Both the position numbers and the translations under genes were made by a program. The notes under the pieces are model-generated. The model was not told the DNA's origin. It worked only from the letters and a program-made list of their open reading frames with translations, and did no database searches. Below are positions 1 to 64,000 of a stretch of DNA of 64,000 nt, piece by piece. How positions within the stretch are numbered: the first letter of the stretch is position 1; each line of letters begins with the position of its first letter. Source of the DNA: Candidatus Spongiisociaceae bacterium (GTDB lineage: Bacteria > Actinomycetota > Acidimicrobiia > Spongiisociales > Spongiisociaceae); the NCBI GenBank assembly GCA_965262915.1, contig OZ253564.1, positions 352,001 through 416,000 of the forward strand. The letters run 5' to 3'.

Positions 1-837
1 TTCAAGAGCCAGCCAGAGCCGGTCGGCATCGCCCGCCGGGAAGCGACGCCCGTAGCCGGTAACCGAACGAACCCCAATACTCGCTCCATTCACCTCCCCC
101 AGAAGCCTATCCAGGCGAACGCCTTTCCACTCCTGGGTCGCGTACCAGCCACCGGTGCAGTCGAGCGTGGCCTCGATGATCTCCAGCGGCAGCGCCGCCA
201 GGTCATCCGGCCCGAGCAGATGGCCGGCCACAGTCACCTCCGCCCGGTCGAGGCGGGGCACCGAATCCGTGAACCACTGGGTGACCGGCATCGCGGCCGG
301 GTTGCCGCTCCCCCGCTCGTGCGATCCGGTGAAACGGCGTTCTCCGCCCGGCCAGCCGATGGCTCCGACCATGGTCTCCCACCCGGCCAGAACGACACCG
401 GCTCCGGCGGTGAGCGAGGCCACCCGCACCAGGTTCCGCCTTGCCAGATCGATGGAGCGAGGTCGGACCGGGTGGCGCCGGTAGTGCCAGACCGCCAGGC
501 CAACCGAGAGGACCGCGGCACCGATGTGTACTTGCATCGTCGCCAGCGGTCCGATAGATCGGACAGTTCCGGTCATCTGTGCCAGTCCCGACCCGATCGT
601 GATCACAACTGTGAGCGCCAGGGCAATCGACCAGATGGCACCCTTCCGGCGCCTCCGCAGACCCGAGTTCATGATGCGGGATTTCCAGGGTACGAGCAGC
701 AGGAAGGACAGACCCACAACGCCGTGGGCGATCGTCGCCGCCCGGGACCAGCCGGTCCCGAGGCCTTGGGCGACGAGACCCGAAGCGAGGGCGAGGATCA
801 GGAGCCCGGCCAGCGCGAGGTTGGTGAACCGCTTCAC
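1..837 (-). CDS. Membrane-anchored molybdopterin-dependent oxidoreductase (sulfite oxidase/MsrP-like), 3' end beyond window
   Basis: Manual translation from GTG 837 gives hydrophobic N-terminal helices, then ATLDCTGGWYATQEWKGVRL (Moco Cys motif). Absent from the ORF track because it runs off the window. Confidence 0.75.
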   Translation of the reverse strand, partial: MKRFTNLALAGLLILALASGLVAQGLGTGWSRAATIAHGVVGLSFLLLVPWKSRIMNSGLRRRRKGAIWSIALALTVVITIGSGLAQMTGTVRSIGPLATMQVHIGAAVLSVGLAVWHYRRHPVRPRSIDLARRNLVRVASLTAGAGVVLAGWETMVGAIGWPGGERRFTGSHERGSGNPAAMPVTQWFTDSVPRLDRAEVTVAGHLLGPDDLAALPLEIIEATLDCTGGWYATQEWKGVRLDRLLGEVNGASIGVRSVTGYGRRFPAGDADRLWLALE

Positions 838-891
838 TCCTTTGCTCCCACCGGGGTTGGGTGGCTCGACGGATTGCGGCTGCCAGGAAAG

Positions 892-1184
892 CTACGCATG
901 CAGCATCCTGATCGTCTTGCCGATCCGGCGCCGCCGTGTCGCCGGTCGCTTAGGAGAATGCCGAAAAACGGGTGAATACCTGGCCGTCGTCCGCTGACGT
1001 GGAATTTTGTCATCGACCGTCGGGCCGGCGGGGGGTTTCTCAGCACTCTCCTAGCTTCGTCAATCCATTCCAGGTACTCGCGCCGGTGGCTGGGTGGCAG
1101 CTTGCGGAAAGCCGCCCACGCCGCCGGATCTGAATCGAGCGCCGCGGCGAGATCCTCCCGGGTCAGCCCATCATCCGTGCTCAC
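892..1184 (-). pseudogene. YdeI/OmpD-associated family small protein interrupted by a MITE
   Basis: Removing 953-1053 restores ...LPPSHRREYLEWIDEAKRPATRRRRIGKTIRMLHA* (63 aa), the typical C-terminal motif of the family. Confidence 0.8.
953..1051. mobile_element. MITE family A, copy 1 (99 bp, TA target duplication)
   Basis: Terminal inverted repeats GGAGAATGCCGAAAA ... TTTCTCAGCACTCTCC flanked by TA at 951-952 and 1052-1053. Homologous to 32621-32718 and 38798-38898. Confidence 0.85.
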
Positions 1185-1245
1185 CCCACCAGCCTACGCC
1201 CGTCATGTGGCTAGGTGACCGAGTGCCTTGTACCATGTGGCGGCC

Positions 1246-1330
1246 GGGCGAGTGGCGGAATTGGTAGACGCGCTGGGTTCAGGACCCAGTGAGCATTGAG
1301 CTCGTGGAGGTTCGAGTCCTCTCTCGCCCA
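1246..1330 (+). tRNA. tRNA-Leu(CAG), CCA end not encoded
   Basis: Acceptor stem GGGCGAG/CTCGCCC, D-loop GGAATTGGTAGAC, anticodon arm CTGGG-TTCAGGA-CCCAG, long variable arm, GGTTCGAGTCC T-arm; TACCAT -10-like hexamer at 1231-1236. Confidence 0.97.
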
Positions 1331-1421
1331 CCGGGTTCCTACTCGGTCTATCGTCTGTCTCCGCTCGACCACGGACGGGTCGCCGGATTCGTATGTGTGA
1401 ACCGCGGTTCGGCGTTGCCGG

Positions 1422-1736
1422 TTACGACGTGGGGAGGAGGCTCTCGGCGCGACCACCGCTGATCGCGATCAGCCCGGTGGCGCTGTTGCCGCTGATAGCG
1501 ATGACGCCGACCGCGTTCGCTCCCCCTATGGCAACGAATCCGACGGCGTTGACAGCACTTATCGCAACAAGGCCGACCGCGTTCACCCCTCCGAGCGCGA
1601 CCAACCCCAAGGCGTTCAGGACGCTCATCGCGGCCATCCCAAAGGCGTTCAGGACGCCCAAAGCTACGAGGCCGATCGCGTTCCCTCGACTCGCGGCCAC
1701 GGAGCCGATCGTCGTCCACTTGTCGGAATACTCCAT
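1422..1736 (-). CDS. Small hydrophobic protein made of 11-residue Gly/Ala-rich repeats
   Basis: ATG 1736 with purine-rich RBS; about 7 repeats of NAxGLVA(L/I)(G/S)xx. Confidence 0.7.
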   Translation of the reverse strand: MEYSDKWTTIGSVAASRGNAIGLVALGVLNAFGMAAMSVLNALGLVALGGVNAVGLVAISAVNAVGFVAIGGANAVGVIAISGNSATGLIAISGGRAESLLPTS

Positions 1737-1780
1737 CTGGTTTTCCCTTTTCGTCCGGTTCCTGTCGCTCTCGGTCTCTC

Positions 1781-2146
1781 TCAGGCGTCCCTCGTGGTCG
1801 ATGCCCGCATGTAGGCGAGGCCGATCACCGGAACGACTGCAAATACCAGCGGCAGGGGCCAATCACCTTTCACCGTGCCCTGGCCTATCAACAGCGCGAG
1901 CACGAGATCCCCCAGGATGCCGACCAGCAGCAGCGCCAGGGTAGCCCCGAGAAGTCCCCTCCTGAGAGGCTTGGAGGAGGCGACCGCCACCAAGAGCAGG
2001 ATCGCTGCTCCAGGGTGGACAAGGCTCAGGAGGATGCGCTCAGGAATCGTGCCCCCGTCGGCGAAGCTCCCCACCAGAGCGGTGAAGGCAGAAAAGGCGA
2101 GATGAAGGGCGGCCAGGATGATCATCGGTACGCGGAGGTTTTTCAT
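1781..2146 (-). CDS. Hypothetical four-helix membrane protein
   Basis: MKNLRVPMIILAALHL..., four hydrophobic segments, AAGGA upstream. Confidence 0.7.
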   Translation of the reverse strand: MKNLRVPMIILAALHLAFSAFTALVGSFADGGTIPERILLSLVHPGAAILLLVAVASSKPLRRGLLGATLALLLVGILGDLVLALLIGQGTVKGDWPLPLVFAVVPVIGLAYMRASTTRDA

Positions 2147-2347
2147 TGGGTCCGTCCTTGCGTCGGATCCCGGTAGCCGGGGCACCGTTGCGGAACCCCT
2201 CCCAGGATGGCCGGGTGCTGTGTCCGGCGAAGTCTAAGGGTCCATGGCTGTGACGAAGGGTCTTCGCTCAGGGAACCGCTGGATGTCAACAGATAAGAGC
2301 CTATGGCTGGACCGTTGGTTAGGCGAGTTGACAGCCCGGCACCGGAC

Positions 2348-2690
2348 TCAGGCGGCGGAGTTGAGCGTCTCCTCGATCATCGAAGGGTTGGCCGCACCGT
2401 CTGTCCGGTGCCGCTCCTTCCCGCCGCGCAGGTATATCAGTGTCGGCGTACCCATGACCGACCATTCATCGGCCAGGTCGGGACTCCGCTCAACGTGTAC
2501 CGCGACGAACCGCCACGCATCGGCGTGGTCCCCGGCGAGGCGCTCCAGACGGAGGCGGAGCACCCGGCACGGGCGGCACCAAGCGCCCCCAGAAGTCGAT
2601 TACCATTCCCCGATCCTCAGAAACGATGACCTCGTCGAGTTCAGCGACCTCTGAGACCTCGCGGATGTAAGCGCTCTCCCCCGTAGGCAC
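2348..2690 (-). pseudogene. Thioredoxin-family protein (WCRPC) with a +1 frameshift
   Basis: Removing one G from the run at 2586-2590 joins MVIDFWG to AWCRPCRVLR...SVMGTPTLIYLRGGKE. Confidence 0.75.
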
Positions 2691-3274
2691 CCCTCGGCAA
2701 TCTCCTCTTGGCGACACTCCATGCCGGTCTCATATGGCGACTCGGCGCTCGCGTCCAGATTCATCGTGATGTTGAACCTGTTGCCCCAGTTGAAGATGGA
2801 GCAGGCGAACACCATCTCCACGATCTCCTCCTCCGTGAAGAGCCCTCTCAACGAATCGAAGAACTCGTCGGTGACGGTGTGCGGATCGAGTGCTACGCGC
2901 TCGGCGAGCGAGACGGCCAGGGCCTCCCGCTCGGTAAGGACCTCGCCAGGCTGGGGCTGATGCTCGAACAGCGCTTCTTCCTTCGCAGCTACGGCACCGC
3001 TCACGGCGGTGGTTCGCACCGTCTGTCAGTAGCAACAGTCGTTGATCTGTCCGGTCTTCAGCCTCATCATCTCGCGGATGTGCGGCTCGACCGAGCCCTG
3101 GGCGAAGAACGACCCGAACACCGGGATGATCGCCTTCAGCATCTGGGGGTTCTTCCCGATCACCCCGAACATGGCGGAGTCTTCCCACCAGCCGTCGCGC
3201 CCGTCGGCCAGCAACTGGTTTACTTCGGCGTCGGGACTTTCCCCTGGGGACAGAGGCGTGACTCGTGATGCCAT
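2600..3274 (-). CDS. AhpD/carboxymuconolactone decarboxylase-like protein, predicted selenoprotein (CxxU)
   Basis: ATG 3274 ...REMMRLKTGQINDCCY-TGA(3026-3028)-QTVRT... continues in frame into the CMD C-terminal half (EREALAVSLAE...FTEEEIVEMVFACSIFNWGNRFN). The 3' end is uncertain because it overlaps the trx start. Confidence 0.8.
2986..3025 (-). promoter_or_regulatory. Candidate bacterial SECIS hairpin
   Basis: Directly 3' of UGA: apical stem CACCGC/GCGGTG with loop CGTGA starting 21 nt after UGA; lower pairings ACGG/CCGT and CAG/CTG. Confidence 0.6.
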
Positions 3275-4559
3275 ATGTTGACCCCTCTCGTGGTGGCTTC
3301 CGCGCCGGCGGACACCGCCGCGGCTCTCCGCACGCTGGAGGTCAGTCGATGCGTACCGCGGATGTTTGATCGATGGTGCGCTGCAGGGCAAGGGCGCGGT
3401 ATAGGAAGGTGGCCATCTGGGCCCGGGTAACAGAACGGTCCGGACAGTACCGAAGCGGGTCGGCGGAGCATCCGACGGTGATGCCCACCGCCGCCAAGGC
3501 GTCGATGTTGGCCGCATGCACGCTGCCGCCGGTGTCGGTGAACCCTGCGGTCTGCGCCGGCTGGAGGTCGAGGGCCCTGACCATGAAGGTGGCCATCTGG
3601 GCCCGGGTAACAGAACGGTCCGGGCAGTACCGAGGCGGGTCGGCGGTACATCCGATGGTGATGCCACGGTCGGCGAGGCGTTCCGCGTAGCGGATCCACC
3701 ATTGGCCGGCGGCTACGTCGTCGAATCGGGACGCACCCGCCGTGGGCGGCTCCCCGCCGAGCATACGGATCATCCACACCGCCATCACCCACCGCTGTAT
3801 CGGCTCGTGCGGGCAGAAACGGCCTTCCCCGCACTCGGTATCGACAACCACGCCGTCGGTGGCCAGGGCCCCGATGGCGGGGGCGTGTACACCTTCGGCA
3901 TCGACATCGGTGAACTCGGTCGTGATGCCGACGATCACCGGGGCGTCTGTTGCTCCCGCAGCCGTCTTGGCCCCTCCATGGGTGTCGGTATAGGAGCCGA
4001 CGACCCGTAGAAAGTGGTCCTCATCTGCGGCTATCGGCGTGTAGGCGGCGGTAGTGGCGCCGTCTATGGCCTCCCAAGCGGTGCGAGCCGCGGAACGTTC
4101 CCACTGCCAGGCCAAGTCGGCAACGCCACCGTCCGGATCGACAAGCGCAGCGCCGAGTCGCCTACCGACCCGGGGTTGAGGCACCGACAGGGTGACCTCG
4201 CCGGGTTCGTCCACGTTGGTGACGATGACCGTCACCCCGATCAAGTCGTCCCTGCGCCGGTCGGCCTCTCCTTCGACATCCTTGCTATCACGCACCCCCA
4301 CGGTCACCGTGTAGCTGCTCCTGATCTCGTAATCCGGCGAGGCTCCGGTTCGCAGTTGGCCAGATGACGCGACAAGGTCGAAGGAGTCGGCGTTGGGACC
4401 GCCCAGCGTGTAGGTCAACCCATCGCCCTCCGGATCCACCGCCGTGAGCGGACCACCGATGTTCACACCCGGCTCACTGTTCTCCACCACCGAACGTACC
4501 GTCCGCGACCCCTCCGAGAACTCCGGCGGCTGATTGGCCCCCGGCGGCAGCGGCGCAGG

Positions 4560-4631
<72 letters not shown>

Positions 4632-5241
4632 GTTTCCGGTGGTCATGCGACGCGGGGGAGTCCCTACCCGGACCACATCGGCTGTCACCGCCTCCTCGTA
4701 CTTGGACGCACCGAAGGTGTCCCGGTAGGTAGCGGCGACCCGCAGGAACCGGCCTTCGTCGCCGGCCGTCGGCTCGTAGGTGGCCGTTTCGGCTCCGGGG
4801 ATAACTATCCAGATGTCCGAGCCGTGCGAATGCTCCCAGGTCCACGCATCAACCAGGACAACACCGTCCGGATCGTCCAAGGTGGCCGTGAGCGGGCTGC
4901 CCACCAGGGGATTGTCCGATGACAGTCCTATCGATCCGTCATCGTCCTCGTTGGTGACCGAAACCACGACATCCAGGGTGCCGGTCTTGCGCTTCCCGTC
5001 GTCGGCTCGGACGGTCAAGTTGTAGTCGTTGTTCCTTCCGCTGTCGGCAGGGGTCTCGTAGTCGGGCTGCTCGACGAAGCTGAGCGCGCCGCCGACGATC
5101 TCGAAGTGGCGGATGTCGCGTCCCACCAACGACCAGTTGATCGAGTCTCCTTCCGGGTCCGTGGCCGTATAGGAGGCTGCGGTGCCCGAGCGGTGCTCTC
5201 CGTAGCGGACTACGGCGTCACCGTCGATGTCAGGCGCCTCG

Positions 5242-6694
5242 CCCGGGTTCAAGGGGTCGTTGCAACACTGCCTTGTTGGAGGGAGTGTAGGTGTTCGTTG
5301 AGGGTCTCGGCGGGGGTCTTCCAGTTGAGGGTTTTGCGGGGTCGGCTGTTGAGTGCTGCAGCGACAGCGTCGAGGTCGCCTCTTGAGTGTCTGTGGAGGT
5401 CGGTGCCTTTGGGGAAGTATTGGCGGAGCAGGCCGTTGGTGTTCTCGTTGGTGCCGCGCTGCCATGGACTTTGGGGGTCGCAGAAGTAGATGTCGAGGTT
5501 GGTGTCTGTGCGGAGCTGGGCGTGTTGTGCCATTTCGACTCCTTGGTCCCAGGTCAGCGAGCGGCGGAGCTGTTGGGGCAGGGTGATGATCGACGCAGCG
5601 ATGGCGTCTCGTACGGCTTGGGCGCCGTGGCCGGCAAGAGGGGGCCCGTTGTGGACCCGTTGCTGTTTTCGGTGGCCTGGCATGGGTGGGAGGTGCAGCA
5701 GCATCGTGAACCTGGTGGTCCGCTCAACCAGCGTCCCGATCGCAGAACTGTGGAGTCCCAGGATCAGGTCGCCTTCCCAGTGGCCTGGCACTGCCCGGTC
5801 GTCGGCCTCGGCGGGGCGTTGGCTGATCATGATCTCGGGAGCAACGAACGTCTTGCGTCGCCTCCGGGTTCGTGCCCTGGGGACCCGCAAAGCTCGCCCG
5901 GTTCGCAAACACGCCACGAGTTCGCGTTTGAGCGCACCCCTGCCTTGCACATAAAGCGCCTGGTAGATCGCTTCGTGAGAGATTCTCATCGACTCATTGT
6001 CGGGGAAATCGACCCGGAGCCGCCTCGAGATCTGCTCAGGGCTCCACGACGTTGCCCACCGTCGATCCTTTCGGGGCCCATGACGGCGACCGACCCAGCG
6101 CACCTGGGGGCCTGGCACCAGCTCACCATCGGGGCGGGCGATAACACCACCGAGACGATCCTGCACATACTCACGAAGTTCGTCGTTCCCAGGCGAGCTT
6201 CGCCACCTTCGGACGGCAGGCACGCCGATCCGAATGCCACTGCGCGGTCGTGGCCCGATACTCCAGGCCTCCGCTACGGGTTGCGGCGTTGCGACGCAAC
6301 TCACGCGAAATCGTCGACGCACACCGACCCAGACGGCGGGCGATCTCACGCACCCCACAGTCGCGGGCGTGGAGAACCGCGATCTCTTCCCGCTCAACAA
6401 AAGACAAATAGCGCCCCCAAACAGGGACAAAAGAAAATGGGACCATCCCGCCATTCTCGCGGAACCAACGCGAACCAACCGCAGGCGACACACCAGCCGC
6501 CACACCGGCATCCTCGCTCGACAACCCACCAGCGATCCCTTCCCAAAACCGCTCCCGATGCTCACGCCGCCCGACCGGCGGACGACCAGGCGACCGCATC
6601 GCCGGCCGCAACGCACGATCAGCCCTACGAACCTTCCTTGCTCCCATTGCAACTCCTCACTCTCGAGACGTTGCGACGACCGTTTGAATCCGCC
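5242..6694 (-). mobile_element. IS30-family insertion sequence
   Basis: Imperfect terminal IRs (GGGTTCAAGGGGTCGTTGCAACAC / ACGTTGCGACGACCGTTTGAATCC); flanking direct repeat CGCCTCG at 5235-5241 and 6691-6697, so the exact right end is uncertain by 4 bp. Confidence 0.9.
5249..6647 (-). pseudogene. IS30 transposase with a +1 frameshift near 6190
   Basis: HTH part (YLSFVEREEI...STISRELRRN) in one frame; catalytic part (WSPEQIS, GHWEGDL, LTWDQG, PWQRGTNENTNGLLRQYFPKG) in another. Confidence 0.85.
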
Positions 6695-9600
6695 TCGTTC
6701 TCGTCGGTCACTGTGATGGTCACCGAGATCGAGGCGCTCAAGCCTGATGGGTCGGTGGCCCTGACCGTGAACGTGTACCGGTCCTTGGATTCATGATCGA
6801 GCGAATCCTTGGTACGTATCTGCCCGGTGCCGCGGACGATCGAGAATGCATCCGCCTCGGTGCCTTCCAGGGTGTAGGTCAGGGTGGCGTCCTCGGCGTC
6901 GTTGGCCCGTACCGCCGCGCCCGTATTGACCCCGGCGCGTGTGTTCTCGGCCACGGTGCGCTGCCCGGTCTCTGTCTGCGGGAATACGGGCGCGGTGTTG
7001 GTGACCGTGGCCGCCCGGACCCGCTTGGCCGACACTACCCGAGCCTCCTTTCCCGTACCTTCCCCGTCGGTGTACGAAGCGGTGACGCGCAGATAGTGGT
7101 TGAGGTAGGCGGAGACGGGCGTGTAACTCCCGGCAGTGGCACCGTCGATGGTGGACCAGCCACTGTTCCGGCTCGTGGAGTTCTCCCATATCCAGCTGAC
7201 CCCCGTGACCGAGCCGTCAGGGTCCTCCAGATCCGCATCGAGGGCGGTGCCCACCTGAGGCTGGTCGGACGACAGGCTTACCGTGCCGTCCTCATCCAGA
7301 TTCGTCACGGTGACCGTCACCGTCTCGAAAGCCGTGTTGATCCCATCCGAAGCCCCGACCGTCACCAGATAGCTGTTGTCTCGATCTGAATCGGTGGGGT
7401 TCTCGTAATCCGGCACCGTCTCGAATCTGAGTTCGCCGTTCGGAGTGATGGTGAAGTCATCCCGATCGGTTCCAGACAGCGACCAGGTGATCGTCTTGCG
7501 CTCCGGATCCTGCGCCGAGTAGTCGTCCACCAGCCCACCCTGGTTTTCCGGATAGTCGATATCGGTCTCTCCCGTTATCTCCGGCGCTTCGTCTTCGCCG
7601 GTCACGTTCACCGTGGTGTCAGCGGTCACCCGATGCGTCCCGTCGGAGGCAACGACGGTGATCTCGTAACTGTTGTTCCTGCCGGCGTCGGTGGGTATCT
7701 CGTAATCCGGTACCGCCTCGAAGCGGAGTTCGCCGTTCGGAGTGATGGTGAAGTCATCGCGGTCTGTTCCCTCCACCGACCACTCGATAGTGCCATTCTC
7801 CGGGTCGGTCGCCGTGTAGAGATCGACCCGTTGGGTGTCGTTCTCGTCGTAGGAGTAAGAGGGCAACGGCCCATCGAGAAGCTCCGGCGGTTCGTTCGCA
7901 TCGGTCACCCTTACGGTGACGGCGATGGTGTCGTCGGTCGATGGGTCGTAGTTGCCGGCGGCATCCTTGCTGTCCTTGACCGATACCTCGAGTGAATACT
8001 CCGTTACCGAACCCTCGTGATCCAGCATCGCATCGCCGCTTACCGAGAACTGGCCGGTCGACAAGTCGATGTTGAACAGCTTGACATCAGGACCCGACAG
8101 GTCGTAGATCAGCGAGTCGCCGTCGTCATCGGTGGCGGCGACCGGCGTCCCGACGTTGGTGCCCTCGCCAGCGTTCTCGGCCACGCTACGTACAGCGCTG
8201 TCACCTTCGTCGAAGGAGGGCGCCTGGTTCCCCGTACCAGGCTTGCCGGTGGCGGTGACGGACCAGGGCCCGTCGACAGCCCCGGTGGTCACGGCCCGTA
8301 CCTGCACGTCGTACTCCGTTCCCTCGGTCAGGCCGGTGATCGTGTACTTCAGGTCTCCCGAGGTCCAAGCGTTGTCCTGGAGGGTCCAGTTGGTGTCGAC
8401 GGCCTTCTCGGCGTCGGTCGACTCGGCATCGATGTGACGCACGTCGTAGGCGGTGATGTCGGACTCGTCGGTGGCGCTGGGTACGTCCCACCCGAGTGCC
8501 AGAGCACCGACCTCAGGGGTGACGGAGACGATGCGGGGGACCTCCGACGGCGTGCTGTGGCCGTAGACGGTGAGGCGCCAGGAGTTGAGCACCGAGGCCG
8601 TGCCTCCCGATACGCGATCGGTCACCCGGAGCGTCCAAGTGCCGGCGGGGTCCTCTCCCAGGTGCCGGGCCGATCCGAAGCGGAAACTGCCCTGCAGTCC
8701 GCATCGCTCCCGGCTCACGCAGTACTCGTCGCGGATGCTGCCGGAGGGGAGATACGGGGCCAGTGTGGACACCGTACCCGTTGGCGATACCAATTCTATC
8801 TCCAGGTCTCTGAAGTTCGGTGCGTTGAAGGTGGCGTTGATCTCGACGAACTCGGTGAACTCCACATCCGAGCCCATGGTGATGCTGCTCGAGACCCGTC
8901 TGCGGTTATCGGGGATCGTCACGGCCCTCCCGGTCGAGGTGGCGGTCTCCTCGACGAGCGCCGGCAGGAGGTCCCAATCGCCCGCCAGGTCAACCGCGGC
9001 CTTGGCGTCCACGACCCCGAACCCGTACTCATGGCTGAACTGGTACGCGTCGGTGTCGGATCCGTACTTGAACGCGCCCTGCTGCCAACTGCTGTTGTAG
9101 GCGTCGTTCTTGCGGGCCGAAGCCGCCAGGATGAGCTTCACGTCCCGCCAGGTCAGGTCGGTGTTGGTGGCGCGTACGAGAGCCGCGACTCCGGAGACGG
9201 CTGGAGCGGCCGAGGAGGTGCCGCCGAAGGAGTCCGTGTAACGGTTGAGGTTTGTCGTGGTGGTGATTCCCTCCCCCCCGAAGTCGTTCGACGGGGCACA
9301 CACCCATAGGTTGGCGCCCTCCTCGGAGTAGATCGACCTCATGCCTTGGTCGTTCACCGCGCAGACCGCGGTGACCCCGTAGTGGTTGGCGTAGCCTTCG
9401 AGGTTGGAGTCGTCTCCCTTGAGAGCTCCGTTTCCGGCGGCCCACACGTAGAGGACGCCCTTGCCGCCGTATCCGGTTGTCATCCCGTTCTCGACTGCCA
9501 TCTGCCAGATCGCCGGGGAGGCGTCCAGTCCGGGCCCGTCCGGCCATCCCCAGCTGTTGTTCGAGACCGCCGTGGTTCCCACATGGTCGGGATGCGCCAT

Positions 9601-11877
9601 GGCATGCGCGCTGTTCGTGTCAGTAAGCCTCAGGAGGAGGTTGTAGCCGTAGATACTGGCCCGGGGCGCCACTCCCCGTACCCCATCGGTGTTGTTGCGC
9701 GCCGCGATGACTCCCGCCACGGCCGTACCGTGCGACTCAGCGGCATCGAAGATGTCGCCGCCGCCGGTGTAGTCGTGGTTCCGGCCCGTGATCACGTTGT
9801 CGCTCAGGTCCTCGTGGTCGTAGTCCATTCCGTCGTCGACCACTGCCACGTTGATACCCGCTCCGTACTGGCCGGTGTCCCATACTTCCTCTACGTTGAT
9901 GTCCTCCCCGTCCGTGCCTCCCAGCTGACCGCTGTTGTTCAGGTGCCACTGGCATCCGTAGAGCGGATCGCTGATGGTGGTGCTGATGTCGGTACAGTCG
10001 CTGATGAACCGGGCGTATGAAACGTCCTCGATCATGCGGATGGTGTAGGGCCCGGTGGTGGATACGCCCGATCCGTCCCTGAGCACCTTGATGTAGTGTG
10101 TTCCGGTCCGGAGCCGATCGCGAAGGGTGAAGCCCCATGCGACCTCCTCCTCGTCTCCGTTCTCGTCCACTTCCACGATCTCCCACTCGTACAGGTTCGC
10201 CGTGACCGGGTTGCCTCCGCTGTCGAGGAGTTCCCCGTCGATGTCGACGGTCTCGCTCGCGGCCCGCAGCACCACCCACTTGTCTTCGTCGACGTCGATC
10301 CTGAAGTAGTCAACATCGGATGCAGGGCTTATTCGCCCTCCTCGCGCACGGCGGAACTCCAAGGGTGCGGCGGTGCCGAGCGTGCTACCCGGCTCCGTAA
10401 CCGTCTCGACCTGAACCGAGTACAGACCCGTATTGACTCGAGTCGTCGAGGGGTAGCCCGTAACCCGGACGTAGTAGGTCCCGGCGTCGAGTACCGACCG
10501 GATCAAGAAGTGCAGGCCGGAGAGAAAGCCGTCGTCGTTGTAGGCCAGCAGAGTTCCCTCGTCGTCCAGCAACTCCCCGACGGTGTCGAAGGTTCCTGTA
10601 CTGCGGATGATCACATCCGTCCGCTCGTCCAGGGTGAATTCGAAGTAGTCCTGATCCCCCAGCGGATCGATGATCCCGTTCTTGAGGACGTCGAGTTCGA
10701 GGGGTGTCGCATCGGTTGTCCCGGTCGAGTCGGCGATCGCGAGGGCCAGGAGCACGTAATCACCGGTGGCCTCGCCGTAGCTGGTCACCTTGATGTAGTA
10801 GGTTCCCGCTCCGAGCGTGCGCCAGATCAGGAAGTTCCAAGGCCCGTGCGATAGGGTGCTGTCGTCGCTCGAGTCGAGTTCACCCCCGCTGCTGTTCAGC
10901 AGTTCTCCGACGGTATCGAGGTCGCCCAGGGTGAAGATGACGATGCCCGTCCTCTTGGTCAGCGTGATCCTGAAGTAATCCGCGTCGGTCCCCGGCTCGA
11001 TGAGCCCCCCGATACGGGTCCCAACCGGGAGGCTCGTGGCCGCGGATCGAGAGTCGCCGGGCTCGGCCGGTGTACCGCTCGCGGTAGCCGACCAGCCGCC
11101 GTCGGTGATGGTGACCGCGCGTACCTGCACGTCGTAGCTCGTATCGTTGTCCAGACCGGTGAGCAGATGTCGGCGCGTCCCGTTCTCGGGAGTCCAGACC
11201 TCGTCGATGACGTTCCAGTTGCTGTCGGCCTTGTCGGCAGCGTCGCTCTCGATGTAACGCAGGTCGTAGGCGGTGATGTCCGACTCGTCGACGCCCAGCG
11301 GAACGCTCCAGTAGACGGTCAGCGCTTTGTCTCCTTCCACGACGTCTCCTTCCACGACCAACCTGATCACGGGGGGCGGGTCTCGCGGCGTGCCGGTGAC
11401 GGTCGCGGACCAGTCGCCCTGGCCATCGGTGTTGACAGCGCGTACCTGCACGTCGTAGGAGACGCGTCCCGGCAGCCCGGTGATCGAGTACTGGAGCGGA
11501 TCACCTGATGCCCATGCGTACGACTCCTCGGTCCATTTGCCGTCGTCTAGTTTGTCCGCCGGGCCGGCGTCGGTTGGGATATGGCGCAGGTCATAGCGGG
11601 TGATACCCGTCACGCCGCTGGGTGCGGTCCACTGCACGGTGAGGGTTCCGTCTCCGGGGGTGACCGACGTGATTGTGGGGGCGGCAGGTGGCGTCTGAGA
11701 CCCGGCACCGCCGGTTCCCAACAGGAGGCCGGCCAAGGCTCCTGCCAGGGCGACTGCTGCCAGGATCCCGCGCCGGCTAGCCGCAGTGATCAGCACGTGA
11801 GCCACCTCTTGGGTTCCGGATCGCAGAGCCGGCGGATTCCGGAGGGCCGACCAGCCGCACTGCCGACCAGCCGTGGT

Positions 11878-12857
11878 TCACCGGGTCGAGCTCTCAGTCC
11901 ACCAGTTCGGACTGGACAGTTCCACCCCGTCCTGCCCGGCCAAGTCGTTGGCAAGGTTCAGGGAGGGGAACCCCGGATCGGTCTCCACGAAGAAGCCGTT
12001 GGGCAGATAGCCGAGTTCGGACACCCGAGACTGCTTGATCCCGTTGCTGGAGAAGAAGGTGTCCGTCTCCGCCTGGCTCCACTCCGCATCCAAGACCAGC
12101 AAGACACCCCCCGGCAGGGTCATCAGGGCGCCCGACGGGGAACGGAACACCGGCCAGCCGCCCTCTCCGGTGCCCTCGTCGCTCCGGACGACGCTCCCGG
12201 CGGCGGCCTCCACCACGACTTCGTCGAGCGAGCCGACCGCGCTGCCGCTCTTGACCACCAGACCCGGGTCCAGCGACACCTGCCTGGTGTTGCCGCCGTC
12301 CTCCCACGTATACATCCGGCCCTGCCGGACCGAACGTGAACCGCTCCCCGATCCGGAACTCGCCGAGGTGGAAGCCGTGGTCTCCTTCGGTTCGGGCGGC
12401 TCGGGATCCTCGCTGAAATCGACAGCGAGTTCGTCGGTCGGGGTCGGCGTGGTCGCTTCGGTTTCGACCCCGGCCTGGGCCACGGGGTCCCCCTTCTGGT
12501 TCCCCTGGGTGGAGACCTCCTTCCCCCCGGGAGCAGATCTTCCCGCCGACGGCTCCTCGCTCGCAGGGTCCTCGAAGAAGTCGACACCAGGTTCACCCTC
12601 CGTGATCGGCGTCGTCCCCTCTGTCTCTGTCGGCACCGTGGCTGTCGGCGGCGGGGACCCTTCCGTGGCAGAGACCGACGTCGCGGCGGCGGACGCGAGC
12701 GAGGTGCCAGGGCTCGTGGTGGTCGGGACGGATGCCGAAGGGGCGGACTCCGACTCGCCCGGCCGAACAGGCTCGTCGCTACGCACAAGGGCCACTGCCA
12801 CGGCCACCATAAGGACCACAGCCAGCCCTGCAGCAAAAGGGGGACCGGTCTTGTCAT
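11878..12857 (-). CDS. Membrane-anchored protein with Ser/Thr/Pro/Glu linker and C-terminal protease-prodomain-like domain (candidate external chaperone)
   Basis: C-terminal PVFRSPSGALMTLPGGVLLVLD...FPSLNLANDLAGQDGVELSSPNWW. Directly upstream of and co-oriented with the S8 gene. ATG 12857 is out of frame by 1 nt at the A4G5 run 12835-12843; the alternative start is GTG 12819. Confidence 0.65.
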
Positions 12858-13093
12858 GCAGTTACCTGTCGGATCGGTAGTAACTCCTACTTTGTCGGAC
12901 AACGCAGGATTCCTAACCGGCATTTTACGGGTAGTCAGGCGGGAAACCGATGCTATCCGTGGTCCGTTGTCCGTTGTCACAGCAAGGTCTGGGGTCAAAT
13001 CCGGGCCCGAGGGCCGACTCTCCCCCGCCGGGTAACACACAGGGTACCGTCAAACCCGGATGGCTTGATTGCGGGGTAGGAAGGGAGAGACCG

Positions 13094-14673
13094 ATGTTCG
13101 ACTTGGTTATCCGAGGGGGCCGGGTAGTCGACGGAACCGGCGCGACGGCCTTCGGGGGCGACATCGGCGTTACCGGGGATCGGATAACCGCGATCGGGGA
13201 CTTGAGCATGGCCGAAGCCCGGGACACACTCGACGCGGCCGGGCTGGTGGTGGCGCCCGGGTTCATCGACATCCACAGTCACTCGGACTTCACGCTGCTG
13301 ATCGACCCGCGAGCCCACAGCCAGGTGTACCAGGGGTCACCACCGAGTTGGTCGGCAACTGCGGCCACGGCTGTGCGCCGCTCGGTCCGAACGTCGAGGC
13401 CTTCACCGGGAACATCTACGGCTACCAGGATGTCCTACCGATTGATTGGACGACGATGGAGGGGTATCTGGCCCGGATGGAGGAGGCGGCACCGGCGGTG
13501 AACGTGGCCACGCTGGTCCCGAACGGGAACCTGCGGTTGGCGGTTGTCGACGATGTGAGACGGCCGGCAAACGGAGAGGAGACCGCCGGGATGGCCCGGC
13601 TGCTCGAGCAGAGCCTCGATGCGGGAGCGTTCGGGTTCTCCACCGGGCTCGAGTACCCCGCCGAGCGCGAGGCGTCCGAGGAGGAACTCATCGAGCTATG
13701 CCGGGTGACGGCCCGTAGCGGCGGGCTGTACGCGACCCACGAGCGCAACCGGGAGTTACTGGCGATAGAGGCCGTCGAGGAAGGGCTACGGGCCGCGGCC
13801 GCCACGGGGGTGCGACTGCAACTGTCGCACATAATTCCCCGTCGGGGAGGGCCGGCGGATTCGCTGGAGCGTTGTATCGAACTCGTCGAGGCTGCCCACG
13901 CGGGCGGATTGGATGTGGAGTTCGACGCGCACACGCGGCTGCACGGAATCACCAACCTGAGTGCGGTGCTTCCCTCCTGGGCCGTGGACAGCGGACCGGG
14001 CCGGCTGAGGCGGTATCTGACCGATCCGGCCACCAGGGACCGCCTCAAGCGGTACGACAGCATCATCTCCTCGTTCGGTCTGGGAGGCTGGGACCGCGTC
14101 GCGCTGTTCTGCAGCGAAGGATCCCCGGACAAGGTGGGTCACAGCATCGCCGACCTCACGCCCGCAGGCGCCGATCCCTACGACACCATGTACGACCTGC
14201 TGCTGGCCGAGGGTGACGACCCCCACGGGGCCCTGCTGATAGCCCACTCCTACGACGACGACATGCTGGCCTTCGCCTTCCGCCATCCCCTCTGCACCAC
14301 CGAGTCGGACGCCACCGCCCTCTGCACGGACGGGCCGCTCGCCGGCACGACCTTCCTCGGCGCCTACACCTGGGCGGGTTCGTTCTTCCGCACCATGGTC
14401 CGGGAGAGGCAGGACTTGACCCTGGCGGAGGCGGTACACAAGCTCACCGCCCAGCCCGCCGGCCGGATCGGGCTCGCGGGCCGGGGCCGCCTACTAGAGG
14501 GCAAGCAGGCCGACATCGTCGTGTTCGATCCCGACGAGTTCTCGGACCGGGGGACCCTCGACGAGCCCAACCGTCCGGCCGTCGGAGTCCGCCATGTACT
14601 GGTGAACGGAGGGCTCACGGTTCTCGACGGTAAGGAGACCGGTTCGCGAAGTGGCCGGGTGTTGCAGCGCTGA
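13094..14673 (+). pseudogene. N-acyl-D-amino-acid deacylase (amidohydrolase), frameshifted
   Basis: MFDLVIRGGRVVDGTG...PGFIDIHSHSD...QG joins VTTELVGNCG if one G is added at the G4 run 13333-13336. Confidence 0.85.
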
Positions 14674-14737
14674 GCAAGTGGTTCGCCACATGTGCCTGCG
14701 CCTGCGACGGGTGCCGGCTCGATAGGCTCCTCGTTCG

Positions 14738-16444
14738 ATGTCTCGATCGGCCCGCGGTACAGAACGCCTGTTGGGTTTGGCGTTGACCGTGGCTCTGGTG
14801 GCGGGCGCCTGCGGCGGTGGGAGCACCGAGGATGGCGGCGCCGCCGGAGGGGAGGCCACTCCAGGGGGCACCCGTGAGATCGTGCCGGCGGTCGAGCAGT
14901 GGCCTGAGTGCCTCAACCCCATAACCTCCTGCGCCAACGCCGCCTGGCTGTCGTGGTCGGTGCTGGTGCAGGTGCAGCCGGGCCTGCTGGAGTTAGATTC
15001 CGCCAACGTACTGCGCGCCTCGCCGGTAGTGGAGGAGATGCCCTCTCAGCAAAACGGCGGGGTGGTCGTGAACGACGACGGGACCTTCACGGTCACGTAC
15101 CGGATCGATCCGGACGCACGGTGGAGTGACGGAACCCCGATCACCAACTCCGATGTCTGGTTCACCTGGAGGGCAATCCTCGACACGCAAGGCTCGCTCC
15201 AGACGATCGGCTACGACCTGGTGACGGGGGTGGACACCGAGGACCCGCACGCCGCGGTGATCACCTTCGGCAAGCCTTACGTTCCCTGGCCCTACATGTT
15301 CCACAACCCGGTACCCGCCCATGCCTTCGACGGGAACACCGACATCTCCGGTTACTGGAACGACGCCATCCCCATCTCCGGCGGACCGTGGCTGCAGGAG
15401 TCCTGGAGCCAGGAGCAGCAGATCCTCGTGCCGAACCCCAACTACTGGGTGCCGGAGCGCGTTCCCCTCGTGGACCGGGTGGTGATGGTCTCCCGCGAGG
15501 ACACCGCCTCGGAAGTGGTGGCGCTTGCAGACCGGTGAGGTGATGGCCGCCCTGCCCCAGCCGTTCCCGGGCGCCAAGGACCGGCTGGTGGGCGACCTGA
15601 CCTTCGTGGCCGGGCCCGGAACAATATCGAGGGTCTCTGGATAAACCAGAACGCGCCCGACCGGCGGTTCGAGATCACCACCAACGCGCGAAGGGCGGTG
15701 GCGTTTGCCCTCGACCGGGAACGGATCGCCGACGTAGCGCTCGGTTCGATCATCGATGATCCCGTGGTGCTGCAGTGCGCGGGATGGAACCCTGCGTTCG
15801 GCGACTGGTGCCGGGACGACTTCAGCCGGTACCGCCAGGACATGGGCGCCGTTACCGAACTGCTCACGGCGGACGGCTGGTCCCGGCCCGATCCCGACGG
15901 ACTCTGGGTGAACGCCGAGGGCGAGGCTTTGGTGCTGCAATGGAACACCGTCGCCGGCAACAAGCGGCGCGAGGACGTGCAGGCGCTGGTGGCGGAGATG
16001 ACCGCGCCGTTCGGGATCGGCTGGGAGATCATCAACTACGACGCCGGCGAACTCTTCCAGAACCGCCTCCCCGCCATGAATTTCGGTCCGGTGGCCTTGT
16101 ACGCGGCGGAGACCATCCCCGACCCGTCCGTTTCCAAGATCTACGACCTCGACGGTATCCCCAGCGAAGCCAACGGGTACAGCGGGCAGAACTTCATGGC
16201 TTACTCCAGCAGGCGCGCCACCGACCTCGCCTTCGCCATTGACGAGGAGATCGACCAGGCGGCCCGGCTCGCTCTGGTGACCGAACTCGGGGAGTTGCTG
16301 GCCGCCGACGTGCCGTGGATTCCGCTGTACGTTCTTCCCAACCTGGTGGTATGGAACAGCACCGTGGTCGAGGGACCCGGCGAGTGGGTATCCAGCGTGT
16401 ACGGCGGCTTCTACGACATCTACGACTGGACGGTCATCGGCTGA
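14738..16444 (+). pseudogene. Peptide/nickel ABC transporter substrate-binding lipoprotein (family 5) with two compensating frameshifts
   Basis: Lipobox VAGAC, WSDGTPIT, SGGPW. The segment LQTGEVMAALPQPFPG (about 15524-15624) lies in a shifted frame between two in-frame halves. Confidence 0.8.
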
Positions 16445-16495
16445 GATGTCGAAGCGGCCGGGAATGCCGTCGCGAGCCTTCCGGGGGAGACCGTT

Positions 16496-17485
16496 TTGAT
16501 CCGGTACGCCCTCCGTCGCCTAACCGTGGCCGTACCGATACTGGTGGCAGTCTCGCTGGTCACGTTCTGGGCGGCCGGCGAGATCACCAGCCCGGCCGCG
16601 CAGCTCACCCTCAACCCCCGGATCGCCCCGGGAGCCAAGCAGGCCTACATAGAGTCGCTCGGGCTGGACCAGCCCTTCGGTGTCCGGTACCTGCGGTGGG
16701 TCGGGAATCTCGTGACAGGAGACCTCGGCGCGTCGCTGGTCAGGATCGGCCAGGAAGTCTGGCCGCTCGTACGGCAGGCCCTCGCCAACACGCTGGTACT
16801 GGTGGCGGTATCCGTGGTGTTCTCGCTGGGTGCGGGACTCGCAGTGGGGACGCTGTCGGCAGTCCGTCGGGGCTCGCTTCTCGACCATGCCGCCACCACG
16901 GTGTCGTTCCTCGGCATCTCGATCCCGGTCTTCTGGCTGGGCCTGATGCTGCAACTGTTCTTCGGGCTCTACCTGGCACACTGGTTGGGGGTGACCCCAC
17001 CTCTCCTACCCACCGCGGGCATCTACTCGCCGGGCGCGCTCGGGTTCGACCTCGTGGACCGGATCCGGCATCTCATCCTGCCCTCCTTGGCGCTGTCGCT
17101 GCAACTGGTGGCGGTGTACAGCCGCTACATGCGGGCTTCGATGCTCGAGGTGATGGGTTCGGACTACATCCGCACCGCCCGCTCGAAGGGGCTGAGGGAG
17201 TCGGCGGTGGTGGTCCGCCACGGGGTGAGGACCGCGCTCATACCTGTAACCACTCAAGCCGCTATCGACATCGGCCTGCTGGTCGGGGGGCTCATCGTGA
17301 CCGAGCGGGTGTTCCAGTATCCGGGCATGGGCCTGCTGTTCCTCGACGCACTCGGTGGAGGTGACTACACCATCCTGCTCCCGACCGTGATGATCGTGGC
17401 GGTGGCTGTTTTCGTCATGAACCTGGCCGCCGACCTCCTGTACGCGATCCTCGACCCGCGCACCCGCCATCTGGTGGAGAGGTAG
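16496..17485 (+). CDS. Peptide ABC transporter permease (DppB/OppB-like)
   Basis: SIPVFWLGLML, YIRTARSKGL (EAA loop), TERVFQYPGMG. Confidence 0.92.
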   Translation: MIRYALRRLTVAVPILVAVSLVTFWAAGEITSPAAQLTLNPRIAPGAKQAYIESLGLDQPFGVRYLRWVGNLVTGDLGASLVRIGQEVWPLVRQALANTLVLVAVSVVFSLGAGLAVGTLSAVRRGSLLDHAATTVSFLGISIPVFWLGLMLQLFFGLYLAHWLGVTPPLLPTAGIYSPGALGFDLVDRIRHLILPSLALSLQLVAVYSRYMRASMLEVMGSDYIRTARSKGLRESAVVVRHGVRTALIPVTTQAAIDIGLLVGGLIVTERVFQYPGMGLLFLDALGGGDYTILLPTVMIVAVAVFVMNLAADLLYAILDPRTRHLVER

Positions 17486-17492
17486 GGGTAGC

Positions 17493-18371
17493 TTGGCGCA
17501 GGTCGGGCAGCGCCCAGCACACGCGGCGGGCAGGCGGCCGAGGGCGGCACGGCGCTTCTACCGCCACCGAACCGCGGTCTGCTCGCTGACGGTGCTGGTC
17601 CTGATCATCGCCGCGACCGCAGCCGCCGACTGGATCGCTCCATTCAACCCCTCCGAGCAGAACCTCGACCGCATCCTGCAAGCGCCCGGCCGGGAATTCC
17701 TGCTGGGAACCGACACCCTCGGCCGCGACAACCTCAGCCGGATACTGCACGGCGGCCGGGTATCGCTCCTCGTGGAGGGTGCGGTCGCGGCGATCAGCGG
17801 CGTGCTCGGCACTCTGGTCGGCTTGGTCGCCGGTTACTACGGAGGCCGGGTCGACACGCTGCTCATGCGTCTCACGGACACCCTGCTGGCCCTTCCGGCC
17901 CTGATGGTGGTGATCATGGCAGCCCGTATCCTCGGCGACGGGGTGTGGGATGTGGTGCTGGTGCTAGCCGGGATCACCTGGATGGTGCCGGCCCGGATCG
18001 TCCGGGGGAAGGTGCTCTCTCTCAAGCAACGGGAGTTCGTGAAGGCGGCCCGGGCACCGGGCCTGCCGAACGGGCGGATCATGTACCGTCACCTGCTGAC
18101 CAACCTGGTTGGCGAGGTGATGGTGGCGGTCTCGCTGACCGTGGCCGCTGCCATCCTCGCCGAGTCGACGCTCAGTTTCCTCGGGCTGGGCGTGAACCCG
18201 GCTCACACCGCCACGTGGGGCAACATGCTGGGCGGCAACGAGGGATTCGTCACGACCGCGCCCTGGCTCGTATGGGCACCCGGAGTAGCCATCGTGCTCA
18301 CGGCTCTGTGCGTGAACTTCATCGGCGACGGCCTACGCGACTCCCTCGACCCGACCCGGGAGCAGATATGA
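17493..18371 (+). CDS. Peptide ABC transporter permease (DppC/OppC-like)
   Basis: LLGTDTLGRD, REFVKAARA, ESTLSFLGLG. Start codon uncertain. Confidence 0.9.
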   Translation: MAQVGQRPAHAAGRRPRAARRFYRHRTAVCSLTVLVLIIAATAAADWIAPFNPSEQNLDRILQAPGREFLLGTDTLGRDNLSRILHGGRVSLLVEGAVAAISGVLGTLVGLVAGYYGGRVDTLLMRLTDTLLALPALMVVIMAARILGDGVWDVVLVLAGITWMVPARIVRGKVLSLKQREFVKAARAPGLPNGRIMYRHLLTNLVGEVMVAVSLTVAAAILAESTLSFLGLGVNPAHTATWGNMLGGNEGFVTTAPWLVWAPGVAIVLTALCVNFIGDGLRDSLDPTREQI

Positions 18372-19380
18372 ACCCCGCGGATCGCGACAGCACATTCGGT
18401 GCCGGCGCCGCCGAACCGCTGTTGTCGGTGCGCGACCTGCACGTCGAGATCGACACCGAGGACGGCGTGCTCACCGCGGTGAACCGGATGAGCTTCGACC
18501 TCTACGCCGGTGAGGTCCTAGCCATCGTGGGCGAGTCCGGGTGCGGCAAGACCATGACTGCCCTGTCCATACTCGGGCTCCTTCCCCGCAAGGCGGCGCG
18601 TCTGGTACGCGGCGAGGTAAGGCTGGGCGGCGAGGATCTGCTGGCCGCGCTACCGCAACGGATGCGGCAGGTCAGGGGAGCGGAGATCGCCATGATCTTC
18701 CAGGAACCGCTCACGGCACTCAACCCGGTGCAACGGGTCGGTGACCAGATCGCCGAGATGATCCGCACCCACCGACCCGTGCGCCGGTCCGAGGCCCGCC
18801 GCCGCGCCGCCGGGTTACTCGACCGGGTGGGGATACCCGACGCGGCCCGGCGGGCTCGCCGGTACCCGCACGAACTCTCCGGCGGGATGCGCCAGAGGGT
18901 GATGATCGCCATGGCGATCACCTTGGAACCGGCGGTCCTGATCGCCGACGAGCCGACCACCGCGCTCGACGCCACGGTTCAGGCCCAGGTGCTCGAAGTC
19001 CTGTCGGACGTGCAGCGGGGGCTGTCCGGCGCGATGGTCCTGATCACCCACGATATCGGTGTGGTGGCCGACCTCGCCGACCGGGTGGTGGTGATGTACG
19101 CGGGCCGCTCGGTGGAGCAGGGTTCCGTCTACGACGTTTTCGAGCGGCCCCTCCATCCCTACACGGCCGGCCTGCTCGGCGCCGTACCCCGAGTGGACGG
19201 AACGGCCGACCGTCTCAATCCGATCACCGGAACGCCCCCACCCTCATCGTCCTTCCCGATGGATGCGCCTTCGCTCCCCGCTGCCACATGGCCACCGAGA
19301 TCTGCCTGGTGCAGAAGCCGGAACCCCGGCCGTCCACCGGCGAGACCGGGTCGCCGGCCGTTGCCTGCCACCATGCGTAG
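18368..19380 (+). CDS. Peptide ABC transporter ATPase (DppD-like), frameshift near the C-terminus
   Basis: GESGCGKT, LSGGMRQR, LIADEPT. Adding one C at the run 19235-19239 restores GCAFAPRC...VACHHA* ending at TAG 19378-19380. Confidence 0.88.
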
Positions 19381-19411
19381 TCAGGTGCCAGACACCCCAG
19401 GAGCGTAAATG

Positions 19412-20647
19412 TCAAGCTGCGGCTCGGTCGATGGTGGTTCGGTGTGCCCATGCGGTGTGTTCGTTGTAGGGGGTTTGGTGTTTGAGGCAGCCGTGGAGGA
19501 TGCCGACGAGTCGGTTGGCGAGGGCTCGGAGTGCTTGGTGGTGGAGGTCGTCGGCTGCTCGGCGTTTGTCGTAGAAGGCTCGGGCTCCTGGACTGTTCTT
19601 TAGGGAACAGAACGCCCATTGGTCCAGGGCGTCGTAGAGACGCCGGTTACGGACCTGGCGAGCCAGGACAGCGTGCTTGCGGCCTGACGCCACTGTGATG
19701 GGCGACGTGCCGGCGTAGTTCCTGCGAGACTTGGCGCTGGTGTAACGGTCGGGGTCGTCCCCGAACTCACCGAGCGCCCGGGCGCCGAGCACAGTACCGA
19801 GTCCTGGCTGAGACAGGTAGATGTCGGCGTCCGGGTGTTCTCTAAAACGGGTCTCGAGGGTTGCTTGGAGGTCTGCGATCTGGCGGTTGGTTTCCACAAT
19901 GAGTTTCACCAGTGCCCCAACAGTCGCCCCGAAGGCGTCCGCGACCGGCCCCGGCGCGGTGAGATGGCGGGTACGGAGACCTTTCTGTATGCGGCGGGCA
20001 ACCTTGTCGAGGTTGCGTCGCCGTCCGCCCCTCTGTAGCGCTGCTCGGATCTGGGGCAGTGTCAGGCGGGCGCCCAGGATTGGGGTGGGTGCCCGACCGA
20101 GTATGGCCACAGCGTCGCGATGGGCCAGGTCATCGAAGGTTTCCAGCGCTGCGGGATAGTACTCGCGCAGGGCGTTGCGGACTTGGTTGGTGTGACGCGT
20201 CCGAGCCCAGATCAGGTTCTGATGCGTTCTGGCCATGATCTTGATCGCGTCTGATTCGGGGCTGTCACCGGCCACCGAACGATGGTTGTGACGGTCGGTG
20301 CGTACCAAATCAGCTAACACCTTGGCATCACCGCGGTCTGATTTCGCTCCGCCCAGGCTGTGACGGTCCCGGTAGCGGGACACAGCCCTAGGATTGATCG
20401 CATACACCAAATAGCCCGCTGCGATGAGCGCACCCACCCACAGCCCACGATCGGTCTCGATCCCTACCACCACCTCAGCTGCATCCGATGCGTGTTCGGC
20501 GACCAACTCATGGAAGCGGGCTATACCTTGGATCCCTTCCGGGAGATGGGCGAAACCCAGCCGGGTCCCATCCTCGTCCATCAGATACACATCATGGTGG
20601 CCCTCAGCCCAGTCGTTACCCACAAATATCATCCCTTCCTCCTTCAA
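19412..20647 (-). CDS. IS110 transposase / bridge recombinase, intact
   Basis: DEDD RuvC-like motifs (GNDWA, GIET, KSDRGDA), NYAGTSP and ASGRK catalytic-Ser region, ALRALANRL. Confidence 0.95.
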   Translation of the reverse strand: MKEEGMIFVGNDWAEGHHDVYLMDEDGTRLGFAHLPEGIQGIARFHELVAEHASDAAEVVVGIETDRGLWVGALIAAGYLVYAINPRAVSRYRDRHSLGGAKSDRGDAKVLADLVRTDRHNHRSVAGDSPESDAIKIMARTHQNLIWARTRHTNQVRNALREYYPAALETFDDLAHRDAVAILGRAPTPILGARLTLPQIRAALQRGGRRRNLDKVARRIQKGLRTRHLTAPGPVADAFGATVGALVKLIVETNRQIADLQATLETRFREHPDADIYLSQPGLGTVLGARALGEFGDDPDRYTSAKSRRNYAGTSPITVASGRKHAVLARQVRNRRLYDALDQWAFCSLKNSPGARAFYDKRRAADDLHHQALRALANRLVGILHGCLKHQTPYNEHTAWAHRTTIDRAAA

Positions 20648-20684
20648 CGGGGATCGATCCTTGCCGAGCTGTAGAACACGCCTG

Positions 20685-20865
20685 GCGGCGACCTAATGGA
20701 TCAGTGCTCTGTGGCACGCCACCCCATGAGCGCTACAAGCGGCCCTCGCGAACCGGCCGGGGTACGATCTGGCACTAGGAATCAGCGTTCCGGGTGCCAC
20801 CAGTACTCACCGGCCAGCCAGCTCAACCACCACACCCTCCCAGACAAACCAGCAGAAGTGGTGGA
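20685..20865 (-). ncRNA. Predicted bridge RNA of the IS110 element (ends approximate)
   Basis: Target loop guides TGGCACC (20793-20799) and GTGCCAG (20769-20775) around a GGAA/TTCC stem. Donor loop guides TGGGGTG (20720-20726) and CCATTAG (20693-20699) around a GTGC/GCAC stem. Confidence 0.8.
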
Positions 20866-20873
20866 CCCCCATT

Positions 20874-21055
20874 AGGTGCCAGGTGCCAGGTGCCAGGTGC
20901 CAGGTGCCAGGTGCCAGGTGCCAGGTGCCAGGTGCCAGGTGCCAGGTGCCAGGTGCCAGGTGCCAGGTGCCAGGTGCCAGGTGCCAGGTGCCAGGTGCCA
21001 GGTGCCAGGTGCCAGGTGCCAGGTGCCAGGTGTCTGGGGTCAGGTGCCAGGTGTT
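20874..21055 (+). repeat. Heptamer tandem array (AGGTGCC)x22 plus 4 terminal units, three of them degenerate
   Basis: 22 perfect units at 20874-21027, then AGGTGTC TGGGGTC AGGTGCC AGGTGTT. Confidence 0.97.
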
Positions 21056-21098
21056 CGCGTTGCCTGGCCACTTGCCACCGTAGACCAATCGATACATA

Positions 21099-21341
21099 AT
21101 GATGGTTATGGAAGGAATGCTCGCTGCCATGATCGGCCTCGTAGGCGCCCTCCTGAGCGCACTCCTCATCTGGATCCGCTCCGACATCAAGGCCCAGCGC
21201 GTCGAGATGAACTCGGCCCTCGAAGGCATGAGGGCCACGTTGACCGAGCACGGCGAGCGGCTCGCCCGCATCGAGACCACCCTCGGAGCCCCGGCGTCCT
21301 CCCCCGAAACCGCCGCTGCAGAAGCGGTCGTCACCCCCTGA
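21099..21341 (+). CDS. Small TM + coiled-coil protein, paralog 1
   Basis: EGMLAAMIGLVGALLSALLIWIRSDIK...EHGERLARIETTL; near-identical blocks in the next ORF. Confidence 0.7.
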   Translation: MMVMEGMLAAMIGLVGALLSALLIWIRSDIKAQRVEMNSALEGMRATLTEHGERLARIETTLGAPASSPETAAAEAVVTP

Positions 21342-21419
21342 CCAACCCCCACCCCGCATACCCGGCGCGACCGGCCCTCCGGCACCCGGCCTTGCCCTCC
21401 CTGGAACCAATGTTGTATA

Positions 21420-21704
21420 GTGTTGGATATAGAAGGAATGCTCGCTGCCATGATCGGTTTCGTGGGTGTGCTGGTGAGCGCACTCCTCATGTGGATCCGC
21501 TCCGACATCAAGTCCATCCGGACAGAGACGAACTCCCGGTTCGACGCCATGGACCGCCGGTTCGACACGGTGGACCGCCGATTCGACACCGTGAACACCA
21601 TCCTGGCCGAGCACGGGCAACGGCTCGCCCGCATCGAGACCGTCCTCAGCGTCCCGGTATCTCCTCCCGAGCAAGCCTCCACGGAACCCGCCGTCGCCGG
21701 CTGA
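21420..21704 (+). CDS. Small TM + coiled-coil protein, paralog 2, with heptad (21-bp) repeats
   Basis: EGMLAAMIGFVGVLVSALLMWIRSDIK...RFDAMDRRFDTVDRRFDTVN...EHGQRLARIETVL. Confidence 0.7.
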   Translation: MLDIEGMLAAMIGFVGVLVSALLMWIRSDIKSIRTETNSRFDAMDRRFDTVDRRFDTVNTILAEHGQRLARIETVLSVPVSPPEQASTEPAVAG

Positions 21705-21776
21705 CCTCGCAGCGCCCACGGGCCTGCCGTCCCGCGTGTTGGCTCCTCGATCGAGGGACCGTAGAATCCCGGCACT

Positions 21777-22985
21777 ATGAGGCCTCTCGAAGACATCCGG
21801 GTTGTCGCCGTGGAGCAGTACGGCGCCGGTCCGTTCGGCTCGCTCCATCTCGCCGACCTGGGCGCCGAGATCATCAAGGTCGAGGACCCGCGGTTCGGCG
21901 GCGACATCGGCCGCTACATACCTCCGTTCCAGGAGGGTGAGGACAGCTTGTTCTTCGAGACCTTCAACCGCAACAAGAAGAGCCTCTCCCTCAACCTGTC
22001 GGTCCCGGAGGGCCGCCGCGTCTTCGAGGATCTGGTGGCCAGGAGCGACGCGGTGTTCTCGAACCTCCGGGGGGACGTGCCGGCCAAGCTGCGGATCCGC
22101 TATGACGACCTGGCCGCGGTCAACCGGAGGATCGTGTGCGTCTCGGTGAGCGGGTTCGGGATGACCGGGCCGCTGTCGACCGAGCCGGGCTACGACTACA
22201 TCCTCCAAGGGCTGGCCGGGTGGATGAGCCTGACCGGAGAACCGGAGGGACCGCCCACCAAGACCGGAATATCGCTGGTGGACTACTCGGGAGGATACGT
22301 GGCGGCCATCGCCCTGCTGGCCGGCGTGCACGCCGCCCGGCGCGACGGGAAGGGGATGGACTGCGACATCAGCCTCTACGACGTCGCCGTGTCGCTGCTC
22401 ACCTATCCGGCCACCTGGCACCTCAACAAGGGCTGGCTGCCGGCCCGTACCACTCGATCCGCCCATCCGTCCCTGGTCCCTTTCCAGCTGTTCAAGGGGA
22501 GCGACGGCAACTGGTTCCTGGTGGGGTGCGCCAAGGAGAAGTTCTTCGACCGGGTGGCCGAGACGGTGGGTCGGCCCGAGCTGGCCGACCATCCCGACTA
22601 CGCGACTTTCGCGGATCGGGCGGCGAACCGTGGCGCCCTGATCGGGATCCTCGACGAGCTGTTCGCCCGGCATCCGGCCGGCTACTGGATCGCCCGCTTC
22701 AAGGAGGTGGGTGTCCCGACCGGACCCATCCAGGACGTGCCGTCCGCGCTGAAACACCCCCATACCGCCGCCCGCAAGCTGATCGTCGAGACCTCCCACG
22801 AAGCGTTCGGCACCATGCTCTCGCCGGCCAGCCCGGTCCGGGTGGGTGACCCCGACGACTATTCCTACGTGCGGGCTCCGCACCGCAACGAGCACGCCGA
22901 CGAGATACTGCGGTCGCTGCTCGGCTACGACGACGACACGATCCGCGACTTCTCCGAGAGCGGGGCCTTCGGGGAACCCGGATGA
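21777..22985 (+). CDS. Family III CoA-transferase (CaiB/BaiF)
   Basis: AGPFGSLHLADLGAEIIKVE, NRNKKSL, GYDYILQG, SLVDYSGG. Confidence 0.93.
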   Translation: MRPLEDIRVVAVEQYGAGPFGSLHLADLGAEIIKVEDPRFGGDIGRYIPPFQEGEDSLFFETFNRNKKSLSLNLSVPEGRRVFEDLVARSDAVFSNLRGDVPAKLRIRYDDLAAVNRRIVCVSVSGFGMTGPLSTEPGYDYILQGLAGWMSLTGEPEGPPTKTGISLVDYSGGYVAAIALLAGVHAARRDGKGMDCDISLYDVAVSLLTYPATWHLNKGWLPARTTRSAHPSLVPFQLFKGSDGNWFLVGCAKEKFFDRVAETVGRPELADHPDYATFADRAANRGALIGILDELFARHPAGYWIARFKEVGVPTGPIQDVPSALKHPHTAARKLIVETSHEAFGTMLSPASPVRVGDPDDYSYVRAPHRNEHADEILRSLLGYDDDTIRDFSESGAFGEPG

Positions 22986-24343
22986 CCGACCCGGCGACCC
23001 TCTCCGAACGCTTCGTCGCATGGAGCACCCGTCTGGAAGCAGTCCCGGACGAAGTACGCCGGTTTGCCAGGTGGCACGTCCTCGACGCGTTGGGGACCGG
23101 ACTGGCGGCGGCCCGGCTGGGAGCCGTCGGATTCGCGGTGGAAGAAGCGATGAGCTACCGGACACCGGCCGAGGCGAGCATCCTCGGCCACAGCTCCCGC
23201 CATCCGGCGCCGATGGCCGCCCTCGCCAACGGCACCCTCATCCACGCACTCGACTTCGACGACACCCACGCCGCAGCGATCCTGCACGGCTCGGCCGCGG
23301 TGCTCCCGTCGGTGCTGGCGGTCTCGGAGATCGTCGATGCGGATCTGGACACCGCCGTCGATGCCTACGTGGTGGGCGTCGAGATGGCAGTGAGGGTCGG
23401 TGCGGCTGCTAGCAGGAAGTTCCACAGCCGAGGATTCCACGCAACCAGCGTCGTCGGTATCTTCGGAGCCGCCCTCGCCGCATGCCGCCTGCTCGGCCTG
23501 GGTGCGCCGGCGACGGTCAACGCTCTGGGCATCTCCGGCAGCCAGGCCGCCGGCTCGCTCGAGTTCCTGTCCACCGCCTCCCTGACGAAACCGCTCCACC
23601 CCGGATGGGCCGGCCTATCGGCGGTGATGGCCGCCCGCATGGCTGCCCGGGGCGCGACCGGGCCCGCCAGCATCCTGGAAGGCGGGTGGGGCGTGTACCG
23701 CTCGTACGCCGACACGGCGGTCGACATCGACCGGGTTACCACCGGGCTGGGCGAAGATTGGGAGGCGACGCAGATGACCTGCAAGCCGTATCCGGTCTGC
23801 CAGTACTCCCACGCCACCCTCGACACGCTGGCGCTGCTGCCCGACGACCTGAACCCACGGCGTATCAGCCGTATCGACATCGGTCTCCCCAAGGATTCGC
23901 TGGTGGTGGTCGCCGAGCCCAGGGAAGCCCGGCTGAGGCCGCGCACCACCCACGAAGCCAAGTTCAGCGTGCAGTGGAACGTCGCCACCCTGCTTCTCGA
24001 CGGGTACCTGAGTGTCGACCACTTCACGGGGGCACAACTCACCAGAGAGGATGTACGTCAGTTGGCCGCCAAGGTATTCGTGTATCGGCGGCCCTTCGAA
24101 GGGTCGCTCGGCGAAGCCCCCGGCGACGTCAGGGTCACCCTCGACGGTGGTGAGATCATCGCCCGAACCGTGACCAGTAGCTCCGCCACCCCGGGCCAAC
24201 CCGTCGACGAAGGCGCCCTCCTCGACAAGTTCCTTTCGAACGTGGCGGGGTCGGTCGACAACGCGGAGGGTATGGCCAAGCTGGTGATCGAGGACGGTGG
24301 GCTACCCGTCAGGGAGCTCATGTCCATGACGGGACGTCGATGA
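22982..24343 (+). CDS. MmgE/PrpD family protein
   Basis: ANGTLIHALDFDDTH, RGFHAT, KPYPVC, EAKFS. Confidence 0.92.
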   Translation: MTDPATLSERFVAWSTRLEAVPDEVRRFARWHVLDALGTGLAAARLGAVGFAVEEAMSYRTPAEASILGHSSRHPAPMAALANGTLIHALDFDDTHAAAILHGSAAVLPSVLAVSEIVDADLDTAVDAYVVGVEMAVRVGAAASRKFHSRGFHATSVVGIFGAALAACRLLGLGAPATVNALGISGSQAAGSLEFLSTASLTKPLHPGWAGLSAVMAARMAARGATGPASILEGGWGVYRSYADTAVDIDRVTTGLGEDWEATQMTCKPYPVCQYSHATLDTLALLPDDLNPRRISRIDIGLPKDSLVVVAEPREARLRPRTTHEAKFSVQWNVATLLLDGYLSVDHFTGAQLTREDVRQLAAKVFVYRRPFEGSLGEAPGDVRVTLDGGEIIARTVTSSSATPGQPVDEGALLDKFLSNVAGSVDNAEGMAKLVIEDGGLPVRELMSMTGRR

Positions 24344-25533
24344 CCCCCGCCGCTATCAGGCCGGACAGGTTCCCGTGGTTCGACTACTCGCGTTACTCCT
24401 TCTCGCTGGGCCTCTCGCTCGGACCCGACCGCGCCACCCTGTCCGGCCACTCGGCTTCGGCGTACGACCCGGAGCGAGCCCGGATCGTGGTCGACGGGGG
24501 GATGGCGTGCCAGACCCGCACGGCCTACCGAAAGATCGGGAGGATCCTTCGGGCCGCCGGGCTGGGCTTCGAGGACGTGGTCCGGGTGGTGGAGAACGTG
24601 ACCGTCGCAGGTATAGACCACTACGCCGCGGCCGAGGCCGTCCGAGGCGAGGTGTTCGGTCCGCACCGACCCGCAGTGAACACCGTGGTCGTCCACCGCC
24701 TGCTGCGGCCTGCCGCTCTGATCGAGATCGAAGTGACCGCCGACCGGGGTGGAGGCAGTGGCTGTGGTGGGGAAGGATCCGGAAGGGAGGCCTACGCTGC
24801 AGCCCGTTCCGCCGGAGAGGTGGTGTACCTCAGTACGGTCCTCCCCTACAACCAATCGGGGGTCTTGGTAGGCGAGGGAGACCCGGAGGCGCAGGTGCGC
24901 CAGATCTTCCGAAACGCCGACCGGGTACTGGACGCATGCGGGCTCCGCATGAGCAACGTGGTCAAGACCTTGGAGATGATCCGCCCCGAAGCCCTCGATG
25001 GCTATCGCTACACCGGCCGTCCGCGTAGAGAGTTCCTCGGTCCGGTGTACCCGGGCGCGGCCGGGATCCTCCAGGACAGGGTGGCGCCCGACGACCGGGT
25101 CCTGATCTCCTACGACTTCACCGCCTCGCGCGCCCCGGCGGTGTCGGTGAACCCGGGATGGGACCGCTACCGGAAGCTGACCTATTCGCCCGCGGTGCGA
25201 TCCGGTGACATGCTGTTCATGTCGGGCCAGGCGGCCCTCGATCCGGAGACAGGTCGCGCGTTGTTTCCCGGCGATGTGGCGGCCCAGGCGGAGTACACGT
25301 ACTCCAACATTCTCAAGGTGCTCGACGCGGCCGATATGGAACCCCGAAACCTGATCAAGACCATCGAGTACGTGACCCCGCAGGGTCTCACCGGATACCG
25401 CGATGTCGCCGGGGTGCGGCGCAGACTCCTCACCGAACCATGGCCTGCCTCGACCGGCGCATTGTGCCACTCGTTGCTGAGGAAGGAGTTCCTCATCGAG
25501 ATCGACCCGATGGCCATGGCCTTCCCCCGCTAG
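24340..25533 (+). CDS. Three-domain Rid (YjgF/YER057c/UK114) family protein
   Basis: Three consecutive Rid-like units ending LIEIEVTA, LISYDFTA and LIEIDPMA; YSPAVRSGDMLFMSGQ. Confidence 0.85.
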   Translation: MTPAAIRPDRFPWFDYSRYSFSLGLSLGPDRATLSGHSASAYDPERARIVVDGGMACQTRTAYRKIGRILRAAGLGFEDVVRVVENVTVAGIDHYAAAEAVRGEVFGPHRPAVNTVVVHRLLRPAALIEIEVTADRGGGSGCGGEGSGREAYAAARSAGEVVYLSTVLPYNQSGVLVGEGDPEAQVRQIFRNADRVLDACGLRMSNVVKTLEMIRPEALDGYRYTGRPRREFLGPVYPGAAGILQDRVAPDDRVLISYDFTASRAPAVSVNPGWDRYRKLTYSPAVRSGDMLFMSGQAALDPETGRALFPGDVAAQAEYTYSNILKVLDAADMEPRNLIKTIEYVTPQGLTGYRDVAGVRRRLLTEPWPASTGALCHSLLRKEFLIEIDPMAMAFPR

Positions 25534-25546
25534 ACGGTACGGACAG

Positions 25547-26698
25547 GTGCCGGGCCGGGAAGCCGCCATCGTCGGGGTCGGGGAATCCGACCTCGGTGTA
25601 ACAGGACGGTCGATCTACCAACTCCAGACCCAGGCCGCCGGCGCCGCCCTCGCCGAAGCCGGGCTGGGGATCTCGGACGTGGACGGCCTCGCCACCACCG
25701 GGGTGGAGCGTTTCAGCGCCACCGCGATGGCCGAGTACTGGGGGATCCAACCGGCCTGGGTCTCGTCGACGATGGAGGGCGGGTCCTCCTTCGAGTTCAT
25801 GGCCGGAGCGGCGGTGGACGCCATCCGCTCGAGGCGTTGTGACGTGGTGCTCATCTCCTATGGTTCCAACCAACGCTCGGTGGCCAGCCGTCGCCTGGGA
25901 GGGTTAACCCAGCCCCACACGCCTACGGCCCAGTACGAGGCGCCGTACGGGGTGCTGAGTCCGCTGTCGCTCTACGCCATGGCGGCCCAGCGCCACTTCC
26001 ACGAGTACGGAACCACGAGCGAACACCTGGCCGAGATCGCGGTTGCCGCCCGCGAGTGGGCTTTGCTCAATCCCAAGGCCTACCGGTACCGAGCCGGGCC
26101 TATCACCGTTGACGATGTCCTGGCCTCCCCGATGATCTCCACACCCCTCCACCGGCTGGACTGCTGCCTGGTCGTCGATGGTGGCGGCGCCGTGGTGCTG
26201 ACCTCCCTCGATCGGGCCCGGGATCTGCCCAAGGCCCCCGTGAGGGTGCTGGGATGCGGTCAGAGCACCACCCACATATCGATGTCGCAGATGCCCGATC
26301 TGACCCGGACCGGCGCCGTCGAGGCCGGGGCCCGGGCGTTTGCCGAGGCGGGCGTCGGACCGGAAGACGTGGACGTGGCCGAGCTGTATGACAGCTTCAC
26401 CGTCACGGTATTGCTTACCCTCGAGGCGCTGGGTTTCTGCGGTCGCGGCGAGGGAGGGGCCTTCGCGGCGGACGGCCGGACCAAGCCCGGGGGTTCCTTC
26501 CCGATGAACACCAACGGCGGCGGCCTCTCCTATTGCCATCCCGGCATGTACGGGGTGCTACTGCTGGTGGAGGCGGTGCGCCAGTTGCGGGGCGAAGCCG
26601 GGGATCGCCAGGTTCCCGACGCCCAAGTAGCCCTGGCCCACGGTACAGGCGGGTTGCTGTCCACTCACGGTACGGTGATCCTGGGGCTCGACCGATGA
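25547..26698 (+). CDS. SCP2-type thiolase family protein
   Basis: LHRLDCCLVVDGGGA, ELYDSFT, NTNGGGLS, HPGMYG. Confidence 0.9.
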   Translation: MPGREAAIVGVGESDLGVTGRSIYQLQTQAAGAALAEAGLGISDVDGLATTGVERFSATAMAEYWGIQPAWVSSTMEGGSSFEFMAGAAVDAIRSRRCDVVLISYGSNQRSVASRRLGGLTQPHTPTAQYEAPYGVLSPLSLYAMAAQRHFHEYGTTSEHLAEIAVAAREWALLNPKAYRYRAGPITVDDVLASPMISTPLHRLDCCLVVDGGGAVVLTSLDRARDLPKAPVRVLGCGQSTTHISMSQMPDLTRTGAVEAGARAFAEAGVGPEDVDVAELYDSFTVTVLLTLEALGFCGRGEGGAFAADGRTKPGGSFPMNTNGGGLSYCHPGMYGVLLLVEAVRQLRGEAGDRQVPDAQVALAHGTGGLLSTHGTVILGLDR

Positions 26699-27084
26699 TC
26701 CCGGATATCTCGCCCGAAGCCCGAGAGTGGTGGGAGGCGACCAGGACCCGCCGCCTCCTGGTCCAGTCGTGCCGGTCCTGCGGGCACCGCCAGCACTACC
26801 CGCGGGCGATGTGCGTACGGTGCGGGAGCGTGGACCTGGGTTGGATCGAGGCTACGGGCGGGGCCACCATCTACTCGTTCACCCACAGTTACCGATCTCC
26901 GGACCCCGCCACCTTCGAGCCGCCCTACACGATTGCCATCGTCACGCTCGACGAGGGGCCCCGGCTGCTGGCTACGGTGACCGGAACGGGAATACGATGC
27001 GATACGCGGGTACGGCTCGGTTGGAGACCGCTGGGTGACGGCCGACACCTTCCCGTTTTTGAAACCGACCCGGAGGAGAGCTGA
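26695..27084 (+). CDS. Zn-ribbon/OB-fold (DUF35, ChsH2-like) protein
   Basis: CRSCG...YPRAMCVRCG, VTLDEGPR; ATGA-coupled to the thiolase. Confidence 0.88.
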   Translation: MIPDISPEAREWWEATRTRRLLVQSCRSCGHRQHYPRAMCVRCGSVDLGWIEATGGATIYSFTHSYRSPDPATFEPPYTIAIVTLDEGPRLLATVTGTGIRCDTRVRLGWRPLGDGRHLPVFETDPEES

Positions 27085-28247
27085 TGGACTTCAGTCTGAG
27101 CGACGAGCACGCCCTATTTCGCTCCACCGTTCGCGAGTTCGTAGACCGTGAAATACGGCCTGTGGCCATCGAATGGGAGCACAGCGGCCGCTATCCCACC
27201 GAGATAGTCGAGACCATGAAGCAACTGGGCCTGTTCGGCCTCACCGTTCCCGAGGAGTACGGCGGTCTGGGGGCCGACCTGATCACTCTGGCGATCGTGT
27301 TCGAGGAGATCAGCCGCGGGTGGATGGGAATCGCCGGGATCCTCGGCAGCCACACCCTCTCGTGCTTCATGATCGCCAAACACGGCACCGAGGAACAGCG
27401 CCGGACCTACCTGCCGGACCTGGCAACCGGCGCTCGCCGTACCGGCCTCGCCCTGACGGAGCCCGATGCCGGGACCGACCTGCAAGGCATCAAGACCAGG
27501 GCAGTCCGGGACGGTGACGACTACGTGATCCAGGGCACCAAGATGTGGATCACCAACGCTCGTCACGCCGACCCGCTCCCGGTCCTCGTCAAGACCGATC
27601 CCGAAGCCGTCCCGCCACATCGCGGGATGAGCGTGCTCCTGGTCGAGGCCGGGACGCCTGGTTTCTCGGTATCCCGTGATCTCCCGAAGTTGGGTTACAA
27701 GGGAACCGAGAGCTGCGAGGTGGTGCTCGACGACGTGCGCGTCCCGTCGGCCAACCTCTTGGGAGGAATGGAGGGCCGCGGCCTGCAGCAGGTTCTGGGC
27801 GGCCTCGAGATCGGACGCATCAACATCGCCGCGCGCGGGGTGGGTATAGCACATGAGGCCTATAGCCAGGCGCTGGCCTACAGCCGGGAACGGCACGCTT
27901 TCGGCCAGCCGATCTCCGGTTTCCAGGCAATACAGATGAAGCTGGCCGAGATGGCCACCAAGGTGCAGGCAGCCCGGCTGCTGACCTGGTGGGCGGCCGC
28001 CGAGGCCGACAAGGGCAAGCGGGTTGATATCGAGGCGGGCATGGCCAAGTACTTCGCTTCGGAAGCGGGGGTGGAGAACGCCATCGACTCCATGAGGATC
28101 CACGGCGGCATGGGCTACTCCCAGGAACTCGACATCGAGCGCCTCTACCGGGACGCTCCCTTGATGGTCATCGGTGAGGGAACCAACGACATACTGAAGA
28201 TGGTCATCGCCAAGGGACTCGTGTCGGAGCGGGCAGTAATTGATTAG
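27084..28247 (+). CDS. Acyl-CoA dehydrogenase
   Basis: LALTEPDAGTD, GTKMWITN, FQAIQMKLAEM, IHGGMGY, IGEGTNDI. Confidence 0.95.
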   Translation: MDFSLSDEHALFRSTVREFVDREIRPVAIEWEHSGRYPTEIVETMKQLGLFGLTVPEEYGGLGADLITLAIVFEEISRGWMGIAGILGSHTLSCFMIAKHGTEEQRRTYLPDLATGARRTGLALTEPDAGTDLQGIKTRAVRDGDDYVIQGTKMWITNARHADPLPVLVKTDPEAVPPHRGMSVLLVEAGTPGFSVSRDLPKLGYKGTESCEVVLDDVRVPSANLLGGMEGRGLQQVLGGLEIGRINIAARGVGIAHEAYSQALAYSRERHAFGQPISGFQAIQMKLAEMATKVQAARLLTWWAAAEADKGKRVDIEAGMAKYFASEAGVENAIDSMRIHGGMGYSQELDIERLYRDAPLMVIGEGTNDILKMVIAKGLVSERAVID

Positions 28248-28266
28248 GTGCCGGGTGCCAGGGGCC
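28246..28266 (+). repeat. Short degenerate heptamer array overlapping a stop codon
   Basis: AGGTGCC GGGTGCC AGGGGCC beginning inside TAG 28245-28247. Confidence 0.7.
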
Positions 28267-28370
28267 AGTCGGGTAGTCGGCGGCCGGCGATCCCTTAGCG
28301 GCGGGATCTCCCTCGTCGTGCCCTTCGGCGGGCATATAGTGGAAGCGCAGTCAGAATAGGGAGAGGGAGG

Positions 28371-28964
28371 GTGGTCGGCTTGCCTTCGAGACTTCGGAAA
28401 CAACTCCTCGAAATACTCACCGAGAAAGCCCTGCGCGCCCTTGACAGGCCAGTGCGGCTGTCCTCCGGCGCGTGGTCCTCCCATTTCGTCGACGGCAAGG
28501 AGGGCTTGGCGGCCTGGCGAGATCTTCATGTTGCATCCCAAGCAATCGTCGAGACCGTCACCGACGCCGGGTTTTCTTTCGATGCTGTCGGGGGCCTTAC
28601 TATGGGTGCCGACGCTTTATCCGTTGGAGTAGCTGCTGTGAGCGACACCAGTTGGTTCGCCATTCGCAAAAAGCCCAAGGAACACGGCACAAAAAGGCGG
28701 ATCGAGGGCGCGCGGCTAGAGCCGGGCGTCAAGATACTCCTCGTCGACGACGTGGTAACAACGGGCGGGTCGATCCTCAAGGCCTTGGGTGTCGTCCAAG
28801 GGACCGGTGCGGATATCGTGGCAGCAGTAACCCTCGTAGATCGAGGTGACCTGGCACGCGCGAAACTGCGAGAACGTGGAATCGCCTACTTCCCTATGGC
28901 AACGTATGAGGACCTCGGCATAGAGCCGGTGACGTTTGGAGTCGTGGCTAGCGCGACTGGCTGA
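28371..28964 (+). CDS. pyrE: Orotate phosphoribosyltransferase-like PRTase
   Basis: LSSG, VGGLTMGAD, RKKPKEHG, LLVDDVVTTGGS (PRPP loop), LVDR. Confidence 0.75.
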   Translation: MVGLPSRLRKQLLEILTEKALRALDRPVRLSSGAWSSHFVDGKEGLAAWRDLHVASQAIVETVTDAGFSFDAVGGLTMGADALSVGVAAVSDTSWFAIRKKPKEHGTKRRIEGARLEPGVKILLVDDVVTTGGSILKALGVVQGTGADIVAAVTLVDRGDLARAKLRERGIAYFPMATYEDLGIEPVTFGVVASATG

Positions 28965-29307
28965 GGACGGCCTCGTTGCCTTCCCGCCAGCCGAGCTCAA
29001 CTCGCTCGCGACGTGGTGCCGCGAGTACTGCTGGGCCTCTGGGCATGTTGCCTATTGCGTGCTGAGCGATCTGTTCTGGAAGCTCCACGTCGCGTGGGAG
29101 GGACCGATCCGGCTGGCCACCGCAGACGCGATGACTTCCGCCCTTGCTCGCGATATCCCAACGATTCTGGAAAGCGACACCGACACGGGCCGCTTTGTCG
29201 CCTTGGCCCTGCGGGAGGAGATCCTCCATATCCTCTCCTCACAGCCACGTCGATTGCCGTTCGGGGGTCAGTGGCCGGCATCTACTTCCCGGTCGGGTAG
29301 TCGGTAG
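28936..29307 (+). CDS. Hypothetical protein
   Basis: Protein-like composition, overlaps the end of the PRTase gene; no recognised motif. Confidence 0.4.
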   Translation: MESWLARLAEDGLVAFPPAELNSLATWCREYCWASGHVAYCVLSDLFWKLHVAWEGPIRLATADAMTSALARDIPTILESDTDTGRFVALALREEILHILSSQPRRLPFGGQWPASTSRSGSR

Positions 29308-29336
29308 GTAATTGCCAGGTGGAGAGTCGGTGGTAG

Positions 29337-29909
29337 GTGGTCAGGGAGATGATCCCGGTTGGAGTCCGCGGTTTGCTAATCGCGCCGGTGCTATTGCTCG
29401 CTTCCTGCGCGACGAACGTTGCCGTGTACTCCGCCGATGTCTCCGTGGATGACATGAGGCTCAGGCTGACCCTGCAAACCTGCAACCCTTCCTCGGTGTC
29501 GACATACGTGACGGATGTCGGCCACCGAGTCGAGCTGGCCGTTGCGGCTTATCCCTCCAGGCTGTTGGGTGGTCCCGACTGTCAACACCTTTCCATAGTC
29601 GCCCTCCCGGAGCCACTCGGTGACCGCGACGTCTTCGACAGGTCGGCTCGCAACGTGGTCCCGGTGTCCCTGTCGTCCCGGGATTGGCCGTACGACCGGG
29701 ATCGGTTCACGATGGCCGACTACGAGACTGCTCTCGCCGCGATGGTGGCCTGTCTCGAGTCACGCGATCCGGCGATCCAGGCCGCGATCGTCGACGATCT
29801 CGACTGGCCTACCTACGAGTGGCACAAGGAGCGAGACGAACGGGGCAACATGTCGGCGCCGGCCGTCGGCGCGTGCCGTCGCGACCACCTCCACCCCCTG
29901 CGTGGCTAG
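29337..29909 (+). CDS. Hypothetical lipoprotein
   Basis: Lipobox LLASC after a hydrophobic stretch; paired Cys residues. Confidence 0.6.
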   Translation: MVREMIPVGVRGLLIAPVLLLASCATNVAVYSADVSVDDMRLRLTLQTCNPSSVSTYVTDVGHRVELAVAAYPSRLLGGPDCQHLSIVALPEPLGDRDVFDRSARNVVPVSLSSRDWPYDRDRFTMADYETALAAMVACLESRDPAIQAAIVDDLDWPTYEWHKERDERGNMSAPAVGACRRDHLHPLRG

Positions 29910-30934
29910 GCGGCTCCAGGAGCGTCGCTCCCGAAGGTTGCGATGAGGGACGCTTGGGCGGCTCGGGTTACCCGCTTCGAAACGAAGTGGGTGGGGGCAC
30001 TGAGCTTCACAGCGTCGACCAGTCCCTCGTAGGCGGCCAGTTTCTCGCGGGCCCGTTCCGGCGTTCCAGAGATGGTCAGGGCATCGACCATCTCGTCGGG
30101 GACGGCCTCGATCATTCCCCTGATGTCGCCCTCCCTGAACGCGGCCTGAACCCGGCGGGCCTCCTCCTCGAACCCGTGGAAGGCGAAGAACCCGGTGTAG
30201 GTCTTCACCGAGGCGTAGAAGGCCACCAGGCCGGCGGTGTTGCGAAGGGCCTCCCTGCCGTCGGGCAGGACCATCCCGCAGGCCGACGCCACGAGATCGA
30301 TCCGGCCGCGTGCGCGGTCCGCCTGATCCAGGCCGGCCACGATGTTGGGGAGTATCCGCCCCCTGACGTACTCCGGGGAGCCGAGTTCGTGGGCCAGCCA
30401 TCCGTCGGCGGTCCGGCCGGCCAGGCGGGTCATCTGATCCCCCACCGCCGCCAGGTACACCGGGATCTCGGTCCGCCGCGGCTCGAAGGCGCGCCGGTAC
30501 CCGCGCAGGTCGATCGAGGCCGCCCCTTCGTGGCGGATCGGGCGGCCCTTGTGCGCACCGGCGATGAGAGAACGGACGATATGTACTGTGTCGTCCAGGC
30601 GGCGGATGGGCCGGTCCCACTGCACGTCGAGCCACGCCTCGTTGAGGCGGCGCACCCCGCTTCCGAGGCCGAGCACCAGCCTCCCGCCGCTCAACTCGTC
30701 GAGGTCCAGTGCGGTCAGGGCGGTCACCATCGGGCTGCGGGGAAAGGCCCAGGCGATTCCCGTACCCAGCCGGATCTCGGAGGTCGCCCCGGCCATCACC
30801 GCCACGGGAATGAAGGCTGAGCGGTCGAGTTCGGCCGACCACAGGGTCCGGAACCCGGCCCGCTCGGCGGACGCCGCCACCCTCTCGAGCTCGGGAAACG
30901 AATCGGACCAGATGTAGAGGTCGAGGTCCATCAA
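29906..30934 (-). CDS. LLM-class (luciferase-like, probably F420-dependent) oxidoreductase
   Basis: AERAGFRTLWSAE, IRLGTGIA, LDELSGGRLVLGLG, AGRTADG. Confidence 0.9.
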   Translation of the reverse strand: MMDLDLYIWSDSFPELERVAASAERAGFRTLWSAELDRSAFIPVAVMAGATSEIRLGTGIAWAFPRSPMVTALTALDLDELSGGRLVLGLGSGVRRLNEAWLDVQWDRPIRRLDDTVHIVRSLIAGAHKGRPIRHEGAASIDLRGYRRAFEPRRTEIPVYLAAVGDQMTRLAGRTADGWLAHELGSPEYVRGRILPNIVAGLDQADRARGRIDLVASACGMVLPDGREALRNTAGLVAFYASVKTYTGFFAFHGFEEEARRVQAAFREGDIRGMIEAVPDEMVDALTISGTPERAREKLAAYEGLVDAVKLSAPTHFVSKRVTRAAQASLIATFGSDAPGAA

Positions 30935-31455
30935 TCACCCAGCTCCTCGATGGGGACGTCCGGCTCCGGCCAGTAGCCCTTGTCCTGGGTGGCGGTCCGC
31001 TTGTAGATGAAGATCGAACGCTCGTAGACCACCACCGTCGTGCCGTCCTGGTTGAGGCCGCGAGTGCGGACCTTCACGATTCCGCCGTAGGGCCGCGACT
31101 TCGACTCCCGTTTGTCGAGCACCTGGGACTCGACGTACAGGGTGTCGCCTACCAGCACGGGGTGGGTGAGGCGGATCCGGTCCCAGCCCAGGTTGGCGAA
31201 TGCCTTCTGCGAGGTGTCGATCACGCTCATCCCCAGGACGATGGCCAGGGTGACTCCCGAGTTGACGATGGGCTTCCCGAACGGAGTGGTCTCCGCGTAG
31301 TGATAGTTGAAGTGGGACTGGTTGGTGTTCATGGTGAGCAACGTCATCCAGACGTTGTCGGCCTCGGTGATGGTGCGGCCCAGCGACGACCGGTACACGT
31401 CTCCGATCTCGAAGTCCTCGTAGTACCGCCCGTACCAGGTTTCCTTATACGGCAT
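30931..31455 (-). CDS. MaoC-family (R)-hydratase, RipB-like
   Basis: GRYYEDFEIG, RTITEADN, NTNQSHFN, ANLGW. Confidence 0.9.
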   Translation of the reverse strand: MPYKETWYGRYYEDFEIGDVYRSSLGRTITEADNVWMTLLTMNTNQSHFNYHYAETTPFGKPIVNSGVTLAIVLGMSVIDTSQKAFANLGWDRIRLTHPVLVGDTLYVESQVLDKRESKSRPYGGIVKVRTRGLNQDGTTVVVYERSIFIYKRTATQDKGYWPEPDVPIEELGD

Positions 31456-31526
31456 GCCGACTCCTTACATCCTTCGCTCGGCCAGACAATAGATGGCGGC
31501 CGGTGGCGGGTGTTCGGCAGGCAGTG

Positions 31527-32375
31527 TCAGGCCAGGACCACCACGGGCGTGCCGATCGGCGCCCATGCGTAGAGTTGTTCGGCCTTGTCGGCCCGCTGCC
31601 GGACGCAGCCCGCCGAGCGGAACTGCCCGAGTTCCTCTTCGGACTGGATGGGTGTTCCGTCCCAGGTGACCGGGATGGAGTGGAAGCCGGTCGCCGCCCG
31701 GCCGGCCGGTTTCACGAAGCGCACCATGTGCTCCATCGAGACATGCCCCGACAGGGACCAGGAGCGCGGGGACTTGGAGAGCACCGCGTAGCGACCCGGT
31801 ACCGGCCAGGTAGCTCTGCCGCTCACCGGATACGAGTCGAAGAGGGTGCCGTCGGAGTCCACCAACCACACCATCTGGTCGCCGCGCCCGTAGACGACGT
31901 GCCTCGCACCTGCCAACCCCACATCGGGCGCCGGAAGAGCCGCGGACCATACGATCGGGCCACCGCCGTCGCGGATGACCAGACCGCCTCCTTCCTGCAC
32001 CGAAAGGACCGCCCCGTCGAATCCGCCGCTGCGTGATCGCCACACCGGATCGGTTCCGTAGGGGAGCGGCCGGTACATCGCCAAGTCGCCGTCATGCTGC
32101 ATCACCAGCCTGTGGGCGCCCGTACCGGCGGTCCCGGAGGACCACAGCAGCGTCGTATCCCGGTAGAGGACCAGGTTTCCATCGTGGCGAAACACGAGAC
32201 TGGACCGGCCGTCGGGCGAAGCGACGGACTGCCCCAGCGCCAGTACCTCGCCTGCTTCGAGCACGTTGTCGGCAGGAGAGGACTCTCCGGGTACGCCTAG
32301 GGCAGCCGCACCCACCGACCAGACGAGGGTAAGTACGGCCGCCACGGCACTCACCGCGACCGTTCGTTTAGTCAT
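31527..32375 (-). CDS. Secreted bulb-type lectin + L,D-transpeptidase fusion
   Basis: Signal peptide, QxDGNLVLY-type repeats (RHDGNLVLY, QHDGDLAMY), C-terminal GFHSIP...SAGCVR. Confidence 0.82.
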   Translation of the reverse strand: MTKRTVAVSAVAAVLTLVWSVGAAALGVPGESSPADNVLEAGEVLALGQSVASPDGRSSLVFRHDGNLVLYRDTTLLWSSGTAGTGAHRLVMQHDGDLAMYRPLPYGTDPVWRSRSGGFDGAVLSVQEGGGLVIRDGGGPIVWSAALPAPDVGLAGARHVVYGRGDQMVWLVDSDGTLFDSYPVSGRATWPVPGRYAVLSKSPRSWSLSGHVSMEHMVRFVKPAGRAATGFHSIPVTWDGTPIQSEEELGQFRSAGCVRQRADKAEQLYAWAPIGTPVVVLA

Positions 32376-32555
32376 TAGGCTCGGGACGGTATCCCGGTCA
32401 GCTACGGAATTGGTGGATTTCGATCCGTGATCGTAGGCGTTGTTAGCCTGGTCGCGTCTTTCGCCGGCGGCCACTGCTCGGTCGGCGGCGGGGCAATCGA
32501 AGGGCACGGGGGAGTTGGCATGGGCGGTATCACGATCTTCCACAACCCGCACTGA

Positions 32556-32605
32556 ACCTCGTCTCGGAATGCCTTGGCGGTCGCCGAGGCGAGCGGCGTC
32601 GAGGT
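32556..32605 (+). promoter_or_regulatory. Candidate bacterial SECIS hairpin
   Basis: Apical stem GCCTTGGC/GCCGAGGC with GGTC loop 24 nt after UGA; basal stem ACCTCG/CGAGGT. Confidence 0.7.
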
Positions 32606-32620
32606 GGGCGTGGTGCTTTA

Positions 32621-32718
32621 GGAGAATGCTGAGAGACCCCCCGTTGGCCCGACGGTCGATGACAAATGCCATGTCACCGGACGACGGGCCAACCAATTAC
32701 CCGTTTTCGGCATTCTCC
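32621..32718. mobile_element. MITE family A, copy 2 (98 bp, TA duplication)
   Basis: GGAGAATGCTGAGA ... TTTTCGGCATTCTCC with TA at 32619-32620 and 32719-32720. Confidence 0.88.
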
Positions 32719-33353
32719 TACATGAAGACACCACCGGACCGGGCGACCATCGAGCGTCTGGTGTCGATCATCGAAGACCCGGTGGAGGACCTGGTCCGCA
32801 TGGACGCCAACTTCAGAAAGCTGGGTCTGGTGGCAGGCGACTACGTGGACAACCCGGACGCGGTGGTCGACCTCCTCGAGCAGCGCAAGGCGTTGATGCA
32901 GCGACCGCTGATCGTCCGGGACGGCCGCGCCGTCGTCGGAAGGCCCAAGAGCCGCGTCACTCGGTTCCTAGGAGGGATGCGGGAGTCCGTTCCGGACACT
33001 CGGAATGACCCGTCCATCCCACCCGGCAGGCCCGGGGCGACCGAGAACGCGAAAAACATCCGACAGGACCCCTACCCGCGGGCCCTCCCCCAACCGCCAC
33101 CTCCTCGGCTCCGGCCGCGTCCCTCCCTCCCCGAGAGGGTCGGCTTCGACAACATGATCCCTGCCTCGGTCCGGTCGGTACCGGAAACGGACCGGCGGTG
33201 TTTGCGGTTACCTACCAGTGTGCAACGGGACTGTGACAAGGTCAACCCCCTTGTGACGGCGCGCTCGGTCCGGGGTTTCTATGGGCGGTTCGGCGTGGCC
33301 ATCGTTCACCGACGCGGGTCCTGAACACACCGAACCAAGGACTCGGGACAGTA

Positions 33354-33514
33354 GTGGTCTGTCTGTGAAATGGCGTCGTGGCATGCGCCGGCAGCGGCGT
33401 TCCTCGCAGGCCCGCCGACGAAGGCGTACCCGCAGCGTACGTTGAGGAAGCGGGGCGCAGGGAGGGGCGTCGCCGGCATGCAGGGCACGGCAACTTGTAT
33501 TGCAGACAGACCAC
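33354..33514. mobile_element. MITE family B, long copy
   Basis: TIR GTGGTCTGTCTG ... CAGACAGACCAC; both ends shared with 42124-42193. Confidence 0.7.
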
Positions 33515-33592
33515 CAGATCCGGAGGTCTTGGCGGCGACTACCCCGGCCTTCGGGACGCGTTCGCCCTATCGCTGCTGCCACACTGTCCCCC

Positions 33593-34291
33593 ATGATCGG
33601 CTCCCTGCGTGATGACCTGATCGCCCGCCTCTCGGCCGCCGGCGACCCGGAACGCGCCAAGGGTCAGCAGCGATACATGAAGTCCGGCCTTCCATTTCAC
33701 GGCGTCCGGGTCCCCGAAGTGCGCCGTGTCGCCCGGGCGACGATCCGGGATCACCCGATACTCGACGCGGGGTCGTGGCAGCAGGCGGTCCTGGGGATAT
33801 GGCGGTCGGCCACCCATAGGGAACAGCGCTACGGCGCCATCGAACTGGCTTACGCGCAGGCCTACCGCTCCTGGCTGCGGCCCGGCTGCCTGGCGATGCT
33901 GGAGGAGATGATCGTCACGGGCGCCTGGTGGGACTACGTGGACCAACTGGCGGCGAAGCACCTGGGCCACCTCCTGGCGTCCTACCCTGCGGACATCCGC
34001 CCGGTGTTGCTGTCCTGGGCGGAAGACGACGACATCTGGCGGCGCCGCACCGCCATCCTCGCCCAACTCCGCTTCAAGGCCGGCACCGACACGGACCTCT
34101 TGTTCTCGGCCATCGAGGCATCGATCGAAGAAAAGGAGTTCTTCCTGAGGAAAGCCATCGGCTGGGCGCTCAGGGAGTACTCGAAGACAGCTCCGCAGGT
34201 GGTCGCCGACTACGTGGCCTCCAACCACCATCGGCTATCCCCTCTGAGCCGGCGTGAGGCGATGAAGGTCATCGAGCGGCAGCGGACCTGA
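33593..34291 (+). CDS. DNA alkylation repair protein (AlkD-like)
   Basis: QRYMKS, GAWWDYVD, WRRRTAI, EFFLRKAIGWALREYSK. Confidence 0.9.
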   Translation: MIGSLRDDLIARLSAAGDPERAKGQQRYMKSGLPFHGVRVPEVRRVARATIRDHPILDAGSWQQAVLGIWRSATHREQRYGAIELAYAQAYRSWLRPGCLAMLEEMIVTGAWWDYVDQLAAKHLGHLLASYPADIRPVLLSWAEDDDIWRRRTAILAQLRFKAGTDTDLLFSAIEASIEEKEFFLRKAIGWALREYSKTAPQVVADYVASNHHRLSPLSRREAMKVIERQRT

Positions 34292-34331
34292 CGACCGATC
34301 TCCAATAGGGAGCCGGGTTCGTCCGCCGGCC

Positions 34332-34739
34332 CTATCCGGGGATCCGGACCGCGGTGACGCACGTGGCGCAGATACGGGACCCGACCCGAGCGGTCTGGCG
34401 GCACACCACCCTCCGGCAGTCATCCTCCTCCTCGACGGAGAACACCTCGCCGGCGATCTCCACCCGTTCCCCCGCGTAGATCATGGAGCGAAACCGGAGC
34501 TTCATCGAGACGATGCGGGCGCGGGGATCGAAGTGGCGATGCACCTGCCCGGCGAACAGAGCCCCCAGCATCTGCCCGTCCACCAGCGGCGCAGCCAGCC
34601 TGCGCTCCTGCACGTATTCCGTGTCGTAGTGCAGGCGGTGCCAGTCCCAGGTGGCGCCCGCGTACATGACGAGACGGGCCTGGTCGAGCACACGGCCGAA
34701 GGCCGGAAGCGCATCACCGGGCTCGAACTGCGGGGACAC
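34332..34739 (-). CDS. MaoC-like dehydratase subunit
   Basis: YAGATWDWHRLHYD, PLVDGQMLG. Confidence 0.85.
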   Translation of the reverse strand: MSPQFEPGDALPAFGRVLDQARLVMYAGATWDWHRLHYDTEYVQERRLAAPLVDGQMLGALFAGQVHRHFDPRARIVSMKLRFRSMIYAGERVEIAGEVFSVEEEDDCRRVVCRQTARVGSRICATCVTAVRIPG

Positions 34740-34740
34740 C

Positions 34741-35226
34741 TCAGATCTCCTGGAAGATGAGCGTCTCGCGGTTGACGGCGATCAGCTGGTCCTGCTGGTT
34801 CGTGTACCGGGCCTCCGATACCAGGAAGGTCAGCCGCCCCGACGACCCGTCCTTCTGGTACACATCGGTGATGGTCCAGGTGGCGGTGATCACATCGGTC
34901 GGGTAGAGCGGGCGGTGGAACTCGTACTCGTGCCCCCCGCGGATCATGCGGGTCCCCTCGATCTCGATCCCCCAGGAGTGTCCGGGATATCCGTCCGCAT
35001 CGGGCTCACCGGGCATGTACTGGTTTGTCTCGCACACGAAGGTGGGCGGGGCTATCACATCCTCGTACCCGTGCTTCCGGGCGTACTCCGCATCGACATA
35101 GAGGCGGCACGGATCGCCCACGGCCCTGGCGAAGTAGCGGATGGCGGCTCTCCCCACCTCCTCGGGCGCGGTGTACACGGCGCGGCGGCCTACCAGGCCC
35201 TGCACGCCGCCGGTCGCCGAACCCAT
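34741..35226 (-). CDS. MaoC dehydratase N-terminal (FAS1-like) domain protein
   Basis: IRYFARAVGD, IAPPTF, GGHEYEFHRP; adjacent partner of the previous gene. Confidence 0.85.
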   Translation of the reverse strand: MGSATGGVQGLVGRRAVYTAPEEVGRAAIRYFARAVGDPCRLYVDAEYARKHGYEDVIAPPTFVCETNQYMPGEPDADGYPGHSWGIEIEGTRMIRGGHEYEFHRPLYPTDVITATWTITDVYQKDGSSGRLTFLVSEARYTNQQDQLIAVNRETLIFQEI

Positions 35227-35403
35227 CCGTGGCCTCCTACCCCGATACCGTCCCGGGCCCCGGCGGACCGACCGGCCTACCGATCACGAGTGCCGTCTTC
35301 CGGGCGCGGGCCCGGTGGGTATTGTCGCGCATCCGATCCATCCCGCGGGACGGCTGGTAGCGACGCGACGCCTTTGGCTGCGCGGACACCCGCCGGAGGG
35401 CGA

Positions 35404-36972
35404 TCATGGTTCGGCATCCTGCGTCCCCGACCGGCGCCGAGCCCGCCGGCTCATGCTCCGGTCCGCCTTGAACAGAGAAAGCAGGATTCCACCTCCGACC
35501 GCGAGCGCCCCGGCGCCGATCACCGCCATCACCACGGTATGGGCGAAGAACGAGGCGTCCGCAGAGGCGGCCGCCAACGCCTGATCGGCCCCCTCCGGAA
35601 CGACCCCGAAGCTCACGGACGAAGCCCGCGCGACCGCATCCTCCCGTCCGGCGATCGCCCCGCGAAACCTGGCCCGCGCCACGATCGTAGCCATCGCTCC
35701 GAACAGGGTTATCCCGACCACGCCGCCGAGCTGGCGGAAGGCCGACAGCGCGGCGGCCGCCGCCGAGGTCTGCTCCTCCGGAACCCGCCTGACCGCCGCG
35801 GCACCGACGGCGACGAAGAACGCGCCGCTGACGGCCCCTGCCAACCCCATGGCCACCGGCACGTATACGCCCACCGGCCCGGTGGGGCCTGCCGCAGCAA
35901 GGAGGAAGGCGGCCAGGCCCATCACCGGGAGCGCGACCGCCACGGGCATCCGGAACCCGATGCGATCGGTCACATGGCCACCGATCAGAGCGCCGAGAAG
36001 GGCCGTCGCCGAGAAGGACATCATGAACCACCCGGTGGCCGAGGGTGAGAACCCGCGCAGGGCCTGGAGGTAGATGTTCAGAAGGAAGATCAAGGGGACG
36101 CCGGCGGCGTTCAGGGCGAAAGTCGCCACCAAGACCGGTCCGAACGACGGTCTCCGCATGAGCCTCAGATCCAGCATCGGGTGCTCTACCCGTAACTCGT
36201 GGCGAGCGAACCACACCGCGCACGAGACGCCGACGACGAGAGCCGCCCCGATAGAGGCCTGCCCGAACCCGCCGCGACCGCCCTCGATCAGCCCGTAGCA
36301 GAGCAGCGACAGCGCCCCGGTGCCCAGGGCGATACCCCTGAGGTCGATCTTGCCGGCTTGCCTGCGGGGATCGGCCGGCATCCACAGCCACGTCCCGGCA
36401 GCCCCTACCGCGGCAACCAGCAGGAAAGGAAGGAAGACCGCGCTGAATCCGAACGATTCGACCAGCCAGCCCCCCAGGATGGGGCTGATCGTGAAGCCCA
36501 CCGACGAGATCGCGGTCCACAATCCCAGTGCCCTACCCCGTTTCTCGGGCGGGAAGGCCAGGGCCACCATGGCCAGCGAGTTGGGAGCGCCCAGCCCCAT
36601 ACCGACCCCCTGCGCGATCCGGCCCGGCAGCAGGACCGACATCGACGTGGCCGACCATGCCACGACCGTCCCCAGCGCGAACACGCCGTAGCCGGCCAGC
36701 AGCGCCCGCCGCCGTCCGTAGAGGTCCCCTATGGCGGCGGATGTGGGGAGCAGGGACACGAGGGCGAGCGCGAAGGCTGCCACCACCCACTGGAGGTCGG
36801 CCAGCTCCGCCGACATCCGGACCCCGATCGAGGGGAGCGCTATGTTGATCATCGAAACTTCGAAGCCCTGGATCATGATCGTCGGGGTGCAGGCCACGAA
36901 GACCTTCCATCGGGATCTCACGCCGGGCCGGTGGAGGGCCGGAATCGTCCACGCCCTCTCCACCCTCTCCAC
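35404..36972 (-). CDS. MFS transporter, DHA2 (14-TM) type
   Basis: GDLYGRRR motif A, ERGRALG-type motif, HPMLDL. Confidence 0.9.
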   Translation of the reverse strand: MERVERAWTIPALHRPGVRSRWKVFVACTPTIMIQGFEVSMINIALPSIGVRMSAELADLQWVVAAFALALVSLLPTSAAIGDLYGRRRALLAGYGVFALGTVVAWSATSMSVLLPGRIAQGVGMGLGAPNSLAMVALAFPPEKRGRALGLWTAISSVGFTISPILGGWLVESFGFSAVFLPFLLVAAVGAAGTWLWMPADPRRQAGKIDLRGIALGTGALSLLCYGLIEGGRGGFGQASIGAALVVGVSCAVWFARHELRVEHPMLDLRLMRRPSFGPVLVATFALNAAGVPLIFLLNIYLQALRGFSPSATGWFMMSFSATALLGALIGGHVTDRIGFRMPVAVALPVMGLAAFLLAAAGPTGPVGVYVPVAMGLAGAVSGAFFVAVGAAAVRRVPEEQTSAAAAALSAFRQLGGVVGITLFGAMATIVARARFRGAIAGREDAVARASSVSFGVVPEGADQALAAASADASFFAHTVVMAVIGAGALAVGGGILLSLFKADRSMSRRARRRSGTQDAEP

Positions 36973-37066
36973 CCTCTCCGGGAGCCGGCCATGCTCCCGA
37001 ACGGGTCGGCCTCCATGGAGTCACCGAAGGTCATCACCGGCCGGCGGGTCTTGGCCGCGAAGGTCG

Positions 37067-38674
37067 TCATCCCGCGCCGGACCCTCTCCCGGAAGCACCG
37101 TCCACCGGAGGCGGACATCCCGGTTCACCTCGCTCGGGACCGGGACGCCGGTGCCGAGGGCGGGGGCCTCGAGGCCGGCTCGGGCCTCGTAGCCGGCCCG
37201 TCTCGCTCCCGGCGCCCTTCGCCAGCAGCAAGCGCACGAGCAAGGCTCCCACGACCAGCGCGCCCGCGCCGATCACGATCATCACGACGCCGAAGGCAAA
37301 GAGTGACGCATCCGAATGGGCGGCGGTCAGCGCCCCGTCAACGCCCTCGGGAGCGGTGCCGAAGCTCATCGACGAGACCTGCGCGGCGGCATCCCGGCGG
37401 CCGGCGATCGCGGAACGGAACCTGGCCTTGGCCACCAGGGTGGCCAGCGCGCCGAATACGGCGATCCCGAACGCGCTTCCGAGATGGCGGGAAACAGACA
37501 GCGAGGCGGCCGCGGTCGAGGTGCGTTCCTCGGGAATCCTGGTGACCGCCGCCGCGCCGGCGCCCACGAAGAAGGCTCCGTTGACGGCCCCTGCCAAGCC
37601 CATGGCCGGCAGCAGGTAGCCCGCAACCGGGCCGGCTCGGCCCGCCAGACCCATTGCCAGCGCGCTGAGACCGATGGCCGGGACCGCGACCGCGACCGGG
37701 AACCGGAAGCCTCTCCGATCAGTGACATACCCGGAGATCGGAGAGCCGATCAGTGCCATCCCCGAGAAGGCCAGCATGACGTGGGCCGTAGCCCACGGCG
37801 AGAACCCCCGGAGGGCTTGGAGGTAGATGGTCAGCAGGAAGATCGAAGCGCCGGTGGCCGTGTGCAGGGCGAAGGACGCCAGCAGCACGTGCCCGAACGG
37901 CGGTCGCCGTATGAGCCGCAGGTCCAGCATCGGGTGCTCGACCACCAACTCGTGGCGAGCGAACCACGCCGCGCAGAGGAGACCGCAGCCCAGAGCCGCC
38001 ACGATGGAGGGTCGCCAGAACCCGTCCCGGCCGCCCTCGATCAACCCGTAGCTGAGCAGGGACACCGCCCCGGTCGCGAGGGCGACGCCGGCCGGGTCGA
38101 GCGGTCGGCGCTGCCTCGGCGCATCGGCCGGCATCCACATCCACGTCCCGGTGCCTCCGATGACCGCGAAGGCGAGCGAGGGGACGAAGACCGCGTTGAA
38201 CCCGAACGACTCCACCAGCCAGCCGCCCGCCAGCGGACTCATCGTGAACACCACCGACGAGATCGCGGTCCACAGCCCCAGCGCCCTACCCCGTTCCTCC
38301 CGCGGAAAGGAGAGCCCCACCATCGCAAACGAGTTGGGAGCGCCGAGCGCCATTCCGATCCCCTGCGCGATCCGGCCCCCCACCAGAACGGCTATCGACG
38401 TCGCCGACCACGCCAGCGCCGACCCGAAGGCCAGTATGCCGTATCCCAGGAGCAGTGCGCGTCGGCGGCCGTACATGTCACCTATGGCCGCGGACATGGG
38501 AAGCACCGACACCATGGCCAGAGCGAAGCCCGCCACGATCCATTGGAGGTCGGCCAACTGGGCGGAGAGTTCCTCACCCATGGAAGGGAGGGCCAGGTTG
38601 ATCATCGTGACGTCCAACCCCTGGATCACGATGGCCGGCGTGCAGGCGACCACCACCTTCCAGCGCAGTCTCAT
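37067..38674 (-). CDS. MFS transporter, DHA2 type, tandem paralog
   Basis: Colinear similarity with 35404-36972 (WKVxVACTP...). Confidence 0.9.
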   Translation of the reverse strand: MRLRWKVVVACTPAIVIQGLDVTMINLALPSMGEELSAQLADLQWIVAGFALAMVSVLPMSAAIGDMYGRRRALLLGYGILAFGSALAWSATSIAVLVGGRIAQGIGMALGAPNSFAMVGLSFPREERGRALGLWTAISSVVFTMSPLAGGWLVESFGFNAVFVPSLAFAVIGGTGTWMWMPADAPRQRRPLDPAGVALATGAVSLLSYGLIEGGRDGFWRPSIVAALGCGLLCAAWFARHELVVEHPMLDLRLIRRPPFGHVLLASFALHTATGASIFLLTIYLQALRGFSPWATAHVMLAFSGMALIGSPISGYVTDRRGFRFPVAVAVPAIGLSALAMGLAGRAGPVAGYLLPAMGLAGAVNGAFFVGAGAAAVTRIPEERTSTAAASLSVSRHLGSAFGIAVFGALATLVAKARFRSAIAGRRDAAAQVSSMSFGTAPEGVDGALTAAHSDASLFAFGVVMIVIGAGALVVGALLVRLLLAKGAGSETGRLRGPSRPRGPRPRHRRPGPERGEPGCPPPVDGASGRGSGAG

Positions 38675-38797
38675 GGCGGAGTCCTGGATACAGGTCGGGT
38701 CAGCGGGGCGGGGTACCCGGCCTCCCGGGGAACATGACACCGGCCGGCGAAGACCCGTGGCGGGCGGACCGGAATCGTCACGGGTCCGCTTCTCCTA

Positions 38798-38898
38798 GGA
38801 GAGTACTGAACGTTCCACCCGCGGCCCGTCGCTCAACCACGAACTGCCTGGTCAGCGGGCGGCGGGCCGGCAGCAATCCTCATCGTTCGGCCTTCTCC
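38798..38898. mobile_element. MITE family A, copy 3 (diverged), overlapping the cca 3' end
   Basis: TA-GGAGAGTACTGAACG ... CGTTCGGCCTTCTCC and the same internal GGCCCG..CGGGCC inverted repeat; the right-hand TA is lost. Confidence 0.65.
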
Positions 38899-40301
38899 CG
38901 GGCCGGTGGGGGACCGGGATCGTCCATGCCTTCTGCGAGGGCCAGCTCCCGCAAGATGGCGAAGGCCTCCGATCGCCCGTACGGACCGTCGTCGATCCGC
39001 TTGTCGAGCAGTACCTCGAGAAACGAGCCCACCATCGGGCCCGGACCGATCCCCAGGTAGCCCATCACGTCATGGCCGTCGACGGGCGGGCGGAGCGCAT
39101 CCAGTTCCTCCCGGGCACGGAGTAGCTCTATTCGTTCCTCCAACTCGTCGATCTGGCGCTGGATCCGCAGGGCCCGGCGGTCGCTCCGGGTGGTGACGTC
39201 ACACCTGGCCAACTGGTTGAGCTTGGGGAGCAACTCCCCGGCGTCGCGAACGTAACGTCGTACCGCAGAGTCGCTCCAGCCCATCTTGAAGGTGTGGGCT
39301 CTCATATGCAGGAACACGAGCTCGGCCACGTCCTCGATGATGCTCTTGGGATAGCGGAGCCGGCGGAGGCGAACCCGCGTCATCCGGGCCCCCACCACCT
39401 CATGGTGATGGAAGGTCACCTTCGGACCGTCGAAGTGGCGCGTAGCCGGTTTTCCGACATCGTGGAAGACGGCCGCCAGCCGCAGCACCAGGTCCGGTTC
39501 GGTCTTGGCCATCACGGCCAGCGAGTGGGCGAGAACATCCTTGTGGCGGTGGTCGGGATCCTCGGTCATGGCCAGCGCCGGGATCTCGGGAATGAACCCG
39601 CCCGCCAGCCCGGACTCGATCATCAGCGTCAGGGCCGGCGCCGCCCGCTCGCCCACCACCAGCTTGGAGAACTCGTCCCGGATCCGCTCGGCGCTGACGA
39701 TTGCCAGGCGATCCTTCATCACGGACACGGCCGCCAGATCCCCACGGTCGGGGCGGAAGCCCAGCTCGGCCACGAACCGGAAGAGGCGCACCATCCGGAG
39801 CGGGTCGTCGGAGAAGGACGCCTCCGGACCGATCGGGGTACGGAGCGTCTGTGACGCTATGTCGACCACGCCCCCGAACGGGTCGGCCAGGGTGGGGGCG
39901 TCGCTACCGAGCTTCAGCGCAATGGCGTTGACGGTGAAGTCGCGCCTCGCCAGGTCTTCCTCGATGGAGCCGCCGAAGGTCACTTCGGGGCGGCGGCTTC
40001 CGGGCGAGTAGGCCTCCGCCCGGAAGGTGGTGATCTCGCAGCGGATTCCATCCCGCACCGCGCCGATGGTCCCGAACCGCTCGCCGACTCCGTACAGGTC
40101 GTCGGCCCAATGCCGGAGCAGCGCTCTCATGCGTTTGGGACGGGCGTCGGTCGCGAAGTCCAGATCCGACGCCTCCCTGCCCAGCAGAGCATCGCGAACC
40201 GACCCTCCGACCAGGTACAGGTCGTGGCCGGACCTCGCAAAGAGATCGGCCAGATCGCGGGTGAGGCCTTGGCCGAGCCACCTCAGGCGTTCGGGGATCA
40301 T
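38880..40301 (-). CDS. cca: CCA tRNA nucleotidyltransferase with HD domain
   Basis: LVGGSVRD, DLDFAT, DLARRDFTVNA, DDPLRM, FHDVGKP. Confidence 0.93.
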   Translation of the reverse strand: MIPERLRWLGQGLTRDLADLFARSGHDLYLVGGSVRDALLGREASDLDFATDARPKRMRALLRHWADDLYGVGERFGTIGAVRDGIRCEITTFRAEAYSPGSRRPEVTFGGSIEEDLARRDFTVNAIALKLGSDAPTLADPFGGVVDIASQTLRTPIGPEASFSDDPLRMVRLFRFVAELGFRPDRGDLAAVSVMKDRLAIVSAERIRDEFSKLVVGERAAPALTLMIESGLAGGFIPEIPALAMTEDPDHRHKDVLAHSLAVMAKTEPDLVLRLAAVFHDVGKPATRHFDGPKVTFHHHEVVGARMTRVRLRRLRYPKSIIEDVAELVFLHMRAHTFKMGWSDSAVRRYVRDAGELLPKLNQLARCDVTTRSDRRALRIQRQIDELEERIELLRAREELDALRPPVDGHDVMGYLGIGPGPMVGSFLEVLLDKRIDDGPYGRSEAFAILRELALAEGMDDPGPPPAREKAER

Positions 40302-40408
40302 CGTGGTCAGTGGTCAGTCGTCGATAGTCGGTAAGCATACATTATGTATCGTTGGGCGGTCACTTCCGTCCGGCAAATGACCACCGGCCAGCGGCAACCG
40401 GCCCTTGC

Positions 40409-41425
40409 TCAAGATAGGTCCCAAACCTTGCCGGCTTGGGAGGCCACCCAGTCGAGGATTCGGAAGGCGATCTCGGGCGAGCGGAGGCGGCGGTCCTCTT
40501 CCGGCGCCACCACTCCGGAGGCGCCGGAGAGGGTGGCCGACACGGAGGTCCGGATGGCGTCGCGGTCGTAGCCGCCTTCCATGAAGAATATCGTCCGGCC
40601 GGGTGGCGTCACCGCGGCCAGCGCACCGGCCATGAACGCATAGTCGGATGCCACCAAGCTCAGTTCCGCCAGCGGATCGTCGGCGTGGGCGTCGTAGCCG
40701 GCGCTCACCAGCAGCCAGTCCGGCCCGAACCCGGACACCACCGGGACGATAACTCGGGGAAAGGCCAGACGGTAGAGATCGCCGGCGGTTCCGGCCGGAA
40801 GGGGCAGATCCAGGGTGGTGGCAGCCCCCGGACCGGCGGTCATGTCGACTAGGCCGCCGGTGCCCGGGTAGAACGGGAACTGGTGGAGCGAGACATAGAG
40901 GATGTCCGGGCGGGACTCGAACATCTCCTCGGTGGCGTTCCCGTGATGAACATCCCAGTCGATGATCGCCACCCGCTCCCCTCGTTCGACCAGCATGGCG
41001 GCTGTCACCGCCACGTTGTTGAACAGGCAGAACCCCATCGCCGTGGACCGGCGAGCATGGTGGCCGGGGGGCCGCACAGCCAGGAAGGCCGCCTCCGCCC
41101 GGCCCTCTTCCAGCCTGCCCGCCGCAAGTGGACCGGCCCCCGCCGCCCGCACGGCTGCCTCCCACGAGGCTCGCACCGCCCTGGTGTCCGGGTCCAGCGC
41201 ACCACCGCCGGTGGCGCAGAACCGCTCGATCCGGTCCACGTAACGGGGGGAGTGGACCAGCTCGAGGAGTGCCCGGTCGACCACGGGCGCCTGCTCCTCC
41301 ACCACCTCCACCGGAGCCTCTCTTACGCCCGCGGCCGCCGCGTCCAACCGGGCCGGCCGCTCAGGATGGCCGCGCCCTGTGTCATGCAAGCCGAAGGCCG
41401 GATGGGTAACGAGCAATACGCGCAT
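40409..41425 (-). CDS. Histone deacetylase family protein
   Basis: HPERPARL, RPPGHHA, GFCLFNN, DWDVHHGN, SAGYDAH, EGGY. Confidence 0.93.
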   Translation of the reverse strand: MRVLLVTHPAFGLHDTGRGHPERPARLDAAAAGVREAPVEVVEEQAPVVDRALLELVHSPRYVDRIERFCATGGGALDPDTRAVRASWEAAVRAAGAGPLAAGRLEEGRAEAAFLAVRPPGHHARRSTAMGFCLFNNVAVTAAMLVERGERVAIIDWDVHHGNATEEMFESRPDILYVSLHQFPFYPGTGGLVDMTAGPGAATTLDLPLPAGTAGDLYRLAFPRVIVPVVSGFGPDWLLVSAGYDAHADDPLAELSLVASDYAFMAGALAAVTPPGRTIFFMEGGYDRDAIRTSVSATLSGASGVVAPEEDRRLRSPEIAFRILDWVASQAGKVWDLS

Positions 41426-41611
41426 CCCGTAGAGCGTACCGCCGGCCGCCACCCTCCAGGCGGATGCCCACCGATCCCGACTGCTCCTGGCCCGACGCCG
41501 ATGACCAGCCACTCCGAGGTGAGCGTCGGGCCTGCCATTTCACCGGTTCTTGGGCACCCTCCTAGGATCGATTCCGCTATTCCACCCGGATCGGGGCAAC
41601 CAGGAACACCG

Positions 41612-42067
41612 ATGAGAACCGTATTCGAGCGCTCAGCCGGGGGGATAGTGCTGACCGCAGACGGGCGGCTGGTACTGATACGAACTACCAACCTCCGGGG
41701 CCGGCCTGTCGTCACCTTGCCGAAGGGCCTGCTGGAGACGGGCGAGACCGCCGTCTCGGCGGCCCGAAGAGAGGTCACAGAGGAGACGGGATTCGACGTG
41801 CGGGCGGTCTCCGATACTCCCGCGGGCTTCGTCGAATACTGGTTCGTGCGCGATGGGGTGCGCGTCTACAAGCGGGTCGACTTCTTTCGCTTCACGGCGA
41901 TCGGCGGGAGTCCCGACCTCCACGACGGAGAGGTCGACGAGGTGCTGGTCGTCGAGGCGGGAGACGCCATCGACATGCTCAGCTACCCGGGCGAGCGGCA
42001 GGTGGTGCGCAAGGCTCTAGGAGGGTGGTGCAGGACCCCCTACACGGCCGGCCGGCCGATGACATAA
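41612..42067 (+). CDS. NUDIX hydrolase
   Basis: LPKGLLETGETAVSAARREVTEETG Nudix box. Confidence 0.9.
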   Translation: MRTVFERSAGGIVLTADGRLVLIRTTNLRGRPVVTLPKGLLETGETAVSAARREVTEETGFDVRAVSDTPAGFVEYWFVRDGVRVYKRVDFFRFTAIGGSPDLHDGEVDEVLVVEAGDAIDMLSYPGERQVVRKALGGWCRTPYTAGRPMT

Positions 42068-42123
42068 TGCCTGTTCAGAGGAAGGCGGGCCGTTGCTCCC
42101 CACCATCTTGCAGCACCCTTCTA

Positions 42124-42193
42124 GTGGTCTGCCTGCAAAAACACTTGCCGTGCTCTGCATGCATACCAGGCCGCCATTTCACAGACAGACCAC
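42124..42193. mobile_element. MITE family B, internally deleted copy in inverted orientation
   Basis: GTGGTCTGCCTGCAAAAACACTTGCCGTGCTCTGCATGC ... CCATTTCACAGACAGACCAC matches the ends of 33354-33514. Confidence 0.7.
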
Positions 42194-42200
42194 AGGCGGT

Positions 42201-42935
42201 ATGAGGGTCGACGGGGATTGGCCCGGGGTCATCACCATCAGGGAGGGCTGGGCGAAAGCGACCGCCCGACCCTGGAACGCGGACCTCCCGTACGGGTACC
42301 TGCGCCTCGAACGCGGCGGGGCCGGATTCCTTCGAGCGGCGACGGGACACGTCCTTGGATACGGCGTCGAGTTGGTGGCGTCCCCTCCCCTGCTGGACAG
42401 CGCCGCCCCGGCCTGGGTGCAGGCGGGGTTCTTCCCCTTCCTCGACCTGCATCTGTACCGGCGCAGCCTCATCGGGGCGATACCGCCCGGCCGGCACGGC
42501 GTGCGGCAGGAACCGCCCGATTTCGACGCCCTCGCCGAGATCGACCGCCGCTCGTTCGGCCCGCTCTGGAGGAGCACTGCCTCGAGCTTGCGAGAGTCGT
42601 ACCGGGCAACCCTCCAGAGGACGGTCCTCGTCACCCGCACCGGCGAGGATCCGGAAGGGTTCGCGATCGTCGGCGCCTCCGGCCTGACCGCCTACCTGCA
42701 GCGCATTGCGGTCTCGCCGGCCCACCAGGGTCGGGGATGGGGCAGCCGTCTGATCGTCGGTGCCCTCCGGTGGGCGGCCCGCCATGGTGCAGCCTCCATA
42801 CTGCTCAACACGCCGCCCGCCAACCGGGCTGCCGCAGCGTTCTACCGATCAGCCGGATTCCATCGGCTTCCGGACCGGCTCCGGGTCCTACGCTACCCCC
42901 GTGATCAGTTCCCGGCCTTCACTGATCCTGTATAG
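42201..42935 (+). CDS. GNAT family N-acetyltransferase
   Basis: IAVSPAHQGRGWG motif A, N..A..FY...GF. Confidence 0.85.
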   Translation: MRVDGDWPGVITIREGWAKATARPWNADLPYGYLRLERGGAGFLRAATGHVLGYGVELVASPPLLDSAAPAWVQAGFFPFLDLHLYRRSLIGAIPPGRHGVRQEPPDFDALAEIDRRSFGPLWRSTASSLRESYRATLQRTVLVTRTGEDPEGFAIVGASGLTAYLQRIAVSPAHQGRGWGSRLIVGALRWAARHGAASILLNTPPANRAAAAFYRSAGFHRLPDRLRVLRYPRDQFPAFTDPV

Positions 42936-43086
42936 CGGCTACTGACCGCTGATCGCCGACCGCTAACCCGTTCATTAAGATCCGGCGTTACTGACTACTG
43001 CCCATTGGCAAAGGCCCTATGCACCCAACCCCGCGGCCGGATCGCCCACCGACCACCAGCCACTGACCACTGACTTACCGGACCCG

Positions 43087-44412
43087 ATGCCGCCTCCGCT
43101 CCCGACCCGATACCACTTGGAGGTCCGCCTCGGGCGCGACGAAGACGTAGAAGAATGGCTCGCCACCGACCTGGAGTTGAGCCGACCGGTTCTGATCCGC
43201 ATCGTGGGACCCGAAGCCTCGGACCGACGGCGCGCGTCCTTCCTGGACGCGGTCCGCCAAGCCTCCCGGGTGAGTCACAACCATGTGGCGGCGGTCTACG
43301 CGGCCGACCAGGCGGAGGGTTCCGCCTACGCGGTAACGGAGTGGACCGGGGGGATCACGCTGGCCCACCGGATCGACGCGGCCAACACCCCGCCCATCGC
43401 GGAGTTCCTGTCGAACACCGCCGGCCTGGCAGACGGCCTGGCCGCACTCCACGAGGAACACGTGATCCACGGCGCCATCGACCCGGGGGCCATCCTGTAC
43501 TCGGGCGCCCACCCTGCCAAGCTGGCCGGATTCGGCAGGTCGAGGCGGACCGGCTCCCGGCGCGAGGACGTGAAGGCTCTGGGCGGTGCGCTGGAGACGG
43601 CCCTGACGGGGCGCCCGGCCGGGATCCTGGCTCCCTCGCAGGTTATAGACGCCCTACCCCCCAGCGTCGACGACGCCCTCCGCCTGGCACAGGAGGCACG
43701 GGTCAGCGCCCGCCGGCTCGCCGACCTGGTCCGCTCGATCCCCTACTCGCCGCCCCTGCGCCGCGCTTCCCGGTGGTCGTGGCGCTGGCTGATACCGGCC
43801 GCCCTGCTGGCCCTCGCTGCGATCGTCTTCGTCTGGCTGGGCAGCCTGCTGGACGCCAGTCCCAGTTCACCCGTGCTTGCGCCCGCCATCCCGGGCCCCA
43901 CTGTCACCCGTCCGGCTAGCACCACGACCACGACCACGACCGCGGCGGCTGCCGGCACCACCGCTCTCGAGGAGGACCCGGTGGAACCCGTGGTGCTGCG
44001 GAACGTGATGGCCTTCGACCCGTTGGGGGACGGCCAGGAGCATTCGGGCCGGGTGGACCACCTCGTCGACGGGGACCCCGGCACGAGTTGGCGGACCGAG
44101 CAGTACTTCGACCCCCTCCCGCTCCTCAAGGGCGGCGTCGGTGTGGCCTTCGAAGTCAGCGGCTCGCCGGCCTTCCTCGATCTGGTGGGCCTCTCGGAGG
44201 GCACGACCTTCCGGATCATGTGGGCGCCCAGCCTCCTGGGAATCGGGGATGAGCGGTGGGACACCATCACAGAGGAGACCGCCGCTACCGCCGACGCCTC
44301 GATCGAGCTTCCCGTCCGCCGGGACGGGGTGTGGCTGCTCTGGCTCACCGACCTACCGCCGGAGAACGATGTCTACCTGGCCCGGCTGGCCGAAGTAAAC
44401 TTCCGTAATTGA
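43087..44412 (+). CDS. Pseudokinase-TM-extracellular domain protein (like the MviN/MurJ C-terminal region)
   Basis: Kinase-like N-terminus with HGA for HRD and GFG for DFG, a TM helix, and FDPLGDGQE...DGDPGTSWRTE..LKGGVG; upstream of sigM. Confidence 0.75.
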   Translation: MPPPLPTRYHLEVRLGRDEDVEEWLATDLELSRPVLIRIVGPEASDRRRASFLDAVRQASRVSHNHVAAVYAADQAEGSAYAVTEWTGGITLAHRIDAANTPPIAEFLSNTAGLADGLAALHEEHVIHGAIDPGAILYSGAHPAKLAGFGRSRRTGSRREDVKALGGALETALTGRPAGILAPSQVIDALPPSVDDALRLAQEARVSARRLADLVRSIPYSPPLRRASRWSWRWLIPAALLALAAIVFVWLGSLLDASPSSPVLAPAIPGPTVTRPASTTTTTTTAAAAGTTALEEDPVEPVVLRNVMAFDPLGDGQEHSGRVDHLVDGDPGTSWRTEQYFDPLPLLKGGVGVAFEVSGSPAFLDLVGLSEGTTFRIMWAPSLLGIGDERWDTITEETAATADASIELPVRRDGVWLLWLTDLPPENDVYLARLAEVNFRN

Positions 44413-44999
44413 TAGGACGAAGGAACGTCAGAACAACCGATGACGTGCTACTCGGCCGTTACCTGGCCGGCGACATGCACGCGTTCGGCCTACTCATGGA
44501 GGCCCACGAGAGGCGGGTCTTCGCCGTCAGCCTCCGCATCCTGCGCGACCGGGAGGAGGCGCTCGACGCCACGCAGGAAACCTTCATAACCGTCCTGCGG
44601 AAGGCAGGAGGATTCGAGGGCAGGTCCGCCTTCTCGACCTGGCTGTACCGGATCGCCGTCAACACCTGCTACGACGCGCTGCGCAAGCGAGGTCGCCGCC
44701 CGACCTCGCCTCTCCCGGAGTCGTACGAACCACGGGACACGACGACCAACGGACGGCTGGAATCCGTCGAGCTGCGACCGGCGATCGAGGAGGCCTTGGC
44801 GCGCCTACCGGAGGAGTTCGGGGCCGCGGTGATCCTCTGTGACCTGGAGGACCTCCCGCTCAAGACCGTGGCCGGCATCCTCGAGATTCCCCTGGGCACG
44901 GTCAAATCCCGCGTCTTCCGGGGTCGCCGGATGCTGGCGGCAGAACTCGGGAACCTTTCGGGCGCCTCCGACTATCCGAAGGGTGACGGATATGAGTGA
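44409..44999 (+). CDS. sigM: ECF RNA polymerase sigma factor (SigM-like)
   Basis: DATQETF, FSTWLYRIAVN, GTVKSR; syntenic position before trxB. Confidence 0.8.
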   Translation: MIGRRNVRTTDDVLLGRYLAGDMHAFGLLMEAHERRVFAVSLRILRDREEALDATQETFITVLRKAGGFEGRSAFSTWLYRIAVNTCYDALRKRGRRPTSPLPESYEPRDTTTNGRLESVELRPAIEEALARLPEEFGAAVILCDLEDLPLKTVAGILEIPLGTVKSRVFRGRRMLAAELGNLSGASDYPKGDGYE

Positions 45000-46020
45000 G
45001 CATCACCCCGACATGGACCAGATCATGGCGCTGGCCGCCGGACACGTCCCTCCCGAAGAAGCAGCTCGCCTGGAGGCCGGACTCGACGCCGATGCCAAGA
45101 GGGAACTGGCTGCCCAGCGGGCCGCTCTGGCGGCGCTGGGACAGCTACCGCGTCCCAACATGTCGGCCCCCGAGCGCAGCCGCCTGCGCGCCGCGATTCG
45201 CGATGAACTCAACCTGGCGCCGGTCCGGTCTCCCGCACCGCCCCCCCGCATACTCCGTCCTCGCAGGGGCTGGTTTACCCGAGCCGTTCCCTCCCTGGTA
45301 GCGGCCGCCTCCCTGGTCGCGGTGATCGGAATCGTGCTGAACCTGGGCGGAGGATCCGACGAGGAGGCCCCCCTCAGCGACTACGAGGCGGCCGCTACTA
45401 CCGCTGCCCCGATGACGGCGGCGGCCGCTCCGGCGACGACCGCCGCCGCTCTCGCGACGCCTGCGACAACCGAGGCCCAGGCCGAAGAGGAGGCTATGTC
45501 ACAAGCAGCGCCCGTCGAAACGGGGGCCAGGACGGGCGACGCGCGCGCGGAAGAGGAGCCAACGGCCGCAGCAACGACCACCGCGGCGGCCACGACCACC
45601 GCTCCGGCGACGACGGCCGCGGCTGCGGGGGAGGCGGAGGCGGAGGCTGCCTTGGACGAGGCGCCGACCCTCCGGTACGCCTTCGTATTCTCCACCGACC
45701 AACCCGAGCAAGCCCTGACATCTGCCTTGACGGCCTACGCCAGCGACGGGCTGGACCCGTTCCCCGTGTCACAGCTACCCGAGCGAGCCGCCCGGGCGGG
45801 CCTGGTGTGCTGGGAGAACACGGCCGAAGCGACAGACCCGGATGCCGAGGTCTACTTCATGGAACGCGGGTTGATAGACGGGGTCGAGGGCGAGGCCTAC
45901 GGTATCGCGGTGCGGAGCGACGGCGACGACGAGGACGCTGATCTCGAGGAAGCGGATCCCGGCACCTTGTATCTCTTCGTCCATCCCGACTGCAGCCGGG
46001 TCCGGTTCTCCCTCCCGTGA
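44992..46020 (+). CDS. Putative membrane anti-sigma factor
   Basis: Coupled to the sigma gene; helical N-terminus, TM helix, Ala/Thr-rich linker, Cys pair. Confidence 0.7.
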   Translation: MSEHHPDMDQIMALAAGHVPPEEAARLEAGLDADAKRELAAQRAALAALGQLPRPNMSAPERSRLRAAIRDELNLAPVRSPAPPPRILRPRRGWFTRAVPSLVAAASLVAVIGIVLNLGGGSDEEAPLSDYEAAATTAAPMTAAAAPATTAAALATPATTEAQAEEEAMSQAAPVETGARTGDARAEEEPTAAATTTAAATTTAPATTAAAAGEAEAEAALDEAPTLRYAFVFSTDQPEQALTSALTAYASDGLDPFPVSQLPERAARAGLVCWENTAEATDPDAEVYFMERGLIDGVEGEAYGIAVRSDGDDEDADLEEADPGTLYLFVHPDCSRVRFSLP

Positions 46021-46062
46021 ACCGACCCCGGTGGACCGGCGGCGCCGGGCTAACCTGAGCCC

Positions 46063-46356
46063 GTGATGGAGAGCCAGGCCGCTCGTTTCGCCGACCTCGT
46101 CGAGGGAATCGCCGCCAAGGCCCGGGCGATGAGCGTCGACCGGTTGGCCCGGGCCATCACCCTGACAGCTCTCGGCCTCGGAGCGATCCTTCTGGTCCTG
46201 GTGGCGCTGGTACTCGCCTGCGTGGGCCTCTTTCGCCTGCTGGCCATCGGAGTGGGCGCCACCGCCGCGTACGCGATATTCGGGGGATTGTTCCTGGCCG
46301 CCGGATGGTTGTCCTGGAGGAAGCGCAGACACGTAGCCGAGGAGCCGAATGGCTGA
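46063..46356 (+). CDS. Small two-TM membrane protein
   Basis: Two hydrophobic helices and a basic tail; overlaps the trxB start. Confidence 0.65.
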
Positions 46357-47290
46357 GAACGTAATAATCATCGGGTCGGGGCCGGCCGGCCTCACCGCGG
46401 CCCTCTATACGGCGCGCGCCGACCTGGCACCCCTCGTGTTCGAAGGTATCCAGGCGGGTGGCCAACTGATGATCACCACCGACGTCGAGAACTACCCGGG
46501 ATTCCCGGACGGCATCATGGGGCCCGAACTCATGGACCATTTCCGCAAGCAGGCCGAGCGTTTCGGGGCCCGGCTCCTGAGCCACGACGTGACGTCGGTC
46601 GACCTCTCACAGCGGCCCTTCGAGGTAGGCGTGGGCGCCGACCGCTACCGGGCCCACGCCCTCATCATCGCCACGGGGGCCAGCGCACGCTTCCTCGGCA
46701 TACCCGGCGAGGACCGCCTCGTCGGCCGCGGGGTGTCCACCTGCGCCACCTGCGACGGGTTCTTCTTCAGGGGGAAGGAGATCGTGGTCGTGGGGGGCGG
46801 CGACTCGGCCATGGAGGAATCCCTTTTCCTCTCCAAGTTCGCCTCGAAGGTCACGATCGTCCACCGCCGGGACCAGTTCCGGGCCTCCCGCATAATGGCC
46901 AACCGAGCCCTTGCCCATGAGAAGATCGAGGTCATGTGGAACACCACCGCCGAAGAGGTCCTCGGTGAGGACAAGGTGACGGGGGTGATGTTGCGGGATG
47001 TGATGTCGGGCGAGACCCGCCGGCACCCCATTGACGGGTTTTTTCTGGCGATAGGGCACGATCCGAACACCGAGATCTTCAAAGGACGGATCGACCTCGA
47101 CGAGCAGGGATACATGCTGGTTCCGGGACCGGGGACAATGACCAGCATCGACGGTGTCTTCGCTTCCGGTGATGTGGCCGACAAGGTGTACCGTCAGGCG
47201 GTGACCGCGGCCGGCACCGGATGCGCGGCCGCCATCGACGCCGAGCGCTGGCTGGAATCCCACCACGATCCCCAGACGGTCGGCGGATGA
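46349..47290 (+). CDS. trxB: Thioredoxin reductase
   Basis: [34 protein letters not shown]. Confidence 0.97.
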
Positions 47291-47395
47291 GCCGGCCGGG
47301 GCCACGAAGCGGACCAGAAGCCTACATACATCGTTGTTGTACAGCACACACTACGCTAACGCTGTGACAACTACCGGATATCCAAGGAGGAACAC

Positions 47396-47719
47396 ATGGC
47401 GGATCTCTTGACCCTCACCGACGCGGACTTTGCGGGCGCGGTGGCCGGCGACAAGCCGGTACTGGTCGATTTCTGGGCGGTCTGGTGCGGACCGTGCAGG
47501 CTCGTTGCGCCGCTGCTGGCGGAGATCGCCGCGGAACACGGCGACAAGATCACCATCGCCAAGCTCAACATCGACGAGAACCCGAACACGCCCTTCGCCT
47601 ACGACGTGATGAGCATCCCCACGATGGTGGTGTTCCAGGACGGGGTCGAGAAGAAGCGCATAGTCGGCGCCCGGCCCAAGGCCGCGATGGTGGCGGAACT
47701 CGCGGAGTGGATCGGCTGA
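47396..47719 (+). CDS. trxA: Thioredoxin
   Basis: VDFWAVWCGPC, VMSIPT. Confidence 0.97.
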   Translation: MADLLTLTDADFAGAVAGDKPVLVDFWAVWCGPCRLVAPLLAEIAAEHGDKITIAKLNIDENPNTPFAYDVMSIPTMVVFQDGVEKKRIVGARPKAAMVAELAEWIG

Positions 47720-47771
47720 GCGACCGGCCACTCCGCTGTGCCACACGCGGGGAGGCTCGCCCGCCCCGACA

Positions 47772-48623
47772 TCAGGAGCCGAAGAACCGCCGGTAGATCT
47801 CTTCGAGTTGGCCCACGTCGGCGAACCCGAGCACCACCTGTCCCCTGTTGTTCTGGAACCGGATCCGCACCTTCGTACCCAGTTGCTCGGCCAAGCGGCG
47901 TTCGAGTTCGATGATGGCCGCCGGGCGGGACTCCGGCCGTTTGGAGCGCTCCCTCCCCCCGTCCGCACCCTTACCGACCCTGACCGCCTCCTCAAGCCGG
48001 CGTACCGACCAACCTTCCGCTACGGCGCGCTCGGCCAGATGCTCGGCCAGCGCCCGATCCTCCAGACCGAGCAAGGCCCGGGCATGGCCGGCCGATAGAT
48101 CACCCGCCGCCAGGGCAGCCTGGATGGGCGGGCTCAGGTTCAGCAGACGGATGGTGTTCGAGACCGCTGCCCGGCTGCGGCCCACCCGCTCGCCGATCTC
48201 AGCGTGCGTCAATCCGAAATCCGCCTCAAGCTGCTGGAAGGCGGCGGCCTCCTCGAGCGAACTCAGGTCCTCGCGCTGGAGGTTCTCTATGAGCGCCTCC
48301 GTGAGCGAGCCGCCCTCGTCGGTGTCCCGGATCAGAGCCGGGATCTCGGCCAAACCTACCTCCTGCGCGGCGCGCCACCGCCGCTCGCCGGCGATGAGCA
48401 CGTAGTCGAACCCGTCCGGACGTACCACGATCGGCTGCAATACGCCCACCTCCCGGATCGATGCAGTGAGCGACTCCAGCGCCCCGGCGTCGAAAGCCTT
48501 GCGGGGTTGGTTCGGGCTGGGACGGATCCTGGTCACGGAGATGTTCTCCAGGTTGCTGTTCCTGCCGGCAGGGATGAGGGCTTCCAGGCCCTTGCCCAGT
48601 CCGGATCGTCGTGCTGCCACCAT
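47772..48623 (-). CDS. parB: Chromosome partitioning protein ParB
   Basis: GLGKGLEALI, QPRK, LIAGERRWRAA, ENLQREDL. Confidence 0.96.
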   Translation of the reverse strand: MVAARRSGLGKGLEALIPAGRNSNLENISVTRIRPSPNQPRKAFDAGALESLTASIREVGVLQPIVVRPDGFDYVLIAGERRWRAAQEVGLAEIPALIRDTDEGGSLTEALIENLQREDLSSLEEAAAFQQLEADFGLTHAEIGERVGRSRAAVSNTIRLLNLSPPIQAALAAGDLSAGHARALLGLEDRALAEHLAERAVAEGWSVRRLEEAVRVGKGADGGRERSKRPESRPAAIIELERRLAEQLGTKVRIRFQNNRGQVVLGFADVGQLEEIYRRFFGS

Positions 48624-49406
48624 CTACTCCTCCGCTCGATGCCGCCGGCGGAACTCCTTCGCCGCATACCGGTAAGCGATCGCCCCCGGGCTCATCCGGG
48701 CGTATACCTCGATCGGCTCGCCGTACGAGGGCGCCTCCGACAGCCGTATCGATCTCGGTATGACCGTCCTGTAGGCCGTCTCACCGAAGTATTCCCGGAC
48801 CTGGGCGGCAACATCGCTCGCCAGCCGTGTCCGGCCATCGAACATCGTGAGCAGTACCCCACCAATGCATAGGCGGGGATTCAAACTGTTACGTACCAGA
48901 GCGATGTTTTGCATCAGTTGGGTGAGGCCTTCGAGGGCGTAATACTCGCACTGGACCGGAATCAGTACCTCGTCCGCTGCTGCCAGGGCGTTGACGGTCA
49001 GCAGGCCGAGGCTCGGGGGACAGTCGACGAGAACGATGTCGTATGAACGGCTCACCTCGCCCAGAGCTGCCGCCAGACGCAGCTCGCGGCTCAGGACCGA
49101 CACCAATTCGAGCTCGGCTCCGGCCAGATCTATGTTGGCGGGCGCTATGAACAGGTTGTCGACGCCGGTCGAGGTCACGACATCGAGGATCGGCATCCCC
49201 CCGACCACCACGTCGTAGATCGACTTCTCGATCTCGAAAACCGCTATACCCAACCCCGCGCTGGCATTGGCCTGCGGGTCGAGGTCGATCAGCAGTACAC
49301 GCTCCCCCTCGATCGCCAGGGCCGCCCCAAGGTTGATCGCCGAAGTGGTCTTACCCACGCCGCCCTTCTGGTTGGCAACGCTGACTACAACTGAGCGGGA
49401 TGACAC
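48624..49406 (-). CDS. parA: Chromosome partitioning ATPase ParA/Soj
   Basis: NQKGGVGKTT, DLDPQAN, DCPPSLG, QCEYYALEG. Confidence 0.96.
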   Translation of the reverse strand: MSSRSVVVSVANQKGGVGKTTSAINLGAALAIEGERVLLIDLDPQANASAGLGIAVFEIEKSIYDVVVGGMPILDVVTSTGVDNLFIAPANIDLAGAELELVSVLSRELRLAAALGEVSRSYDIVLVDCPPSLGLLTVNALAAADEVLIPVQCEYYALEGLTQLMQNIALVRNSLNPRLCIGGVLLTMFDGRTRLASDVAAQVREYFGETAYRTVIPRSIRLSEAPSYGEPIEVYARMSPGAIAYRYAAKEFRRRHRAEE

Positions 49407-49504
49407 TGCTCGTACCCCTCCGAACCGAGTATGACAGTGCCCCATGATACCGAGAGGAGGAGCGAGAACAACGATCCTCGATGTGCCGGGCCTTCACCTG
49501 CCAG

Positions 49505-49542
49505 TAGTGGGTTGAGGTTTCACGTGAAACCTCAACCCACTA
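49505..49542. promoter_or_regulatory. parS site within a perfect 38-bp palindrome
   Basis: GTTTCACGTGAAAC at 49517-49530, just upstream of parA. Confidence 0.92.
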
Positions 49543-49652
49543 TCAGGGGTCGGCAGTTGCCCGGTCCCCCCGGAAGGCCGCGGCCGGCGCATGCTCATCG
49601 TGATGTCAGGGTTTCGTTGGCGGCTCGGTTCCGGACGGCAGCCGAGCGACCC

Positions 49653-50540
49653 CTACTCCTGAGAGATCACCACGGATCGCCGGGGCTCCGCTCCCTCCGA
49701 GTATGACCGCACCCCGTCAACCGCTGCCACCGCGTCGTGGACGACCTTCCGGTCCGCGGCGTTCATCGGCTCGAGCATTATCTCGCCGCCCTCGTCCAAG
49801 ACCTGGGAGGCAAGCCGGCCCGCGTATATGGCGAGGGCCTTCCGGCGCCTCTGCCCATAGCCGGCGATATCCAGCCTGAGCCGGCAGTTCCTGGCCGTCT
49901 TGCGCTGGACCACCGTCTTGGTCAACTCGTGGATCGCCTGCATGACCGTCGCCTTCGCCCCTATCAACGCCTCCGTCTGCTCGCCGAGCACATCCGCGTG
50001 CAGGATCCGTCCGTCGAACCGGGTCTCCACCCGGCCCTCGAGCCCGAACTCCGCAAGCAGCCCACTGAGAAAATCCTTCACTACCGCGGCTTGCTCGTCT
50101 CCCAGGACGCGCGCCGCCAGATCATCACCAGCCACCGTTCGACCCTCTCTTTCCGCCACTTGACCACCGGTGGGCTTCCGCGTGCCACCGGAGGACTTGG
50201 AGCCCTTGGTCGCCCTACTCGATCGCCGACCACGAGCCTCCTTCTGCTTGGCCGCGGTCGCGACCCCCGATCGTTGCTTCTTTGATGCTTCTACCGGCCG
50301 CGATCGGGCTTGCCGGGAAGATTTCCTCTTGCGTCCGCCCCGAGATCGCTTCCCGCGGCGCTTCCCGCTCAGCTTCACGCGTACGATCGCATCCTGTCGA
50401 CCGATTCCCAGGAAGCCCCTCTGAGGCTCCCGGAGGACCGTGATCTCTGCGCGAGCCTTGTCCTCGATACCGAGTTCCTCAAGTGCGGCCTTCTCGGCCA
50501 CCTCGACTGATATCCCTCTGACTTCGACCCACTCGACCAT
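49653..50540 (-). CDS. jag: Jag/EloR/KhpB RNA-binding protein
   Basis: Jag_N (RGFLGIG), KH-like region, R3H motif (DRKVVHD). Confidence 0.92.
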   Translation of the reverse strand: MVEWVEVRGISVEVAEKAALEELGIEDKARAEITVLREPQRGFLGIGRQDAIVRVKLSGKRRGKRSRGGRKRKSSRQARSRPVEASKKQRSGVATAAKQKEARGRRSSRATKGSKSSGGTRKPTGGQVAEREGRTVAGDDLAARVLGDEQAAVVKDFLSGLLAEFGLEGRVETRFDGRILHADVLGEQTEALIGAKATVMQAIHELTKTVVQRKTARNCRLRLDIAGYGQRRRKALAIYAGRLASQVLDEGGEIMLEPMNAADRKVVHDAVAAVDGVRSYSEGAEPRRSVVISQE

Positions 50541-50543
50541 GCT

Positions 50544-51380
50544 CTACCTTCTCCTCCTCCGGCTGCGCTTCTTACTTGAGCCCTGCGGTTTGGACGGCTT
50601 CTTCCCATCATCCGGCGGCTGCGCCGCCGTCTTCCCTCCGGTCGGGTTGCCCGGCCGTCCGTCGATCTTGAAGATCAGCAGCTGCTGTGAAGTGCGGAAC
50701 ACGTTGCTGGTGGCGAAATACAGGTTCAGGCCCGATGGCCAGACGTAGGAGATCGCCCCGAACATCAGCGGCAGGATCTTGGTGACCCGCTGTATAGTTT
50801 CCGCCTGCGGACTGCTGCTTTGCGGGTTGCCTGGGGGGGTCAGCAACTTCTGCTGCAGGAACCCGGTTGCTACTACGAAGCCGACCAACAGCAGGTACGG
50901 GATTGTGGCCGTCGAAAAGAGGCCGTCTGTACCCACTACGTCGGACGGCGCCCGATTCAGATCCATCGTCAGGAACCGCAGGGTGCCCTCCAAGGCCTGC
51001 TCCGAGAGTTTCGATCCCGCGGGCAGGCTGTTGACCGGGTCCCGGAGAACCCTGAAGAGTGCGAACCAGATGGGCATCTGTACCAGCAGCGGCATGAAGC
51101 AACCGAACGGACTGACGCCACGCTCGCGGTACAGCGCCATCACCCCCTGGTTCATCGCCTCCTGATCGCCCTTGTGCTCCCGGCGTATCCGCTCCATTTC
51201 GGGCTGGAGTTCCTGCATGGCGCGGGTCGAACGAACCTGCTTCAACGTCAGCGGGAACACGAGCAGGTTCACGACGATCGTCAGCAGAATTATAGCTACA
51301 CCATAATTCGGTACCACATCGTAGAAGAACGATAATATCCCTCCCAGAAGGGAGAGTAGCCCGTTCCAAAGTTGGCTCAC
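50544..51380 (-). CDS. yidC: Membrane protein insertase YidC
   Basis: [34 protein letters not shown]. Confidence 0.95.
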
Positions 51381-51643
51381 CGGCCTCCCCCTCGTTCCGG
51401 TACCGGATCGAACCCTCCCTTGGCCAAGGGGTGGCAACGCCCGATTCTCCTCAATCCGAGCCAGCTCCCCTTGAGGAAACCGTGCAGGCCCAACGCTTCG
51501 TGCGTGTAGCGTGAACACGACGGGACGAAGCGGCAGGAACTCGGGACCATCGGACCAACCGTGTGCTGGTACAACGTGATCAAGGACCGTCCCACCAAGG
51601 CCAGTGGGCCGGGTAGCGTTCGGGAAGAGTCAGTTCCGTTCAC
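51377..51643 (-). CDS. yidD: Membrane protein insertion efficiency factor
   Basis: [24 protein letters not shown]. Confidence 0.93.
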
Positions 51644-51971
51644 TTCGCTCGCCTTCCGCACTCGTTGCCGATATCGCCTCCTCCAGCCATCCGCACAAAG
51701 CACGAAAAGGCACGCCGGCCACCGCCGAGGATCCTATGACCACATAGTCGAACCCCGCTCGAAGCCCCACCTCGTTCAACGCCGCCCGCAAGCGCCGCTT
51801 GACACGGTTCCGTTTCACAGCCCGGCCGGCGCGCCGGCCGACGACCAGGCCGACCCTCGCGGGCCCGTCGGGGCGCTCCATTCCGATCACCGTGACCCCC
51901 CCTCGTCGGAACCTGACTCCATGACGCAGCACGGCATCGAATCGGGTCCGGCCGCTCAGCGAAGCGTGCAT
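51630..51971 (-). CDS. rnpA: Ribonuclease P protein component
   Basis: [23 protein letters not shown]. Confidence 0.92.
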
Positions 51972-52119
51972 CCGGGCGCCGCATTCCGCCTACGGCAACG
52001 TTCCAGTCCGCGGGGCGACCAGACTGCACACTTGGGGCAGCACGCTCCTTGATCGGCAGGGCGGCCTATGGGACTCTTCTTTGTCATCGTCCACAATATC
52101 TCGTCGGGGCGCGGTCAAC

Positions 52120-52254
52120 TCACGCGGCCAACCGTCGACGTCCTTTCCTGCGGCGGCGTTTGAGGATGGCGCGTCCCTGACGCGTCCGCGCCCGCCGGCG
52201 GAACCCGTGCTTGCGCTTCCGGCGGCGTCTGTTGGGTTGATAAGTACGCTTCAT
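52120..52254 (-). CDS. rpmH: 50S ribosomal protein L34
   Basis: [19 protein letters not shown]..., 44 aa. Confidence 0.97.
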
Positions 52255-52774
52255 GGGAATCTCCCTTGGGCTCCCCGTGGTGCGGGCATCCGGCGGCGCG
52301 GGTACCTGAGGCTTCCGGTAATAGCCGACACCCACCGGGGTGGCGAGGTAGCAGCCTAAGGTTACGTCCATCCGACCCGATTTGCAAAGGTTGAGAGTCC
52401 ACCGGCCGCTCTCCCCGAGCAGGTTCTCCTCGTGCTTCCTGGCTCGGGTCGGCCGCCGACCGTCTTGCTTTCCGGCAGGGCGCGAAGAAAATCCTTGGAA
52501 CGCGATAACTCTTCCGGCACCCTCCCAAAGTGACTACTTCGACTGCCCGATAGCCATCTACCTGGGATTTTACCGGATGCCGGAGTATTCGAGAGGTCGG
52601 ATTCGAACTCTTCGCATCCACAGTGGGACGGTCCGCGGCTGCGTATCATTTGCCTAGGCGGACCGAGGGTCCCGCATGAGCCTGACAACCACTTCCCGCG
52701 TGACAGTGGGTGCCCACGCGGTTCCCTGCTTGCAAATGAACATATTCGCGCAACGGATGCAGCGATCCTCGCGG

Positions 52775-52806
52775 TTCTCCACAGTTGTGGATATTGCTGT
52801 GGAGAA
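52775..52806. promoter_or_regulatory. DnaA-box cluster upstream of dnaA
   Basis: TTCTCCACA 52775-52783, TGTGGATAT 52786-52794, TGTGGAGAA 52798-52806. Confidence 0.8.
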
Positions 52807-52844
52807 CTGATCGGGCATGGGCGCGTGGGAGGGGGTTCAAGAGA

Positions 52845-54206
52845 GTGGCAGAAGCACAGTTCGTCGCACCTAACGACCAGCTTGTAGCCGATCTTCGGTC
52901 GATAGTTCCCCCAACCAAGTGGAGTACGTGGTTCTCGTCGGTCCGCTTGGAGTTGACCGACAACGTGCTACGGGTCATCACCCCGTCCGAATTCCACATC
53001 CTGTGGCTACGTGATCACTACCAATCCCATATGGAGTCGATCGCCATCGATCACCTCGGCCCCGACGTCTCGGTCCAGTACGTGGTCGAACCTACCCCGA
53101 CTGAGGATCCCACACGTTTCGAGTGGCCGGCCCCGACCGATGCGCCGCCCCCCGTATCTCCCGATGCCCCACCGGAAGCGCGCTACGCGCCCCGGTTCCT
53201 GGGCAAATACGTCTTCGACAACTTCGTCGTCGGCCAGTCCAACCGGCTTGCCCTCGCCGCGGCCATGGCCGTATCGGAAAGACCAGGTCAGTACAATCCT
53301 CTCTTCATCTATGGAAGGGCCGGCCTCGGCAAGACCCACCTCCTGCACGCTATCGGGCACCACACCCGTCAAGCCAGGCCGGCAGCTTCCGTCCGGTACA
53401 TCACGTCCGAGAACTTCTTCAACGAATTCGTCGACTGTATCCGCCGCAAGCGCATGGATACCTTCAAACATCGCTACCGCACCATTGATCTCCTCCTCCT
53501 CGACGATATCCAGTTCTTCCGAGGCAAGGAGCAGATCCTCGAGGAGGTGTTCCATACCTTCAACACGCTCTACGAGTTGGGTAAGCAGATGGTGCTCTCG
53601 TGCGACCGCCTACCGAAGGACCTCGGCATCGAGGATCGCCTCCGGTCTCGCTTCCAATGGGGACTCATGGCCGATATCGGGCCGCCCGACGTCGAGACCC
53701 GCCTCGCGATCCTCCAGCGGATCGCCGAATACGCCCCCGCGCCCCTGCCGCACGAGGTTTTGGAGTTCATCGCCCGCCATGTGACGGACAACATCCGGGA
53801 ACTCGAGGGTGCCCTGACCAAGGTCACCGCATTCGCCGGGCTGACCAACCAGCCGATCACGCTCGAACTGGCCCAATCCCAACTCCGCGATCTCTTGCCC
53901 ACCACGCCCGGACGCCCCCCGACCGGGGAGGAGATCATGGCCGTGGCCGCCATGTCCTACGGATTCTCGGTAACGGAGCTACAAGGACCCAGTCGCCGCC
54001 AACCATTGGTCCTCGCCCGGCAGATCGCCATGTACCTCTGCCGCGATCTCACCGACCTCTCACTCCCCAAGATCGGCAAGATCTTCGGCGGGCGGGACCA
54101 CACCACGGTCATCCATGCCAATACAAAGATCACCCGGCTGCTGGTCTCCGATCCGGACATCGCCCGACAGGTATCACAGCTGTCGACAAAGCTGTGTTCA
54201 TCATGA
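52845..54206 (+). CDS. dnaA: Chromosomal replication initiator DnaA
   Basis: YNPLFIYGRAGLGKTHL, LLDDIQF, RELEGAL, GGRDHTTVIHA; GTG 52845 follows a GGAGG RBS. Confidence 0.98.
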   Translation: MAEAQFVAPNDQLVADLRSIVPPTKWSTWFSSVRLELTDNVLRVITPSEFHILWLRDHYQSHMESIAIDHLGPDVSVQYVVEPTPTEDPTRFEWPAPTDAPPPVSPDAPPEARYAPRFLGKYVFDNFVVGQSNRLALAAAMAVSERPGQYNPLFIYGRAGLGKTHLLHAIGHHTRQARPAASVRYITSENFFNEFVDCIRRKRMDTFKHRYRTIDLLLLDDIQFFRGKEQILEEVFHTFNTLYELGKQMVLSCDRLPKDLGIEDRLRSRFQWGLMADIGPPDVETRLAILQRIAEYAPAPLPHEVLEFIARHVTDNIRELEGALTKVTAFAGLTNQPITLELAQSQLRDLLPTTPGRPPTGEEIMAVAAMSYGFSVTELQGPSRRQPLVLARQIAMYLCRDLTDLSLPKIGKIFGGRDHTTVIHANTKITRLLVSDPDIARQVSQLSTKLCSS

Positions 54207-54399
54207 CCGTTATCCCCAACCGGCGGATCCCGACGACTCACCCCCTGGATAACCAGATCCGGTATCCACTGGACCAGCACACGTTCAAAACCCTATCTAA
54301 CAGGGGAAAGCTATTATTTATCCACATTCCACAGCCCCTACAACTACTACGAAGATGAAAAGAAAACAATCAGAAGTTGAGAAAGGAACCGGGTAAGCT
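54207..54399. other. oriC (dnaA-dnaN intergenic region)
   Basis: Degenerate DnaA boxes, perfect TTATCCACA at 54318-54326 plus TTCCACAG, short GC run, DnaA-trio-like CTACAACTACTACGA and an A-rich unwinding tract. Confidence 0.88.
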
Positions 54400-55485
54400 G
54401 TGCAAATCCGAGCTGATCGGGACGATCTGGCCGAGGCCTTCGGTCGTGCGAACCGGGGGGTAGGCGTCAAGTCCGCCCTGCCGATCCTCCAAGGGGTCCT
54501 CTGCCAAGCGACGGGCAACAAACTGCGGGTCACCGGGAGCGATACCGAGGTGACCGTACGGACCTCGGTAGAGGTCGAGGTGATGCAGGAGGGCACCTTC
54601 GTCGTGCCGGGTCGGCTCATGACCGACGCGATCCGCCGAATGCCGGAGGGGGTGGTGAGCATCCGGTCCGGTGACGGGGAGGTGGAACTGTCGGGGAACG
54701 GTCCCCGGTTCACCATCCGGCAGATGGCGATCGACGACTATCCGGACTTACCTGAACCTGACCTAGCGGGCGGGGTGGAGGTAGACGGGGATGCGCTGGT
54801 GGCCGCTATCGCTCAGGTGGTGGTGGCCGCCTCGAGCGATTCCGGCCGACCCATCCTGACGGGGGTGCTCATCGAGAAGGCCGAGGAAGGTCTGCGGCTG
54901 GTGGCTACGGACAGTTACCGGCTGGCGGTGCGGGACCTGGCCGATGTGCAGATCGACGGTTCCGGTCTCGTGCCGGCCCGGGGTCTGCGAGAGCTGAGCC
55001 GTACGGTTGCATCGACAGTGATAAGAGTGGCCATCAGGGACCGGGAGGCGGTGTTTGCGTCGGAGCGAGGTTCCCTGAGTATCCGGTTGATCGAAGGGAC
55101 CTTTCCGAATTACCGGCAGCTACTCCCGCAGCAGTATCCGAACGAGGTGCTAATGCGCAAGGACCGCTTGCTGGAGGCGCTGGGCCGGGCGTCGCTCGTC
55201 GCCGAGGATCACATCCCGATTCGGCTGAAGCTGACCGACGGTGGTGTGAACCTGGCGGTTAGCCGCCGGGATGTCGGCGGTGAGGCCGAGCTGATAGAGG
55301 GGGAGTACCGAGGTGAGGAGGACGAGGTCGACATCGCCTTCAACTGGCGCTACCTGAGCGACGGTGTGTCGGTGATGGCGGGCGACCGGGTGCGGATGGA
55401 GGTGGTGGACAGTTTCAAGCCGAGCATCCTGAGGGCCGACGGACGGGACGACTTCCTCTACCTGCTCATGCCGGTTCGGGTCTGA
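54400..55485 (+). CDS. dnaN: DNA polymerase III beta clamp
   Basis: LPILQGV, RPILTGV, VATDSYRLA, RLIEGTFPNY, YLLMPVR. Confidence 0.97.
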   Translation: MQIRADRDDLAEAFGRANRGVGVKSALPILQGVLCQATGNKLRVTGSDTEVTVRTSVEVEVMQEGTFVVPGRLMTDAIRRMPEGVVSIRSGDGEVELSGNGPRFTIRQMAIDDYPDLPEPDLAGGVEVDGDALVAAIAQVVVAASSDSGRPILTGVLIEKAEEGLRLVATDSYRLAVRDLADVQIDGSGLVPARGLRELSRTVASTVIRVAIRDREAVFASERGSLSIRLIEGTFPNYRQLLPQQYPNEVLMRKDRLLEALGRASLVAEDHIPIRLKLTDGGVNLAVSRRDVGGEAELIEGEYRGEEDEVDIAFNWRYLSDGVSVMAGDRVRMEVVDSFKPSILRADGRDDFLYLLMPVRV

Positions 55486-55615
55486 CGACGATGCCGGGAA
55501 GGACTCGCCACGAGTGCAGGATCGGTGCACGCGCCGGGGGCGTCGGCGGTAGTGATCTTGCGACGTGCTTCTCCGTATCCACCTGACCGGCCACTGATTC
55601 GGGGAGTGCGTCGCG

Positions 55616-56707
55616 GTGCGCATGGCGTGGTTGGAGTTGGTGGACTTTCGGAGCTACGAGCGGCTGCGGTGGGAACCGGATCGGGGGGTCAACGTCCTGG
55701 TGGGGAGGAACGCGGTGGGCAAGACGAATCTGCTGGAGGGTATCGGCTACCTGGCCTCGCTCCGGTCCTTCCGTAAGGTAGGGGACAAGGTTCTGATCCG
55801 GAACGGCGCGGAGCGGGCTGTCATAAGGGGAGAGGTGGTCGGGGACAACAGTTCCACCCTGATCGAGGTGGAGGTCCCGCGGGCGGGGCGACGGCGGGCA
55901 CAGGTCAACCGGAGCCGGCTGGGCCGGCTGGGCGACTTGCTCGGCAAGGTGCGGAGTGTCACCTTCCTGCCCGACGATCTGGACCTGATCAAGCGGGGAC
56001 CGGCCTACCGGCGCGATCTGCTGGACACGGTCGCCGTGCAGTTGTGGCCGGGGGCACATCGGGATCAGCGGGACTACGAGCGAGCGCTGAGGCAACGCAA
56101 CAACCTGCTCAAGCAGATGGGGCGTGCTACGGATCCGGTTTCCCTGGAGGTATGGGACGACAGGTTGGCCCAGGCCGGGGGGCGGGTGATGGCGAGGAGA
56201 GCCGCCACCATCCGGGCCGTCGAGCGTCGCACGGGTGCGGTCTACCGTGAGTTGTCGGGTGATCGGACCAAGGTGAGGATCGACTACCGATCGAGGTGGC
56301 GCGCCGAGACGGCCCTCGACTCGGCGGGTTGGGGGACGGCCTTGCGAGAGGCGCTGCGGATGGCCCGGCCGGCCGACTTGGAGCGCCGCCTGTCCACGGT
56401 AGGCCCGCACCGCGACGAAGTGGTCCTGCTGCTCGACGACCGGGACTCTCGGATCCGCGCCAGCCAGGGGGAACAGCGCACCCTCACGCTCGCGCTGCGG
56501 CTGGCGGCCCATCGGGCGGTGGAGGAAAGCATCGGGGATGTACCGCTCCTGCTGCTCGATGATGTGTTCTCGGAACTGGATCCGTACCGGGCGGCCGCAC
56601 TCGCGGGGGCGCTGCCCGTTGCCCAGACTTTCGTCACCACCGCCCGCCACGAGGAGGTTCCGCTCGGTGGTCGAAGCTGGAAGCTGGCCCACGGGGTGTG
56701 GCGGTGA
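55616..56707 (+). CDS. recF: DNA replication/repair protein RecF
   Basis: GRNAVGKTNLLE, GPHRDE, SQGEQR, LLLDDVFSELD. Confidence 0.96.
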   Translation: MRMAWLELVDFRSYERLRWEPDRGVNVLVGRNAVGKTNLLEGIGYLASLRSFRKVGDKVLIRNGAERAVIRGEVVGDNSSTLIEVEVPRAGRRRAQVNRSRLGRLGDLLGKVRSVTFLPDDLDLIKRGPAYRRDLLDTVAVQLWPGAHRDQRDYERALRQRNNLLKQMGRATDPVSLEVWDDRLAQAGGRVMARRAATIRAVERRTGAVYRELSGDRTKVRIDYRSRWRAETALDSAGWGTALREALRMARPADLERRLSTVGPHRDEVVLLLDDRDSRIRASQGEQRTLTLALRLAAHRAVEESIGDVPLLLLDDVFSELDPYRAAALAGALPVAQTFVTTARHEEVPLGGRSWKLAHGVWR

Positions 56708-57132
56708 CCGGCCGATGGTCCAGGGACCGGGTGGAGTGGGCCCTCGTGCACTTCGAGGAGGAGGAGGCGCGCGCGCTCCGGCTCATCTGGGAGGATGCGG
56801 AGCGACGGCGGGAAGAGGAGCGGACGGAGGGGATGGTGATCGTGCCGGACGCTGTCGGCACGATCATGTCGCGGCTGGGACTGCCGTCGATCGGGCTGCT
56901 CGAGGAGTTGACCCGCCGGTGGGAGGAGTTGGCCGGGCCGCAATGGGGTTCCCACGCAGCACCGATCGTGGTAAGACATGGCGAGTTGCTGGTGGAGGCC
57001 TCCGACCGTCGGATAGTGCGGCGTCTCCGTCACGACACGGCCCGACTGGTGGACCGGTTGGCCGAACACTTCGGTACCGGCTTCGTCAGGAAGGTGAGAG
57101 TGGTGAGCCCACCCGGACGGAGGGGCTGGTGA
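56704..57132 (+). CDS. DciA (DUF721) family protein
   Basis: RWEELAGPQWGSHAAP...GELLVEA; position between recF and gyrB. Confidence 0.75.
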   Translation: MTGRWSRDRVEWALVHFEEEEARALRLIWEDAERRREEERTEGMVIVPDAVGTIMSRLGLPSIGLLEELTRRWEELAGPQWGSHAAPIVVRHGELLVEASDRRIVRRLRHDTARLVDRLAEHFGTGFVRKVRVVSPPGRRGW

Positions 57133-57341
57133 CAGTCGATGAGTGATCCTATCGAATACCCTGGTCAGAGGGCATTTCCTGCTATCTGGAGACCGCTGGC
57201 CGAACCTTGGAATGGTCGCTCGTGTCAACTAGAATCGACGGTATCGGCGCAGGTCGCCCGACAGGGCTTTAAGCGGTCCTGCGCCCAGGGCCGGAACGGC
57301 CGACCGCCCCGGACACAGGGGATGACTATCGAGGGAAGAGC

Positions 57342-59252
57342 GTGACTGCGAAGCCGTCGTCGAGCTATGGCGCCAAGGACATCAAGGTCCTCCCGGGCCT
57401 GGAAGCCGTACAGCGGCGACCGGGGATGTACATCGGAACGACGGGTCCCCGCGGGCTCCATCATCTGGTGTGGGAGGTGGTGGACAACTCGGTGGATGAG
57501 GCCATGGCGGGGTTTGCCAGCCGCATGGATGTGGTTCTCCAGGCCGACGGCGGTTGCCGGGTGGCCGACAACGGGCGTGGCATCCCCGTGGCGCGACACG
57601 CGCTGACTCGCAAATCGGCTCTGACCACGGTTCTCACCACCCTGCATGCGGGCGGCAAGTTCGAGGAGGGCGCCTATACGGTGTCGGGCGGCCTGCACGG
57701 GGTGGGCGTATCGGTGGTCAACGCCCTGTCCTGTCGCCTGGAGGCGGAGGTGGTACGGGACGGGTTCCGCTGGTCGCAGGCCTTCATGAAAGGCAAGCCT
57801 GTGACGGCCGGTGTCCAGAAGGGCCGGGCCGCTCGCCGCACGGGGACCATCATCACCTTCTGGCCCGATCCCGACGTGTTCACCGATACGGTGCGCTTCG
57901 CCTACGGCACCGTGTCCCAGCGCCTCCGCGAGCTGGCCTTCCTGAATCGCGGTCTGGAGGTGCGGCTGACCGACGAGCGGGAGGGCGGCCGCTCCGACAC
58001 TTTCTGTTACGAGGGCGGCATCCGTGATTTCATCCTGCATCTCAACGGCCCCAGGGAGGCCCTCCACGGCCGGGTGATGTATCTGGACGACGTGGGGGAG
58101 GAGGCCGAACTGGAGGTGGCCATGCAATGGACCACTTCCTTCAACGAGAACGTGCTGAGCTTCGCCAACAACATCAACACGCACGAGGGCGGTACCCACG
58201 AGGAGGGCTTCCGGACCGCGCTGACCAAGGCCATAAACGACTTCGCCCGCTCCAAGAACCTCCTGAAGGAGAAGGACAGCAACCTCGGCGGGGAGGATGT
58301 CCGGGAGGGGCTGACCGCGGTGATCTCGATCAAGGCCCGCAATCCCCAGTTCGAAGGCCAGACCAAGACCAAGCTGGGGAACACCGAGATCCGCAGTTAC
58401 GTCCAGAAGTCCCTCAACCGGATGCTGCCGGAGTGGCTGGAGCGGCACTCGGCGGACGCCCGCAGGATCGTCGAGAAGGCCCGCCAGGCCCAGCACGCCC
58501 GCGAGGCGGCCCGCAACGTCCGGGACGTGATCCGCCGCAAGTCCCTGCTGGACTCCTCCCGGCTGCCCGGCAAGCTGGTGGATTGTTCCTTGCGGGACCC
58601 GGAACGGGCCGAGCTCTTCATTGTGGAGGGGGACTCGGCGGCGGGTCCGGCCAAGAACGGGAGAGACTCCAGCTTCCAGGCGGTCCTACCGATCCGGGGC
58701 AAGATCATCAACGTCGAGAAGGCTCGCCTCGCCAGGGCCTTGCAGAACAAGGAGATACAGGCCCTCATCACCGCTATCGGCACCGGGATCGGCGAGGACT
58801 TCGAGATCGCCAAGGCCCGGTACCACAAGGTGATCCTGCTCACCGACGCCGACGTGGACGGTGCCCATATCCGGACTCTGCTGCTCACCTTCTTCTTCCG
58901 ACACATGCAACCGCTGATAGAGGCGGGGTACATGTACATAGCGGTGCCGCCCCTCTACCGCGTCAAGATCGGGCGGCGGGTTCACTACCTGGCCGACGAC
59001 GCCGCACTGGAAGCCTTCAAGGCCGGCCACCCCAAGGCCCGACCCACCAGGTTCAAGGGACTGGGGGAGATGAATGACGAGGAGTTGGGCGAGACGGCCC
59101 TCGATCCCGAGAGCCGCACCCTGGTCCAGGTCGAGATGGTCGACGCCGCCCACGCCGATGAGATCTTCTCGACCCTCATGGGCGGGGATGTGGCGGCCCG
59201 GAAGAGTTTCATCCAGCAGAACGCGGGCGATGTGCGCTTCCTGGACATCTGA
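57342..59252 (+). CDS. gyrB: DNA gyrase subunit B
   Basis: RPGMYIG, EVVDNSVDE, GGLHGVG, VEGDSA, TDADVDG, RFKGLGEM. Confidence 0.97.
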   Translation: MTAKPSSSYGAKDIKVLPGLEAVQRRPGMYIGTTGPRGLHHLVWEVVDNSVDEAMAGFASRMDVVLQADGGCRVADNGRGIPVARHALTRKSALTTVLTTLHAGGKFEEGAYTVSGGLHGVGVSVVNALSCRLEAEVVRDGFRWSQAFMKGKPVTAGVQKGRAARRTGTIITFWPDPDVFTDTVRFAYGTVSQRLRELAFLNRGLEVRLTDEREGGRSDTFCYEGGIRDFILHLNGPREALHGRVMYLDDVGEEAELEVAMQWTTSFNENVLSFANNINTHEGGTHEEGFRTALTKAINDFARSKNLLKEKDSNLGGEDVREGLTAVISIKARNPQFEGQTKTKLGNTEIRSYVQKSLNRMLPEWLERHSADARRIVEKARQAQHAREAARNVRDVIRRKSLLDSSRLPGKLVDCSLRDPERAELFIVEGDSAAGPAKNGRDSSFQAVLPIRGKIINVEKARLARALQNKEIQALITAIGTGIGEDFEIAKARYHKVILLTDADVDGAHIRTLLLTFFFRHMQPLIEAGYMYIAVPPLYRVKIGRRVHYLADDAALEAFKAGHPKARPTRFKGLGEMNDEELGETALDPESRTLVQVEMVDAAHADEIFSTLMGGDVAARKSFIQQNAGDVRFLDI

Positions 59253-59261
59253 GCGGGGGGA

Positions 59262-61709
59262 GTGCCTGTGAGCGATCGCATAACCGAGAGCGGGTCTCCG
59301 CCCGGCCGCGTGGTCGATATCAACGAGGAGATGGCCCGCTCCTTCGTGGAATACGCCATGTCGGTAATCGTCTCCCGGGCGTTGCCGGACGTGCGGGACG
59401 GGCTCAAGCCTGTGCAGCGGCGGATCATCTACGCCATGGACGACATGGGCGTACGTCCGAGAGCTTCGCACCGCAAGTCGGCCACCGTGGTGGGTGAAGT
59501 GATCGGTAAGTACCACCCCCATTCCAACGACGCCATCTACGACGCCTTGGTGCGGATGGGCCAGTCGTTCTCCCTCCGGTACCCGCTGATCCATCCGCAG
59601 GGCAACTTCGGGACTAGCGACGACCCGCCCGCGGCTATGCGCTACACGGAGTGCCGGCTGGCGGAGTTGGCGGCGGTGCTCCTGGACGGGATAGACGAGG
59701 ACACGGTCGACTTCGCGGACAACTTCGACGGGTCGGAGTCCGAGCCCGTGGTCCTCCCGTCCCGGTTCCCCAACCTGCTGGTGAACGGATCCCAGGGGAT
59801 CGCGGTGGGTATGGCGACCAACATCCCGCCCCACAACCTGGACGAGATCGTCGAGGCCTGCCTCTACGGACTGGAGCATCCCGACGCCGGCCCCGAGGAC
59901 TACCTTTCCATCGTCAAGGGTCCCGACTTCCCGACCGGTGGGTACGTGGTGGGCACCAAGAAAGTCCGCCAAGCCCTGGTGTCGGGCCGGGGGTCCGTCA
60001 AGATGCGAGCGGTCACCGACATAGAGCAGACCCGCAAGGGCCGGACCGCCATCGTCGTGACCGAGCTGCCCTATCAGGTGGGCCAGGACCGGGTCATGGA
60101 GCGGATCGCCCACCTCGTACAGCAGAAGACACTGACCGACATCGCCGATCTGCGCAACGAGTCGTCGTCCCGAGTCGGGGTACGTCTGGTCATCGAGCTC
60201 AAGAAGCGAGCCGTCCCCAGGGTGGTGCTGAACCAGCTGTTCAAACACACCAAGCTTCAGGATACGTTCGGGGTCAATGCGGTGGCTCTGGTCGACGGGG
60301 TGCCCCGGACGCTGAGCGTGGCCGAGATGGTCCATTACTTCCTGGACCATCAGATGGAGGTCATCGAGCGCCGGACCCGCTACCGGCTCGACCGGGCCCT
60401 GGCCAGGGCCCACATCCTCGAGGGCCTGATCGTGGCGGTCGACAATATCGACGAGGTGATCGCCATCATCCGTCGGAGCCGGGACGCGGAACGGGCCAGG
60501 TTGGCTCTGATGGAGCGGTTCCCGCTGTCGGAGATCCAGGCCCGGGCCATTCTCGACATGCCGCTGCGCCGCCTCACCTCGCTCGAAACCGCCAAGCTCC
60601 GGGCCCAGCACGCCGCCCTCCAGGAGTTGATCGCCGACCTGAGGGGGATCCTGGCGGACCCGGCCCTCCGCCGGGAGATCATCGCCGCGGATCTGGCCGC
60701 CACCCGAAAGGCCCATGGGGACCCGCGCCGCACCCGGATCCTCCCGGCCGAGGCCGAGCTGTCCCTCGAGGACCTGATCGCCGACGACGAGTTGATCGTC
60801 ACGGTATCCGCCAAGGGCTATGTCAAATCGGTCAAGGCCGCCACCTACCGGTCGCAGGGTCGCGGCGGGAGGGGGGTGAAGGCGGCTGCCCTGCGGGATG
60901 ACGACTACCTGACCCATGTCATCCACACCACCGCTCTCGCCTACCTGCTGTTCTTCACCAACCGGGGCCGGGTGTACCGCGTTCGGGCGCACGAGATCCC
61001 CCGCAAGGCCCGCACCGCCAGGGGGGTGCTCGCCCAGGGGGTGTTGCCCCTCGAGCCGGAGGAACGCATCGAGGCGCTGGTGGACACCCGCGACTACGAG
61101 TCCTTCAAGTACATGGTCATCGTCACCAAGAGGGGAAAGGTCAAGCGGACCGCATTCCGGGAGTACGACAGCCGTAACACGAGGCTGGTGGCGATAAGCC
61201 TGACCACCGACGACGAGGTGGTGGCGGTTCGCTCAACCGACGGGAACAGCGACATCCTCCTCTTTACCCGTCAGGGGTTGGGAATCCGGTTTTCCGAGGA
61301 CGACATCCGGCCTATGGGCCGGTCGACGCGGGGCGTCAGGGGCATCAAACTCGATCAGGACGACGAGGTGGTGGGAGCAGGGGTTACCTTGGACGGTAAC
61401 GAGATGCTGTTGGTCACCTCGGGTGGCTACGGGAAGCGCACCAAGGTGGACGCTTTCAGGCCCCAGAAGAGAGACGGCAGGGGCTTGAAAGCCATCAACC
61501 TCTCGGCGGCGCGCGGGAAACTCGTCGGGGCCCACGCGGTAACGGAGGGGAGCGAGGTGTTCGTGGTCTCGTCGGAAGGGATCGCCATCAGAATGGAGAC
61601 GGACTCGATCAGCCGCCAGGGTAGGTACACCATCGGGGTCAAGGTGATGAACCTCCCGGAGGGTGCCCGGGTCAGCTCGTTCGCTCTCGTGCCGAAGGAC
61701 AAGCAGTGA
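59262..61709 (+). CDS. gyrA: DNA gyrase subunit A
   Basis: [23 protein letters not shown], GyrA-box-like QGRGGRG, C-terminal repeats. Confidence 0.97.
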
Positions 61710-61746
61710 CGAGCCGGATGGTCATCGCCGGGCGGTCCGCCCCCGG

Positions 61747-62205
61747 ATGATCGGAGCGGTGGACTCATCCGGAGCAGGCCAGGCGACCACCAGGCGCCGA
61801 GTCCGGAGGATCCTGCGCAAGTTCGACCCGTGGACCGTTTTCAAGGTGGCCTCGGTGCTGTCCGCGCTGGCCGCCCTCGGGTTGGTGCTGCTGTCGGTGA
61901 TCGTCTGGGCGGTGATAAGCCGGCTCGGTCTTACCCCCGCCCTGGACTCCGCCGCCGAGCGGGTGGCGCTGATCGAGCCGGGTGCTTCCCTGTTCAAGAC
62001 AGGCGCCGAGTACCTGCGCGGCATGGTGCTGCTGGCGGGTAGCTGGATGATGGGCGCCACGTTGGCGGTCACCGTAGGGTCGGTCCTCTACAACCTGGGC
62101 GCCGAGCTGGTCGGGGGGATCGAGTTCACCGTGTACGAGGAGGTTCCGGTGGAGGCACCCGGTTCCGGTGAGGGCGGCGCAGCGGGATTCGGGAGCAGCT
62201 TCTGA
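61747..62205 (+). CDS. DUF3566 family membrane protein, copy 1
   Basis: RKFDPWTVFK...LYNLGAELVGGIE. Confidence 0.8.
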   Translation: MIGAVDSSGAGQATTRRRVRRILRKFDPWTVFKVASVLSALAALGLVLLSVIVWAVISRLGLTPALDSAAERVALIEPGASLFKTGAEYLRGMVLLAGSWMMGATLAVTVGSVLYNLGAELVGGIEFTVYEEVPVEAPGSGEGGAAGFGSSF

Positions 62206-62669
62206 TGGCCACCGTCCGGCGCGTCCGCCGGGTGATCCGCAAGTTCGATCCGTGGACGGTCTTCAAGCTCTCGCTCCTCCTCCATGTGGTGTTCGCGCTG
62301 GCCACCCTGATCGGGTTGGTCATCCTGTGGTCGTTGATGGTCAGGGTCGGTATCCCAGAGGCTCTGGACCGGTTCCTGGCCCTCATCAGCCTCATAGAAG
62401 ACGGCACCGTCTTCTTCAACAACGGCAGCAGGTTCATGCGGGTGGCGGTGTTCTTCTCGGTGGTGTTCGGCATCACGATGACCCTGCTCTCCACCCTGGC
62501 GGCGGTCTTCTACAACCTCACGTCGGACGTGGTCGGGGGTGTGGAGGTGGTGATGCTGGAGGAGACCCTCCGAGTACCGTCACCACCCGAACAGGCACCG
62601 GCCTACGCAGTGCCGACCGCGGTAGCCGTTCCCCAGGATCAGGCGGATCTGCCCACGATGCCCCACTAG
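62205..62669 (+). CDS. DUF3566 family membrane protein, copy 2
   Basis: RKFDPWTVFK...FYNLTSDVVGGVE. Confidence 0.85.
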   Translation: MATVRRVRRVIRKFDPWTVFKLSLLLHVVFALATLIGLVILWSLMVRVGIPEALDRFLALISLIEDGTVFFNNGSRFMRVAVFFSVVFGITMTLLSTLAAVFYNLTSDVVGGVEVVMLEETLRVPSPPEQAPAYAVPTAVAVPQDQADLPTMPH

Positions 62670-62723
62670 GTGTCAGGTGTCAGGTGTCAGGTGCCGGGTG
62701 TTAGGTGTTAGTGGTCAGTGGTC
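62668..62723 (+). repeat. Heptamer array starting in a stop codon
   Basis: (AGGTGTC)x3 AGGTGCC GGGTGTT AGGTGTT (AGTGGTC)x2. Confidence 0.9.
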
Positions 62724-62935
62724 AGCATCAAATAACAAATAATAGCGGCTAGAAGCATGTTAAGACCTTCACTGGCCACTAGCCCTGATTCCTCAGACAC
62801 ACGGGCCCGATGTTCCACTACCGGCCGGGGGAAGTCGACAGGTGCGCTCAGTCGCCGCTCACCATCCCTCAGGACCAAGCGGACCTCCCGACCCTTGCCC
62901 AGTAGCCGGTTGTCCGTAACGAGTGGTATTCGTTC

Positions 62936-62973
62936 CCTGGCACCTGGCACCTGGCACCTGACACCTGGCACCT
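62936..62973 (-). repeat. Heptamer array on the minus strand starting in a stop codon
   Basis: AGGTGCC AGGTGTC (AGGTGCC)x3 from TAG 62972-62974. Confidence 0.9.
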
Positions 62974-63961
62974 AGAAGTCGATCGTCAGTCCCTGGTAGA
63001 TGGGGTCGTAGTAGCCACCGCCCTCGAGGTAGTCCGGATTCCACACTCTCGTAGCGTCGTCGTTCTCCCGGTAGACGAACGGTGAGCGATGGAGCCGCTC
63101 CCGGTGGAAGCGACCCTCCCGACCCGCCGGTATGTCGGTTCCGCTTCCGTACAGGAGGAGGCCGCCCTCGGCGTAGACCTCGTGCTGCGGGTCGACGTCC
63201 CGGTACTCATGGCTGGCGTTGATCAGCTTGTGTCCGAGTTCGTGGGCAATGGTTTTCCAGGACGTCGGTTGGGACAGGTCGGCGAGCGTGATCACCCCCC
63301 TTATGTGGCGGGGGAGGATCTCCCCGTACGAGTAGCCGGGAAAGGACATCGCGCGGGTGGCCAGCGTCTTGCGCTGCCACGTCCGCTGGTCGAGTTGCTC
63401 GTAGAAGGACATGAAGACGTCTTGGAGAATGACGATATGGATCCGGCGGTCGCGGTCGGGGCCATCCGGGATCACCGTCTCGAAGACCGATCGTGCCTCG
63501 TCGGACATGCGGACGGGCCGTTCCTGACGCTCCTCGTACGGGTTGGCGTACCGGCTGCCCGGTAACTCCGAGCCGGGTGCCTCGGCCTGGACCGAGAGGA
63601 GAGAAGGATCGATCGAGCCGGTCCGGACCGACACCACAGCGAGCTGCACCCCTGCCCGCCGGAAGACCCGCTTGGCTTCGGCCAACCCGTCGAGGACCGC
63701 CTCCAGCCGCACCTTCCTCCGATGCGCCGGGCGTAGGTTGTCCGGGTAGTAGACAGCGATGTCGACGGTCGGCTCGCCGTCGGCCAGGTCGGCGTTGAAG
63801 CCATCGGGATCGACGGGACTCTCGACGCCCCACAGGGTCCGCCCCGCGGTGGGACCGCCGGCCGGTGTATCTTCACCTACGTGCATCGATACCAGTGCTC
63901 CCTCCGCGACGTGACGGCGTTGTGTCCGCGTCCTGATCGTACGCGACGCCGGCCCGGCCAT
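62972..63961 (-). CDS. Zinc metallopeptidase-like protein (HExxH); start uncertain
   Basis: WKTIAHELGHKLINASHE motif. Confidence 0.65.
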   Translation of the reverse strand: MAGPASRTIRTRTQRRHVAEGALVSMHVGEDTPAGGPTAGRTLWGVESPVDPDGFNADLADGEPTVDIAVYYPDNLRPAHRRKVRLEAVLDGLAEAKRVFRRAGVQLAVVSVRTGSIDPSLLSVQAEAPGSELPGSRYANPYEERQERPVRMSDEARSVFETVIPDGPDRDRRIHIVILQDVFMSFYEQLDQRTWQRKTLATRAMSFPGYSYGEILPRHIRGVITLADLSQPTSWKTIAHELGHKLINASHEYRDVDPQHEVYAEGGLLLYGSGTDIPAGREGRFHRERLHRSPFVYRENDDATRVWNPDYLEGGGYYDPIYQGLTIDF

Positions 63962-64000
63962 GCAGCGGCCCGGGCCGCCCGCATGACCAAGCCCGCTGTC

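Follow-up and report, generated by a model that had tools for sequence, protein, structure and literature searches.

The REP and BIME repeats of enterobacteria are dispersed through intergenic DNA at gene 3′ ends, often near the stop codon, where they sometimes form hairpins as inverted pairs and serve as landing sites for elements of the IS110 type. Repeats of another kind are tandem heptamers, which in cyanobacteria carry the older name STRR. G-rich heptameric intergenic repeats of this same kind have been described for Xanthomonas (unit GGGAATC) and for Nostoc PCC 7120 (unit GGGGAYT), and in the portions of that account drawn on here a placement rule is given for both (Rehm et al. 2015, PMC4692102). 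Direct repeats of the heptamer TAACTGA are described, in the corresponding portions of a second account, from marine Beggiatoaceae and from some cyanobacteria and Bacteroidetes (MacGregor 2015, PMC4679880).

The arrays of AGGTGYC considered here were found in a 64-kb stretch of DNA from a Candidatus Spongiisociaceae bacterium, a sponge-associated actinobacterium (the whole of this stretch is called the window below) and were then mapped across its 5.06-Mb genome. They belong to a class that is already known and still unexplained. They are probably the prevailing family of polar intergenic heptanucleotide repeats in this genome, of the class found in Xanthomonas and Nostoc, which are prone to slippage and fixed at gene boundaries.

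Heptamer arrays at gene ends of the window

Arrays that start at TAG stop codons occur at four loci of the window (Table 1), all of them as described in the first-pass annotation when the coordinates were re-read. The window contains 32 matches to two consecutive units with at most one mismatch, where 0.14 would be expected, and because none of 100 shuffles reaches 32, chance is excluded as their source. At the first locus, the stop of a dppD-like gene is followed by TC, a single AGGTGCC unit, and AG, at which point an IS110-family element begins; the rest of the array lies beyond the element. The "corrected" stop that had been assigned to this gene is reasonable, as the frame ending at this TAG provides a normal DppD/OppD-type C-terminus, whereas the long open reading frame over the same gene (17945..19408) ends in nonsense.

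The array at the other end of the window lies at an open reading frame that was first read as a metallopeptidase, although it matches no Pfam family at E ≤ 0.001. This array and that of the DUF3566 gene face each other as inverted partners, as had been noticed, and between them sits a dispersed repeat with at least six more copies in the genome, the majority adjoining arrays. The looser related heptamers that had also been listed are indeed present, both at 42936-42968 and at two further positions given in Table 1; these last two, however, lie upstream of gene starts, and the units before the ATG at 43087, which are C-rich on the coding strand, are the start-codon form of the polarity rule set out below.

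Table 1. Coordinates of the arrays and associated features within the window
Feature	Position	Strand	Evidence and remarks
TAG stop of dppD-like ABC ATPase gene	19378..19380	+	Frame with normal C-terminus; Pfam ABC_tran + oligo_HPY
Stop-proximal array remnant (one unit + AG), truncated by the IS	19383..19392	+	
IS110-family element	19393..20873	-	Pfam DEDD_Tnp_IS110 + Transposase_20
Main portion of the split array (AGGTGCC, 25.7 copies)	20874..21055	+	Repeat copies span 20874-21053
Acyl-CoA dehydrogenase TAG overlapped by a 3.3-unit array	28245..28268	+	Pfam; orthologous ends; TAG 28245-28247, array from 28246
Degenerate GTGGTCA units	40303..40322	+	C-rich complement immediately precedes the start of minus-strand ORF 38880..40301
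C-rich CCACTGA-type heptamers	43048..43076	+	About 10 nt upstream of ATG 43087
DUF3566 TAG overlapped by AGGTGTC/AGGTGTT array, then two AGTGGTC units	62667..62725	+	Pfam; orthologous ends; ORF 62205..62669, TAG 62667-62669, array from 62668
85-nt dispersed repeat between two facing arrays	62779..62863	.	
TAG of ORF 62972..63961 overlapped by a 5.4-unit array	62936..62974	-	TAG 62974-62972, array 62973-62936; inverted partner of 62668-62708

Placement, polarity, and onset across the genome

The first-pass annotation had called for a genome-wide map of the heptamer against stop position, stop type, and strand. For this purpose, genes were predicted with a home-made caller based on open reading frames and codon scores, yielding 4046 genes that cover 78% of the genome and end in 2626 TGA, 1087 TAG, and 333 TAA codons; because the calls are home-made and of this coverage, counts of arrays with "no adjacent gene" are inflated. 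Placement is clearly non-random. In 43 of 99 AGGTGYC clusters, a sense stop lies at −3 to +20 nt of the 5′ end; 200 rounds of random intergenic placement averaged 2.99 such clusters and never gave more than 8. The stop of an antisense gene is found at the 3′ end of only 4 of the 99. The common orientation relative to transcription that had been seen at the four loci therefore extends to the genome as a whole. Eighteen clusters begin exactly at −2, sharing the AG of TAG (0.035 on average at random), and the stops of the 43 stop-adjacent clusters are TAG in 31 cases and TGA in 12, TAG making up 27% of stops genome-wide.

Polarity is a property of stops and starts alike. Among arrays within 25 nt of a stop, the G-rich strand is the sense strand in 47 and the antisense strand in 12, with 5 neutral; near starts, the sense strand is C-rich in 15 and G-rich in 1, with 3 neutral. 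The corresponding figures in a sample of the sister species are 43 versus 10 at stops and 13 versus 0 at starts. As a rule, the G/T-rich strand adjoins the gene boundary with its 5′ end, and this rule is broken by 12 of 59 stop-adjacent arrays here and by 10 of 53 in the sister sample; 2089 control gene ends show no G/T skew. Anchoring is one-sided, with a median distance of 3 nt to a sense stop at the 5′ end (50 of 78 clusters) and a median distance of 140-185 nt at the 3′ end. One array follows the end of a tRNA, the sole match in an Rfam scan of three loci other than the IS110 guide region. Arrays are over-represented at convergent gene pairs (24 of 47, as compared with 29%), and an inverted partner arm accompanies 11 of 42 clusters. 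Period 7 is itself special in this genome: 111 intergenic arrays of this period (6368 bp) account for 54 stop adjacencies, whereas periods 6, 8-13, and 15 each contribute no more than 35 arrays and 4 adjacencies, and period 14, the double of 7, contributes 35 and 11.

The onset of the 7-nt periodicity is sharp and coincides with the stop codon itself. The fraction of bases repeated 7 nt later is mostly 0.17-0.38 upstream of the stop here (0.12-0.51 in the sister sample) and rises to 0.46-0.50 at stop bases 2 and 3, and to 0.81 at stop base 1 in the sister sample. In TAG, the C of the unit junction CAG is replaced by T. In this respect, the earlier suggestion that the repeat is seeded at TAG captured something real, in that the stop is in register with the array and the periodicity runs from it. 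TAG is nevertheless not the cause of array placement, because arrays also occur at TGA stops and at one tRNA end and are inverted on the start side. The 12 arrays at TGA begin at arbitrary unit phase; gtc, tc, c, or ggcc, for example, follows the stop.

Related species and competing explanations

Comparison with relatives distinguishes the position of an array from its sequence. In the sister species, of which 1.2 of 4.4 Mb were sampled, 104 of 114 period-7 arrays are intergenic. Thirteen array-bearing gene ends of the window's genome were located in this sample, and an array lies at the stop in eight of them clearly and in two more weakly, the base rate being 39 stop arrays per 970 predicted genes. 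The units at these orthologous ends differ from those in the window's genome, with TGA- or TAG-containing units instead and AGGTGYC-like ones only in a weak remnant at 874940, and in at least four of the genes the last codons or the stop are derived from the array. For the acyl-CoA dehydrogenase, the end codon is identical in 11 relatives; three different heptamers occupy this end in the window's genome, the sister species, and another relative (G007), and the other nine genomes are without an array. G007 has an array at both of the loci examined. Threefold (AGGTGYC) matches number 192 in the window's genome and 3-7 in three congeners, while fourfold matches to GGTG-N3 number 217 here, 982 in the sister species, 165 in G007, and 0 in four congeners. 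At the ends compared, array positions are conserved and units changed between congeners, and unit families are species-specific. Conservation of position could equally reflect selection for function.

Slippage-prone tandem arrays would be fixed at particular gene boundaries, with the 5′ end of the G/T-rich strand against the last base protected by selection. Such a base would usually belong to a stop codon, once to the end of a tRNA, and, viewed from the other strand, would immediately precede a start codon. In effect, the stop codon would then be the first, frozen unit of the array, and the AG in common with TAG would arise because the array extends up to, and partly into, the stop, with TAG as the T-form of CAG. 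Arrays may grow by replication slippage, their gene-proximal edge advancing until halted by purifying selection, and may be homogenized between loci by gene conversion. The pairing of neighboring units, 199 CC-CC and 62 TC-TC as compared with 24 mixed, is a like-with-like pattern that bears the signature of slippage. The loci themselves would be old, the unit sequence being swapped lineage by lineage across the whole genome, and any RNA role of the arrays would be secondary or absent. For the one-sided anchoring and for the genome-wide change of unit, this explanation offers no demonstrated mechanism. Counting against it are also the arrays that break the polarity rule, the excess at convergent gene pairs, the good folding of sense (AGGUGCC)n RNA, and canonical DNA folding, in which most unit types behave alike on their two strands (0 kcal/mol for both in four tested) and the AGGTGCC strand folds no better than shuffles.

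A 3′-UTR repeat system acting in termination, RNA stability, or protein binding had been proposed at first. As a dedicated RNA element, the G/U-rich repeat would be transcribed with the upstream gene and would end transcription, hold back 3′ exonucleases, or recruit a factor, either alone, with GGUGCC pairing to itself via G-U, or together with an inverted C-rich arm. The sense orientation at stops, the retention of position across species despite sequence change, the excess at convergent pairs, and the inverted partner arms all agree with this view, as does the folding of sense (AGGUGCC)n RNA through G-U pairs (-77 kcal/mol, z = -6.2; antisense RNA, z = +2.6) and the greater structure of sense over antisense RNA within array loci (p = 0.0002); the GGUG core is presumably complementary to CACC of the 16S 3′ tail. 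It is nonetheless unlikely to be correct. Arrays at start codons place the opposite, C-rich strand on the mRNA, one array stands behind a tRNA gene, and partner arms are confined to 11 of 42 clusters. AGGUGUC arrays do not fold (z = +2.1), and the sister units GTGGTGA and ATGGTGA are without C and give 0 kcal/mol as DNA. Moreover, folding in the 150 nt that follow array-bearing stops is no stronger than in 150 control gene-end flanks (p = 0.78), and no hairpin-plus-T-run site, the GC-rich hairpin and T-run of an intrinsic terminator, lies at the arrays in the two window regions scanned (61500-64000 and 27500-29000).

Two further explanations are each quite improbable. In one, the arrays are terminal inverted repeats of a MITE-like element that inserts at TA or TAG, with stops as the main harmless targets in a GC-rich genome and solo arrays as decayed copies. 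Composites made up of a sense array, a 95-bp core (14 copies) or 20-bp mini core, and an antisense array do exist, one of which (874804-874960 of the window's genome) reaches exactly from TAG to TAG of two convergent genes, and in the relative G001 a different MITE-like element lies directly on the stops of this gene pair. MITEs are, however, characterized by fixed inverted-repeat termini and a target-site duplication; here the array edge has no constant phase within the unit, few clusters have a partner arm, and the non-stop boundaries are without TAG. Predicted stops account for 1087 of approximately 19000 TAGs outside coding sequence, yet 19 of 23 TAG-started arrays, as counted by eye, are on real stops. 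Orthologous positions with differing units are also not predicted by insertion of a single family, and no transposase partner was come across in an unsystematic look. The other explanation, on which we would place similarly little weight, is insulation of translation or transcription, either by arrays with stops in all frames or by a C-rich complement serving as a Rho loading site against outside transcription. A heptamer that carries a stop triplet brings a stop into each reading frame within 21 nt, and approximately 29 of 32 sense stop-adjacent sister arrays have TGA- or TAG-containing units (read off the consensus units by eye), with the gene stop as the first such triplet. TAGGTGT-type arrays are present in the window's genome as well, a transcript entering a gene encounters the C-rich form first, antisense RNA at arrays is unusually unstructured (mean -48.5 kcal/mol versus -54.7 in controls), and a Rho gene is present. 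Against this, the dominant units AGGTGCC (311) and AGGTGTC (126) have no sense-strand stop, the next stops in three frames after array-bearing stops come at a median of 64-84 nt, and cyanobacteria, which are generally held to lack Rho, show the same placement rule.

The IS110-family element and comparison with described systems

Slippage-prone arrays fixed at gene boundaries probably provide a multi-copy, harmless landing site for the IS110-family element via bridge-RNA-like guides. Its transposase (19412..20647, 411 aa) matches PF01548 (E = 7.5e-34) and PF02371 (E = 1.7e-9), and its long 5′ non-coding end (20648-20873) contains two guide-like segments. Eight of the 11 full copies in the genome are within arrays in a single orientation, with identical junctions, CT at both junctions, and no inverted ends; the remaining three are diverged and occupy a second fixed target. 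Guide segment 2 occurs as GTGCCAGA, GTGTCAGA, GTGCTAGA, or CTGATAGA, each matching, in reverse complement, the 3′ flank of the copy that carries it, and guide segment 1 tracks the 5′ flank. Across the 11 copies, both segments vary together with the flanks, even in whether the heptamer is of the C or the T variant. Exploitation of the arrays by the element, as suggested in the first-pass annotation, is borne out by these insertions, and the view that it has evolved guides targeting arrays in the manner of bridge RNAs is well supported by the co-variation.

The arrays resemble REP and BIME sequences as dispersed 3′-end repeats near stops that sometimes form inverted pairs and receive IS110-type elements. 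The REP unit, about 35 nt long, is an imperfect palindrome, whereas the unit here is a non-palindromic tandem heptamer with an inverted partner in only 11 of 42 clusters, and the arrays fall outside that class. As far as the excerpted account of the IS621/IS110 bridge-RNA recombinases extends (Durrant et al. 2024, PMC11208160), the element shares with them the DEDD and Transposase_20 domains, non-coding ends that are long on the upstream side of the gene and short on the downstream side, CT at both junctions without inverted ends, and two short segments of the 5′ non-coding end whose sequence follows that of the left and right target flanks. As with IS621, ISPpu9, and ISPpu10, in the parts of their descriptions used here, the target is a dispersed intergenic repeat, but those elements insert into palindromic REP and this one into a tandem heptamer array; furthermore, unlike in those descriptions, the guides of single copies here fit whichever variant of the unit, C or T, the copy sits in, as judged from the DNA.

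The TAACTGA repeats, to the extent covered by the same portions of their account (PMC4679880), are likewise heptamer direct repeats, mostly intergenic and strongly oriented to the neighboring gene, with some overlapping the end of the upstream ORF, lineage-specific patterns, and three-frame stops in one orientation. They are mostly located just upstream of starts, in "forward" orientation and in sets of 2-6 copies, whereas the arrays here are anchored mainly at the stop codon and contain up to 25 copies. Closest of all are the Xanthomonas and Nostoc repeats which, in the excerpts considered (PMC4692102), are of period 7 and intergenic, in excess over other periods, mostly on the coding strand at 0-50 bp from the stop, which some of them overlap, on the non-coding strand upstream of starts, sometimes in inverted pairs, and unexplained in function. 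The arrays here show the same intergenic excess of period 7, the same G-rich coding strand at stops and non-coding strand upstream of starts, and, as is typical of this class, the same intergenic positions in relatives with altered length and sequence. G3-4 tracts typify the published units, while AGGTGCC and AGGTGTC have only GG, at best permitting a two-tetrad form, so that the quadruplex reading offered there is not transferable. No association with mobile elements was found there, in contrast to the targeting by IS110 seen here. Beyond that account, the onset of the arrays is resolved here to the base at the stop codon, and the unit is wholly replaced between congeners.

Heptamer arrays at gene boundaries

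Arrays of AGGTGYC heptamers lie at all four gene ends in the window where the first-pass annotation had described them, and two-unit matches to the heptamer number 32 there vs 0.14 expected. The host genome (G000), from a Candidatus Spongiisociaceae bacterium, is a single contig of 5,055,038 bp with 64.4% G+C; a search with its acyl-CoA dehydrogenase found uncultured Acidimicrobiia as the nearest named relatives, one of them labelled as belonging to a sponge-associated candidate family. Pfam supports the identity of the IS110 transposase, the acyl-CoA dehydrogenase, the DUF3566 protein, and the DppD-like ATPase, and gave no confirmation of the name “metallopeptidase” for the minus-strand gene. 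In the dppD-like gene, the TAG stop lies in the frame that gives a normal C-terminal motif, and the end of the long ORF is P/R-rich nonsense; the gene needs an upstream frame change, whether from a genuine frameshift or from an error in the assembly.

Across the genome, genes were called with a custom caller that scored ORFs by codon log-odds, with long high-GC3 ORFs as the training set, giving 4046 genes over only 78% of the genome, so that clusters with “no adjacent gene” are over-counted. The 131 AGGTGYC arrays of at least two units merge into 99 clusters, and a sense-strand stop lies between -3 and +20 nt of the cluster's 5' end in 43 of these. Random intergenic placement, repeated 200 times, averaged 2.99 and never gave more than 8. 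The stop of an opposite-strand gene is found at the 3' end in 4 of the 99. In 18 clusters the AG of a TAG is common to array and stop, where chance gives a mean of 0.035. A looser test, which asked for the end of a coding ORF no more than 30 nt away, includes 47 of the 99, and the rest include several distal halves of IS-split arrays or second arms of inverted pairs. Tandem Repeats Finder returned 111 intergenic arrays of period 7 (6368 bp) with 54 stop adjacencies, compared with 35 arrays and 11 adjacencies for period 14 and, for each of periods 6, 8-13, and 15, no more than 35 arrays and 4 adjacencies. Period 7 is exceptional among the repeat periods of this genome, and the placement of its heptamer arrays at stop codons is real and highly non-random.

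The orientation of the arrays follows a geometric rule. Of the arrays no more than 25 nt from a stop, 47 have their G-rich strand on the sense strand of the gene, 12 have their C-rich strand there, and 5 are neutral; of those equally close to a start, 15 place the C-rich strand on the sense strand, 1 places the G-rich strand there, and 3 are neutral. This opposite bias means that it is the 5' end of the G/T-rich strand that adjoins a gene, regardless of the gene's direction. Anchoring is one-sided: among 78 clusters of at least three units, the 5' side has a sense stop at a median distance of 3 nt (50 clusters), and the nearest neighbor on the 3' side is at a median of 140-185 nt. A profile scoring each base for identity with the base seven positions on (48 loci) stays mostly at 0.17-0.38 upstream of the stop, reaches 0.46-0.50 at stop bases 2-3, and is about 0.9 by base 9.

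Several explanations for this placement were weighed and rejected. A general G/T skew of 3' flanks was dismissed, as 2089 control ends show no such excess. The first-pass annotation had tied the arrays to TAG stops, and an excess of TAG does exist (31 TAG and 12 TGA among the 43 adjacent stops, with TAG at 27% overall; p = 8e-10), but the rule does not hold as stated, as arrays also adjoin TGA stops, a tRNA gene, and start codons. At the TGA stops the array opens with a partial unit at any phase. At the tRNA-Leu gene, the only one of 51 tRNA/tmRNA genes with an array at its end, AGTTGCC and AGGTGYC units begin 3 nt downstream, together with a copy of a 95-bp core sequence. TAG as an insertion target was rejected on the TGA and tRNA cases, on non-stop boundaries that lack TAG, and because few of the TAGs that lie outside genes are predicted stops. 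Strand asymmetry of DNA hairpins was likewise rejected as the cause of polarity: most unit types fold on neither strand, with canonical folds at 0 kcal/mol. Nor is every array one arm of a hairpin module, since an inverted arm with a matching unit lies within 300 nt in only 11 of 42 clusters. A polar order within a locus, with AGGTGYC proximal to the stop and other heptamers distal, is a tendency that was set aside for its exceptions and a noisy parse.

The suggestion that the arrays form a 3'-UTR system drew no support from the tests run. Sense (AGGUGCC)n RNA is predicted to form a self-fold with G-U pairing (-77 kcal/mol, z = -6.2; antisense z = +2.6), and AGGUGUC-rich arrays have no predicted fold. 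The 150 nt past 47 array-bearing stops showed no extra fold over 150 control ends (-57.1 vs -55.5 kcal/mol, p = 0.78), and antisense RNA at array loci is predicted to be less structured than controls. No hairpin followed by a T-run was found at arrays in the two window regions scanned, and Rfam, run on three array loci, recovered the tRNA and, besides it, a single hit at chance level. The next gene is convergent at 24 of 47 arrays vs 29% (p = 0.002), a Rho gene is present in the genome, and a search of sequencing runs found two sponge metatranscriptomes among them, at small shares.

Some arrays are arms of composite modules, in which a sense array is followed by the 95-bp core (14 copies) or a 20-bp mini core and then by an antisense array. 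The modules, sometimes in tandem with a short palindromic junction between them, look MITE-like, and one spans exactly from one gene's TAG to the TAG of the convergent gene. Their outer edges have no fixed phase, and the arrays are therefore not classed as transposon ends. A separate 85-nt dispersed repeat (90-95% identity) mostly adjoins heptamer arrays and begins with sequence similar to the inverted ends of a MITE-like element of about 260 bp that is complete in a relative's genome, G006. A higher-order array of 450 bp, whose 28-nt super-unit is made up of heptamers, lies away from predicted gene ends.

Coordinates of features in the window and in the host genome
Feature	Sequence	Position	Remark
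Window	G000	352001-416000	
dppD-like gene	window	17945-19408	TAG stop at 19378; frame change near 19230
IS110 element	window	19393-20873 (-)	
Diverged IS110 copy	G000	4421934-4420451	
Diverged IS110 copy	G000	3638545-3640028	
Diverged IS110 copy	G000	287303-288786	
IS110-end remnant	G000	~5025585-5025605	
tRNA-Leu with adjoining array	G000	2648769-2648893	
Higher-order array	G000	3561216-3561669	
85-nt repeat	window	62779-62863	
85-nt repeat	G000	69066-69149	
85-nt repeat	G000	2207788-2207873	
85-nt repeat	G000	2648463-2648546	
85-nt repeat	G000	3202818-3202904	
85-nt repeat	G000		others

Proposed turnover of the heptamer among relatives

The unit itself is largely private to the host. Matches to (AGGTGYC)x3 number 192 in G000. 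Three congeners have 3, 4, and 7 matches, respectively, and a further 27 genomes gave 0. The more general pattern GGTG-N3 x4 gives 217 matches in G000, 982 in the sister species G002, 165 in a further array-bearing congener (G007), 3 in G001, and 0 in G003-G006. The control pattern GTGG-N3 x4 is abundant in a second genus of the family (G013, G034, G039, and others; up to 370 matches), which suggests, from these pattern counts, that other heptamer families may exist there.

The acyl-CoA dehydrogenase gene terminates at the same codon position in 11 of 11 relatives; TGA is followed by six TGGTGAA units in G002, TAG by TGGCTGG-type units in G007, and the other nine have no array and end in TAA, TGA, or TAG. 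The DUF3566 gene end shows the same pattern. These two stops carry heptamer arrays in G000, G002, and G007, and in G001 (loci L003 and L124) another repeated element, whose hairpin-like start begins CCCCGATT, sits directly on them.

For G002, the 1.2 Mb sampled out of 4.4 Mb contain 104 period-7 arrays that are intergenic, and stop adjacencies number 39. The G/T-rich unit is on the sense strand in 32 of 35 one-sided cases, and G-rich vs C-rich counts are 43 vs 10 at stops and 0 vs 13 at starts. Periodicity is already 0.81 at stop base 1 (43 loci), the stop adjoining the array usually being a TGA or TAG that belongs to the unit itself. Thirteen array-bearing gene ends of G000 have an orthologue in this sample, and an array stands at the stop in 8 clear and 2 weak cases and is absent in 3, against a base rate of 39 per 970 predicted genes. 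The units differ from those of G000, only a weak remnant at 874940 being AGGTGYC-like, and in at least four of the 13 ends the last codons or the stop of the G002 gene consist of array sequence. Within the arrays of G000, adjacent units resemble each other: they are CC-CC in 199 cases, TC-TC in 62, and mixed in 24.

On the mechanism proposed here, array loci would be old and fixed and would grow locally by slippage, the heptamer unit would have been turned over genome-wide, and the gene-side edge could shift by a few codons. That an active polar process outside any described system keeps and rewrites the arrays appears improbable; such a process could be a templated or conversion-driven replacement of units from the gene-proximal edge. 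If it were true, each species would write its own genome-wide heptamer “dialect” at the same orthologous stops, and the stop and last codons would be overwritable wherever selection permits.

IS110 copies and their putative guide segments

The proposal that the IS110 element exploits the arrays was borne out and is the best-supported mechanistic part of the earlier reading. Eight of its 11 full copies in the genome lie in heptamer arrays with identical junctions, the transposase always antisense to the G-rich strand and the insertion usually 1-4 units past the stop; the three diverged copies (86-87% identity) lie in another fixed, repeated target sequence. When the 11 copies are aligned over their 5' non-coding ends, one segment is seen to repeat the 5' flank and a second to be reverse-complementary to the 3' flank, with CT at both junctions. 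The second segment is GTGCCAGA in two copies within AGGTGCC arrays, GTGTCAGA in four within AGGTGTC arrays, and GTGCTAGA next to an AGGTGCT unit. At the other target, the three copies have CTGATAGA. The putative guide segments track single-base variants of the heptamer, and both are altered in the diverged copies to fit the second target, a candidate natural retargeting event. Elsewhere, a 19-nt remnant of an IS110 end lies inside a heptamer array. A scan of metagenome contigs with an exact 27-nt gene-end pattern had 0 matches, and neither an empty IS site nor another strain came to light.

Relation to known systems

The AGGTGYC arrays are filed with the polar heptamer-repeat class already described. 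Rehm et al. 2015 (PMC4692102) describe G-rich intergenic heptamers in Xanthomonas and Nostoc, most of them 0-50 bp from a stop on the coding strand and some overlapping it, and on the non-coding strand upstream of starts; related species have them in the corresponding intergenic positions with varying length and sequence, and the paper leaves their function unexplained. MacGregor 2015 (PMC4679880) concerns oriented TAACTGA heptamers, mostly before start codons, with the property of supplying stops in all frames. No title returned by the literature searches made here dealt with heptamer arrays in Acidimicrobiia or with an IS110 element targeting a tandem repeat. Gene-boundary heptamer arrays of the same polarity occur in several phyla, and this genus is well suited to their study, having three congeners with hundreds of arrays and four with none. 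Orthologous positions with differing units, and an onset resolved to the base at the stop, allow the history of a locus to be separated from that of its unit, which makes selection-limited encroachment and RNA function directly testable.

For the IS110 element, the comparison is with the bridge RNA architecture of its family, as set out in PMC11208160, where bridge-RNA-type elements land in REP repeats. The copies with variant-tracking guides may offer a natural case of bridge-RNA retargeting inside one genome. Like the bridge-RNA elements, they carry two flank-matching segments in the 5' non-coding end, which would act as guides, and CT at the junctions; unlike the elements that land in REP repeats, their target is a tandem heptamer, whose single-base variants the guides follow.

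Follow-up and report, generated by a model that had tools for sequence, protein, structure and literature searches.

The 64,000-nt stretch of DNA analyzed here (the window) contains an insertion sequence of the IS110 family that lies directly against a long array of a 7-bp repeat, and the question it raises is what brings such an element to such a site. An earlier note on this DNA had proposed that the element encodes a bridge RNA programmed against the repeat. We consider it highly probable that the locus holds an insertion sequence of the IS110 group with all its parts, which operates in the manner of IS621 and takes a heptamer microsatellite as its target. The main features of the locus are the following (positions in the window):

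19392..20873, minus strand: IS110-family element, copy c1, 1482 bp between two CT cores
20874..20875, minus strand: left CT core, joining the left target half to the left end
19390..19391, minus strand: right CT core, joining the right end to the right target half
19412..20632, minus strand: recombinase gene, 406 aa from ATG, encoding a RuvC-like domain with putative DEDD residues and a Tnp domain that carries the serine of an SG pair
19410..19415, minus strand: right-end TTGACA, which overlaps the stop codon (TGA)
20874..21053, minus strand: (TGGCACC)n array (Tandem Repeats Finder, period 7, 25.7 units)
19380-19389, minus strand: remainder of the array across the element, one and a half units
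19378..19380, plus strand: TAG stop of an OppD-like ABC ATPase gene, the insertion core lying 10 nt past the stop

The CT cores that had been claimed for both junctions are read on the minus strand at 20875-20874 and 19391-19390, where the left junction is ...TGGCAC-CT(20875-20874)-AATGGGGG and the right junction is ...CTGGGGTGT-CT(19391-19390)-GGCACCTGAC. The element has a left end of 241 nt and a right end of 20 nt, and the predicted RNA region lies upstream of the gene. The genome contains 11 full-length copies (c1-c11) in five sub-lineages; the left-junction CT is common to all of them, and CT at both junctions together with the canonical right end is found in 10 of the 11. The exception, c11, has a non-canonical right end (GGGGATGCTC-CT) in which the word of its left target recurs. 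An empty site with a single CT is represented by the target of c7 and c9, AGGCTC-CT-ATCA, which occurs unoccupied and with identical flanks at two other places in the genome. At the c1 locus itself, one metagenome contig (run X5, depth 3.7) shows the array without the element, joining 19382 to 20874 with a shorter side of 27 letters, and this contig hints at an empty c1 site. Exact empty sites for c1 and c4 were not recovered at the orthologous loci of congeners, where the intergenic spacers are too diverged, and assembled contigs of X1, X3, X5 and X16, four of 24 sequencing runs, contained no joint of right end to left end. The exact left-junction pattern had no matches in public metagenome contigs and two in species-representative genomes, one sharing the left-end context of insertion L039 and the other being a left-end remnant, neither of which contributes a heptamer-class insertion.

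The earlier note had also described the recombinase as intact and the element as a member of the IS110 family, and both statements agree with what we find. The open reading frame at 19412-20647 is uninterrupted (411 aa from TTG at 20647, or 406 aa from ATG at 20632) and matches PF01548 (E 7.5e-34, 117.2 bits) and PF02371 (E 1.7e-9, 38.3 bits), both above the curated cut-offs. Membership is indicated consistently by Pfam, by NCBIfam NF033542 ("IS110 family RNA-guided transposase"; cut-off 140, score 181.6 bits) and by the only PDB match, the IS621 transposase 8wt6 (E 1.3e-6). The catalytic motifs, located by the IS621 residue numbers given in PMC11208158, align pairwise with those of 8wt6 (GnDwa/GiDta, ksDrgDA/ktDtvDA, aSG/eSG), with the catalytic glutamate falling in a gapped part of this alignment (gi.Etd / iEat).

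The non-coding left end is where a bridge RNA would be encoded, and its predicted parts are as follows:

20679..20866, minus strand: predicted bridge RNA (RNAalifold, 20 distinct copies, 63 pairs)
20864-20827, minus strand: 5' hairpin of the predicted RNA (RNAalifold consensus)
20818-20752, minus strand: predicted target-binding stem-loop (RNAalifold consensus)
20741-20679, minus strand: predicted donor-binding stem-loop (RNAalifold consensus)
20793..20799, minus strand: left target guide UGGCACC, reading in the same direction as TGGCAC and the first core base, C
20769..20775, minus strand: right target guide GUGCCAG, antisense to CT-GGCAC
20720..20726, minus strand: left donor guide UGGGGUG, reading in the same direction as TGGGGTG at the tip of the right end
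20693..20699, minus strand: right donor guide CCAUUAG, antisense to CT-AATGG

The consensus order of 5' hairpin, target loop and donor loop reproduces the IS621 layout that had been suggested for this region, and RNAalifold on 20 distinct copies recovers the proposed closing and inner stems, namely GGCCGG.G.GUAC / GUAC.CCCGGCC with an inner GGAA/UUCC in the target loop and an inner GUGC/GCAC in the donor loop. Folded as a single sequence, the left-end RNA has z = -2.0. Only 2 of the 63 consensus pairs show a compensatory change; the copies being close relatives, the predicted fold rests on energy, on the conservation pattern and on its likeness to the published layout. Variation across copies is concentrated in loop 1, while loop 2 is nearly invariant and the scaffold around the guides invariant, and Durrant 2024 (PMC11208160) describes the same pattern of a variable loop 1 against a conserved loop 2. 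A search of Rfam with the left-end RNA (20650-20875) gave no family at E <= 1, and no bridge-RNA family was found in the stretch searched. The only strong Rfam match, Ms_AS-4, lies antisense inside the open reading frame.

All four guide-like heptamers that had been pointed out are present inside the two internal loops. As outlined in Durrant 2024 (PMC11208160), the 5'-side guide has the sense of the left half-site and the 3'-side guide is the reverse complement of the core plus the right half-site, and the guide senses in c1 agree with this scheme. The donor guides match the joined ends (UGGGGUG with TGGGGTG, CCAUUAG with CT-AATGG), which are invariant among copies. The handshake rule given in PMC11208158 concerns the position after each right guide. 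Next to the right target guide, the A at 20768 complements the T ending the right end; next to the right donor guide, the G at 20692 complements the C ending all 26 left targets considered below. By simple arithmetic a given 7-mer is expected about 0.014 times per 230 nt, and with such an expectation for each, the presence of four specified 7-mers in the right loops by chance is implausible. Left guides of the heptamer class have C in place of U at the second core position. Among the 20 distinct RNAs the right donor guide varies to CUGCUAG in 4 and to CGGUUAG in 1, the left end being unchanged; CUGCUAG forms 2 Watson-Crick pairs, 2 wobble pairs and 1 mismatch with AATGG, and the idea that it fits another left end was rejected, all left ends seen starting with CT-AATG.

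Evidence that these words may act as guides comes from comparison of natural copies, which the earlier note had suggested. The genomes of the family yielded 32 distinct insertions, 26 of them with both junctions. Over these 26, left guides match their own flank at 5.54 of 7 positions compared to 3.66 for flanks of other classes, and right guides match at 4.31 of 5 positions compared to 2.20. None of 20000 shuffles attains the observed sum of guide and flank matches, and the outcome is unchanged when each distinct guide pair (17 pairs) is represented by one row. Within the genome, all seven copies with heptamer guides (c1-c6 and c8) lie in or at the edge of TGRCACC-type units, and the remaining four, with non-heptamer guides, are flanked by other sequences that match their own guides. 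Thus GUGCCAG of c1 and c2 is found with CT-GGCAC, GUGUCAG of c3-c6 with CT-GACAC, GUGCUAG of c8 with CT-AGCAC, AGGCUCCU and UGAUAG of c7, c9 and c10 with AGGCTC-CT-ATCA, and AUGCUCCU and CAUAG of c11 with ATGCTC-CT-ATG. The guides of sub-lineages c7/c9/c10 and c11 are directed at non-coding end sequences that belong to two unrelated IS110 elements. In the GACAC lineage the right guide alone has changed (C to U) and the left guide has kept its G opposite the A-for-G change; if the left guide pairs with the bottom strand, as in IS621, the retained G would form an rG.dT wobble. The fit is poor on the right side for insertions L027, L056 and L060 (2 of 5 positions) and on the left side for L055 (4 of 7), and in L027 and the L055/L056 pair copies seem to have recombined with one another.

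The target in c1 is one period of a tandem repeat, as proposed: the target guides match the (TGGCACC)n flanks, and the array of 25.7 units adjoins the element. Genome-wide there are 89 arrays with 472 units in total. The further proposal that every unit is a site agrees with the count of the 13-mer site TGGCACCTGGCAC, which occurs 199 times in the genome compared to 0.38 expected. A three-unit TGRCACC pattern is matched 196 times in this genome, 4, 8 and 5 times in three congeners, and never in the 25 other genomes of the family; abundant (TGRCACC)n arrays are thus peculiar to this genome. The arrays were also claimed to lie just after stop codons, and a crude ORF test put 33 of 58 array loci directly next to a stop codon that ends a long ORF, compared to a mean of 4 for random placements; they could accordingly offer the element a "safe harbour" for insertion. 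Many arrays are inverted pairs and potential hairpins; the c1 array has no listed inverted partner.

In the mechanism that we infer, the element would be excised as a circle joined at a single CT, and the circle junction would place TCTAAT 17 nt downstream of the right-end TTGACA. The left end would then be transcribed into a bridge RNA of ~190-200 nt, whose first internal loop would pair with the target and whose second would pair with the joined ends of the element, TGGGGTG.. and CT-AATGG, with the DEDD/Ser recombinase carrying out strand exchange at CT. Since the target is one period of (TGGCACC)n, every unit of every such array would be a site, and since the arrays are mostly directly 3' of genes, insertions would seldom break genes. 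In sister lineages, single-letter guide changes track repeat variants, or the guides are rewritten for other repeated sequences. The spacing of 17 nt between TTGACA and T-CT-AAT in the joined ends was counted by hand, and TTGACA is present in all right ends listed. As a -10 element, TCTAAT is without the A at position 2 that is usual in such elements.

The promoter bears on one of three other explanations that we considered, namely that the anatomy of c1 has been read correctly but the copy is silent or nearly so, a fixed resident with a promoterless RNA and a zipped target loop. A search of the minus strand of the integrated copy gave no promoter-like site, the 472 units are matched by only 7 copies of the heptamer class, and the open reading frames of c6 and c11 are broken. 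The two target guides are mutually complementary because the target is a tandem repeat, and the pairing predicted between them in the free c1 RNA is 0.84 per nt compared to 0.00-0.02 in class B, which might hinder target binding. On the other hand, c1 and c2 occupy different loci and yet are 99.4% identical (9 differing positions), suggesting recent mobility; the open reading frame is intact and the catalytic motifs appear to be so, the related-population contig from run X5 faintly suggests a c1 site without the element, and a promoter reconstituted only in the circle is the norm of the IS110 family according to Durrant 2024 (PMC11208160). We judge a silent c1 to be unlikely. Far less credible, to the point of being extremely improbable, is the assumption usual before 2024 that the protein chooses the site, under which the heptamer-like words of the left end are carried microsatellite fragments rather than guides. 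The left end does hold DNA copies of the target half-sites, and a rearranged copy (genome positions 2736776-2737498) breaks directly after the target half-site word; however, in unrelated targets both loop words become unrelated (AGGCUCCU/UGAUAG, AUGCUCCU/AACAUAG, CACCCUCC/AGGGCUAG) while the scaffold stays constant, and the words sit in internal loops in the two senses that the IS621 model demands.

It is also conceivable that the arrays are the product of the element, with the recombinase seeding or expanding units via neighbouring CT cores or carried flanking units. This genome is the only one to combine heptamer arrays with heptamer-guided copies, c1 lies beside the longest perfect array, and the orthologous intergenic regions of two congeners are without the array. 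Most arrays nevertheless have no element nearby (9 of the 89 listed are within 300 nt of a copy), an array of 21 units at genome position 1214144, as long, has no element nearby, many heptamer units unrelated to the guides form arrays too, and the intergenic spacers of congeners carry heptamer-like repeats of their own. We find this origin of the arrays very improbable. A broader picture, in which the element and the microsatellite are a co-evolving pair, can be added to the favored reading of an IS621-like element aimed at the repeat, and we regard its parts, taken together, as unlikely. A REP-type guide GGGCUAG may have walked by single substitutions through GAGCUAG and GUGCUAG to GUGCCAG or GUGUCAG and so have ended on a lineage-specific heptamer repeat; the mutual pairing of the target guides, owing to the tandem target, may act as a gate on the RNA; with CT cores recurring at 7-bp intervals, the recombinase may also alter the unit numbers of arrays; and the sister lineages may have switched to the non-coding ends of competing IS110 elements in a form of RNA-guided warfare between insertion sequences.

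The literature that we searched contained no IS110 element with a heptanucleotide or microsatellite target, and "tandem repeat", in the IS110 preprints consulted, means that the element or its cargo is present in tandem. Within that limited literature a microsatellite period appears to be a new class of target, and the natural guide/target motifs listed in the supplementary tables of Durrant 2024 may already include repeat-like targets. The known bridge-RNA mechanism is unchanged by these results. Their interest lies in a single genome that provides a natural reprogramming series for bridge RNAs, with five sub-lineages whose guides are one to several letters apart and have matching sites, and with an internal control for the DNA strand read by each guide. 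In addition, a microsatellite target forces complementarity between guides and is thus a design case for engineering bridge recombinases against repeats, and the series includes IS110 elements aimed at other IS110 elements.

Elements of the IS1111 group resemble the c7/c9/c10 and c11 sub-lineages in being aimed at the ends of other mobile elements, and differ from them in that their guide RNA lies downstream of the gene and in that the prey of c7/c9/c10 and c11 are other IS110-family elements. ISPpu9 and ISPpu10 of Pseudomonas putida also belong to the IS110 family, and their insertion site is an intergenic sequence repeated in many identical copies; they share with c1 the repeated intergenic target, but the target hairpin adds specificity for ISPpu10 and the c1 array lacks a listed inverted partner. 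The closest parallel is IS621 of Escherichia coli, described in PMC11208160 and PMC11208158. Its recombinase is of the DEDD and Ser type, its core is CT, its right end contains a -35 box, and its long left end specifies an RNA with a 5' hairpin followed by target and donor loops; the left guides run in the sense of the half-sites, the right guides are antisense, handshake positions are present, and the target is a repeated intergenic sequence. The c1 element resembles it in these features, although its full DEDD set and its -35 box are putative. The proteins are only distantly similar (E 1.3e-6), and the host of c1, to judge by the names given to related proteins, is an Acidimicrobiia-type actinobacterium. 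The target of IS621 is the REP palindrome, whereas the target of c1 is one period of a 7-bp tandem repeat and its target guides are complementary to each other.

The element under study, c1, is an IS110-family copy with a CT at both junctions, as the earlier note had claimed. Of its four proposed guide words, TGGCACC (20793-20799), GTGCCAG (20769-20775), TGGGGTG (20720-20726) and CCATTAG (20693-20699), all are present on the minus strand at precisely these positions.

Features of c1 (window coordinates, as read from the sequence; RNA features from the RNAalifold consensus)
20875-20874, minus strand: left junction, where the long (TGGCACC)n array is followed by the CT core
19392-20873, minus strand: the element; left end begins AATGGGGGTCC, right end finishes CTGGGGTGT, with ~1.48 kb between
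19415-19410, minus strand: TTGACA in the right end, overlapping the TGA stop; in every right end listed
19391-19390, minus strand: right CT core, then GGCACCTGAC, then the reverse complement of a TAG stop
20864-20827: predicted 5' hairpin
Target loop (predicted): stem GGCCGG.G.GUAC / GUAC.CCCGGCC, then an internal loop whose two unpaired strands are the target guides, then an inner GGAA/UUCC hairpin
Donor loop (predicted): second stem around an internal loop with an inner GUGC/GCAC hairpin; both donor words lie within the loop

The left end of c1 measures 241 nt and its right end 20 nt. The sole long ORF within c1 (19412-20647, minus strand) contains the Pfam domains DEDD_Tnp_IS110 (PF01548, 7.5e-34) and Transposase_20 (PF02371, 1.7e-9), and its product scores 181.6 bits against the NCBIfam model 'IS110 family RNA-guided transposase' (cut-off 140). 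Among proteins of solved structure its single relative is the IS621 transposase (8wt6, E 1.3e-6); the one alignment made matches up the SG serine and, of the acidic residues, the first aspartate and the D..D pair, and places the glutamate in a gapped stretch. Relatives are plentiful (at least 8000 at E <= 1e-20), and the few named ones among the matches listed are 74-75% identical and labelled Acidimicrobiales or Acidimicrobiia. Antisense to the Transposase_20 portion of the gene lies a match to Rfam Ms_AS-4 (RF02464, 'Actinobacteria sRNA'; 19730-19811, plus strand; 87.6 bits, gathering score 50), which may simply be conserved IS110 coding sequence read from the opposite strand.

The fold was obtained with MAFFT and RNAalifold from 20 distinct left ends. 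The part of Durrant 2024 (PMC11208160) drawn on here describes bridge RNA with the same architecture, the first loop being variable and the second conserved, and the predicted succession of 5' hairpin, target loop and donor loop in c1 agrees with the IS621 layout proposed earlier. Compensatory changes occur in only 2 of 63 pairs, the support for the fold being thermodynamic and comparative; the single-sequence fold of the c1 left end has a z-score of -2.0, and a search of Rfam returned no family matching this RNA. The right donor guide (alignment A1, columns 177-183) is CUGCUAG in c6, c10, c11 and locus L055, CGGUUAG in locus L052 and CCAUUAG elsewhere. The CUGCUAG variant is found in three sub-lineages of the source genome and one congener, and the left end to be recognised by both variants is unaltered.

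The array at c1 consists of 25.7 units of period 7 (20874-21053; Tandem Repeats Finder). The source genome (one contig, 5.06 Mb, 64.4% G+C) contains 89 arrays with three or more YRRYRCC units, adding up to 472 units, and a composition-blind period-7 scan kept 96 arrays, with TGGCACC as the unit in 36 and TGACACC in 18. The 13-mer TGGCACCTGGCAC occurs 199 times compared to 0.38 expected, and TGACACCTGACAC 69 times. Many arrays are inverted pairs around a short core, where hairpins are possible. Arrays had been said to lie just after stop codons, and a crude test using stop-to-stop ORFs instead of gene calls bears this out: the arrays merge to 58 loci, 33 of which are within 15 nt of the stop of an ORF of at least 150 codons directed into the array, compared to 4 on average and 9 at most in 200 random placements. 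Three tandem TGRCACC units are matched 196 times in the source genome, 4, 8 and 5 times in three congeners and 0 times in the other 25 family genomes (repeats may be under-represented in draft assemblies).

At the c1 locus, the TAG that closes the OppD-like gene (...VACHHA-TAG, 19378-19380) is 10 nt away from the core, and the orthologous spacer past this gene has no such array in two congeners. The body of this ABC ATPase gene shares its frame with ORF 17945-19408 (plus strand), and the canonical C-terminus (...LPDGCAFAPRC...VACHHA, then the stop) has another; the change of frame, at ~19255-19275 (plus strand), reflects a frameshift close to a C-run or else an error of assembly. Between the array and a CoA-transferase-like gene are two paralogous small ORFs (21099-21341 and 21420-21704, plus strand; 80 and 94 aa) that start M..EGMLAAMIG and contain ..EHGERLARIET..; in one congener this whole interval is ~110 nt. 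Other heptamer microsatellites (CGGCAAC, TGACCAC, CGACCAC and others, e.g. at 200592, 2207993, 3594272 and 4316741) are frequent genome-wide, and the motif GAATCAGGGCTAG is often found next to arrays; read on the opposite strand, it gives the right half-site of the class-D target that copies in congeners use.

A whole-element search of the source genome gave 24 matches, 11 of them full length (c1-c11) at 83-100% identity. These form five groups: c1 with c2 (99.4% identical), c3 to c6 (94.6-97.9%), c7, c9 and c10 (98.5-99.3%), and c8 and c11 singly. The ORF is broken in c6 and c11, and open over 426-447 codons (stop to stop) in the remaining nine. The left-end scaffold is near-invariant apart from two short patches, at the loop-1 positions of the proposed target guides, and these patches change with the flanks of the copy.

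Target guides and occupied sites
Source genome:
c1, c2: left guide UGGCACC; right guide GUGCCAG; site ..CAC-CT-GGCAC..
c3-c6: left guide UGGCACC (c6: CGGCACC); right guide GUGUCAG; site ..CAC-CT-GACAC..
c8: left guide UGGCACC; right guide GUGCUAG; site TGACAC-CT-AGCAC
c7, c9, c10: left guide AGGCUCCU; right guide UGAUAG; site AGGCTC-CT-ATCA
c11: left guide AUGCUCCU; right guide CAUAG; site ATGCTC-CT-ATGG
Related genomes:
L049, an intact c11 counterpart with a canonical right end: GGAUGCUCCU and AACAUAG; target GGATGCTC-CT-ATGTT
Class with AGGCUCCU and UGUUGAUAG: target AGGCTC-CT-ATCAACA
Class with CACCCUCC or CACUCUCC, and AGGGCUAG: target CACCCTC-CT-AGCCCT
Class with AGAUCUAG: target CT-AGATC
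Class with AGCUAG: target CT-AGCT

The earlier note had proposed a check of other genomic copies; all seven copies with heptamer-type guides were located within TGRCACC-type units or at the edge of such units. The c7/c9 site is also found unoccupied at two places, with identical flanks and one CT, which sets both the core and the limits of the element without recourse to a model. A rearranged c1-type copy (genome 2736776-2737498) consists of the first 91 nt, ending directly past the left-guide word, ~290 nt duplicating the right flank, and the last 349 nt of the element. Two solo left-end remnants (5025578-5025604 and 4967433-4967455), placed within a heptamer array in one case and in a class-D-type site in the other, end after the same internal ..CCACCACTT-CT, which suggests recurrent deletion between this CT and the right core.

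The left end is present in 13 of the 29 family genomes searched, source genome included, and in six of seven other genomes of the genus. In the source and related genomes, a script recovered 32 distinct insertions with a left junction, 26 with the right junction as well; the latter form the covariation set. The six rows left out are a duplicate listing of c10 within locus L011, four loci whose right junction was not recovered (L030, L031, L052, L063), and L044, which likewise yielded no right junction and has a left flank that does not fit its left guide; on the opposite strand, that flank reads as a class-D right half-site.

Guides match their own flanks better than the flanks of other guide classes, at 5.54 vs 3.66 of 7 positions for the left guide and 4.31 vs 2.20 of 5 for the right. 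Loop-1 guides covary with their targets, the observed sum of 256 being reached in 0 of 20000 target shuffles (best 213), a count that is not a probability because the copies are related and the draws not independent. One row per distinct guide pair (n=17) gives the same outcome (171 of 204; best shuffle 146). The right guide matches at only 2 of 5 positions in L060 and L027. The latter has a c11-type left and a c10-type right flank, as would result from recombination of two neighbouring copies placed as c11 and c10 are in the source genome; L055 and L056, an inverted pair 5 kb apart, each have one fitting and one non-fitting flank, as inversion between them would produce.

Among other species-representative genomes, the exact left-end junction with ..CAC-CT was found in only one (a Candidatus Spongiisociaceae MAG, class Acidimicrobiia), and it was absent from the metagenome contig collection searched. 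In assembled contigs of four sequencing runs, the element family is present in several data sets and one contig joins array to gene end without the element; no circle joint (right end to left end) was seen in these contigs.

The lineage with GACAC targets, where the repeat unit has A for G, has changed C to U in the right guide and kept G in the left. The kept G opposite bottom-strand T would form an rG.dT wobble, and C opposite top-strand A would be a mismatch; this asymmetry agrees with the prediction of the published strand assignment, and it counts as one event because it is confined to one lineage. L041 is contrary to this logic, with C where the bottom strand has A. According to the portion of Hiraizumi 2024 (PMC11208158) used here, each right guide has handshake guides directly 3' of the bases that pair with the core; once strands have been exchanged, these pair with the bases that end the left half of the other duplex. 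G follows the right donor guide in 20/20 RNAs, and left targets end in C (26/26); the right target guide is followed by A in 20/20, and the right end finishes in T.

In the hypothetical circle junction, TTGACA would stand 17 nt upstream of T-CT-AAT, a 5/6 match to TATAAT that lacks the A at position 2. A consensus scan of the integrated locus found no promoter-like site on the minus strand, which would fit the rebuilding of a promoter upon excision described in the cited part of Durrant 2024 (PMC11208160).

The two half-sites of a tandem target are one word, one period apart, so the left (sense) and right (antisense) guides are mutually complementary. In partition-function folding, the guide-to-guide pairing probability per nucleotide is 0.84 for c1, c3, c4 and c8, 0.00-0.02 for the class aimed at AGGCTC-CT-ATCA, and 0.25-0.61 for all others.

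The c11-type word ATGCTCCTATG occurs 32 times compared to 1.1 expected. In the one example examined it follows, a few bases on, the 3' end of an ORF of 409 aa that contains the two IS110 Pfam domains, and stands between a TTGACA and the point where the repeated sequence stops. The c7-type site is ~55 nt upstream of a different, 421-aa IS110-family ORF, which shares 25% identity with the c1 protein where the two align. Two sub-lineages thus have as targets the non-coding ends of two further IS110-family elements in this genome. The 409-aa element (genome 2257150-2259650) and the 421-aa element (541900-546300) carry the c11 and the c7/c9/c10 target words, respectively, in their non-coding ends; at the latter locus, two inverted copies enclose an ISL3-family transposase gene.

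We conclude that c1, whose junction promoter and catalytic glutamate are putative, shows every other testable IS110-family feature and, as far as sequence can tell, would work like IS621. Among the papers searched, none was found to describe an IS110 element directed at a microsatellite. For the design of repeat-directed systems, and as an example of guides reprogrammed in nature, the element is moderately interesting. It differs from IS621 in the kind of target, a heptamer microsatellite, in a target loop that is self-complementary as a result of the tandem target, and in the rich natural series of guides within one genome.
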